In this document: piece after piece, positions 1-37,296 of the stretch
Layout: each line of letters starts with the position of its first letter
Position numbering within the stretch: the first letter of the stretch is position 1
From: Rhizaria sp. SCN 62-66
Taxonomy: Eukaryota
NCBI GenBank assembly: GCA_001724265.1
Contig: MEDY01000310.1
Coordinates: 1 to 37,296 of the forward strand
Direction of reading: 5' to 3'
Length of the DNA stretch: 37,296 nt
Made by a program: the position numbers and the translations under genes
Notes under the pieces: generated by a model
The model's database searches: none
Seen by the model: the letters and a program-made list of their open reading frames with translations, nothing else
What the model was told of the DNA's origin: nothing

Positions 1-1272
1 GCTGCTGGATGAGGTCCACGTTGCGCCCGCGGACAAGTTCTCCAAGTGCGTGCGCGTGACGCACTCGCGCTGCAAGCTTGGGCTCACGGCCACGCTTGTG
101 CGCGAAGATAGCAAGATCGAGGACTTGTACTTTATGCTGGGTCCGAAGCTCTACGAGGCCAACTGGAAAAACCTCAGCACGCAGGGCTTCATCGCGACGG
201 TGATGTGCCGCGAGGTGTGGTGCCCCATGTCGCCGCTCTTCTTCCGCGAGTACCTTGGTGCCGACACGCACAAGAAGCTGCTGCTAATGACGCTAAACCC
301 GGAGAAGTTGATGGCCATGGAGGTCCTCATGCGCGCGCACGAGCGTCGCGGCGACAAGATCATGATCTTCTGCGAGTCAATCGTTGCGCTGCAGCTGCTG
401 GCAAAACGGTTCAAGCGGCACTTTATTGACGGCACCGTGGCCGACCAGGAGCGCGTTGAGATCTTCCGCGAGTTCTCTTCCAACAATGGGCTCAACACTA
501 TCTTTATCTCCAAGGTCGGTGACAACTCGATCGACCTGCCCGACACCAACGTCATCATCCAGCTCTCCGCGCACTTCGGCTCGCGTAGGCAGGAGGCGCA
601 GCGCTTCTGATGTTTCGCTGTTCTTCAAAATTTGGCATTGTAATGTTCAACAAAGTATCATGTTTGTCCAAGTGTGTGTTGAACTCTCCAGTCTGACATT
701 ATTCACAAATCACATCATCACAGTTTTCTTCTTACTCCATCCCCTTGCTTTCTTGTTTTCTCCTCCGCCTCACAGGCCGCATTTTACGCCCGAAGTCTAA
801 GAAGTCAGGCACAATTGACGCGTACTTTTACTCGCTTATTTCGACCGACACGAGCGAGGTCAAGTACGCGACCAAGCGCCAGCGCTTTCTGGTCGACCAA
901 GGCTACGAGTACGAGGTGATGCTCAAGTCCGAGCTCGACCACTAGGAGCGCGCCGCTATCGTGAAGGAGCCGCTCATCCTCTCGAAGCCTGAAGACCAGC
1001 GCATGCTTTTGCTCGAGATCCGCGAGCATCAGGGCCCCACGGGCGCCTACGACCTGAGCGAGATGGCCGTCTTCGAAGCCACCGCCTCGCGCGGCTTCTA
1101 GTCCCGCCCCAGCGTCGCCGCCCCCACAAGCACAGCCACTCACACCGGTACTGGTGCTGGTGCTGGTGCTGGTACTGGCGCGGACGGCGCAGAGGAGGAG
1201 ACAAGCGAAGCCATGCTGGCCAGTCTCACCGGCGCTCGCGGCGGCGGCGAGCGCATCTTCAGGGAATACTGA
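1..1272 (+). CDS. ERCC3: TFIIH helicase/translocase XPB (Ssl2/Rad25), 5' partial; exons <1..~607 and 776..1272; two in-frame TAG codons (943-945, 1099-1101)
   Basis: The frame from base 2 reads LLDEVHVAPA (motif II), LGLTATLVRED (motif III), GPKLYEANW, SKVGDNSIDLP and HFGSRRQEAQR. After a pyrimidine tract and CAG at 775 it reads RILRPK...AYFYSLISTDTSEV...RQRFLVDQGY. Reading through two TAGs gives an XPB-like C-terminus (EDQRMLLLEI...MLASLTGA...IFREY) ending at TGA 1270-1272. The intron donor near 607 is not canonical. Confidence 0.95.
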
Positions 1273-2986
1273 AGGAGTGATTTCGTATTCAAGAGAGTTG
1301 TGGGTTCTGCATCACATATTACAACATACTAGTACTAGTATAATTTTGGAGATATAAGAAGCAGCATGATATATAGCCTATGTGTACATATCTGACTTTG
1401 CTTTAGTCCATGAAAAAATGTAATCTTTAATGCCGAACGTATGTTTGCGAAAGAACATATGTCCAGTTGTTCTATTGTGACTGCGGATCGATTTTGAATG
1501 AGCTATCTAATCATGAGCTATCACAAAATACGTTTCAGAGTTTTAACACTCGAGTGGCCCACCAAAACTTGTTGCGATTAAACCCGCGCGTAAGCGCAAA
1601 AGAGGCTGTAACTCAGCAACGTTATGAATGCCAATCGACTTTGCGAAGTGAAAAACAATATGTATTGAAGTGAAAAATAATTGTTAGTGCAAAGAAGATA
1701 AAGAATGCGAAGAAAATATATGTAGACGCAGTGCATATGTGCAACAGAGATATAGAGAACACAGAAAGATGCTTGAGGCTTAAATGTCAACAACAACACC
1801 AAAAAAAAAAGAGGAGGAAGAGATAAAACTACAAACAGAAACCACATCAAAAAAGATGAGCAGGCAAAAAGAAAACAAACAAAATAAAGAAGTATGCATG
1901 CACACAATCACAGAAACGCATGCACACGTATTGCAGATGAATCAGAAACTGTCGGTGTGGTCGTCGTTGTTTGGTGAGTGTGGATGATGGTGGTACGAGT
2001 ATGTAGCGATGCTGCTTGCGGCGGCCGAGAAAGGCGCACGAAACGTCGTCAGAGGTCGCAGAGCAGCGCGCACAGCGGGGTCGCCGAGGCGGCAAAAGCA
2101 GGAGCAAATACGTATCAATGACAGTGGCAGTCGTTGGAGCAGGCGTAGTGTAGCCAATAAGAGATTAGTGAGAAGAAAACGCGCGACGTAGACATTATCT
2201 CAAGCTGCAAAGCTGTCATGGAATGACCAAGTGCGTGATGTCATGTAAGGTGACGGAGTTGGAGCAGGTGTGCAAAGGTGTAGGTACAGAAATGCAGTCC
2301 TAATATCAAATGCATGCATCTGCTAAAAAAATGAGAGTTGTTGTGGTGATTGTTCAGAGTGTAAAGCGATAGCATTGTCAATGAGAGATTTTTTGTAGAT
2401 GTTAGTGTGGAATGTTGCTGCTCATGTGTTGTTGAAGCCAAACGATCCGCGGAGGTTATGCTACGTTCGTTGACACACAAACACGATTCTGGCCGCCACT
2501 CAGGCAGGCTTCTTGCTTTCTGTCTGGCTGCCGGCCTGCTGTGTGTTGCGACATGTACTGCTGCGGAAAGCAGTGTCACGACATGAGGCGCGGATCACAA
2601 GAAACAAGAACAAAAAAAAAGGTGTGCGGTCGATAGACGGGCGAGACAGGACAGGTCAAAACTAAATGGAACCAAACAAGGAAAGCAAAATGGGAAAAGT
2701 AAAAAGGAAACACAAAGCAAAAACAAAAGACGAAAGAAAAAAAGGACGTGGTGCGACATAAATAAAGGAGAAGCACACGCACGGACAAGGTTTTCTATCG
2801 TTGTCGTCGTTGTTGTTGAATGATGATTGATGAGTCGGTTTGTTGGGGAGGAAAGGGGAAGAGGCGCGCCGTGGGGCCCGCCAGCAAGACTAGTCTGAGT
2901 CTTCGCTGTAGTATTCATGGACATCAACAGAAACAGAAACAGGAACAAGGACGTTCAATGCATTCTCAACATGACGCGCTAAAGAC

Positions 2987-4634
2987 TCAGCCGCAGTGGA
3001 AGATCGCAAAGAGACAGCGCCAGTCGACGGTGGTGCCGTAGGGCTCCGCAGCGGCGGCCAGCACGGCTGCCAGACTGCTCTCGGCCTCGGCCCCGGCCTC
3101 GGCTCCGGCCTCGGCCGCCGCGGCATCGGCAGCGGTGTCCACCGAGGCCGGCGTCAACGACGCAGGGCTCGCAGTCGCGGTGCTCACAAACGCACTGTCG
3201 CTGCCGAGCCCGCCCTCGCGCTGCCGGCCGCCGGTGCCCGCAGCCATGTGGCTGTGGCTGTGGCTGTTGTAGTCGGGTTCCGTGGTGGAGGCGCCCGGCG
3301 AGTTGCCCGCGCTGGACGCAGCAGCGTCGGCGCTGACATCAGTGTCCGCGTCCACAGCAGCCTCGCCCTTGCCATCCACAGCACTAGGACCGTGGCCGTG
3401 ACCGTGGGCGTGGCTTGGGACAACGTCAGCGGCGGCATCGTCGCCGTCGCCAAAGTAGCGTGGCCCGCGCCCGGCGTCGATTACCACGCCCACAGCAGCG
3501 GCACCGGCACCGGCACCGGCGCCGGCAGCATTCGGACTGGCAGCACCGGCACTGCCAATTGCACCGTCGGCACGGACGCAGGTGCCGTTACTCATGCTGC
3601 CTGCGGTAGCGCCGGCGCTGATGGCCCCGGTGTTCGCAGCGGTGGCGGCGGCGGCGAGCTTGAGCTTGAAGCGCGTGTGCGCGAGGTCCACGAAGCAGTC
3701 GAGGTTGTGTGCGCTGCGCGGAGTTGCGATCGGGGGCGTCGCCGGCGGCGGCTTCGAGTAGCGGCCCGCGGCGTCGCGCATGTGCCGCCGGTCCGACGCA
3801 AAGCAGTCCAGCATAGCGCGCGCCGTGAGCAGGCGGAATGAGGCCAGGTAGACCGAGCCGGCTGTGACGTCGGGGCGCGCGGAGCAAGGGAAGTAGTCGC
3901 GCGCGCGGCAGGGAAACGGCAGCACCGAGTCGAAGTCGAAGACGAAGGGCTCGCCCGTCGCGGCGCAGCGCTGGACGAAGACGACGTGGTAGTCCCAGCA
4001 CACGGCGCTCTGTGGCGGGTTGGCCAGCGCCTGAAGGAACCACGCGACGGTGTTGGCCTTGTTGGAGACGAAGACGGCGAAGCAGTCGCGGTCGACGTCG
4101 AAGCCCTGCGCCGCGGCCCGCGCGCATAGCTGCCACACGTTCTCCTCGCTGAGCAGAGCGCAAAGCAAGACGTGGCGTGCGTGGGGGGTTAAAAGAGAGA
4201 GAGCATGGTGGGCGTGCAGAGACGTTGGTGAGCATCGAGCGTGTGTGTTGTCATGAAGATTGCGGAACAACCGGATAGGAAGCAACGAAACGAAGGCGAA
4301 GTCAAGATGGGGGATGGTGAGCTCAGGGCAAATGCGGAGGATAGACTGCTGTTTTCAGCGTCGCTAAAATGTAGGCTCGTCTGCTCGAGCTGCGCCGCGC
4401 GTCATAGCAACTTCGCGTCACAACATCGTCGCGTCATAGCAGCGTCGCGCTGCGCAGCGTGGCCCGTGGCGCGTGAGCCGCAGGCACGGGGGTGCGGCGC
4501 GCACGGTGGGGGAGCCGATCGACGCAGTGTGGCACAGCGGGGGAGGAGTGGGAGACGTACCAGTAGTGACTCGTGTATGAGAGAGCGTTGCGTGACTCGA
4601 AGCGGAGCAAGCCCGTGGGTGGTGGGGAAGCCAT
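2987..4634 (-). CDS. NTAQ1: Protein N-terminal glutamine amidohydrolase (Nt(Q)-amidase, WDYHV1); exons 4634..4561 and 4148..2987
   Basis: A GTACGT...CAG intron (4560..4149) joins MASPPP...YTSHYC to EENVW. Family motifs AVFVSN, VCWDYHVV, VFDFDSVLPFPC, FASDRRHM and NLDCFV are present. Stop is TGA. Confidence 0.93.
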
Positions 4635-5669
4635 AGCCCTCGTCACTGATGATGGGAGAGAGTCGTTTTGGGGGGGCTGCTTCGGTGAAAGACAGTCGAA
4701 GTAGGATGAAATAGTTAGTGAAAAATAGTAACAAAGTGTTGCATTAACAATGCAAACAAAATAATGCGTGTTGCAGGCGATGTAGCCTGCACCACAGCGT
4801 CGCAAATGCAAAAGTGTGGTCGCAGACAAAAACATGAGCGAAGTTCAGTCATGAAACAAGTGCTCTTTTGAGGGTTATACATCCCCGCAGGTAAATAATT
4901 TTTTGAAAACTAAATTAAATCAATAATTCATTGTGTAAGATGATGTCACAATTCAGAGCGATTGAATAATTATCGCGTGGCAGCACCTACGAAACGAACG
5001 TGATGACATCAATTGCATCGCACGTAAGAATCAAGAATGTGCAGTTTGTTAGTCTCACCAGGCACGGTCACCGACGCGACCTCCACGTCGGGCTCGGGTG
5101 GGCTAGGTTTTGATCTATGGACGCATTCGTAGCCATCAGAAGAGTTCAAATTTGCACGTATGCGAAAGAATTGCGACGCAAATATCTTGTTATTTTGTCG
5201 GTATCCCGAAAGTCATGCGGGAATATCTATCTTAGCTGATCAATACTTAAAACGCCCTTTGAAGGTCTCAGTGTCGCTCCTCTTCCCCTGCATTCAGACT
5301 CACCAAAGTCATTTGCTGCGTCTTTTCTCCCCAGGTTTCGCGTTTCCCAAGACCCCAGCTACACAGAGACTACGCTCTAAGAGCTACCCCAAGTAGGCTC
5401 CCCCCATGGGCTGTGACCAATCCACTGAGGCGGGCCAGCGTTGGCGCCGCACCTACGTACGCTCCGCTCTTCTGTCCGCGCTCCCGCTCCGCCAACATGC
5501 GCCGTCTTGACAGCCTTTGTGTATGTTACTGCTTATTTCTTGAGGCATATGCTCATTCTACTCTTGTTTTGCTTCCCCTTCGTTTTTCTCTCTTGCGTCT
5601 TTGAATGTGATTCGCCTTCTGCTTCCTCGTTCGCTTCCCTTTTCAATTCTCTGCGCGCTCGCTTAGGCC

Positions 5670-6521
5670 ATGGACTTCAACGCCGAGGGTCCGACACGCA
5701 CGTTTGACTACAACACGGGCACGACCAAGGGCGAGGGTGAAAAGTCAAAGTCCGGCAGCCGCGACATCACATTGGCCGGCATGGCCGCGCTGAGTGACAG
5801 CACCGGCAGCGGCGGAGGCGGCGGTAACGGCGGCGGCGGCGATGGCGGCGGCGGCAACGATGGTGGCGCCGCGACCATCCACACGGGCAACGACGACGAC
5901 GACGGCGGCGGCGGCCGCAAGCGGCGCAAGCGCGACGAGAAGTACAACAGCTCGTCGAACGTGTTCAAGAGCGACGCCAGCTTCTCTAAGGGCTCGCTGT
6001 GGAACGAGAAGGGCAAGCAGCTTGTCACAGACGACGAGCTGAAGAAGCTTAAGGTGTACCGCATGAGCGAGGTGAACCAGCACAACACGGACCACGACGC
6101 GTGGATCGTGATCAACAACGTCATCTACGACATCTCGACCTACCTGCCCACGCACCCCGGCGGCGCTGCCCTCATCACCGGCCTCTGCGGCCGCGACGGC
6201 ACGCAGGCCTTCTACCGCTCGCACTCGAACATCGTTAAGGCCGAGGAGGTGCTCAAGAAGTCGCCGCTGTGCAAGCGCGTGGGCCGCATCTTCGCGCTCG
6301 AGCACGGCGGCGGCGGCAGCAACTCGGGCTCCGTGCGCGGCAGCTTCTCAGACGTGGGCTCCATCGCCTCGATGGCCACCGGCGGCGGCGGCGCCACCCC
6401 CGGCGGCTCCAACACCGGCGGCGGCACCGACGGCAAGAAGAGCCGCAGCAGCAGGCGTGACCGCGACGGCGACCGCAAGTCGAGCCGCAAGTCCCGCCGC
6501 CGCGGGTCAGGCTCCGACTGA
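5670..6521 (+). CDS. Cytochrome b5-like heme-binding domain protein, soluble, with Gly-rich and basic low-complexity flanks
   Basis: YRMSEVNQHN...DAWIVINNVIYDISTYLPTHPGG...GRDGTQAFYRSHS carries the HPGG motif and a second axial His. Single ORF, stop TGA. Confidence 0.9.
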   Translation: MDFNAEGPTRTFDYNTGTTKGEGEKSKSGSRDITLAGMAALSDSTGSGGGGGNGGGGDGGGGNDGGAATIHTGNDDDDGGGGRKRRKRDEKYNSSSNVFKSDASFSKGSLWNEKGKQLVTDDELKKLKVYRMSEVNQHNTDHDAWIVINNVIYDISTYLPTHPGGAALITGLCGRDGTQAFYRSHSNIVKAEEVLKKSPLCKRVGRIFALEHGGGGSNSGSVRGSFSDVGSIASMATGGGGATPGGSNTGGGTDGKKSRSSRRDRDGDRKSSRKSRRRGSGSD

Positions 6522-7668
6522 GCTCCTGCTCTGTGACATCAGCAGCCCCCAATCAGCCCCGACTGAGCGCAGACGGAGTCTCAACTGGGCGTGGGTGCAA
6601 CTAAGCAACAATAGAGCAGAGCAGATGGCTGCAGAGCATGTGAGCCTCGATACAGCGCAATACAGAGTCCTGTCGTGGATGTGAGTGCCGCGCTGGACCA
6701 ACGGCGACACTGTGCGTTCCTTACTCTGGCTCTGGCTCTGGCTTTGCTCTGTGTTTGTGTGCTTGCTATTTCTGTCATGGAAAGCGGCGGTTCTCAAGTC
6801 CAGGCCAGGCGTGTCTGCGCCCTCTGCGTTGCTTCGGTGCCAAACATGCGGCCGACTGGCTTGCGTTAACAGTAACTTTATTTTTGTAACCCTTGTTCCC
6901 TTGTCAACTATTTCATTGTTCTGTTTATTGTTTGCTTCTTTTTGTTTTTCTTGTGACCCCCTTTTTGATCTGTTTAGTTGTCTTGTTCTAGCTCTGCCTC
7001 TGCCTCTGCCTCTCCTGCCTTGCGTTGTCTGTGTGTCTACTTGTTTGCCACGGCTGTCCTCACAAACTACCCTATCCTACTCACCGAAGCATACCGCTTT
7101 ACTCACCGGTTACTTGTCAATAACAACTCGGCGATATCAATCGCCAACGCAACAACACTAGCCCCGTACCACAGTGACTCTGGCTCTTTCGGTGACTGCA
7201 TGAAAGATTGCTGAGTTATTCACTCGCATGTCTGAGCGCTTTAGACGGTATGATCTAGACTGTTTTTGAGTTGCTCCTGCTGTTAAAATTGGTTGAGTAT
7301 CAGTGATAACCTTAGCTAAAACGTTAAATAGGTCAAAACAACAACATCGATGCTGGTGTTCATAATATAACTGCTTCAACACAAAACGACCTTCGTCCTG
7401 TGTGAAATGCCGTTTCTCACACCACACAACGTCTATCGTCTTTTAGAATACAGTGGAGTTATTTTCGCTCAGAAAAGTATTCAAATTGCCTAAACATTGT
7501 ATTACCGTCCTCGTTACAATTTGAACGACCAGTATAAATAGGTAAACAATCACACTTTCATCAACAACATGCCTTGACTGACCCTCACATTATTCGCTCA
7601 CAGTCGCGCAATCGCACCCTGGCTGTGGCACTGGCACTGGCACCTGCGCTCTCCAGCGCCCCGTGCCC

Positions 7669-9228
7669 TCAGTACCACTGCTTGCGCTGGGTCTCGCGCT
7701 GAGGCGGGAGGGCGTCGACGCGCTCGCCGCCCTTGAAGACGGCGGCGACGGGCGAGGCGCCCATCTGGTACACGACGTGTTCCCACTGCTCCGTGCCCAG
7801 CACCACAAAGTCGCCGCGCTTGCCGGGCGCAAGCGAGCCGTGAGAGCCGGCCTTGCCGAGCGCGTAGGCGGCGTTGAGCGTGGCGGCGACGAGCGCCTCG
7901 CCGCAAGTCATGTGCATGAGCACGCAGGCCATGTTCATCACCAGCGGCAGCGCGATGCAGTACGCGTTCGGGTTGAAGTCGCTGCCCAGCGCAACGGGCA
8001 CGCCCGCCGTGATCATCGCGCGCGCGGGGGGCGGGTGCAGGCGCAGTACGTAGGCCGTGGTGGGCAACAGCACGGCCGCGACCTTGGCCGCGGCCATGGC
8101 GGCGATGCCCGCGTCCGTCACGCACTCCAGGTGCGACACGGCGCGTGCGCCCACGGCCGCCGCCATCTCGGCCGAGTGCGTCACCGAGAGCTCGTCGCCG
8201 TGGAAGTTCGCCTGCAGGCCCAGCGCGCGGCCCGCCTCGAGGATGCGGCGCGCCTAGACAGAGCGAGAGAAAAGAAAGAGAAAAAAGGAATGATAAAGTT
8301 CATGCATGAGTGAATTTTTGACAATACAAAAATAAAATGACACGAAACAGCTAAAATCGTATTGCTGTTAAGCTATAGCTTGATAGCGTCTGATATGTGT
8401 AGACATATCTATGGCCCGTACCTGGTCGACGTTGAAGACGCCCGACTCGCAGAAGACGTCGATCTGCTCGGGGTCAATCTCGCCGGCCGCGGCAGCCGCG
8501 GCGAGGCGCGGGAGCTGCACGCTGACCACGTCCTCAGTCGCCGCCTCAGCCGTGGAGCCCTTGGGGACGGAGTGCGCGCCGCAATAGTTGGCCACCAGCT
8601 CGATGGGCTGCAGCGCCTTGGCGCGCTTGATCACGCGTAGCATCTTGAGCTCCGCCTCGGCCTCCAGCCCGTAGCCACTCTTGGCCTCGAGCAGCGTCGT
8701 CCCGGCGGCCAGCGCGCGCGCGAGGCGGCCCAGCAGCGCGTCGAGCAGCTCGTCCTCCGAGGCGGCGCGCGTGTGGGCCACTGTGAAGCCGATGCCGCCG
8801 CCCATGGCGTGGATGTCCATGTACTTGGCGCCCGCAAGCTTAAGGCGGAACTCACCGACGCGGTCGCCCGCCCAGACGGGGTGGGTGTGCGCGTCGACGA
8901 GCCCCGGGATGACGGACTGGCCGGGGAACGCGTGGTCGTGCTCGGGTGCGAAGGGGAACTTGGCCAGCTCGGCCGGCAGCTCGGCCGCGGGGCCCGCGTA
9001 CAGGATCGAGCCGCGGTCGCCAATAATCAGCGCGCCGTCGGACACGCAGTCGACGTCGTCCTGCGCCGTGCCCGTCTTGAACTCGACGGCGCGGTCGCGG
9101 GAGATGCACACGAGGCGCGAGGCAGTCACGCGCACGCGAGGCTGCTCGGGCTGCTCCGACTGCGCGGGCTTGGTCTGCGCCGCCGAGGGGCAGCAGGCGG
9201 GGGTGCCGGCGTGAGGCGCGCACGACAT
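7669..9228 (-). CDS. AMDHD1: Imidazolonepropionase (histidine catabolism, HutI family, eukaryote type); exons 9228..8422 and 8253..7669
   Basis: Motifs PGLVDAHTHPVWAGDR, GGGIGFTV, EAKSGYGL, GAHSVP, DVFCESGVF, FHGDEL, SHLE and ALGSDFNPNAYC. GTACGG...TAG intron 8421..8254 in phase 0. Stop TGA. Confidence 0.95.
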
Positions 9229-9712
9229 CAGAGTGGCAGGGCTATGGAAGTGCGGGAAGGTGGGCAGCGACGGGGTGATATAGGGAGAGTGAGGGGCAAA
9301 CGTCATCAGCAAGATCCAAGCATTTCGAGAACTTGACGCGCATGGAAGATCGACGACTGTGGAATGGTTAAAACAAATACAAACTTAAAACATTGTAAAA
9401 AGATCCAGAAATAACTGAAAAACGCAACTGACGACAATACAGCCGCCATGTCTGCGTTTGTTTAACCCTTGGACTCGACCATCATTGTGATCGTCTGGGC
9501 TCGGTCGGTCCAGTCGATCACAGGCCTAGGACCGTGGGGTACAGCGAAGCTCTCGACGCAGTCTTCGCACATTGCGAAATTCGTCTTGGTTTATCGTTTA
9601 GTGTTTCTTTCGTTTGCATTTCGGAATTTTACGCTCTCTTTTTTACGTGCTCATTTAATACTTTCCCGCGTCGCGTCTATATTACCTTTTGTATTCCGCC
9701 TTGCAGAGACGC

Positions 9713-11854
9713 ATGTCTTCGCTCGACGACATCGTTATCCAGCCCATGGAGGATGTGGCCAAGGCCGGCGCCGCCACCGCGTCGTCGGACGTGAAGCAGG
9801 TCCAGATCCGCTTCAAGCCCTCACCCTCGGCCCCGCACTTGCCTGTGGCGCCCGAGACGTCGTTCTCGGTTCCGGTGAACTTGGCACGCCTGGGCCTGTC
9901 GGAGCTACTCAACCACGTCCTGGCGCAGAAGCCCGCGCGCCCGTTCGAGTTCCTCATCTCGAACCGCTTCCTGCGCACCTCGCTGGAGCGCTACCTGACT
10001 GTGAACGGGCTCAGCGGCGAGGCGGAGCTGCAGCTGGAGTACATCGAGGCGCTGCCGCCGCCCGAGAAGGACACCTCGACGCCGCACCCCGACTGGATCG
10101 CGGACGTCGACGCGCGCGTCGGCGCCGGCTTCGCGCTGCTCCCGCTGCCCGCCGCGCAGCCTGACGCCGCCGACGCCAAGAAGGGCAAGAAGGCCGTCCC
10201 GGCCGCCGCCGCAACCGCGGGCCTCGTATCCGCGCAGCCCGCGACGTTCTCGGTCACGGGCTGCTTCGACGGCGTGGTCCGCGTCTGGGCACACCCCGCT
10301 GACTCGGCCGCCGCCGCCGACGCGGCCGCCGCGCCCGCGTGCGTGCTGGCCGGCATGGGCGCGGGCCACCTGGCGCCCGTCAAGGCCGTGCGCGTGCTCC
10401 GCCCCACGCTGCACGACGCCGCCGCCGTGGCCGCCGCAGCGTCGGTGGGCGCGGCCGAGGGTCAGCTCGCGCTCGACGCCGCCTCGGCGCTGCTTGTGTC
10501 GGCCTCGCAGGACCACTCGCTCCGCGTCTGGGAGTTTGCCTCCCCCGCCGCGCCCGCCGCGGGCGCCGACGCGGCCGCCGCGGCCCTGGGCCAGCGCCCT
10601 CGCGCGCCGCGCCCGCTGGCGTGCCGCGCCGTGTGCGACTTCCACACGGGCACGGTCGAGTGCGTCGAGACGCTGCTGACCGCGGCCCAGGCCTCAGGCG
10701 CGGGACTCTCGCTCGCGGGCCGCGTCGCCGCGCCGCGCTTTGTGTCGGGCGGCTTTGAGGGCTCCATCGGCGTGTGGACGCTCTCCAACGACTACCTGAT
10801 CGACGAGGACGAGGTGGCCGCGCAGGTGGCCCTGGTCAAGAAGAGCATGGGCCGCCAGAACGGGCCGCGCCGCCTCACGCCCGGCGTCGCACTCGTCACC
10901 GGCGCCGAGGACGGGACTGGCGACGACGCCGGTGCTGCCGGCGACAAGAAGGGCGGCAAGGCCAGCAAGCGCGCGCGCACGGCCAACGACGACGCGAGCG
11001 GCGACGACGACGACGACGAGGACGCGGAGGAGAAGGGCGACAGCGTGAGTGCGCTCAAGAAGACGCCCTACGCGAGCGTGGCGCACTACCGGCCTGCGTC
11101 GGCGTTTGTGGGCGGGCACAAGTCGGCCGTCACCACGCTCTGCTGGCCGCACGCGCAGCACCTCTACTCGGGTTCGCTCGACTGCACCGTCAAGCACTGG
11201 GATCTCGCCCAGGTACGATCATAACTAACCACGCACATAACTCGCGAATATAACTGAAGTCTCTCATTACAATATCTCTATTTGTATCATCATTTCATCT
11301 GCAAATCTCTCACATCTATACTTGTACTCCTCCCCCTTCGTTCTCCTCCGTCGCAGGGCACCCCCGTGCACACGTGGTCGGGCGGCCACGCCGTCCTGCA
11401 CGTGGACTTCTCGCCCGCGCTGAACCTGCTCGCCTCGGCCGAGCAGGACGGCGCGGTGCGCCTCTGGGACCCGCGCGCCGCCACGGCCGCGGGCGCCGTC
11501 GGCGGGCTCACCACGGCCCCGCGCGGCACGCTCAAGGCCTCGGACGCGTGGTGCGTCCGCGCGCGCTGGGCGCCCGCGGCTGTGGACCTGCCGCACGTGC
11601 TCGCCTCTGTCGGCTACGACGGCGCGGTTAAGTTCTGGGACATCCGCTCGGCCAAGCCGCTGCACGCGGTCAAGACGACGAGCGAGCGCCTCATGGGGCT
11701 CGATTGGGTGCCCGTCTCGGACGACTTTGTCGAGCAGCGCGCCGCCTCTGCCTCGGCCGCCACGGGCGCCGCCACGGTCAAGGCCTACGCGCTGGCCGGC
11801 GGCACGGGCCGCGTGCTCGACCGCGTCGCCTGGACGCTGCCCGTGCACGAGTGA
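9713..11854 (+). CDS. WDR12: Ribosome biogenesis protein WDR12/YTM1 (NLE ubiquitin-like domain + WD40); exons 9713..11212 and 11357..11854
   Basis: The N-terminus QVQIRF...FSVP...GLSELLNHVL...PFEFLISNRFLRTSL...LEYIEA..PP...PHPDWI is typical of YTM1. WD repeats follow (YSGSLDCTVKHWD, VRLWDPR, SVGYDGAVKFWDIRS). GTACGA...CAG intron. Stop TGA. Confidence 0.92.
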
Positions 11855-11976
11855 GCGCGCACGAGTGAGCACGCGCGAGTGAGCGCGCGAGCGCTGAGTG
11901 GGAGCGCGTTCGCAGTGACAGTGAGCACGCTAGCGCCGACCATGAGCGAGCGAGTGACTGTGAGCGAGCGAGCGAG
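11849..11976 (+). repeat. Degenerate GAGTGAGC/GAGC short repeats in the WDR12 3' UTR
   Basis: gagtgagcgcgcacgagtgagcacgcgcgagtgagcgcgcgagc...gagcgagcgagcgag read directly. Confidence 0.6.
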
Positions 11977-12330
11977 GGCTTGACTAGGGAAGTTGGGAGT
12001 TGTTTGTGCTGGTAATAACTGACTCGGGGCCAGGACATGACGAAATGGCTGCTGTTCATGTAGCATCCTCATCCAACAACGGTAATATTCGTGCGAAGAA
12101 TACAAAAACAACATAAATTTATTCTATAGATAACACGTTTCTGTACGATCAATCTCTTTCATAGAGAAGCATATGTCCATTATTCGTTATCGAACACAAC
12201 GAACTTCGTTAAATACAACCGCAGTCAAACGCAACTACCAGACACGCTTGGCTTTGGTTCTTTCATTGTTTCTTCGCTTCACATTGGCATTGCCTCAGCC
12301 TAGCTTTGTTGTGCTTTGCTGCACAGCCGC

Positions 12331-13127
12331 TTAGCCCCAGGGCCACCACCAGCTCCGGCCGCCGGTGCCCGCGCCAGTAACTGCGGCGGCCGCGGGCGTG
12401 ACTGCTGCGGCGGCCGCCTTGGCGGCGGCCTCGGCGCGGGCCTGCTCCTCACCGGTGACGTCGATGCGCGAGAAGTCGAGCAGCTTAAAGAACTTGGGCT
12501 GCGCGCGAAAGGTGAAGACGTGCGGCGTCTCTGCGTCGGCCGCGGCGGTCGCGGCGGCCAGCATCTGCTGGGCCGCCTCGGGCTTCTTGTTGCGCAAACC
12601 GGTGAGGTCAAGGCAGAGGTTGAACTCACGCACGGCGGACTTGAGCCCCACAACGGAGCCGTCGTTGTACATGTCGCGCAGCAGCGCCGAGAGCGTAGCC
12701 GAGTACGCCATCGTGTTGAAGGCCTGCACGCACGAGACGGCGGAGACCTGCGCAGGATCACAAAGAGACACGAAAGATGGGTTTATGTAATAGTTATCAA
12801 AATGAAATAACATAAATGCTGTTTATATATGATTCATATCTGCACAGATGGTTTGATACCAAAGTAGCGCGATTATATCGAGTTTCACGATGCATAAGCG
12901 GCGGTCAGCGCGGAAGGCGCACGTACGTTGTCGGTCTCGTTCCACTGGACGAGCCAGTGCTCGCGCTTGCCGTAGGGCACGCGCTGGAACACGCGCGGGT
13001 CGTCGGGGGACGCGCAGTTAAAATACTCCAGCGAGGCGCTAGACACCGTCGGCGTCGCCGCAGCGCCGGGCGCCGCAGTGGCCGCGGGGGCGTCCTGGGG
13101 CCCGATGGACGCGGGCGCTGAGGACAT
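12331..13127 (-). CDS. Emi1/C22orf39 (DUF3128)-like small protein; exons 13127..12927 and 12747..12331
   Basis: Phase-0 GTACGT...CAG intron and GC3-biased codons. The spacing SCVQAFN...MY.DG...FNLC...HVFTFR resembles the DUF3128 pattern by recollection only. Stop TAA. The gene is solid; the family call is tentative. Confidence 0.55.
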
Positions 13128-13709
13128 TGAGAGAGTCTGCCGATAGGGATAAACACAAAGAGCCGTAATATGAAATAAGTATAGTGTACAAATACTCTTA
13201 GAACAACATATGTGTTAACAAGGAAACTAGTGGTCGATGGGGAAATGTAGAGTTCAAGGTCGCAGTTTGACGAACAAGCCCCTTGCTCTGGCAACCCTTG
13301 GTAACGCTGGACAGTGTAAAACCTCCTTCTTGCAACTCCTCAAAACAGAATATGGACATGAACAGCGAACTGAGCATATCTCATGAAGACATGTATAATG
13401 TATTCGTGGTTAGTCATTGACCGATGCCAGTGGTCTTCAATCAAGCGCAACCAGGGTCACGTACAGTCCCACCGCAAGTCGACTCGACAAACGGACTCGC
13501 AACGGGACGGAGCCCAAGACAGCACGAGATAGCACACACGCAGGCACACATACAAACAGTATTCTCTTCCCTAACAGGCAGCGCAGCGGTTGTCATGATC
13601 GCGTTCGCACCAACTCGCTCGCCTATCGTTCACACATCCTTGCATCACATGCATCACATGATGCATACTCGTACAGAGCACGCAGCACACTTATAGAGCG
13701 CTCGCGCAC

Positions 13710-14443
13710 TTACGCGAGGGCGACGCCGGCCTGCATCTTCTTCTGGACGTCGGCGCCGGTGCCGGCAGCCATGGGCGGGATCGGCGGGACGGGCGAGAGC
13801 ATCTTCTTGCGGAACTCGTCCTGCGTCATGTCCGCGAACTGGTTCACGCCCATCTTGAACGAGCCGTTGTTGGCGTTGTTGCCGCGGATCTTGTCGAGGT
13901 TCTCGCGAAAGATCTTGAAGCGACGGGGCTTCTCATCGGGGGTGTACATCTTCTTGAAGCGGTCGATGAACTTCTTGAACTCTAAACAACACGGAAGGAG
14001 AAGAAATGAAGAGAGGGGAAAAGAGGATACAGAGAAACAAATGTGAGCGCGATTGCAGATATTAAGCGAACTAAAGCAATAACAGCGGTAAAAGATTAGA
14101 AAATACGATGACAACCGAGAGCAGCGCGAGCAGCTCGGGTGGAAAGCGGGGGAAAGCAGGGCAACGTACCGCCCTTGTAGTCGGGCTTGGCCGTGGGGTT
14201 GTCCTCAGCGGCAGGCGCAGAGGGCGCAGAGGGCGCGACGGGAGCCTCGGGGGCGGCGGGGACCGCAGGGGAGGCCGGGGCAACGGGCTCGGCGGGCTTG
14301 GCGTCGGCGACGGGCGCGGGGGGCGCGACGGGGGCCTCGGGGCCGCCGACGATGGGGGCGGGCGGCGCAGGCGCGATCACGACGGGCTCAGCAACGGCCA
14401 GCGCTGCAAGGCACGCCAGCACAAGAAGCAGCAGCTTCATCAT
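13710..14443 (-). CDS. Secreted protein: signal peptide + Pro/Ala-rich linker + cathepsin propeptide inhibitor domain (I29), no protease domain; exons 14443..14170 and 13981..13710
   Basis: MMKLLLLVLACLAALAVA is a signal peptide. EFKKFIDRFKKMY..DEKPRRFKIFRENLDKI...FKMGVNQFADMTQDEF contains ERFNIN-like and GxNxFxD motifs. Phase-1 GTACGT...TAG intron. Stop TAA. Confidence 0.85.
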
Positions 14444-15029
14444 TTGGGTGATACCTAGATGGCATGAACAAGCGATTGCAAAGGTCAGCAGTGAGAAATC
14501 AGCGCTTTGTGAAAGGCAAAATAAGAAGAGAAAAGAATCGTGTGGGAGTTGCTCACTTGGACACATTCCCCAGACTCTACAGCCGTGAAAACAAAGAATT
14601 TGGTCAAAACAGAAATGGAACATGTGCGCAACTATGTTGAAAGCTTCGACAACGAACGACATATCCCAATTACGGCCTCAATACCCACAAAGGTAAGGTC
14701 AAAAAGAAACGTCCTGGTCCCCAATGGTGACTGTGACCGTGAGCACCGCCTAATGTCATGTCGAGTTCGAGAAAAGGTATGGCTCTGTCACCTCACTGCA
14801 TCCGTCAGTGCATATTTAACCCAGTGCTCCGTGACTGCACTTACACTGATCCTCTTCTTTTTTTAAAATCACCTCCACAGCTCCTCTTCTTCCCAGTCTA
14901 GCCGCACCGCGGATCCGTCCACACTTCCTCTCACAGCACTGCGCTGCCGCGCCTCCCTGCCGCGCCGCCTCTCCGCGCTCTTCACCCACGGTCGTTCCTG
15001 ATATAGTTGCAACCGCTGTCCACCGCGAG

Positions 15030-17786
15030 ATGCAGGACCTGAGCAAGCGCGACGACCTGCTCCACAAGGAGGAGCAGATCCTCCTGCGCGTCCCGCACGA
15101 CCTCTCGGTGACGCTCGAGATGTGGCTCAACGACCACACGCGCAGCCAGGAGGACAAGTTCCGCGTCGAAATCTTTGCCGACGGCACGGGCGTGCTGCAC
15201 GTCGGCAAGGACGTGTACCGCGCGAAGCTGGCGAACCTGCCCACGATCGTCGAGTCGCACCGCACCTACGACGGCGCGCTCTTTTACAAGTCGGCCGACA
15301 TCAACCAGGTGCTCATCGTCGAGGGCGGCGAGAAGGCAGACGTCGAGCTCTACAAGGCCGATGTCAAGAGCCTCCACGACGCCGCGGCGGGCAGCGCGGC
15401 CTCTGCCTCTGCCGTTGCCTCGTCCTCGGCCGCAGCCGCGGCCCTGGCCACGGGCGACCTGCCCTTCGCGCTCATGGTGACGGAGTTCCCTGACGGGCCC
15501 GCGCTGCTCGACCACGGGCTCACCATCGCCGCAAGGAACATCCGCCCCGCGCGCTTTAACCGGCCCGTGGAGCCGCCGCAGCCCGTGCTGCGCGAGGCGC
15601 TAGACCGGCTCGCGCTCATCGACCCGCACGGCCAAACGGTGCGTCCTCAATCCTGCTTGCTTGAAGTGGAGATTTAACATGCGAAACAGTATATGTTGTG
15701 AACATTAATATGCTGTTGAAATGTAACTATTTGATGCCTATTATTATATGTACTCTCTTAAAGTCATTTATTTGTTCTATAACTGACGAACTAATTTGGC
15801 GATATATCTTTGTTTTGTGTTATTATAACTTAGGACCACTGCATCTACGAGTACGACATCGTGCCCGCGTCCGAGGCCAAGCGCTTCCTCAAAGAGGAGC
15901 GCGCGCGCAACCGCAACTCGGACCTGGTTGTGCATAGCGACGACGACAGCGACGACGACGACGACGACGAAGACGGCAACGGCAGCGGCCGCCGGAAAGG
16001 CCGCGGCCGCGGTCGCGGCGACGACGACGACGACGACGACGACGAGGCGCACGAAATCCCGCTCGCGATGCAGGGCCAGGTTTTCCGCCGCCAGATCCCT
16101 GCCGCAGGCGCGGGCGCGGGCGCCATCTCCATCCCCGTCTCCACCGGCGTCGTTAGTGCCGGTGCAAGGGGGAACCGCCCCCCGCAGCAGCAGCAGTCGA
16201 GCGGAATGCTCTCGCTCTCGTTCAACTCCTCCGCGCTGCCCGCGGCCGCGCCCTCCGCCGGCGCCAGCTCCGGCGCATTTACCTTACGCATCGGCGCTAT
16301 CGGCGGCGGCTCATCATCTTCATCGTCATCAAGCTCCAACCCCAACGTCACTGCGTCCGGCTCTGCCGGCGGCGGCGGCGGCGGCGGCGGCTACCCGGCC
16401 TTCGGCTCCCTCGCCTCGCCCCCCACGAGCGCCGGCATGGGCAACAACAGCGGCGGCGGCGGCAGTGGCGGCGCGCTGCACCTGGGCTTCCACTCGGCGA
16501 CGTCAGCGCTTCCCGCCGGCGCGGCCTCCGGTGGCGGCGCCAACTCACTCGCCCTCAGCGGCGGCGTCTCAGGCTCGGGCTTTGGCGCGGGCGCGGGCGC
16601 GGGTCTGGGGTTCGGCTTCGGGCTCGGCGGCGGCGCCACCCCGGCCCCCGCGCCCCCCGGCGTCATCAACTTCACTGCTTCCGGCCCTGGCGGCACAGTC
16701 AGCTCTGGCGCCGGCGCCGGCTCTGCGATGGGCATTGGCGTGGGGGCGGCCTCCACCGATATCTTCGCGCGCCCCCGCTCATCGGCGCCTGGCGCGCGCA
16801 GCGGCGGCCGCCGCGGGACCGGCGGGCTCAGCGGCGCCGGCGGCGGCCTCGGCGCCGGCTCGAGCAAGGGCGGCGCGGGGGGTAGGACGCCGCTGCCGGC
16901 GGGCGGGCTGGGCTTCGGCTTCGCGGCGACCCCGCCCATGGACGCGGGCGGCGCCGTGGGCAGCCGCTCCGGCGGCAGGGGCGGCCCGGACGCCAGCGGC
17001 GGAGGCGGCGGCGGCGGCGGGATGGGCGACCGGGGTTGGGAGGACGGCCACCGGACGCCGCAGTTTACCCTTAACCTCGCTGGCGCGCCAAACAACAACA
17101 ACGCCGCCGTGGACAACGCCAACAACGCTAGTAATAAGCCGGTGCGCGGCGCGACGCCCCCGCCGACCTTCACCATGTCGGATGAAGCGCCCCCAGATAG
17201 CCTGACCGCCGCTGCGGCGGAGGGCGGCGGCCTGACTTTGGGCGCGCTCGCCGGCGGCGGCCTAACTTTGGGCGCCGTGGCCGCGAGCGTGGGCGGGTCC
17301 GACTCGGCCGCGGCGGCCACAATGGCCGCGCTGACCTCGGCCGCGGCCGCGGCAGCGCCCTCGGCGGCCTCCGCGGCCGCCGCGGCAGCGGCCGCGGCAG
17401 CGGCTGAGGCCGACGCCAGCACCGGCGCTGACGCTGGCGCTGGCGCTGGCTTTGGTAGCCCTGTCACTGCTGCCCCTGCTGCAGCAGCTGCGCCCGCGCC
17501 CGCGCCTGCTGCGGAGCCCGCCGCACCCGCAGCGCCCGATGCGCCTGCTGCGCCTGCGATGCCCGCGCCGATGCCAGTCGCGGTCAAGCCCCCCGCGGTT
17601 GTGGCGGCCGAGGCCGAGGTCGCGGCGGCGCAGGAGGCCATCGTGAAGTGCAACGCGGTTATCGCGGCGCCCAAGAACAAGATCTTCCTTAAGCGCGCGG
17701 AGACCGAGCTTGTCGCGGCGCAGACGGCGCTGGCCGCTGCGGAAGCCAAGCTGGCGGCCGCCATTGCAGCCGCGGGCGCACAGTGA
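15030..17786 (+). CDS. TAF7: TFIID subunit TAF7 (TAFII55 N-terminal domain) with long low-complexity C-terminal region; exons 15030..15638 and 15834..17786
   Basis: Motifs EEQILLRVP, AKLANLPTIVESHRTYD...FYKSADINQVLIV and HGLTIAARNIRPARF. The C-terminal helix PKNKIFLKRAETEL resembles the Taf7 coiled coil. Phase-0 GTGCGT...TAG intron. Stop TGA. Confidence 0.9.
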
Positions 17787-18099
17787 AGCACACGCTGGCG
17801 TCGTGCGCACGCTGAGTTAATGAATATATTACAATATTTATACATAGTTCAACTGAAGAAAATTCACAATAAACACTTATTTTACATCTTCAACTCAATT
17901 TGATATTCTCTTAACAGGGGTGGTGCTATTGTATTCGGATTAAGGCGGTGACTTGCGTAACAAAGCAAGCCAAGAACTAATCTTCGAAATAAAACTTAAT
18001 GTAAACTACGTAATTGTTTTCGCAACAAAACAAGAAATCATATAAACAGAAAAAGTTTCTCTGATCTGCTGCTGTACTCGATGCTCCCAACCAACAAGC

Positions 18100-18969
18100 T
18101 TAAGAGCGGTCGACGAGGATCTTCTGGATCTGCTGCATCTTGCCCAGCAGCTCCTTAACCTTGGCCTTATCCATCTCGAACTGCAGCGTCGACGCTGCGC
18201 CAGACTCGTCGTGCGTCTAATGAAAACAAGGACAAAAACAACAATCGCAGCGAATATGCAAAGAAGGATGACATTGGAGTGAGAATAAGTTGGGTGATTT
18301 GAAACAAGACAAATCGATAAAGTGTGTTGTTGGCGCCAAGTAAACAAAGCGCGTACCTTGAGCTGCATGAGCGCGACGGGCTCCATCATGCCGGCCTCGT
18401 CTGCGCCATGCTGCTGCTGCTGCTGCGCGCCGGCGGAGAGGAGGTCGACGCGCCAGTTGACGCCCTCGAGCGTGTTGTTCCAGATCGAGCGCTGGACCAG
18501 GAACTCGTGCGCGGTGGCCTGCTCGGCCTTCCACACCTTGGCCCAGGCCGCCGTGTCGGCGTCAGCCGTGACGCCCAGCGCGGCGAGGTGCGCGGATAGC
18601 TCCTGCCAGCCCCAGGCCTGCGAGGCGGCGTGACGGAACACGGCCGCGTACTCGGCCAGCAACGCCTGCACCTCGCCCAGAGACTTGTCGGGGAAGACAG
18701 AGTCCTTAACGTCCGCCGCGGTCACGCCGGAGTCCTTGTAGAAGCTGCGGGGCGCGTGGGGCGGGGCGGAAACGAGCGGGTTGGGATGAAAGAGGGGGAA
18801 AGCAAGTGTGAGGGTGGGAACGGACAAGATTTGAAGAGGTTAGTGAATAGTCTATAGTGTGTGGGCAAGCTAGGCTAAAAAATGGGAGAATTACGTACGT
18901 GATCTTGCAGACACCGTTCAGGAAGGCAAAGAGGAGCTTGCCATTGAGCTCAAGCGGGGTAAGGCTCAT
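18100..18969 (-). CDS. COMMD1: COMM domain-containing protein 1; exons 18969..18899, 18744..18357 and 18216..18100
   Basis: The spliced product GKLLFAFLNGVCKITFYKDSGVT...VFP...KVWK...SIWNNTLEGVNWRVD...PVALMQLK...LQFEMDKAKVKELL parallels COMMD1 (GKPLSGLLNAL...SRWN...SWRVD). Two canonical introns. Stop TAA. Confidence 0.88.
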
Positions 18970-19305
18970 GTGTGGCAACCGAGATCTCGGCGGAGAAGAG
19001 CCCGCGCCTGAAAGGAGAGCAAGAACACAGTAGTGAGAATTACATAAATGAGTTTAAAGATAACACAGCAAAATCTAACGTATGGTGCAACTATCACATC
19101 CAATGACGGAGTTTACACGGCAGGCCAGACAGGTTCTCTGCTTGCCCTCGTCGCCTCGTTCAGTTCTTGTTGCTTTCTTGGCAGCTCGAGCTTTTTTGAG
19201 AACCGCGTTTGGACCACCACAAACCGCAAATCGTCCCACTCAGAGGACAAACAGAGGGATTTATTTTGGCGTTGCTACCGTCCAGTAGTGTCAACAAAGA
19301 ACAAG

Positions 19306-19400
19306 GTAGGCTATTTCTGTCGCCCGCATTTCGTGCGCAAGTCGGTTACCCCCCTTGTATCTTCCTACACGGGTTTTGGAGCCCTTCACTATCGACCCAG
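19306..19400 (+). other. Probable 5'-UTR intron ending immediately before the TMC start codon
   Basis: AAG|GTAGGC donor at 19306 and a pyrimidine-rich tract ending CCCAG directly followed by ATG at 19401. Confidence 0.5.
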
Positions 19401-22400
19401 ATGCCTCCAGGTACGTTATTTGTTCAGCACCTATTAAGACCACGATTTGGCCTGTATAGTCGTCTTATTTTCTTCCAAAAAGAGCCTTTTTTGATGACCC
19501 GCTCTGTTTTGTACCTACTCTCCCGCCCGCACAGCTCGCGCGCCCCCCCAGGGCACCGTGTATCGCATTCTGCGAAAGATAGTATGCTCAAACGTTGACT
19601 GCCAGTGCTGCCTCGCCTTCGAGGACATCACAGGCGCTCGTATCAATGCCAAGGTACGCTATAGTGCTTCTGAAATTGCACAGTAGCCTCCGTTTAATCT
19701 AATCCACATGCCTTTTCTCCTTTTAGTTCCGCTTTAACCGCGATATATCCCCGTTTCGCGTCGCACACTGTCACGCCCACTCACCTCTCCTGTTCCATCC
19801 AACCTCTGTGTTCTCGGCCTCTCTCGCCCTCATCCTTGTCGTCTTTGCTCTCCGGGCCCATCCGCCCGCGTGCAGAACAACTACACGAGCTTTTCGATCC
19901 GCTGCCCCACGTGCAACACGTCGACCTCGACGACGACGATGTACATGGAGCGCATCATGGAGGCCAACCCCAAGGCCGCGGCGGCGATGAAGGACAACAA
20001 CGCTGCCTTCGATGGGCTCGTCGCCGCCCCCGTCGCGCCCGGCATGTCGGCCCTGCAGCAGGAGATGGAGTTCGTGTCGCTGCCGAAGCGCTGCTCGTGC
20101 TCGGGCTCGATCGACCGCGGACGCATGGTCACCTGTTCCCACGACCTGCCGCCCGACGAGACGCGCCCGCCGCACTGCACGTCGGACGCGCTGCGCCACA
20201 TTTGCCTCACGTGCGACCGGCGCTTCTGCGATGCGTGCTTCACCAACTACCACGAGAACCCCGAGTTCGAGATGTGTCTGCACGTGCCGTACGCGCACTT
20301 CTTGTGGATGCAGCGCATCTTCCTCATCGTCGCCAAGCGCGACGCGAGCGAACAGGTCCGTTGCTCCGTGCTGGCCGAGGCCGGCAGCCGCACCAACAAC
20401 GAGCTGGGTCGCACCATCCAGCGCCTCATGATCAAGGAGATGACTCAACTCGGCCGCGCCCACACCATCTCGCTGCCCGACCTGGCGCTGCTGTACGCCT
20501 ACGACCTGCGCCGCGTGCGGCTAAGCACTGATACCGAGTCCGAGAAGATCATCGAGGACTTCCACCGTATGGGTTGCTGCTCGCGCTGCTTATACGACAC
20601 GGAGCTCTGGTGCCGCTTCTCGCGCCACACGTCGCGTTTCCCGCTGTGCCGCACCATCATCGGCTCCGTCGAGGCCGTCCACGGCGGCAGCATGGCCAAC
20701 TACTTCAGATCCTTCCGCTGGTTCCTGTTGCTCAACCTCGCGCTGTCGATCATCCTTTTTGTCTTCATCCTGCTGCCCGCCATCTACGACGGGCCCAAGT
20801 CCATCGACGCGCGCGCGCTGTTACTCGGCGACGGCGCCGCCAACTCGGTCTTCTTCTACGGCGGCTACGTGTCCATCTACGACTTCGGCTGGCACATGGA
20901 CACCGGATGGGTGCTTATCCTCGCCGCGATCCTTTTCTTCTCGCTCTTCTTCATCGTCTTCTCCTTCGACTCTGAGGCCATTGCGCAGACCGAAGACTCG
21001 TCCATCTCTTCGGAGCACCCCTTCACCGCCGTGCTGGGCTCCATCAACTACAATGAGCGCGACCCCGCGAGACTCAACCAGGTGCGTCGCTGGCAGATCA
21101 CTGCAGAAATCTCTGCCAAGTTGACATTTTTTAATGGAAAAGTGCATCTATATAGAGTTTTTTTTATAATTCATTTCGATGTTATTTGTTTTTATTCTCC
21201 TAAACTCACATCTATGCTCTCTATTCTCATATGGCTAACTTTTCCGACAGGAGATCCACGCGCTGGCGACGCGGCTGGACATCCTTGGCATGACGCACCT
21301 GTGGGTTGCGCAGACGCGCGTGAACGAGCGCACGCGGCCCTGCTGCACGGGCCCCTGCGACCCCTGGTACGTGTGGTTTCTCATCTCCATGTCCTGGATC
21401 GGCGGCGGCACCGCGCTCGTGTGGTTTGCCGCAGACTGGCTCGACCCTGTCGACGGGAAAATCGCGCAATACGCGGCCGACGTGGACCCGCGGCTGTGGC
21501 AGTACGCGTCCGTGCTGTTCCCGCTTGCCGTCGCGCTGCTCAAGTTCATAATGCCGCCCTTCATCCGCTGCTGCGTCGTCCGTGAGTTCTCGCCCTTCTA
21601 CTACAAGGCCGACCACGTGCGCGCCGCCTACTTCTTCCGCCTCTTCCTGCAGCGCATGGCCGTCGCCGCCATGGTCATGTACATCTTCCTCACGCAAGCC
21701 ACGCCCGCCTTCACGCCCTCGGCCACCAACGCCATGGCGGCCGCCGCGGGTGCCGCGGGCTGCGCATGCCCGCCGGGCGCGACTTGCGCGACGACGGCTG
21801 ACTGGCAGTGCCCGTGCCAACAAACCGAGATCGGCATCCGGCTATACCGCTTCGTCGTCATCGACCTGGCGTGGTCCTTCATCCTCGCCATCCTCTGGTC
21901 GCCGTTCAAGTACTGCCTGCGCTCGTGCTGCGTGCGCTGCGGCTGCGGCAACTGCGTCGACTCGAGCCACCGCTACACCTTCAACCGCGACGTCGACTAC
22001 GCTTTGAAGAACAGCATCACGCAGCGCATGCGCGAGCAGCGGAACCGGAACGAGTTCGACCCGCTCGAGAACATGCTGGACCTCGTCTACCGGCAGGCGT
22101 TCATCTGGTCGGGGATGATTTACTCGCCCATGATCCCCGTCGTCGGCTTTATCTGCTCGCTCTTCCTGTTCATGTTCAAGCACATGGAGGTCACTCTGTG
22201 CTCACGCCGCAGCTGGATGTCGCAGTTGCCCGCGACCACGCAGGAGGTATACTTGCTCTTCGCGCTGCTCGCCTCGGCCATCCTGGCCTTCTTCCCGCTC
22301 TCCTTCTTCATCTCCTCCTCCACGGTCTGTGGGCCCTTCTGGTGGTCGCACGTCGAGGGCATGAGCATCTGGGAGGCGTGGTTCCAGATCACGCAGGGGC

Positions 22401-22627
22401 TCCCCGGGTGGATCCGCGTCATCTTCGACTACCTCACCAACACCATGATCCTCTGGATGCTCATCATCATGGGGCTCATTTACATCCTCACCATGTCGCG
22501 CCAGGTCGCCATGATGCTCGAGCGCCACGATTTCCTCCGCGTGCAGATCCGCCTCGAGTCGCGCGAGCGCATGCGCAAGCAGCGCGAGGTCGAGTACCTC
22601 AACATCGGCCGCAACAAGAACAACTAA
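19401..22627 (+). CDS. Transmembrane channel-like (TMC) protein with Cys-rich N-terminus; exons 19401..19410, 19535..19653, 19876..21081 and 21251..22627
   Basis: TMC hallmarks IGSVEAVHGGSMANYFRSFRWFLLLN, FFYGGY, CQQTEIGIRLYRFVVID and EFDPLENMLDLVYRQAFIWSGMIYSP, plus many hydrophobic segments. Three GT-AG introns keep the frame. Stop TAA. Confidence 0.88.
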
Positions 22628-24348
22628 ACTAAACAAACCGCGGCGCAGGCTCGGTCTTGTTGGACGCATTCAAGCGAAACGAAGTTGTTCCTGTGCAGCT
22701 GTCTATGTATGCATATTTCTCTTCTTTTTGTTCCGCTTTTATCAGCGAGCAAAAAGAGTGTGTTTTGCTTGTTATTTTTTGACCTAAACAAGCTCTGTGT
22801 TTGTGTTTGTGTGTGTTCGGTTTGTTTGTCTCTTGCTTTTTGTATATCGTTTCACTTTTTTTAACGATTTTGTTTTTCGTTTTCGATTATTTTTTGAAAG
22901 ATGTAACCTGTGTGTGATATTCTTTGGTATTAGCTTTGTTATGTTTGGCTGTAGTTTAGTTTTCATTCTTGCTTTTTCTACCATTCCTCATCTTTCCTAC
23001 GCCAACTCAATTCTGCAGCTACTGTTGTTGACGCTATCGTTGTCGCCATCAACGTCTTGATCTCTGTTTTCACCCTGCACGCGCTGTCTTCTCGCTAAGG
23101 ACAAGACGTCGAGCAAGGGGGTGTCACTCTCAGTGTTGCCGGTTGCAGCTCCCAGTCAGCTAACCAAAGCTCCAAGCTCAACTGTGCTTTGATATCGTCA
23201 TGATATGTTATTTCATGTTGTACTTTGTTAAGCTTGTCTGACTGTGAATCTTTATTGAAAACCTTCATCAGTATCATTGCCGATACTGTTGATTTGTTGT
23301 CACTGTCACTAGCTCTGTCACAACGACAACTCATCAGGCACGCTGTTGTTGATGTTTGAATGAATCATAACTTATCTCGATTATCATATGCTTTATTTTG
23401 TGTTTCATATATTTTTCGTATTTTTTAGTATGCGCTTTGACCAATTCGTGGATTATCACTAAAATGAACGTGTCGTATCTCGAGCCTCCCTCAAGCACGC
23501 GCATGCGCGAACGCACTGTTTGTTGTTGTGGCTTGCTTGGGTGTTCGAATTCAGTCACTCTCCTCCTTTCTTAAACTCGTCGCTCTTATTGCATTGCGCA
23601 TCACTGTGTCTGTATGAATATACATGTATAGCGCTGTAAATGTGCTGCGCTGCGTTGAACTGTGCTCTATGTGTTGTCTGTCTGTTTGTGTGAGCGAGCC
23701 ACCATTATGTGCTTTTCAGCGAATCACCGGCTCGCACGCTCTTTCAGCTGCACAGTTACAGTCACAGCCACAGTCGTCCAACGCAGCTCGCGTGTGTTGA
23801 TCGCGCGTGTCGCACGCGCTGTATCACCAGCACCGCGCACCGGCGACGCTTGAGCAAGCATGAGCACTACCGTTCCCTCCTTAATTCTTTGCTCCGTCCT
23901 ATCACCAATCCATTTGATAAGACACGATAGTCGTGTGGTACAAAATGGCATACAAAATGATGAAATTCGTCAACTAGAACTGTTTTTTGTCTTATCTGCG
24001 TATCATGCAATTTACCTGCTGTAGCATGGTTGACTGGCCATGGTGGGCCGAAAAAATCTCGGGGTGAAGAAGCTCGCAGCTGGCGCCGGGTCAGAGGCGA
24101 TTACGTTTCGGCTTTTTATACCAAAATGAAATCGTCAATTGTTCTGGGGTGAATATATTCCACATATTTCTGACTTTTCTCTTTGCTTCAATCTTTTACA
24201 CTCTATTAAATGAACCGCACGACCCTGATCAGAACGAAACCCAAGGCCTAGATCGCCCCCTCTCCGTTAACGAAACTGTCTCTCACTATCCTCCTCTAAC
24301 CAACCTCATTTCGTCTCCCCCACGTCCCATCATAACAGGTCTAGCACC

Positions 24349-26565
24349 ATGGCCAGCTTTCAAGGCGAGGTCATTGACAGCGTGCACATGGGCCACGCGG
24401 ATGAGCGTGAGCAGGCCGAGAACGCCCTGCGCTTCGGTGCTCACCGCGATCCCAGCCAGGCCAACGAAGGCTTCCGCAACTTCATCCGCAACTTCAAGGA
24501 CGCATCGGGCCAGTTCATCTACCGCGACCAGCTGTTAGCGAACTTTGAGCAGGGCTCGTACTTCCTCCGCGTCGTGCTCGACGACCTCCACACCTTCGGC
24601 TCGTGGCTCCGCAGCGCGCTGATGGAGAGCCCTGAGGTCTACATGCCGCAGTTCGAGCTCGCGGCGTGCCAGGTCATCGCCACCACGCCCGCCACGCGCC
24701 GCGACATCAAATCCGTGCAGCACATCCAGATTGTGCTGACGGGCCAGGCCGCGCCGACGCCGCTGCGCAACCTCGAGTCAGCGCAGGTCTCCCAGCTCGT
24801 CGCGCTGCAGGGCATCGTCATCGGCGCCACGCGTCCGCGCGTCAAGGCCACGCGCCTCGCCCTGCGCTGCCGCGGCTGTGGCGCCTCCCGCTTTGTTGAG
24901 GCGCGCGGCGGCTTTGGTTCGATCCAGCGCCCGCGCCGCTGCGAGGCCGGGCAGCTGCAGGAGGGCGCGGCGCGGTGCCCGCTTGACCCCTACGAGGACG
25001 TGCCCGAGCACTGCGAGTTCGTTGACACGCAGATGCTCAAGCTGCAGGAGCCGCCGGAGTCTGTGCCGACGAGCGAGATGCCGCGCCACATGACGCTGTC
25101 GTGCGAGCGCTACCTGGTGAACAAGGTGAAGCCGGGCACGCGCGTGACGGTGCTGGGGGTGCACTCGACCTACTCGGCGCGCGTGTCGGACCGCAACATG
25201 AACAACATCAGCGACTCAGGCATCCGCATCCCGTACTTGCGCGTCGTGGGCATCGACCAGAACAGCGAGGCCAACGACATCCTGCTGGGCAAGCTGACGC
25301 CTGAGGACGAGGAAGAGCTGCGTCAGCTCGTCGCGCAGCCAGACATCTACGACAAGATCGCTAACTCGATCGCGCCCGATATCAAGAGCCACGACGACAT
25401 CAAGCGCGCCATCGCGTGCTCGCTCTTTGGCGGCTCGCGTAAGTCACTGCCCGACGGCATGCGGCTCCGTGGTGACATTAACGTGCTACTGCTCGGCGAC
25501 CCCGGTGTGGCCAAGTCCCAGTTCCTCCGCTTTGCGCACGAGGCGGCGCCCATCTCGGTCTACACCTCTGGCAAGGGCTCCTCCGCGGCCGGTCTGACGG
25601 CCTCGGTGGTGCGCGACCCGGGCACGGGCGAGTTCCACCTCGAGGGCGGCGCCATGGTGCTGGCCGACGGCGGCGTCGTCTGCATCGACGAGTTCGACAA
25701 GATGCGCGAGCAGGACCGCGTCGCGATCCACGAGGCTATGGAGCAGCAGACCATCTCCATTGCTAAGGCCGGCATCACAACAATCCTCAACTCGCGCACC
25801 TCGGTCATCGCGGCCGCGAATCCCGTCTTCGGCCGCTACGACGACTACAAGTCCGCGACGGAGAACATCGATTTTCAGGCCACGATTCTGTCGCGTTTCG
25901 ACCTCATCTTCATTATCCGCGATCTTCAGGACTTGCAGCTGGACCAGGCGCTCGCGCAGCACGTGCTCCGCGTGCACAAGCGCGAAGGCAACGCCGCGCC
26001 GCAGCTCGCCGAAGGGATCATTCCTGTGGAGAAGCTCAAGAAGCTCATCGCCTTCGCGCGCCGCAAGGCCCCGCGCCTGACCGAGGACGCGGCCGAGCTG
26101 CTGAGCAACCGGTACGTGCACTTCCGCCGCGAGCTCGAGGAGAAGCGCCGCGCGTCAGCCGACGGCACGGCCTCGGTGATCCCGATGACTGTGCGCCAGC
26201 TCGAGGCTCTGGTGCGTATCTCTGAGTCGCTAGCGCGCATGGAGCTGAGCGACGTGGCCACTGAGGCGCACGTTGAGGAGGCGCTGCGCCTCTTCAAGGT
26301 CGCCACGATGCAGGCCGCGTCGTCGCCCTACGGCGCGGCGCCCGGCACGGCGCAGTTCGAGGACCAGCTGCGCGCGTGCGAGGCCGCGATCAAGGTGCTA
26401 GTGCCCTTCGGCGCCACCACGCGCACGGCCGAGGTGCTGCGCGCGCTCATGAGCCAGCAGAACTTCAGCGAGAGCGTCGCCAAGCGGTGCCTTGAGATTC
26501 TTGTCACCAGGGGCGAATTCAAGTACCGCGAGCAGAAGAAGCAGATCTCGCGCGACAGGAGTTGA
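24349..26565 (+). CDS. MCM5: DNA replication licensing factor MCM5, intronless CDS
   Basis: Motifs RCPLDPY, LKLQEPPESVPTSEMPRH, RGDINVLLLGDPGVAKSQ, LEGGAMVLADGGVVCIDEFDKMREQDRVAIHEAMEQQTISIAKAGITT, TILSRFD and TVRQLE. Stop TGA. Confidence 0.97.
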   Translation: MASFQGEVIDSVHMGHADEREQAENALRFGAHRDPSQANEGFRNFIRNFKDASGQFIYRDQLLANFEQGSYFLRVVLDDLHTFGSWLRSALMESPEVYMPQFELAACQVIATTPATRRDIKSVQHIQIVLTGQAAPTPLRNLESAQVSQLVALQGIVIGATRPRVKATRLALRCRGCGASRFVEARGGFGSIQRPRRCEAGQLQEGAARCPLDPYEDVPEHCEFVDTQMLKLQEPPESVPTSEMPRHMTLSCERYLVNKVKPGTRVTVLGVHSTYSARVSDRNMNNISDSGIRIPYLRVVGIDQNSEANDILLGKLTPEDEEELRQLVAQPDIYDKIANSIAPDIKSHDDIKRAIACSLFGGSRKSLPDGMRLRGDINVLLLGDPGVAKSQFLRFAHEAAPISVYTSGKGSSAAGLTASVVRDPGTGEFHLEGGAMVLADGGVVCIDEFDKMREQDRVAIHEAMEQQTISIAKAGITTILNSRTSVIAAANPVFGRYDDYKSATENIDFQATILSRFDLIFIIRDLQDLQLDQALAQHVLRVHKREGNAAPQLAEGIIPVEKLKKLIAFARRKAPRLTEDAAELLSNRYVHFRRELEEKRRASADGTASVIPMTVRQLEALVRISESLARMELSDVATEAHVEEALRLFKVATMQAASSPYGAAPGTAQFEDQLRACEAAIKVLVPFGATTRTAEVLRALMSQQNFSESVAKRCLEILVTRGEFKYREQKKQISRDRS

Positions 26566-27711
26566 CCAAGTCAGCCTGCAACTCAAAAGCGGTGTAAATG
26601 TCATCGTGCTGCATGTGTACGCGATGATTATGCTCGGGCCTATGATACTTAGTAAGACCAAGTTGGACGATGTCCTCTGTTAGTAAGTGTGTGTCTGTGT
26701 AATAACCAGGCCACCGCTAATCATCGAACGAGCAAACTTTTTAACGAATGTTGCGCGCGCCTGTGAAAGAGCAACTGCTTATGTTTCTCTATTCTTATAA
26801 TACACAATCAAATGTTGAGTCACAACGACAATAAATCAAAAAATGTATTTTTAAACGAAAGAAAATTGCACGTCATAGAGAACTGTGCTTGCTTGTTACG
26901 AAAGAAAAATGAAAGAAAAGCGCTGAACAGCGTTTTTGAGTGCAGTAACCAGCTTGTGTAACACGCATTGCGTAACTGGTAATGACAATAGAGAGACCAC
27001 TTGACTCACTAGTTAGTGTGATTCGGTCGACAGTGTATCCCCACCGCATAGAACATGACACAGCACAGCACATCAGAAGTCGCAGTAAGAATCAGTGCAA
27101 CAGTAAAGCTATGTAAGCATCAACAGCAAGCAAGTATATGAACAATAGAAAACCAGGCCGCTCCGTGGCTAGCAAGCGAGGCTAGCGCAACAGGGACAAG
27201 TATCTTTTACTGACATAATCAGTGCAGTGCAAATTGCGTGCTACTACAACAACTACTACTATAACTCTATACAAGACATGCATGTGTGTGATTGTGCGCG
27301 GGGATTAGCGCGTGTTGACGTGAGAGCCACACAGTACCACAACAGGGCGCGCGCCAGCAGACTAGCTGGAGCGAGCAGTGCAAGCGGAAGAATAATAAAA
27401 TAGGCGAGAAAAGCTAGATAAATAACCCTCTTAAAGATAGTCATCGTTTTTTACAGCTTGAATACGTCTTACTGCCAGCTAACCACAATGGATCGCAATG
27501 CAATTCCGAAACAAAAAGCCGCAGAAACAGAAAAGGAAACAGCACACAGTGTGCACGAGTCAGTCACAAGTCACAGTTGACAGTTGTGTCATCCACTCAC
27601 ACCTTCGTCGTCACGTGTGCCGATAGTAGAACGAAACGCAAGTCGGTCGCTGCCGCAGCGCGAGCTCCCCCGAGTCAAGTGTGAGCTCTGCGCGGCCGGG
27701 CCTGGCGTCGC

Positions 27712-30700
27712 TCACTCGGAGTCGTCGGAGTTGGTGCTCGAGTCCCACTCGCCACTGGGCTCCTCGTCGCTCTCGTGCTCCTCCTCAGCCTCCTCGGCGG
27801 CGTCCTCGGCGGCCTTGGCCTCGGCGTCAGTAGCACCCGCGGCGGCGGCGGCGGCGGCGGCGGCAGCAGCCTGCTTGCGCGCGATGCGCTCACGGCGCGC
27901 GAGCTTGCGCTTGACGGAGCCGGAGGAGAAGGCCGACTTGAAGCCCGTCTGCTGGTCAAGCTCGCGCGCGCGGGCCGCAATCTCGGGCTTGGCCTCGTCA
28001 AGCGCGGCGAGCCAGCGCGCCGCCATGTGCTTGCGGCGGCCGCGCGTGAGCGGCCACACATCGTCGAAGTTGGACTCGTTGACGTAGTTCTGCGTGATGG
28101 CAAGCGTGTCATCGAAGTTCCACACAGCGTGCCACCAGTTGCCCGGCACGAAGATGGTCTCGCCGGGGTAGTGCACGGCCTCGTACATGACGTAGTCGGC
28201 GCCCGCCGCGTTGGCCGACGCGATGTACTCGCGCAGCCGCGGCAGGATGTGCGTGAACCAGCCCTGTGGCGACGTCCAGGGGGACGGACCCTCGCCCTTG
28301 TACCGGTGCTCAAAGGCCGAGCCGTTGGCGATAGACGCGGGCACGTTGGGCGAGAGCAGCAGCCAGTACTTGCGGCCGTGCAGCAGCGCGTTCCACGCGT
28401 TGGTGTTGAGCGGGTCCTTGTGCATGAAGGAGCCCGAGCCCTGTGCGCCGATGCACAGCCAGCGCTGCGGCGGACGGCGCGAGAAGGCCACGTGGTCGAG
28501 GAAGTCGGTGGTGAAGAAGTGGGGGCGGGTGTAGTCCTGCTGCATCTCGGTCGCCACGTCGATCACCTCGAGCTGCGACTCAAACAGGTACAGTGGCTGG
28601 TCGTCGCGCTCCGTGTACAAGTACTGCATGAAGTGCTTGAGCTTGGCAGTCAGGCGGTACTCCTGGGGGTCCTTGCCGACCTTGAGGCGGCAGTTCTTGT
28701 ACTTGCCCGTGGACAGCGTGGTGCCCGTGTACTTGTGCATCTCCCAGCCCTCGGTCATGCCCGAGATGAGGCACGGCAGCAGCGCGCGCTCATACGCCGC
28801 CTGGAACTCGCCGTACGACATGTCCTTGTAGTTGAAGCGCGGGATGGGACGGAAGCGCGAGAAGTCCACCGGCGTAATCTCCTTGCTGCGGCCGCGCGGC
28901 ACCGACGCCACAGCGGGCAGCGCCGCGTCGGGCTTGAGCTGCGCCAGCGCCGAGTAGGCCGCCGAGGACTTGGGGAAGACGTAGACGGCCTCGCCGCCCA
29001 TGGGCGTGGCCAGCCCCTGGAGCGCGGCAAAAGCCTCAGGCAGCAGCACCTGCTTGAGCCCCGCGGCGGGCGTCGCGTCCACGGGCCGCGTCACATGCGC
29101 GTCGCCCACGAACGGGTTCACGGGCGCGTCCAGCGGGCCCGCGGCGACGGCGCTGCCCGGCGCGACGCGGCAGTGCGCGGCTTCGACCAACGCGCCCCAG
29201 CGCGCCAGCGCAGCGCGCAGCAGCGGGATCTCGGAGGCGTATGAGAACTTGTCCCAGTCCTTGAGGCCCCAGCGCGGCTCCTTCTTGCGGCGCAGCACGT
29301 TGAAGATGGCGTCGATGTCGCTCTGCTTCGACTGCGGCACGTAATCGCGCAGGAAGGTCCCGTACACGGCGTCGCGCACGGACCCAGGCTGAATAGACGC
29401 GTTTTCAGACTGCACCTCACTTGCGCGGGCGGCGGCGTCGCTGCTCCCCTATGTGTCTGAGTCGGCCTCGGCCGCGGCGGCAGCGGCGGCCGCGGCCTTG
29501 GACTTGGCGGCGTCGGCGGCGTCGACGTCGTCGTCGCTCTACTCGTCGTCGGAAGACGCGTCCGAGTCGGTGGAGCTGTCCTCGTTGCCCGAGAAGCCCT
29601 CCCAGCCCTCGTACGCGAAGGGCTTTTTCTCCGGCTCCGCCGCCCAGTCGCCGTGGTTCAGCGGGTGGTTGCGCGCGCGCTCCTCAGCCGCGGCGCGCTC
29701 CTCGGGCGACATGAGCTCCAGCGGCTTGACTTTTTTGCCGCTCGCGTCGAGGTGCGGGCGCACGAACTTCCACACGAAGCCGTCCTTGGCGTTCATCGCG
29801 TGCGCGGCCGCGGCGGCCTTGGGGAAGCGCTTCTCGAGCATCTTGAGCCAGCGCCAGGCCATGTGCTTGCGCTCGACGCGGATGTCGCGCCACACAAGGG
29901 GGAAGTTGCTCATGTTGACGTAGTTTTGCGTCACGGCGTAGGTGTCGTCGAGGTTGATGACGAAGTGCCACCACGAGCCGGGCACGAAGATGGTCTCGCC
30001 GGGGTACTGGATGAACTCCTGCAGCCCGTACTTGTTCCCGTTGGCCATGATCCACGCGCGCAGCTTCGGGTACACGCGGTCGTACCACCCCACGCCCTCG
30101 TTCTCGATGTCGGGGTCGAGGTCCTCGTCGGCCCAGAACTGCTTGCCCTTGACGATCGCCTCGGGTGTCTCGGGCGGGAACAGGATCCACACCTTGCGGC
30201 CGGCGATGACGGTGTTCCACGCGTTGGTGTTGAGCGGGTCGATGTGCATCGTCGTGCCAGAGCGCTCGGGGCCCAGGCACAGCCAGCGGTGCGGCGGGCG
30301 CCGCTCTGCGCTGCAGTAGTCGAACAGGTCCTTGGAGAACCACGCGGGGCGCGCGTACTCGGCGAAGATCTTGCGGATGTTGGAGTTGGCGTTGAGCTGC
30401 GACTCGAAGAGGTAGACGGGCGAGTCGTCCTTCTGCGTCGCCGCGTACTGCAGGTAGTACTTGGTCTCGAGCCCGATGCGGTAGCCCTCGTCGTCCTTGC
30501 CCACCTTGACGCGCTCGTCGCGCAGGAACGACTGGTTCATCGTCGCGAAGGTCGCCTTATTGATGGGCCACTCGTCGGCGAAGCCGGCGATTAGGCAAGG
30601 CTTGGACGGCTTCTCGTACTTCTCCACGAACCACTCGTACGAGACGTCGCGGAAGTCGAAGCGGTCGACGCCCATAACGCCGTGGTAAGTCGAGCCGGCG

Positions 30701-31026
30701 ACGTGGCACGCCTCGATCTCGTGCAGCACCTTAAGCCACTCGGCGCGCTTGTTGCGGAACGTCTTGACGTAGCCGTACTTGTGCCAGTCAGAGGGGCGCA
30801 TCGAGGACTTGCGGCGCTTGACATCGAGCAACTTGGCCTCCACCACCTCGGGGTCCTGGTCCGGCACGTAGTCGCCCTTGAGCGTGTCGTAGTGGCCGTC
30901 CTTGTCGGGGAAGCGGTGCGGGAAGTCGGCCGGGTTGAGGGCCGCGTTGCGCGCCTTGAGCTTGGCGACGAGCTCCTCGCGCGAGTGCGTCTCGCCCGTG
31001 GTCAGCTCGTACGGGTCGTAGGACAT
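27712..31026 (-). CDS. JMJD6-like JmjC oxygenase with two tandem JmjC modules in one frame (1104 codons if TAG at 29539-29541 and 29449-29451 is read as sense)
   Basis: ORFs 29539..31026 and 27712..29415 are each JMJD6-like (VKVGKDDEG / LKVGKDPQE; DDSPVYLFES; RRPPHRW; SGTTMHIDPLNTNAWN / SGSFMHKDPLNTNAWN; PGETIFVPGxWWH; xTQNYVN). They share a frame and are separated by 123 nt of GC3-biased codons. The second ORF has no ATG before its conserved N-terminus. Final stop TGA. Confidence 0.85.
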
Positions 31027-31854
31027 CTGGGCAGCAAGGGATTAGTGCATGGGTGAAATCAGGGAGGTTAGAAGTGAGGTTGAGGTCGAGAGAAAGAGTG
31101 CGGAAGTGTGGAGGCAGATTCGATGAAAGGAGCAGGCAGCAGAGAGCGAACGAAACTCCGAGTCGATAATAGTGGCACAAACGTGACGGATTCACAAAAA
31201 ACGCCAATAATGCGCAAAATAACACCCATGGGCTGACATGAACGAGTGTAACTTGGACAGGCTTGAAAGCGTCGCGGTGGGCTCGCAGCGAGGTGCGCAG
31301 TGCGGGCAAACCCAAACACACGTGACTTGCAGCGCCAGTGGAGGTTTTGCAGTCAATCGCGCGACAACAAGCGGCATATCAAAAAATAAATTGAATAACA
31401 AAACAAAGACGTAAAATGCGCTTGGTATGCACGCGTCATACCCGCTTCATGGACGATAGAGACCAGATTGACAAGGGCGATAATAGTCCTCGATCGCCTC
31501 GACTCGTCACCGCTCCGGCCGATGCCGGACGACAACAGCGAGAAGCGAGCGATGGCCTGGATTTTTTGCGAACCCTAGGGCTAGGAACCACCTTGGAGTG
31601 ATTTAATTTTGACGATTGAAGAACGGTTCAACCTCGCTAGTTTGCTCGTTAAAGTGTCTGTACACTTGATATATGGTAGAATATTGAGTCTATTTTGACG
31701 CACTTTAATAACATCTCTCCAACTATTGATATTTTCTTGCAGCCACTTCCGCTTAGTCGACCCATTTCCAACAGACGAAGCAACGTGTCGATTCGAACCA
31801 CAGCACACCCTCTGCTCCTGTTCGCAGTCTTCTGCGTAAGCTCTCAGAGCCACC

Positions 31855-34800
31855 ATGGATGCATATGGCGTTCCTGCCCTCCAGTTTGGTACGTTTTTAT
31901 CGAGAACCCCGACGCTCTTTACTTTGAAATGCATTGCCAAGTGCTCCCAGCTTACCATTCGACCTTCTTATGCTCCCACTTCTCTATCCACATGCAGGCC
32001 GCTTTGATCTGCGCCTGACTGGTACTGTAAAGACTGGCGCGCTGATGGTTCTCCCGTCTAGCAAGCGCTCCAAGCGCCAGAAGTTTCTCTATGGCGACGG
32101 CGCGGGCTCACTGGGCTGCTACGTGATGAGCGACACGGACAACCAGATGACTGAGCTGTGGAAGCTTCCCCTGGCCGGGAACAAGCCCGCGACGTCCCTC
32201 GCACTCGGCGGCCTGCGCGACCCGAAGGACCAGGTTTACGTCTCGAGCGAGAAGACCATCACGGGCGTGAAGAAGACCGGCAAGGAGTTTTTCCGCTTCC
32301 CGACGTTACTGTTGACTGCGATCACGCAGCTGCGCGTGCACAACATGTCGCTCTTCGCCGTCACCGAGTGCACCTACACGCGCTTCACCGAGACCAAGGA
32401 GTCCGAGGTCTTTACCGCCAGCGACCGCATTACTGTTCTGCAGCCGCTAGTGGGCCGCTACGTGCGTCCCGCGGCGAACCCGGCCGCCCAGGCGACGGTG
32501 TTCCCGCAGGTGCGGCTCTACCCCTCGGTGCTCAGCACGCCCGAGTCGCTCGCGCCCACCGTCCTGCTCGCCACGGCGGACCGCTACGTGTACATGGTGC
32601 GCGAGGGCAGGGCGCTGGCGCAGGCGCGGCTGCCCGCGGCCGCGGCGTGCGTGTGCGAGGTGCCTGCGCCCGCGGGCGTGGTTCCAGGCCCCCGCGACGG
32701 GGCCGGCAAGGAGGACACAGACGCCTCGCAGACCACGCGCTACATCGTCTTCGGTAAGCTTTTTTTCTTTGATAATAGTCGCTTTGTTATTATATTTTAA
32801 GCTCTTGTTTTGTATTTTGCTGATTTTGCTGATCGTTCTGCTTCTCTTCCTTCGTCGTTCACTGTTTCTGCTGTTCTCTCTCTCGCAGGCACGACCGAGG
32901 GCCACCTGGGCCTGCTCGTCGCCGACGTCGCCGCGGGCACCCTCACAGTGGGCCCCGTGGTGTTCCTGCACCGACCCACGGCGGCGGCGCTGAGCTCCGC
33001 CGCCGCGCGCTCCGCGGACGCCGTCTTTGACAGCCTCGTCGCGCTCAACGCAGACGCCGACCCCGGCGCTGACGAACGCGGCAAACCCCGTTCACACCGT
33101 CACGGCGGCGCCACCACCAGCAGCGGCGGCAGTGGCGCGGGCGCGGGTGTAGGCCGCACTGCCGAGTCCCTGACGGACGCCATCACGGGACTCGCGGTGG
33201 CCGACATCACCGACGCGGCCAGCGCGCTGGAGCTCGTGGTTGCGACCGCGAGCGGCGTCATCCAGGTGCTCTCGCTGTCGCCGCAGACGGCGTTCGTGGC
33301 CACCGTTGAGGCCGACGCCAGGGTTACCGCGGCCGCCGAGACTAACAGCGCAGACGCCGTCTCTGCCGCTGCGGCCGCTACTGCCTGTGGCTCCGCGTCC
33401 GTGCTCGCGATCGCGCCGACCTCGGTGCTGTGGCATCGCGCGCTCAACGACCGCGTGACCAACGTCGCCGTGGGCTGTCTGTATGCGCGCGAGCGCCACG
33501 ACATCCTCGTCACGACCTTCTCCGGCAAGCTTCTGCTGTTTTCCACCGACGCTGACTCGAGCGTGGCCAGCCTGCGCGAGGCCGCCAAGGTCGCGCTGGC
33601 CGCCGCCAAGGCCAAGACCAAGGCCAAGATGGCGAGCGACCTGGCGGCGGGCGAGCTGCGCGGCAGCGGCGGCGGGATCGGCTTCGGGATGATGACCCGT
33701 GCGGAGGAAGCCGAGTGGATGGACCAGTACTGCTTCGACACGCTGCGCAGCGACATCGGCTCGCTCAAGCAGATGATCGCTGAGAAGCGCGAGCAGTTTG
33801 CGCGCGCCAATGAGGCCGGGCTCGTCGCCTTTAACACGCCGTTGAACCTGCGCGCGACGCTGACACTCAACGCCGACGCGGGCGTGCACGTGCTCGCCGT
33901 CGAGTCGGAGCTCGTGCTCGACTCGCTCTACATCTACAGCACCGCCAGTGTTTCGTGCACGCCCACGACGACCGCGCCGGAGATGCTGCTGTCGCACACG
34001 CCCGTGCCCACGCAGGGCGGCGGCAGCGGCGCCGCCGTGGGCGGGGCGGGCGCTGCCGGCGCCGCGGGCGGCGGCAACGCGGCGGGCGGCGGCGGCAGCA
34101 GCAGCAGCGCCGGCGGCGGCAACGCGGCCCCGCAGCTGCTGCTGACGGTGAAGCTGGCCCCCAACACGCAGCGCTTTGAGGCGCACGTGCGGACGCTGGA
34201 GCGCGCGGGCGCGGCGGGCGAGCTCACGGTCATGGTGATGCCCAAGATGGAGCCCAAGCGCTCGCAGCGCTTCACGTTCCCCGTGCTCCCGCTTTCGCTG
34301 CACGCGCCGCTCGCGGACCCGGCGACCGGGGAGCCCGTCACGGGCCTCGCCGCGGCCAGCAACGGCGCCAGCGCCAGTGCCAACGCCGGCGCCAGCGCGG
34401 GCGTGAGCACAAGCGCGGTGCTGCTAGCGCCGGCCGTGGAGGCGCGCTTCACCACGGGCCGCGTGAACGTGCTCAGCGTCACTGGCGCGACGCTGTCGAC
34501 GACGCTCACGCACCGCTGGCTGCGCGGGCTGCTTCCGGGCCTGCCCGCCACGCCCGTCTTCGTTGACACCGCGGCCGCGGCGCTCGTCGACGGACGCAAG
34601 CCGATCGCGATGCTGCCGCCCGCGACGCCGCTCTCGGTCGCGGGACTTGTTGACCCCGCGTGCGCGTTCTACCAGGCCACGGACGTGCCTACCGTGCTCG
34701 GTGTCATTTACGGCGCAGGCAAGGCTGTCTTCGTTAGGTATGCTTACAACATTTTGAACAAGAATTTATCGTGTCTATCTTGCTTCAATCATAACCCCTT

Positions 34801-35596
34801 GAATTAAATCTTATTTCACTCTTTTATATTGCGATTTTTCTATTTTTAGCGATTCCGTTGCGACGATCGCTGTTATCAAGGACTTTTTGGCGCAGCAGGC
34901 GACTCTAGAGCGTGTGCGTCTCGCAACCTCTCTTGTCCTCGGTCCCAGTTCACTCTCGCTCTCGCTCTTCCGCGCAAAGCCGCTGCTCTACAAACAGGTT
35001 TGTCTAATCTCGATCTATCTTTATAACATCTGTTGCTTGTCCGCTCGCTGTGCTCTTTCATTAACTCGTACACTCACACACTATGCTACGTCTTTGTTAC
35101 TTTTGTTCTTCAGCTCGAACTGCCCCGTTCCGCGGCGATGGGCCGCGCTCTGGCGGACGCTGTGGCGCAGGATCCGTCCCTGCGCCCGCTGCTCTCCCCG
35201 GACCTGCAGACGTTGCTGCAGGTGGCCGAGTCGCCCGAGGGCGTCGCTGCGCTCGCCGCCGTCGCCGCGCGCACCGCGAAGACTCCCGGCAGCGGCGGCA
35301 GCGCGGGCAGCGGGGCGGCTGGAGGAGGCTACCCTACGCAGGTGCCCGCGCCCGAGGGGGCGAGTGCAGACGAGAAGGTCGCTGCCGTGCGGCCGCTGGC
35401 CTTCCCGGCGCCCAACGCGCCCGACGCGGCGACGCGCGGCAAGGACTGGATCTTGGCCGCCTATGACTCGTGGTTCAAACTCTCGGGACAGGCGCCGCGC
35501 AACAGGGACGCGCTCGGCCGACTGCTCACGCCTGAAGGGTATGACTGGGAAGAGATCGAGCGCGTCTTCAAGGCCGCTGCTGCTACACAGAACTAA
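31855..35596 (+). CDS. BBS7: BBSome subunit BBS7; exons 31855..31888, 31998..32753, 32889..34737, 34850..34997 and 35114..35596
   Basis: Motifs LMVLP...QKFLYGDGAG, GVKKTGKEFFRF, ILVTTFSGK, VRTLE...PKRSQ...LPLSLH, HRWL...LP, SDSVATIAVIKDFLAQQAT and AYDSWFKLSG match BBS7 landmarks. Four canonical introns keep the frame. Stop TAA. Confidence 0.9.
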
Positions 35597-36067
35597 AATC
35601 TTTGTGTGAAAACTGAAACAACAAGCTAGTGCAGCGCACGCATCACTTTATAGGATACACACTCTTTTGAGTTTTTGAGTCGAAGTTTTTTTATGTGTAT
35701 TTGTAAATTTTTTCGGTGCTTTAAAAGATCGCAGGCTAGATTGAGAATTATTAAGCTAAAATACGATGCTTTATCCTTCATTGTTACGCGTCGTCACGAA
35801 ACAAGTACCGGAATTGATTCCCATGCTCGAAGAGTCCTAACCATATTCGCCGCATTTCAGACTTTATGACCCAATCTCACTGTCTTTTTACAGAAAGGAA
35901 TGTTTTTTGCACTAATCAAGAGGCACGAGTCATTCTGTGGTGAAGTATCAAAAACGGTTGTGTTTTTAAACAAGTATTTAGATATTGAATTCACCACAAA
36001 AAAACATCGAAGACACCAGTCTTCCTTTCTTTTTCTGCTTGTTTCACAGTAATAAGTGTATACGATT

Positions 36068-36140
36068 GCCGTCGTAACTCAGTCGGTAGAGTGTTCGGCT
36101 CTTAACCGATTAGCCGCGGGTTCGAGCCCCGCCGGTGGCT
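36068..36140 (+). tRNA. tRNA-Lys (anticodon CTT)
   Basis: 73-nt cloverleaf: acceptor GCCGTCG/CGGTGGC, D-arm ACTC/GAGT, anticodon loop CTCTTAA, T-loop TTCGAGC, followed by a T-run (Pol III terminator). Confidence 0.95.
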
Positions 36141-36205
36141 TTCTTTTTTTGCTTCTTTTCTCAAACGTAAGCAAGTTGTACAAGCATGTACAACAAGCAC
36201 TCCAG

Positions 36206-36278
36206 GTGGCTTTAGCTCAGATGGTAGAGTATGCGCTTAGCATGCGCGGGGCAGGGGGATCAATGCCCCCAAGCTACA
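36206..36278 (+). tRNA. tRNA-Ala (anticodon AGC)
   Basis: Acceptor GTGGCTT/AAGCTAC with G3:U70 and A73, loop TTAGCAT, eukaryotic Ala-type T-loop ATCAATG, downstream T-run. Confidence 0.93.
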
Positions 36279-36342
36279 CATATCTTTTTGTTCGTGCTTG
36301 TTCTGTCACGTAACGAAGTGCAACAACGACGCAATTTGGCAG

Positions 36343-36415
36343 GCCGTCGTAACTCAGTCGGTAGAGTGTTCGGCTCTTAACCGATTAGCCGCGGGTTCGA
36401 GCCCCGCCGGTGGCT
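36343..36415 (+). tRNA. tRNA-Lys (CTT), identical copy
   Basis: Same 73-nt sequence as 36068..36140, followed by a T-run. Confidence 0.95.
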
Positions 36416-36507
36416 CTCTTTTTTGTGTAAGTTCGTTCTGCTCTTACGCTTGTTCGACGAACAAGAACGACAGCGTCAAGTTGTTGATCGAGTTAGTTAA
36501 CAGCAAC

Positions 36508-36580
36508 GTGGCTTTAGCTCATATGGTAGAGTGCGTGCTTTGCAAGCATGAGGCAAGGGGATCGATGCCCCTAAGCTACA
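36508..36580 (+). tRNA. tRNA-Ala (anticodon TGC)
   Basis: Same acceptor stem with G3:U70, anticodon arm CGTGC-TTTGCAA-GCATG, T-loop ATCGATG, T-run. Confidence 0.93.
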
Positions 36581-36639
36581 CATCTCTTTTTGTTCATGTC
36601 ACTGATGTACTTGTTCCTGAGTGTAACACCCTGTCAGCA

Positions 36640-36712
36640 GCCGTCGTAACTCAGTCGGTAGAGTGTTCGGCTCTTAACCGATTAGCCGCGGGTTCGAGCC
36701 CCGCCGGTGGCT
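36640..36712 (+). tRNA. tRNA-Lys (CTT), identical copy
   Basis: Same 73-nt sequence, followed by a T-run. Confidence 0.95.
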
Positions 36713-36839
36713 CTCTTTTTGTTCATGCGTATTATGATGTGATTGCAAGCAACAAGTGGAAGCGTGTTCGATTCGATGTGACGTTCCAACCAAGGTCATG
36801 TCGAGGAGTCTACACGACAAAGCAGGTTGATTGACAGCA

Positions 36840-36912
36840 GTGGCTTTAGCTCAGATGGTAGAGTATGCGCTTAGCATGCGCGGGGCAGGGGGATCAATGC
36901 CCCCAAGCTACA
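36840..36912 (+). tRNA. tRNA-Ala (AGC), identical to 36206..36278
   Basis: Identical cloverleaf, T-run downstream. Confidence 0.93.
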
Positions 36913-36962
36913 TATACCCAATTTTTTTTTGTTAACGCGTTTTTTGGCGGAACTCAGCCAAA

Positions 36963-37041
36963 GCCATCGAACTCAGTCGGTAAAGGAGCTGGCACTAAAC
37001 CATTTTTCGCTGCTGACCGGTTCGAGCCCCTGCCGCTGGCC
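36963..37041 (+). pseudogene. Degenerate tRNA-like sequence (Lys-related A and B boxes) with CTA at the anticodon position
   Basis: GCCATCG...CGCTGGC acceptor-like ends, ACTCAGTCGGTA and GGTTCGAGCCC boxes, TGG-CACTAAA-CCA hairpin and a downstream T-run. Stems are imperfect and there is an internal TTTTT. Confidence 0.5.
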
Positions 37042-37296
37042 CTCTTTTTGATTCAGCATTCTCCGGTGCTTCACGTAACTTCATTTTTGTTCCAAAGACC
37101 TCTTTTACGCTTCATATTAATAAGACTCTTTGCCAGTCCAGTCAAGCGTGACGGCGCTGCGACTAATGTCGACAACATAATCATCATATTTTGTTGTATT
37201 ATATACCCCTGATGTAGAGGTTTATGGAAAACGCAAAAACGCGCCTGGAAGGGGCAGTTTGAAATAGCCATACAACTTTGTCAAACTTCCGTCAAA

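Follow-up and report, generated by a model that had tools for sequence, protein, structure and literature searches.

Genes of the window and their termination codons

The window, that is, the whole 37,296-nt stretch of contig MEDY01000310.1 analysed here, carries XPB (ERCC3), NTAQ1, cytb5, an amidohydrolase, WDR12 (NLE and WD40), a PANTS/DUF3128-like gene, TAF7, COMMD1, TMC, MCM5, a JMJD6-like gene with two JmjC stretches and BBS7, identities that had been proposed from the letters alone and that Pfam confirmed. A tree of MCM5, a single gene, puts the organism, an uncultured single-celled eukaryote, among filosan Cercozoa, and on this evidence it is probably a cercozoan; its closest sampled relative shows 75–81% protein identity. 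The termination codons of the window are as follows.

TGA stops: XPB 1270, NTAQ1 2987, cytb5 6519, amidohydrolase 7669
TGA stops: WDR12 11852, TAF7 17784, MCM5 26563, JMJD6 27712
TAA stops: PANTS-like 12331, COMMD1 18100, TMC 22625, BBS7 35594
26563–26565, plus strand: MCM5 TGA stop, 3 residues past the end of the Pfam MCM5_C domain
18100–18102, minus strand: COMMD1 TAA stop; last exon 18216–18100, with COMM_domain positions 38–64 of 64 and the stop 8 residues on

The sequence-only reading had counted eight TGA and five TAA codons among 13 gene ends. All eight TGA and four of the TAA codons were verified, but the TAA assigned to the I29 gene (13710) is doubtful: it overlaps a donor-like GTAAGT site, and from the sequence the true end of this gene may be TGA 12885. 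Regardless of the assignment (8–9 TGA, 4–5 TAA), TAG ends none of the 13 genes, although the sample is small.

The 6,535 modelled exon codons contain four in-frame TAGs, a share of about 0.06%, and no TAA or TGA; in the +1 and +2 frames of the same exons, TAG occurs 8 and 11 times, respectively. The absence of TAA and TGA is partly circular, as the exon boundaries were set in part by these stops. Independently of this delimitation, the TGA or TAA that closes XPB, JMJD6, MCM5 and COMMD1 stands where a homologue or a domain also ends. The MCM5_C match extends over positions 3–59 of 59 at residues 704–761 of 764, and the MCM5 TGA illustrates genuine termination at UGA. The COMMD1 TAA is the corresponding example for UAA, the COMM_domain match on its last exon covering only a fragment and, at E 0.013, falling short of the family cut-off. 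Each of the further in-frame TAGs in long ORFs (8256, 15831 and 5664) is either an intron acceptor or located upstream of the ATG.

That the interrupting stops are always TAG had been offered as evidence for a changed code. The pattern itself stands, but alone it is weak evidence because, with the codon usage of the window, 73% of random single-base nonsense changes yield TAG; five TAGs out of five would then arise by chance with P about 0.2. Base composition places the TAGs in exon-like surroundings: local GC is 0.62–0.77, compared with 0.28–0.41 in the six GT–AG introns of the window (112–195 nt), and exon GC3 is 0.78–0.96. GC downstream is 0.33–0.65 past true stops and 0.66–0.77 past TAGs, which is no clean discriminator.

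In-frame TAG codons in XPB

2–607, plus strand: XPB (ERCC3) exon; the window begins within the gene; Pfam ERCC3_RAD25_C positions 1–145, E 5.6e-60
608–775, plus strand: XPB intron; canonical acceptor (polypyrimidine tract, cacAG/GC), no in-phase GT donor
776–1272, plus strand: XPB last exon, TGA 1270–1272; ERCC3_RAD25_C positions 146–226 over residues 1–86
943–945, plus strand: XPB TAG 1 (DH*ER), both flanks collinear with relative P0002, no gap (SELDH-A-LKDAI)
1099–1101, plus strand: XPB TAG 2 (GF*SR), with the terminal motif downstream of it

Both TAGs lie, as first described, in a plus-strand frame that closes at TGA 1270–1272. The ERCC3_RAD25_C match in the last exon crosses TAG 1 at residue 57, and the peptide downstream falls on the family columns expected of it (hhalign, E 0.0036). 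An LxxLTG...F/YxEY motif is found at the extreme end of the last exon, as it is in P0002, P0004 and the relative L002; its best BLASTP match within P0002 is the C-terminus of that protein (residues 1006–1020 of 1021, E 0.10), which is weak alone. The similarity of the tail was judged by BLASTP and hhalign.

The intron (168 nt, GC 0.39) resembles the six GT–AG introns, positions 145 and 146 of ERCC3_RAD25_C abut across it, and it showed no paired-end RNA structure (z = +1.2). An additional in-frame TGA had been reported near the splice donor; it is real (608–610) and falls inside the intron, at the end of exon 1. With the non-GT donor unresolved and this TGA in frame, the XPB model is not fully consistent.

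The missing N-terminus of XPB is supplied by L001, an independent metagenome contig identical to the window at 414/426 nt (97%). L001 provides 735 XPB codons with a single stop, a TAG at codon 119, whose context is KTEVDP*VVRFITRY as against KTEIDPEVIRFITRN in P0002. This codon lies within one continuous Pfam Helicase_C_3 match (residues 44–168, E 9.9e-30). As a rule XPB is essential and present as a single copy, and stopping at codon 119 would destroy it. A fifth in-frame TAG, located in a conserved N-terminal domain, thus supports the claim that the organism translates UAG but stops at UAA and UGA. Over 142 codons, L001 and the window show 8 synonymous and 4 non-synonymous differences, without frameshifts. 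The TAG of L002 is an intron acceptor. In L003 (62% identity, AT-rich), XPB terminates at a normal TAG stop.

The JMJD6-like gene and other explanations for its TAGs

27712–31026, minus strand: JMJD6-like gene, ATG 31026 to TGA 27714–27712; two complete JmjC/cupin units in a 1104-codon frame
29539–29541, minus strand: JMJD6 linker TAG 1 (DE*SD), aligned to D in P0260/P0408, P0132 and P0133
29449–29451, minus strand: JMJD6 linker TAG 2 (DT*GS), aligned to A/T in P0260/P0408

The two linker TAGs (29541–29539 and 29451–29449 in the direction of reading) occupy one 1104-codon frame, in agreement with the initial description. The gene has a GC3 of 0.94, and Pfam JmjC and Cupin_8 each match two stretches of it. 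Fused relatives exist in P0132 (1080 aa) and P0133 (1078 aa), both with bits >1000, and the JmjC–JmjC linker stays open in P0408/P0260 (81% identity) and in P0132 and P0133 (about 50%). The linker being open in three relatives, together with the in-frame homology beyond the XPB TAGs, lends further support to UAG as a sense codon. Two tandem JMJD6 genes, the first ending at a TAG, are ruled out by the open linker of these relatives and also by the want of a start for unit 2, since no ATG was found between TAG 2 and the conserved N-terminal motif of that unit.

In the nearest relative, the JMJD6 copy is called as two abutting ORFs, P0408 ending in ...YVPQSKQV and P0258 starting with VIRRKKEPRW. 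Both are homologous to the window protein up to their last and first residue, respectively, and their ends are 7 window residues apart. P0408 and P0258 are on a 29,930-nt contig (apparently one and the same), as is the MCM5 of this relative (P0138). The ORF ends and equal contig sizes imply, although the codon itself was not seen, that the relative's gene has an in-frame stop at a site other than those in the window.

Tiny in-frame introns or U-to-C editing could remove or alter the TAGs in RNA. No RNA evidence argues against this, and the XPB intron has at least one unusual splice site. However, relatives align without gaps over XPB codon 119 and XPB TAG 1, the flanks of the TAGs have exon-like GC (0.77 at JMJD6 TAG 2 compared with 0.28–0.41 in introns), and the stretch from GTAG to TAG within the JMJD6 linker measures 94 nt, which is no multiple of three. 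Gap-free collinearity and exon-like GC rule out TAGs inside introns, and we regard removal or alteration at the RNA level as scarcely credible. RNA-type sequencing runs contain 0.18–0.28 of the sampled words of region 24000–33999, which is no statement on expression.

Under the standard code, TAGs could also come to lie within genes through errors of assembly, through nonsense alleles of single strains or because the genes are pseudogenes. The sources are metagenome assemblies, nonsense changes in this genome would mostly produce TAG (see above) and the XPB donor site looks broken. Against this, two independent assemblies supplied the five sites, frameshifts are absent, GC3 of the exons remains high, synonymous differences outnumber non-synonymous ones 8 to 4, and XPB is, as noted above, usually essential and present in one copy. 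In addition, JMJD6 unit 2 retains 578 open codons with 73% identity to P0258. Artefact or decay is therefore very improbable, and, judged from the sequences, purifying selection seems to act on the genes holding the TAGs.

Programmed readthrough, a leaky termination confined to particular genes, at a few TAGs of a standard code would fit the rarity of TAG and the location of four of the five sites in tails or linkers. XPB, however, would require three such events in succession, one of them at codon 119, in a helicase that is essential. Leaky stop contexts have C at +4 and are CARYYA-like; the five TAGs are followed by G, T, A, G and G, without a single C, and by eye a CARYYA-type context is present at none of the five sites. 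As readthrough would also leave unexplained that none of the 13 gene ends is TAG, we give it very little credence.

A code in which UAG is sense within genes, yet stops at true ends by context, is harder to dismiss, as only 13 gene ends are seen. JMJD6 TAG 1 coincides with the end point of single-unit homologues, P0259 and P0262 ending within a few residues of its column, so that one can imagine both a short and a long product. Context-dependent reading of stop codons has published precedents in Condylostoma and karyorelict ciliates (PMC4967479, 10.1101/2022.04.12.488043). Stop codons within genes are a feature that the window organism shares with Condylostoma, Parduczia and karyorelicts, but in these all or several stops are ambiguous and also end genes, whereas here only TAG is concerned and only internally. 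TAG ends 0/13 genes, and XPB codon 119 of L001 and XPB TAG 1 lie far from or upstream of indispensable conserved sequence. We consider an ambiguous code improbable; that UAG never terminates nevertheless rests on 13 gene ends only, and occasional termination at UAG is not excluded.

A probable UAG-only code and its possible decoding

UAG is rare inside intact conserved genes, and the protein continues in frame on both sides of it with homology to relatives. We conclude that, in the organism behind contig MEDY01000310.1, UAG probably encodes an amino acid while UAA and UGA still terminate, which would add this organism to the known UAG-only class. The evidence base consists of metagenome assemblies, and the TAGs have no confirmation at the level of DNA reads or mRNA.

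We propose that UAG would be decoded by a tRNA with anticodon CUA, as no other anticodon is known to read UAG and leave UAA alone, and that eRF1 would no longer recognise UAG. Neither step has gene evidence: an Rfam search of the window returned six tRNAs and nothing else (Lys-CTT three times, Ala-AGC twice, Ala-TGC), none with a CTA anticodon, and no eRF1 gene is present in the window or in L001. The code is probably common to the closest sampled relative, an inference from its protein identity and from its JMJD6 fusion being split elsewhere.

The residue inserted cannot be read off because no TAG (0/5) sits in a conserved column. The sites had been described as polar and poorly conserved with a lean to Gln; the description is accurate, but the lean is not established, as E, A, D and T/A stand at these positions in the nearest relatives, so that Glu fits at least as well as Gln. 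At the XPB codon-119 column, 22 homologues have G5 E4 S4 R2 Q2 T P N K D, and none (0/22) has a hydrophobic residue. The comparison leans to Glu or Gln and away from Leu, the residue remaining undetermined, and UAG would probably insert one of these polar or acidic residues. All TAG evidence amounts to five codons in two genes, each at a variable polar position.

Within Rhizaria, the nearest precedent is exLh (Sainouroidea, Filosa), in which UAG is Leu and UAA and UGA are stops; its 71 genes contain 384 in-frame UAGs, mostly gathered at Leu columns that are conserved (Panek et al. 2017, PMC5304391). As in exLh, UAG alone is reassigned here; genes end in UAA or UGA (56 and 15 of 71) in exLh and in TAA or TGA (13/13) in the window. 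Both organisms are probably filosan Cercozoa, the present one by the MCM5 tree, although kinship to Sainouroidea is not established. In contrast to the 384 UAGs on record for exLh, only 4 occur in 6,535 codons here, and none of the five sites, a small number, is at a hydrophobic (conserved Leu) column as an exLh-type code demands.

For Iotanema spirale (Fornicata) and Protocruzia tuzeti, PMC5304391 and PMC11687900 give UAG as Gln with UAA still a stop. The change is likewise UAG-only and a polar residue is plausible here too, but these are unrelated lineages whose Gln was shown by conserved columns. UAG is Leu or Gln in phyllopharyngean ciliates, with several origins, and Ser in Scotinosphaera, and one oligohymenophorean ciliate has UAA as Lys and UAG as Glu (PMC11687900, PMC10553269). 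UAG evolves apart from UAA in these cases, as it seems to do here, and the oligohymenophorean ciliate is a precedent for UAG as Glu. They are, however, ciliates or green algae, unlike the window organism, and in the oligohymenophorean case UAA is also reassigned, whereas TAA ends 4–5 genes here.

A further step is tentative, and we do not hold it to be established: that this is a second, independent UAG-only reassignment in Rhizaria, in a lineage of free-living filosan Cercozoa that includes two or more species, with Glu or Gln rather than Leu, and at an early stage. It is read as early because UAG makes up so small a share of codons and occurs at unconstrained positions only, which is what codon capture would lead one to expect of a codon newly back in use. 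Among the matches listed for Cercozoa, Sainouroidea, Rhizaria and the wastewater code literature, there was no report of UAG reassignment in this lineage. UAA and UAG are nearly always reassigned jointly, and UAG alone is recorded in <10 lineages (PMC11687900), only one of them rhizarian.

A further UAG-only case would be useful, as genomic contigs are present in several public metagenomes with RNA-type libraries alongside; because these are already public, the tRNA(CUA), any eRF1 changes and the residue could be recovered without culturing. The very low usage of UAG would allow the re-entry of a freed stop codon into genes to be studied. Gene callers that assume the standard code split or truncate proteins of this organism and its kin: JMJD6 of the window becomes 500 + 29 + 578 residues, and that of the nearest relative 575 + 542.

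In-frame TAG codons and gene ends

Frames re-read on both strands bore out exactly the positions that a sequence-only reading had claimed for four in-frame TAG codons in XPB and a JMJD6-like gene:

943-945 and 1099-1101 (+), in-frame TAGs of XPB, in a frame closing at TGA 1270-1272
29541-29539 and 29451-29449 (-), in-frame TAGs of the JMJD6-like gene, in one 1104-codon frame from ATG 31026 to TGA 27714-27712

All results are based on assembled sequence and comparison, without read support. The window is eukaryotic DNA, with an exon GC3 of 0.78–0.96, AT-rich spacers and introns, and introns of 112–195 nt. According to a word index, words of positions 24000-33999 are present at 0.82–1.00 in four sequencing runs, three of them labelled bioreactor or wastewater metagenomes; one of the four is possibly the window's own source.

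The gene list drawn up earlier was confirmed by Pfam. Across 6,535 modelled exon codons the in-frame stops are four TAG, no TAA and no TGA, and the other two frames of the same exons contain 8 and 11 TAGs. Of the other TAGs within long ORFs, those at 8256 and 15831 are intron acceptors, and that at 5664 lies upstream of a start codon. None of the 13 genes ends at TAG. The earlier tally of eight TGA and five TAA ends held for the eight TGA and four of the TAA, the end of the I29 gene being ambiguous: TAA 13710, or TGA 12885 if the GTAAGT over this TAA is a donor, in which case the gene may continue into ORF 13214-12885. In the stretch 13690-13730 (-), a perfect GTAAGT donor-like site overlaps this TAA at the end of the I29-domain ORF. 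From 13 gene ends, an ambiguous code, with UAG sense inside genes but also terminating, cannot be excluded. The last ORF, at 35027-35596 (+), probably represents the terminal exon of BBS7 and not a separate gene; a phase 0 GTTTGT...TTCAG intron would join it to BBS7 (34960-35130, +).

XPB in the window and on contig L001

On the last XPB exon of the window, a Pfam ERCC3_RAD25_C match spans residues 1–86 and thus crosses the first TAG at residue 57. Around this TAG the alignment with P0002, the closest relative (78% identical over exon 1), is gap-free (SELDH-A-LKDAI in P0002 versus SELDH-*-ERAAI). When the downstream peptide alone was aligned with hhalign to an XPB profile built from 24 sequences, it fell in the right columns (E 0.0036). 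After the second TAG, the frame closes with the terminal motif ...LASLTGARGGGERIFREY. Of 110 XPB tails, 60 fit a loose version of this motif, and the motif's best BLASTP match in P0002, a weak one (E 0.10), is the C-terminus itself (residues 1006–1020 of 1021). The XPB of metagenome contig L002 has a similar ending.

The XPB intron at 608-775 (+) has a textbook acceptor, but neither a GT or GC donor in phase nor an end-pairing structure was found for it; the other window introns are GT-AG in six of six cases. It is possible to read it as T|GA...AG, placing Cys where helicase motif VI has its invariant Gly, as TG...CA, or as CT...AC, restoring the family consensus QRLGRILR.

XPB exon 1 was used to scan metagenome contigs and matched 16 loci. 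One, L001 (3,496 nt), is identical to the window at 414 of 426 nt and reaches upstream into XPB sequence absent from the window. Its XPB is a 735-codon frame from an ATG (GC3 0.89) whose single stop is a TAG at codon 119, within one continuous Pfam Helicase_C_3 match (residues 44–168, E 9.9e-30). The context, KTEVDP*VVRFITRY, matches P0002 (KTEIDPEVIRFITRN) residue for residue. XPB is a helicase and normally essential; termination at codon 119 would cost it ~90% of its length. We regard this comparative evidence as the decisive addition to the case for a putative sense UAG.

Assembly errors or pseudogenes could also place TAGs in frame. That only TAG occurs is not strong evidence against them, since 73% of random nonsense changes at this codon usage yield TAG and five of five thus has P ~0.2. 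Against them, the five sites are spread over two assemblies, frameshifts are absent and the substitutions look selected: the 142 codons shared by window and L001 differ by 8 synonymous and 4 non-synonymous changes, not the pattern expected of a decaying copy. Gene-specific readthrough would have to occur three times in succession in XPB, and C at +4, a leaky termination context, is found at none of the five sites.

The JMJD6-like gene

The JMJD6-like protein (27712-31026, -) is an internal duplication comprising two full JmjC/cupin units, with N-terminal and acidic-tail motifs repeated. The fused form is kept in relatives at 50–81% identity; single-unit forms (P0259, P0262) also exist. Four results count against a tandem pair in which TAG would terminate the first gene. 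The relatives' proteins P0132 (1080 aa) and P0133 (1078 aa), at ~50% identity, are single ORFs over both units; P0260/P0408 of the nearest relative (81%) keeps unit 1 and the conserved beginning of unit 2 in one open frame, joined by an acidic linker rich in Ala; the window has no ATG between the second TAG and the conserved N-terminal motif of unit 2; and linker GC is 0.77, compared with 0.28–0.41 in introns. A caution is that the first TAG lies within a few residues of the column where P0259 and P0262 end. Collinearity with relatives and base composition also count against TAGs lying inside introns; RNA editing cannot be excluded without RNA.

In the nearest relative, P0408 ends ...YVPQSKQV and P0258 starts VIRRKKEPRW; homology holds to the last residue of the one and the first of the other, with an interval of seven window residues in between. 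Both, and the same relative's MCM5 (P0138), are each recorded on a 29,930-nt contig. We infer, as a hint only, the codon not having been seen, one contig with an in-frame JMJD6 stop at a site unlike the window's.

Putative residue, placement and known codes

All five TAG sites are polar and variable. In 22 homologues the XPB codon-119 column holds G5, E4, S4, R2, Q2 and single T, P, N, K and D, with no hydrophobic residue, and the columns on either side are both L/I/V. At the four alignable TAG sites the residues in the nearest relatives are E, A, D and T/A; opposite the nearest relative's inferred stop the window has D. These alignments disfavour Leu, Tyr and Trp and lean towards Glu or Gln but do not settle the residue; Gln, favoured by the earlier reading, is not singled out.

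Among the matches listed for the window's MCM5 (P0137), one relative reaches 75% (P0138) and the rest ≤56%, except two shorter, partly covering ones at 59%. In a maximum-likelihood tree with 36 rows (the 12 best matches plus other environmental and named ones, chosen from 120 listed), P0137 and P0138 fall within a clade supported at SH-aLRT 97. This clade also contains two Paulinella species, both chlorarachniophytes and environmental sequences, and excludes the foraminifer. The best named XPB matches are Paulinella and Amorphochlora. The organism is probably a filosan cercozoan, which remains unproven because the placement rests on one gene with biased sampling. A more distant relative is represented by L003 (4272-7403, +; XPB identity 62%, GC 33%). 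Its XPB ends at TAG followed by AT-rich sequence, so TAG is an ordinary stop there and the code change does not extend to this distance.

UAG-only reassignment is already known as a class: Leu in exLh, a rhizarian of the Sainouroidea (Filosa) with 384 UAGs across 71 genes, Gln in Iotanema and Protocruzia, Ser in Scotinosphaera, and Leu or Gln in several phyllopharyngean ciliates (PMC5304391, PMC11687900). Literature searches on UAG and genetic-code change in Rhizaria found no report of this lineage. Judged without direct sequence comparison, the window differs from exLh, the one rhizarian precedent, in UAG frequency and probably in the encoded residue.

Six tRNAs are arrayed within 845 nt at 36068-36912 (+), alternating as Lys-CTT, Ala-AGC, Lys-CTT, Ala-TGC, Lys-CTT and Ala-AGC; the three Lys copies have identical scores.

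Follow-up and report, generated by a model that had tools for sequence, protein, structure and literature searches.

The window analysed here, a stretch of 37,296 nucleotides, opens inside an XPB/ERCC3 gene lying on the + strand, and the last exon of this gene carries two TAG codons within a frame that continues to a TGA. The locus raises the question of whether these codons terminate translation or are read as sense. The TAGs are real, and in each of two genes they stand in frame within coding-like sequence; those of XPB occur opposite glutamine in the nearest relative. In the reading considered likely here, TAG encodes glutamine, and TAA and TGA terminate, in the nuclear code of an uncultured wastewater protist.

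The first XPB exon of the window (2-604, + strand; first codon letters at positions that are 2 modulo 3) encodes helicase domain 2, with a GC3 of 0.86 and matches to ERCC3_RAD25_C (PF16203, E 5.6e-60) and Helicase_C (E 4.2e-12). An AT-rich intron remnant follows (605-775, + strand), with a GC of 0.42 at 601-800 and negative codon scores in all frames, and its acceptor, read from the sequence, is CACAG at 771-775 with the AG at 774-775. The last exon (776-1272, + strand; first whole codon at 778) contains the end of the helicase core, an EQ..LL helix, a low-complexity stretch and the terminal LASLTGARGGGERIFREY motif; it belongs to the same Pfam family (PF16203, E 1.4e-20) and matches human XPB and yeast Rad25 structures with E values of about 1e-10 to 1e-11. 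Translation of 778-1272 with TAG as X gives RILRPK...ELDH-X-ERAAIVKEPLILSKPEDQRMLLLEIREHQ...RGF-X-SRPSV...LASLTGARGGGERIFREY-stop. The first stretch extends from RILRPK to QGYEYEVMLKSELDH and meets the first TAG at 943-945 (+ strand, exon residue 56); the second goes from ERAAIVKEPLILSKPEDQRMLLLEIREHQ to ASRGF and the second TAG at 1099-1101 (+ strand, exon residue 108); the third proceeds from SRPSV through a (GGT GCT)n low-complexity stretch to LASLTGARGGGERIFREY and TGA 1270-1272 (+ strand). The initial annotation had described an open reading frame stopping at TAG 943-945 with the frame running on to the TGA at 1272, and both coordinates and translation match that description. This TGA is likely the true XPB terminator: AT-rich DNA follows it (downstream score -11.0 bits, GC 0.38), and the frame of the relative ends at the same residue.

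The coding signal persists beyond the first TAG. A codon model trained on the other genes of the window, with XPB left out, gave the 51 codons between the TAGs +37.1 bits in frame; none of the five remaining frames exceeded +8.1, and four of them were negative. The segment past the second TAG scored -2.4 bits, still the top value of the six frames, and its last 27 codons +8.2. GC3 is 0.88 between the TAGs, 0.66 past the second and 0.30 in the 3' flank. Overall GC falls from 0.645 (1101-1300) to 0.345 (1301-1500), so that the composition turns AT-rich only past TGA 1272, as had been noted before. Measured over 20 codons, the flanks of TAG 943 score +22.0 upstream and +12.7 downstream; those of TAG 1099 score +19.3 upstream and -2.7 downstream, where the sequence is a low-complexity GT/GA stretch.

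Homology to XPB likewise extends across the TAGs. The ERCC3_RAD25_C domain spans residues 1-85 of the last exon and hence crosses the first TAG at residue 56; human XPB structures align to residues 2-83, reaching human residue 717 of 782, and around the first TAG the exon has 7 residues inserted compared with human XPB. In all 12 XPB C-termini compared, the EQ..LL helix could be aligned, as could the SL..L.G....Y.E(Y/F) end motif, with L78, G155 and E163 invariant. Against an HMM built from the 10 other XPB C-termini, the 56 residues past the second TAG scored 8.9 bits, a value reached by none of 500 shuffles; the rows for both alignment and HMM were chosen among hits extending into the tail, a choice that favours a match. 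The 51-residue piece between the TAGs, taken alone, gave a non-significant -1.2 bits against the same HMM (67 of 500 shuffles reach it), and no Pfam match was found for this piece or for the one past the second TAG, each searched alone. The initial annotation had placed conserved C-terminal XPB motifs beyond the TAGs and had suggested aligning the exon, translated with TAG as X, to its orthologs; the motifs are found there, and homology does continue past TAG 943-945.

The nearest relative came from a word-indexed search in which 5.8 billion proteins were queried with the last exon, TAG being X. Among 769 candidates there were 23 hits, the top one being P0003, a 114-aa metagenome ORF (E 1.6e-47). 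In the BLASTP alignment with the exon (86 of 117 identities), P0003 has Q opposite both X positions, within ELDY-Q-ERAAIV and RGS-Q-SRPGV. Its 90% cluster consists of three members, P0003, P0294 and P0293. P0293 (66 aa) is the window's own ORF, cut at ELDH, and P0294 (172 aa) is the complete last exon of the relative, a single uninterrupted standard-code ORF that extends from the intron-derived MLSCFFLRLTG to RIFREY. The 55 residues upstream of the first TAG are identical in the window organism and the relative; in the tail 16 of 94 residues differ, with one in-frame 3-residue gap and the same RIFREY end. In the sister lineage, then, the tail is coding sequence. Diverged contigs of one RNA-labelled run, X5, fit the relative as well (for example, 1250 A>G, giving GGGG-RIFREY). 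Thus, at two of two XPB sites, a small sample of positions that are not deeply conserved, TAG stands against Q in P0003 and P0294, and each of these TAGs is one transition away from CAG. Scans of metagenome contigs, with P0003 and with the window/relative alignment as queries, gave 597 and 124 pattern matches, none of them confirmed; a scan of prokaryote genome contigs gave 73, with zero confirmed.

The XPB locus was also compared with DNA from elsewhere by placing Logan contigs of four public runs on positions 1-1500. Positions 910-1315 are matched without a differing letter by one contig of a bioreactor run of 2015 (X2, record 7), and two contigs of a 2017 wastewater run from another study (X4) cover 910-1035 (record 14) and 1082-1315 (record 15) with 0 differences each; depth over 910-1315 amounts to a single contig in X2 and in X4, and no further contig of these runs falls there. 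With both TAGs unchanged in contigs from two further studies, base-call error at the XPB TAGs is excluded, and with it the objection foreseen in the initial annotation. Contigs of a polyA RNA run (X6) are confined to 1-198 and the (GGT GCT)n stretch; RNA contigs are absent from 199-1136, and the two RNA-labelled runs, X5 and X6, contain zero contigs of the organism itself over the TAGs or the intron.

These contigs revealed a further feature upstream, at 601/602 (+ strand), where the window is without 17 nt, CGCCTCGGTACGCATAA, that are present in other samples. In one X4 contig the 17 nt are inserted behind 601, and two X2 contigs beginning at 602 have 22 letters that do not match the window and in which this insert can be read, one of these contigs being otherwise the same as the window. 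With the 17 nt, the exon ends in ...QRLG and the intron opens G|GTACGC, a normal donor of the GTACG type found in other introns of the window. As it stands, the sequence of the window gives QRF-TGA, with no donor that splicing could use. Motif VI, QRLGRILR, which crosses the exon junction, is accordingly QRF-TGA in the window and QRLG|GRILR with the 17 nt of X2 and X4. A reversed (CT..AC) or U12-type intron, entertained as a means of rescuing QRLG, was dropped, the 17 nt supplying a normal donor. The missing 17 nt are either an assembly error or a private deletion, and they are unlinked to the TAGs, since the TAGs also occur in copies with an intact junction. Taken alone, the donor-less XPB copy of the window would suggest a damaged allele. 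Neither this gap nor the wider conclusion that TAG stands for glutamine was part of the initial annotation.

The second gene with in-frame TAGs is a JMJD6-like ORF on the - strand (27712-31026), in which two JmjC units share one frame that ends at TGA 27712-27714. Pfam JmjC and Cupin_8 match twice each, JMJD6 structures match the tandem ORF with E 5e-73, the two units are 44% identical (E 1e-90) and the whole ORF has a codon score of 1019.8 bits. The joint between the units is in frame and reads ...SSDDE-TAG-SDDDVDAADAAKSKAAAAAAAAAEADSDT-TAG-GSSD.... The first TAG (29539-29541, - strand), after the ...SSDDE of unit 1, has flanks of +20.7 and +19.6 bits and a downstream GC3 of 0.95; the second (29449-29451, - strand), in the linker, has flanks of +13.2 and +4.2 and is followed after 9 codons by the N-terminal region of unit 2, which is homologous to that of unit 1 (E 5e-06). 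The first Met of unit 2 is its residue 150, that is, the unit has no start of its own before conserved sequence, and under the standard code it would be untranslatable with its conserved N-terminal part. The linker has a GC3 of 0.95 and is not AT-rich like most other intergenic DNA of the window. A weak resemblance exists between the ends of units 1 and 2 (SGNEDSSTDSDAS against SGEWDSSTNSDDS, E 0.027), and for this reason TAG 29539-29541 may be a former terminator of unit 1. As for an intron that would excise both TAGs, the sole GT..AG candidate is 94 nt long, which is not a multiple of 3, has a GC of 0.74 and is without the GTACG donor of most introns here; it was rejected. Among 8000 candidate proteins of 609-1941 aa no relative of the linker was found, so that both TAG sites are without an alignable homolog; by exact look-up, unit 1 retrieved itself alone, and two guessed unit-2 ORFs were not on record.

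All stop codons of the window were scanned in six frames by codon score, with 20 codons per flank. Both flanks exceed 8 bits at TAG 943 and TAG 29539 alone; no TAA or TGA of the window has two such flanks. Under a codon usage model trained without XPB and JMJD6, the 20 codons past the four TAGs score +12.7, -2.7, +19.6 and +4.2 bits, and those past 14 gene terminators lie between -30.0 and +0.7 (Mann-Whitney test, U = 55 of 56, exact p = 0.00065). The 14 modelled genes, whose ends were set from codon score and by eye, without transcripts, terminate at TGA in 8 cases, at TAA in 6 and at TAG in none. The lack of TAG ends is suggestive at most: its chance among 14 genes ranges from 0.02 to 0.56 by the assumed TAG share, the latter value corresponding to the 4% of genes ended by TAG in Euthynema mutabile, for which the standard code is reported (PMC9161772). 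In-frame UAG occurs in coding-like sequence of 2 of about 14 genes, at 4 codons, and there is no in-frame case of UAA or UGA: pairs of ORFs in the same frame that are split by TAA or TGA are separated by AT-rich introns with GTACG-type donors. An in-frame TGA at 2115 (- strand) is weak and lies in no convincing ORF. The 7302 coding codons counted include 208 CAG, 9 CAA and 4 TAG, TAG making up about 1.8% of the glutamine codons; a fifth TAG in the codon count is an intron acceptor. The case for TAG as glutamine consists of only 4 codons, found in 2 genes within 37 kb of DNA and all situated in fast-evolving or low-complexity segments and none at a deeply conserved glutamine.

The alternative that survives best, although it is judged unlikely, retains the standard code. 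XPB would be cut at ELDH by a CAG-to-TAG nonsense mutation, its tail would be a recently dead remnant with a second hit, and the JMJD6-like units would be two genes, or the second of them would be dead. A change of CAG to TAG is the commonest route to nonsense mutation, and hence the Q of the relative, being what a C-to-T nonsense change predicts, also fits a pseudogene. The 16 differences among 94 residues mark the tail as fast-evolving, and thus as weakly constrained, the XPB copy of the window is without the 17 nt that include the splice donor, and TAG 29539 is located near the place that the resemblance of the unit ends would predict for the terminator of unit 1. A dead tail, however, would have acquired two TAGs and yet no frameshift, TAA or TGA in 109 codons, its sole indel relative to the relative being in frame, and it would have preserved both the codon bias between the TAGs and the end motif. 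Moreover, the same TAGs are present in the X4 and X2 samples, whose copy keeps an intact donor, and they recur in samples taken ten years apart. The pattern recurs in the unrelated JMJD6-like gene, where unit 2 keeps its codon bias and 44% identity through the JmjC core; separate JMJD6 genes would further leave unit 2 without a start codon ahead of its conserved sequence and require about 115 nt of supposedly intergenic DNA at a GC of 0.74, against the mostly AT-rich intergenic DNA of the window. The view of the initial annotation that XPB is not a pseudogene consequently gains support from codon bias, from homology and from the uninterrupted ORF with Q in the relative.

The standard code could also be kept if UAG were subject to leaky or programmed readthrough by a near-cognate tRNA-Gln, which would give short and extended isoforms. 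Such decoding of UAG is described for standard-code organisms (PMC13192750), and the rarity of TAG, 4 against 208 CAG in 7302 codons, would agree with it. Nevertheless, two readthrough events in succession would be required for full-length XPB and another two for the JMJD6 fusion. Yields would multiply down, the conserved XPB end motif would rarely be made, and TAG ends none of the 14 genes. Readthrough is therefore considered very improbable. A further reading takes TAG as a sense codon for another amino acid, such as Leu or Glu. At both alignable TAG sites the nearest relative has Q, and the single transition between TAG and CAG is what synonymous drift would give if TAG meant glutamine. What speaks for a different amino acid is the acidic or serine-rich context of the JMJD6 TAGs, where no homolog is available for comparison, together with the UAG = Leu codes described for the rhizarian exLh and for some phyllopharyngean ciliates (PMC5304391, PMC11687900); its probability is set very low. 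Finally, sequencing or assembly error at the TAGs, which the closeness of the locus to the window edge and the 17-nt anomaly at 601/602 might suggest, is practically refuted by the X2 (2015) and X4 (2017) contigs, without differences over the covered parts of 910-1315, and by the ORFs ending at the XPB TAGs, P0293 and P0026, being recorded on 4 and 6 contigs.

If, as is preferred here, TAG encodes glutamine, XPB would be translated through both TAGs to a normal C-terminus, with the stop at TGA 1270-1272, and the two JMJD6-like units would be made as a single fusion protein. By analogy with Iotanema spirale (PMC5304391, PMC9161772), UAG would be decoded by a predicted tRNA-Gln with anticodon CUA, and a predicted eRF1 would no longer recognise UAG. 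No tRNA with anticodon CUA is present among the 6 tRNAs of the window (Lys-CTT three times, Ala-AGC twice and Ala-TGC), and the window contains no eRF1 gene. A fuller evolutionary account is put forward tentatively, as one possibility: an unsequenced protist lineage, neither ciliate nor fornicate, would have reassigned UAG to glutamine independently and at very low usage, its sister would keep Q (presumably CAG) at both XPB sites, and a JMJD6 terminator would have become sense, fusing tandem genes.

The source of the window is an uncultured, GC3-rich, intron-bearing protist of wastewater and bioreactor metagenomes; this stretch occurs in runs of 9 studies, metagenomes of bioreactors, wastewater and sludge. 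Among 120 listed hits, one metagenome protein shares 75% identity with the MCM5 of the window and no other exceeds 59%, the best named sequences reaching about 48-51%. A tree was built from 46 rows chosen from these hits, with no fornicate included (a quick LG+G4 analysis with SH-aLRT only). In it the MCM5 of the window, on a short branch, groups with three environmental sequences, in a clade with two rhizarian rows and many environmental ones; the rows of opisthokonts, apusozoans and amoebozoans fall outside it. The lineage is accordingly unsampled. Judging from this single-gene tree, and in part from general background, it does not look like an obvious metamonad; nor does it look like a ciliate with gene-sized chromosomes. 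A scan of prokaryote contigs for MCM5 yielded 80 loci at 33-45% identity, of which 79 were archaeal and one was a Desulfosporosinus MAG contig (L001); none was used.

Should the reassignment be true, it would constitute a further, probably independent case of UAG-only reassignment, in a free-living, GC-rich organism that is recurrent in wastewater reactors. Together with a relative that has Q at the same sites, the organism would provide a pair for asking how changes in eRF and tRNA separate UAG from UAA and which sites are the first to take up a newly captured codon. On the practical side, gene callers that apply the standard code truncate the proteins of this organism at TAG: the database holds XPB as pieces of 66 aa and 46 aa, and a piece of 495 aa from the JMJD6 fusion. 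A literature search, with supplementary files outside it, did not turn up such a code in any comparable organism.

As a member of the XPB/ERCC3/Ssl2 family, the helicase subunit of TFIIH, the protein of the window has the family domain, the EQ..LL helix and the terminal Y.EY motif; it departs from the family in the two tail TAGs, the 7-residue insertion at the first of them relative to human and the (GGT GCT)n stretch before the end motif. With regard to the code, reassignment of UAG alone with UAA terminating is attributed in the sources consulted to few lineages, namely exLh, Iotanema spirale and some phyllopharyngean ciliates (PMC5304391, PMC11687900). In the fornicate Iotanema spirale, Panek et al. 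(2017) report UAG as glutamine with UAA and UGA as stops, on the basis of 204 in-frame UAG in 126 genes, and their terminator counts comprise UAA 104, UGA 15 and no UAG (PMC5304391); its eRF1 is described as altered in the GTS motif of stop-codon recognition (PMC9161772). The window resembles Iotanema in that UAG alone appears as sense, opposite glutamine, with genes ending at UAA and UGA and, for the 14 ends modelled here, never at UAG. It differs in that TAG is far rarer, 4 in about 7300 codons, that TGA and not TAA is the commoner terminator, and that the window is GC3-rich with AT-rich introns and an MCM5 near Rhizaria and environmental sequences. The window, a GC-rich contig of 37 kb with several genes and an array of tRNAs, does not look like the gene-sized, AT-rich chromosomes of the phyllopharyngean ciliates Hartmannula sinica and Trochilia petrani. 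These ciliates share with the proposed code the assignment of UAG alone to glutamine, UAA being reported as their preferred stop (McGowan et al. 2024, PMC11687900). The rhizarian exLh (Sainouroidea) is a non-ciliate with UAG alone reassigned, and the MCM5 of the window falls in a clade with two rhizarian sequences; in exLh, however, UAG is given as Leu (PMC5304391), whereas two of two TAGs of the window match glutamine. Reading of both UAA and UAG as glutamine (NCBI table 6 type), found in many ciliates, hexamitin diplomonads and others (PMC5304391), resembles the proposed code in having a stop codon taken as glutamine, the type of change that is commonest among nuclear reassignments, but here TAA ends 6 of the 14 genes and never stands in frame within coding-like flanks. 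The window organism is thus most likely a further member of the rare class in which UAG encodes glutamine, of the NCBI table 15 type.

In the gene of the helicase XPB, 17 nucleotides that are present in contigs of both the 2015 bioreactor run and the 2017 wastewater run, the latter from another study, are absent from the window at 601-602, as comparison of the contigs showed. The missing nucleotides include the LG codons of helicase motif VI as well as the splice donor GTACGC; with the sequence as given, the XPB of the window cannot be spliced correctly. Among the examined introns of the window, such as 11213-11353, 8290-8421 (minus strand), 21070-21247 and 18217-18356 (minus strand), most have a donor of the type GT(A/G)CG (GTACGA, GTACGG, GTGCGT, GTACGC, GTACGT), are AT- and pyrimidine-rich and usually end in CAG. 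Across window positions 602-939, the intron part revealed two haplotypes or strains within the bioreactor run, and one exon variant, found in both runs, differs from the window at 807, 813, 816, 837 and 900, every one a third codon position. Further into the XPB tail, the (GGT GCT)n stretch at 1147-1183 draws unrelated contigs of very high depth from the RNA runs (summed depth up to 48822 in the RNA-labelled run), and this depth is uninformative on XPB.

The proposed reassignment of TAG to glutamine could also have affected the minus-strand ORF at 27712-31026, in which two JMJD6-like JmjC units share a single reading frame. The linker between them is Asp/Ala-rich and carries two TAGs, the first at about the expected position of the unit 1 terminator, a placement hinting that the code change created the fusion.

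Elsewhere in the window, a plus-strand tandem array of six tRNA genes (36068-36912) alternates Lys-CTT with Ala (AGC, TGC, AGC) at spacings of ~60-130 nt. A minus-strand ORF at 13713-14204 contains a cathepsin propeptide inhibitor domain I29 (E 3.9e-17) and may encode a stand-alone inhibitor, since no peptidase domain is evident downstream, in a stretch lying outside the Pfam search.

The single-exon MCM5 gene (24271-26565, plus strand; 738-764 amino acids) has exclusively environmental sequences as closest database relatives, one at 75% identity and the others at 59% or less. With this MCM5 as query, residues 16-737 were matched at 40% identity by an MCM on a contig binned into a Desulfosporosinus MAG, which may be an archaeal or eukaryotic contig that was mis-binned.

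Follow-up and report, generated by a model that had tools for sequence, protein, structure and literature searches.

The genetic code in which UAG stands for glutamine is NCBI table 15. Glutamine decoding of UAG, with UAA and UGA as stops, is described for Iotanema spirale, for Protocruzia tuzeti and, twice, for phyllopharyngean ciliates (PMC5304391; PMC11687900). The rhizarian exLh (Sainouroidea) is described as using UAG for leucine, at conserved leucine positions (PMC5304391). Besides a rhizarian and Iotanema, the two sources name Scotinosphaera and a few ciliates (PMC5304391; PMC11687900).

We analyzed a stretch of DNA of 37,296 nt (the window), which carries on its minus strand a pair of JMJD6-like reading frames joined through two TAG codons. 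This locus is quite probably a single gene (31026..27712) in which UAG has been reassigned to a sense codon, most likely glutamine, while UAA and UGA remain stops. It resembles the Iotanema-type code in having in-frame UAG in conserved genes and UAA or UGA as terminators, and a correspondence of UAG to glutamine is suggested by the two alignable sites out of four (2/2). As in I. spirale, UAG would be a minor glutamine codon, at about 2% here compared to about 8% reported for that species (PMC5304391). The host differs from Iotanema-type hosts in having the appearance of neither a ciliate nor a fornicate, and four codons, not a transcriptome, are compared here. As in exLh, UAG alone would be reassigned, and the best named match of the first JmjC module comes from the sainouroid Guttulinopsis vulgaris (43% identity over the full length), which we take as a lead only. 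Unlike in exLh (PMC5304391), however, none of the in-frame TAG codons of the window occupies a conserved or a hydrophobic site, and two of two sites have glutamine rather than leucine in a relative.

Two JmjC modules in one reading frame

Among characterized proteins, the one closest to these modules is human JMJD6 (PDB 6gdy, 6mev, 3k2o and 3ld8), which hydroxylates lysyl residues and whose activity as an arginine demethylase is disputed. Two JMJD6-like ORFs, in frame and separated by a linker with two TAG codons, had been predicted from the DNA, and this layout was recovered, with the features listed below in window coordinates.

29542..31026, minus strand: module 1 (ORF1), 495 codons from the ATG at 31026 to the GAG at 29542; an N-terminal extension precedes the JMJD6-like JmjC/cupin domain (Pfam JmjC at about 29923-30285), which is followed by an acidic Ser/Asp tail
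29539..29541, minus strand: TAG1, context GAG TAG AGC, within the acidic run
29452..29538, minus strand: linker of 29 sense codons, SDDDVDAADAAKSKAAAAAAAAAEADSDT
29449..29451, minus strand: TAG2, context ACA TAG GGG
27715..29448, minus strand: module 2 (ORF2), 578 codons, with an N-terminal extension paralogous to that of module 1, a JmjC domain at about 28087-28461 and an acidic tail finishing ..SGEWDSSTNSDDSE
27712..27714, minus strand: TGA terminator closing the whole 1,104-codon gene, whose predicted C-terminus matches the ends of the related proteins P0014 and P0120

All of these elements share a single frame, with the two TAG codons as the sole interruptions, and the acidic run continues across the first of them (..DSDASSDDE-TAG-SDDDVD..) as had been noticed. 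Some details of the original prediction needed correction: the gap given as 123 nt is 87 nt between the TAGs and 93 nt with both TAGs included, the alanine run has nine residues instead of eight, and the start coordinate given for the linker, 29416, falls inside ORF2. The linker is GC-rich (GC 0.77, in-frame GC3 0.90) and uses typical codons, in agreement with the claim that it is coding-like and unlike intergenic DNA, six stretches of which have a GC content of 0.41-0.52.

Both modules were recognized by Pfam JmjC (PF02373; 61.8 bits for module 1 and 44.8 for module 2, curated cut-off 24) and by Cupin_8 (PF13621; 60.6 and 42.4 bits, curated cut-off 27.4). Module 1 aligned with residues 45-333 of human JMJD6 (E 1e-72), its HxD..H triad (MHID, WWHFV) standing opposite IHID and WWHVV of JMJD6. 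The corresponding motifs of module 2 are MHKD and WWHAV, and its H869, D871 and H966 are invariant in a three-sequence alignment with P0120 and P0121; these residues presumably bind Fe(II), a role that we take over from the JMJD6 literature. By fold and triad, both modules are putative JMJD6-like JmjC 2-oxoglutarate/Fe(II) oxygenases. Unlike JMJD6 and most of the homologues found, which have a single module, the predicted polypeptide has two complete modules. In both, the domain is preceded by a conserved N-terminal extension (120-190 residues) and followed by an acidic Ser/Asp tail, which also sets the polypeptide apart from JMJD6.

To find relatives of the fused protein, proteins of 607-1932 aa were searched, which gave five matches. 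Two of these span both modules as one ORF, namely P0120 (1080 aa, 1118 bits, 52% identity) and P0121 (1078 aa, 1043 bits, 50% identity; both identities from the three-sequence alignment). A closer relative, P0284 (575 aa), is 78% identical and stop-free from module 1 across the linker into the N-terminus of module 2 (..APGSVRDPVYGTFLKDYVPQSKQ); it terminates elsewhere in the gene, after ..SKQV. The acidic, poly-Ala linker inside this uninterrupted ORF (P0284/P0008) is homologous to the linker of the window. P0284 and P0014 are both encoded on a 29,930-bp contig of this relative. A scan of genome contigs and viral contigs for the DNA encoding P0284 gave no match. A shared frame for ORF1 and ORF2 would occur by chance alone in one case out of three; what takes the joining of the two ORFs beyond chance is that relatives have a homologous coding linker without interruption.

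The residues that orthologues carry at the TAG positions had been named as a check on the prediction. The relatives indeed have an open frame through the linker, but in the order P0284, P0120 and P0121 they have D/D/D at TAG1 and A/T/D at TAG2, and glutamine is not among these residues. As the region is of low complexity and barely alignable, these two columns are uninformative and give no support to glutamine.

The absence of a start codon for the second module was borne out: ORF2 lacks an in-frame ATG up to codon 150 (29001), and between 29560 and 28990 only one further ATG is present, which is out of frame. ORF2 is 70% identical to P0014 with the part before this ATG included; codons 51-149 are conserved (RRKKEPRWGLKDW.., NPFVGD..), and the 149 codons ahead of Met150 are also conserved with P0120 and P0121. 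Conservation of codons before the first ATG indicates constraint at the protein level. These observations bear on the possibility that an ancestral fused gene has split into two separate genes, with ORF2 translated by itself, starting at Met150 or at a non-AUG codon. Met150 is located upstream of the catalytic JmjC core, the locus is divided by gene callers between P0001 (495 aa) and P0015 (555 aa), and in a more distant relative the modules are likewise called as two proteins, P0002 and P0013, from contigs of equal length. The caller split carries no independent weight, however, since the callers treat TAG as a stop. With the 149 conserved codons, the coding-like codon usage of the linker, the lack of an AT-rich spacer, a contig from an RNA library which reaches 63 nt upstream of TAG2, and TAG codons in XPB that would be left unexplained, we consider two genes improbable.

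In-frame TAG codons in XPB and code statistics

The window contains a second conserved gene with in-frame TAG codons, encoding the helicase XPB (ERCC3).

943..945, plus strand: TAG in exon 2 of XPB, ..SELDH TAG ERAAIV..; Gln in the relatives P0125 and P0283
1099..1101, plus strand: second TAG in exon 2 of XPB, ..ASRGF TAG SRPSV..; Gln in P0125 and P0283

Human XPB aligns across the TAG at 943, and the frame continues past the TAG at 1099 to a conserved C-terminus and a TGA at 1270-1272, with the same ..RIFREY end in P0125 and P0283. At both sites (2/2) this close relative (P0125/P0283) has glutamine between ungapped and conserved flanks. The source that supplied P0283 cut the XPB ORF of the window itself (P0282) at TAG, so that Q in P0283 represents real glutamine codons. 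The XPB codons are thus independent evidence, at the level of sequence, of the same predicted decoding of UAG as in the JmjC gene.

Altogether, four in-frame TAGs in two conserved genes (the JmjC pair and XPB) are followed by continuing homology. Across 16 confident coding segments with 6,863 codons, these four TAGs are accompanied by no in-frame TAA or TGA and no frameshift. The same codons include 186 CAG and 11 CAA, and TAG would account for about 2% of putative glutamine codons. Homologues have glutamine at the two well-aligned XPB sites and not at the two linker sites; with four sites in all, the number is too small to infer the residue formally. Ten clear gene ends, assigned to terminal exons from DNA alone, comprise seven TGA, three TAA and no TAG; in this small sample the lack of TAG is weakly significant, with a rough estimate of 5-10% chance if TAG made up 20-25% of stops. 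Six tRNA genes were found in the 37-kb window (three Lys-CTT, two Ala-AGC and one Ala-TGC); none of them has the anticodon CUA, and the eRF1 gene is not located in these 37 kb. The evidence base for a code change thus comprises four TAG codons, two genes and one 37-kb contig.

The original prediction placed the first TAG about where the second module ends, and this was found to hold: TAG1 coincides with the end position of module 2 and of the single-module orthologues (P0010 of Guttulinopsis, P0005, P0006 and P0009). This coincidence would suit an ambiguous or leaky UAG, read part of the time by a weak suppressor or by tRNA-Gln(CUG) as a near-cognate, which would yield a one-module protein up to TAG1 together with some two-module protein. 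Glutamine is the usual residue inserted at a leaky UAG. All four TAGs (4/4) are located in poorly conserved, variable and hydrophilic segments, where nonsense or readthrough codons are best tolerated, and the low share of TAG among putative glutamine codons points the same way. The locus also resembles programmed stop-codon readthrough, as known from viral and cellular UAG and UGA, in that a long and conserved frame continues beyond an in-frame stop.

In programmed readthrough the position of the stop would be expected to be shared by relatives, whereas here it is conserved neither in P0284 (both JmjC sites) nor in P0283 (both XPB sites), the relative having sense codons at four of four sites and its own stop elsewhere. 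The readthrough motifs used for comparison need a C following TAG; this stimulatory context is absent from all four sites (0/4; TAG-AGC, TAG-GGG, TAG-GAG and TAG-TCC). Predicted RNA folds downstream are ordinary compared to shuffled sequences (z -1.35 and -0.04), the four sites are distributed over two unrelated genes and are all TAG, and TAG terminates none of the ten genes with clear ends. A leaky UAG would moreover truncate an essential helicase ahead of its conserved C-terminal part, at two successive TAGs. An ambiguous UAG is therefore regarded as unlikely, though less so than the other alternatives. The regulated double readthrough that had been proposed as a source of one- and two-domain isoforms is less well supported as well, the nearest relative having sense codons at both positions. 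Within the preferred reading of UAG as a sense codon, partial termination at UAG may nevertheless occur. Recoding of the pyrrolysine type was considered and dropped, as we know of no such case in eukaryotic nuclei.

Independent assemblies, RNA contigs and the candidate intron

A metagenome scan identified two contigs only (L001 and L002), both from the same organism. The independent metagenome contig L002 is identical from ORF1 through the two TAGs to the beginning of ORF2, the DNA runs X1-X3 contain the contig completely, and the gene-caller products P0001, which ends at TAG1, and P0015, which represents ORF2, were recorded from six and five contigs, respectively. A contig from run X4 bridges TAG1 (29493-29845) with no differences. 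This reproducibility bears on recent nonsense mutations, in a decaying gene or strain, and on assembly or sequencing error. In favour of recent mutation, transitions from CAG to TAG are common, and the relative has CAG- or CAA-encoded glutamine at the XPB sites. Such decay or error is hardly credible, however, given that independent assemblies and runs are identical, that in-frame stops are TAG without exception (4/4) in 6,863 codons free of frameshifts, that ORF2 and the XPB tail are intact and conserved beyond the TAGs, and that XPB is essential.

In the poly(A) RNA run X5, a 199-nt contig (29316-29514) runs across TAG2 without differences and without a joint. Besides TAG2 it includes 63 nt of linker, neither spliced nor edited, and it reaches within 25 nt of TAG1; among the matches listed, no contig from an RNA library covers TAG1. 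Depth in X5 was absent from 7 of 30 bins, mostly intergenic ones; in the DNA-like run X4 all 30 bins are covered. Runs X6 and X7 were flagged as probably DNA and left out of the RNA evidence. Editing of UAG in the RNA is disfavoured for TAG2 only, from this one X5 contig at a depth of 3.3. Joints and loose ends were seen at 29490-29497 and 34355-34402; their short sides (21-29 nt) lie in GCC/poly-Ala repeats, and for that reason they were taken as foreign or repeat artefacts.

Splicing of 29542..29441 had been named as the event that would speak against sense UAG. An intron from the GT at 29542 to the AG at 29441 would be 102 nt long, a multiple of three, and would remove both TAGs in frame, leaving ..SSDD-DDAAAR... 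Both splice dinucleotides are in place, but the candidate has 75% GC, a GTAGAG donor and no polypyrimidine tract, whereas the introns that were checked have GTAAG or GTACG donors, and the two that were measured (168 and 135 nt) are 35-36% GC, their terminal AG being preceded by a pyrimidine tract. The X5 contig continues without a joint through 73 nt of the candidate and its acceptor; among the matches listed, no X5 contig spans a known intron as a control for splicing. P0284 has a homologous counterpart of the candidate that is translated, and the XPB TAGs would demand two more such atypical introns. The in-frame intron was rejected, since it lacks the features of the introns of this genome and is kept in the X5 contig, and we consider it extremely unlikely.

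Probable glutamine decoding of UAG and the host lineage

The proposal that UAG is read as sense is supported by the open frames of the relatives (1080, 1078 and at least 575 aa), the XPB TAGs, the stop counts, the codons of the linker and the RNA contig, and the residue is probably glutamine. Both linker TAGs would then be translated, the UAG of this organism having moved from stop to sense, and glutamine would give ..SSDDE-Q-SDDD.. and ..DSDT-Q-GSSD... The decoder would be a tRNA-Gln with anticodon CUA, or a very efficient near-cognate tRNA-Gln-CUG, and eRF1 would no longer recognize UAG. The predicted full-length protein would have about 1,104 residues, its two JMJD6-like JmjC modules, of the 2-oxoglutarate/Fe(II) oxygenase type, being joined by an acidic, alanine-rich and probably disordered linker.

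The host has a multi-gene contig, a coding GC3 of about 0.9 and AT-rich introns of 135-168 nt. For MCM5, the best named relatives are 48-50% identical and belong to several supergroups (Corallochytrium, Chlorokybus, Dictyostelium and Rhodosorus), and no rhizarian signal was present among the ten matches that were looked up out of the 150 listed. We tentatively suggest, at somewhat less than even confidence, an undescribed lineage of wastewater or activated sludge, neither ciliate nor fornicate, which has independently reassigned UAG alone to glutamine and is at an early stage of low usage, with the codon at about 2% of glutamine codons and at variable sites.

In wastewater reactors the organism is sufficiently abundant for contigs of 37 kb to be obtained. 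Standard gene callers cut at each TAG, turning the 1,104-residue enzyme into two 'proteins' and XPB into fragments, so that the proteome of this organism in public catalogues would be systematically fragmented. The double JMJD6-like architecture is common to at least four lineages and, as judged from sequence searches without a literature search, is an apparently undescribed arrangement. If the reassignment is true, a further and apparently unrelated GC-rich lineage would be one more independent case of how UAG and UAA become decoupled. A sister species, with proteins about 75-80% identical, would then encode these sites with CAG or CAA and have an in-frame stop of its own at another place, and the species pair would be a natural system in which to watch a stop-to-sense reassignment spread in a GC-rich genome.

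Layout and genomic setting of the JmjC locus

Two JMJD6-like open reading frames were recovered on the minus strand as originally predicted, in one frame with a linker and the two TAG codons (TAG1 and TAG2) that bound it. Both ORF1 and ORF2 matched Pfam JmjC and Cupin_8 over curated cut-offs in a profile search, and module 1 aligned with human JMJD6 residues 45-333 (E 1e-72), the HxD..H motifs of the two lining up. The gap, predicted at 123 nt, measures 87 nt from TAG to TAG, and the alanine run of the linker has nine residues instead of eight.

Features of the JmjC locus (ORF reading)
ATG 31026 to TAG1 29541-29539, minus strand: ORF1 (module 1), 495 codons
29538..29452, minus strand: linker, 29 sense codons
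29451-29449, minus strand: TAG2
After TAG2 to TGA 27714-27712, minus strand: ORF2 (module 2), 578 codons

An assembly accident at the TAG codons was ruled out. The independent metagenome contig L002 is identical to the window without a break through both codons, and six contigs record an ORF1 product that ends at TAG1. Contigs from two sequencing runs of a different study bridge TAG1 (DNA-like run X4, 29493-29845) and TAG2 (poly(A) RNA run X5, 29316-29514) with no difference from the window.

The window is eukaryotic and multi-gene (XPB, N-terminal glutamine amidase, a cytochrome-b5 protein, Notchless, TAF7, a TMC-domain protein, MCM5 and BBS7), with a coding GC3 of about 0.8-0.95, and the runs containing it are labelled bioreactor, wastewater or activated-sludge metagenome. 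The best named relatives of MCM5 are 48-50% identical and spread across several supergroups; the best named match of module 1 is the rhizarian Guttulinopsis vulgaris (43%). On general comparison, not on a phylogeny, a ciliate or fornicate host would be a poor match for the gene density, the GC content and the kind of intron seen here. The segment 15829-17786 (plus strand, about 77% GC) holds three candidate open frames that overlap one another (242-650 codons), none with a Pfam match in the profile search. A two-exon gene at 7669-9384 (minus strand, 168-nt intron) has motifs that presumably recall imidazolonepropionase or amidohydrolases; its exon 1 alone gave no Pfam match in the profile search.

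Relatives, linker and transcripts

The fused translation, searched against proteins of 607-1932 residues, gave five matches. P0120 (1080 aa, 52% identity) and P0121 (1078 aa, 50%) contain both modules in one open frame and align with it end to end. P0284, from a near relative and 78% identical to the window protein over 575 residues, is open throughout: module 1 is followed by a homologous acidic and poly-alanine linker, and this by the module 2 N-terminus (..APGSVRDPVYGTFLKDYVPQSKQ); P0008 is its shorter cluster-mate. The continuity of P0120, P0121 and P0284 argues that the two-module fusion is the ancestral form and that the linker is coding. As the original prediction held, the linker is GC-rich and coding-like (GC3 0.90; codons GAC, GCC and AAG), unlike the intergenic DNA of the window (GC 0.41-0.52), and module 2 has no ATG of its own, the first in frame being codon 150. 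Since codons 51-149 of ORF2 are nevertheless conserved in the near relative's module-2 protein P0014 (70% overall; RRKKEPRWGLKDW.., NPFVGD..) and in P0120 and P0121, this conservation indicates that translation must enter ORF2 from upstream.

In a more distant, apparently AT-richer relative, module-1 and module-2 orthologues were called as two proteins (P0002 and P0013, contig of 5,962 bp). Single-module orthologues (P0010, P0005, P0006, P0009) come from Guttulinopsis vulgaris and from metagenomic relatives; they have in common the characteristic N-terminus M(A)YNPSADCGDE.H and an acidic tail at the end. These shared termini suggest a tandem duplication and fusion, confined to some of the lineages, as the origin of the two-module form.

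Splicing, named beforehand as what would overturn the prediction, was looked for as a 102-nt in-frame intron, GT(29542)..AG(29441), that would remove both TAG codons. Its composition counts against it (75% GC, a GTAGAG donor, no pyrimidine tract); checked introns of the window have GTAAG or GTACG donors, and the two measured in full (135 and 168 nt) are 35-36% GC and carry a pyrimidine tract ahead of the AG. The homologous stretch is translated in P0284, and a 199-nt contig of X5, a poly(A) metatranscriptome library, covers the would-be acceptor together with TAG2 and 63 nt of linker, with neither a joint nor a base difference. This contig is probably RNA-derived, as judged from assembled contigs, not reads, because 7 of the 30 bins, most of them intergenic, have no X5 depth, while X4 covers all 30. 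GCC/poly-alanine repeats at 29363-29669 and 34275-34581 draw other organisms' contigs at 90% likeness, which explains spurious joints and local peaks of depth that reach 440.

In-frame TAG codons in the XPB gene

All 458 TAG trinucleotides of the window were scanned for coding-like flanks, which singled out the XPB (ERCC3) helicase gene; its exon 2 starts at about 776 and its frame closes at TGA 1270-1272.

In-frame TAG codons of XPB exon 2 (flank scan and frame reading)
943-945, plus strand: TAG
1099-1101, plus strand: TAG

The human XPB alignment crosses TAG 943-945 into the next helix. P0283 (172 aa) and P0125 (114 aa) of the near relative are an uninterrupted ORF matching the exon on the flanks of both codons, share the C-terminus ..RIFREY, and have Gln at both positions (..ELDY-Q-ERAAIV.., ..LRGS-Q-SRPG..). 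These are genuine Gln codons, because the same data source ended the window's own XPB ORF (P0282, 66 aa, four contigs) at the TAG. In-frame TAG occurs four times, and TAA and TGA not at all, in 16 confident coding segments that total 6,863 codons, next to 186 CAG and 11 CAA; ten clear gene ends use TGA (7) or TAA (3), never TAG.

The preceding XPB intron (605-775, plus strand) offers no GT donor whose phase would bypass the in-frame TGA 608-610. Only boundaries 607..773, reading CT..AC, restore the conserved helicase motif QRLGRILR; a strong pyrimidine tract and CAG at 773-775 are present, and other checked introns are canonical.

Readthrough, possible codon drift and known codes

At each of the four window TAG sites the near relative carries an ordinary codon. 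On its contig of 29,930 bp, P0284 ends after ..SKQV and P0014 starts about 8 codons further on, at VIRRKKEP; its fused JmjC gene has a single interruption, located in the module-2 N-terminal extension about 8 codons ahead of RRKKEP. If a reassigned codon drifts through the genome, a putative in-frame stop at another site of this gene is to be expected; a regulatory readthrough site under conservation would not predict it. Downstream RNA folds are ordinary (z -1.35 and -0.04) and the four TAG contexts have no common motif. Partial termination at UAG is still conceivable: the sample is four codons, all in variable, hydrophilic segments, and TAG1 lies where the single-module orthologues end. Relatives have D/D/D at TAG1 and A/T/D at TAG2, never Q, in a low-complexity linker whose flanks are likewise unalignable. 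Six tRNA genes at 36068-36912 (plus strand), Lys(CTT) alternating with Ala(AGC/TGC), start about 100-200 nt apart; none of these six has a CUA anticodon.

The reading of UAG as a sense codon joining both modules is supported by the fused relatives, the coding linker, the XPB codons with Gln and the codon counts. Several lineages in which UAG alone is reassigned are already documented: it specifies Leu in exLh, a sainouroid rhizarian, and Gln in Iotanema spirale (PMC5304391); Protocruzia reads it as Gln, a meaning also gained twice among phyllopharyngean ciliates, and Scotinosphaera reads it as Ser (PMC11687900). The window shares in-frame UAG and UAA/UGA terminators with the Iotanema-type code, and the probable Gln meaning of UAG rests on both alignable sites (2/2, XPB); its code probably works in the same way. 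The JmjC locus is most probably one gene, encoding a tandem JMJD6-like protein through two UAG codons read as Gln.
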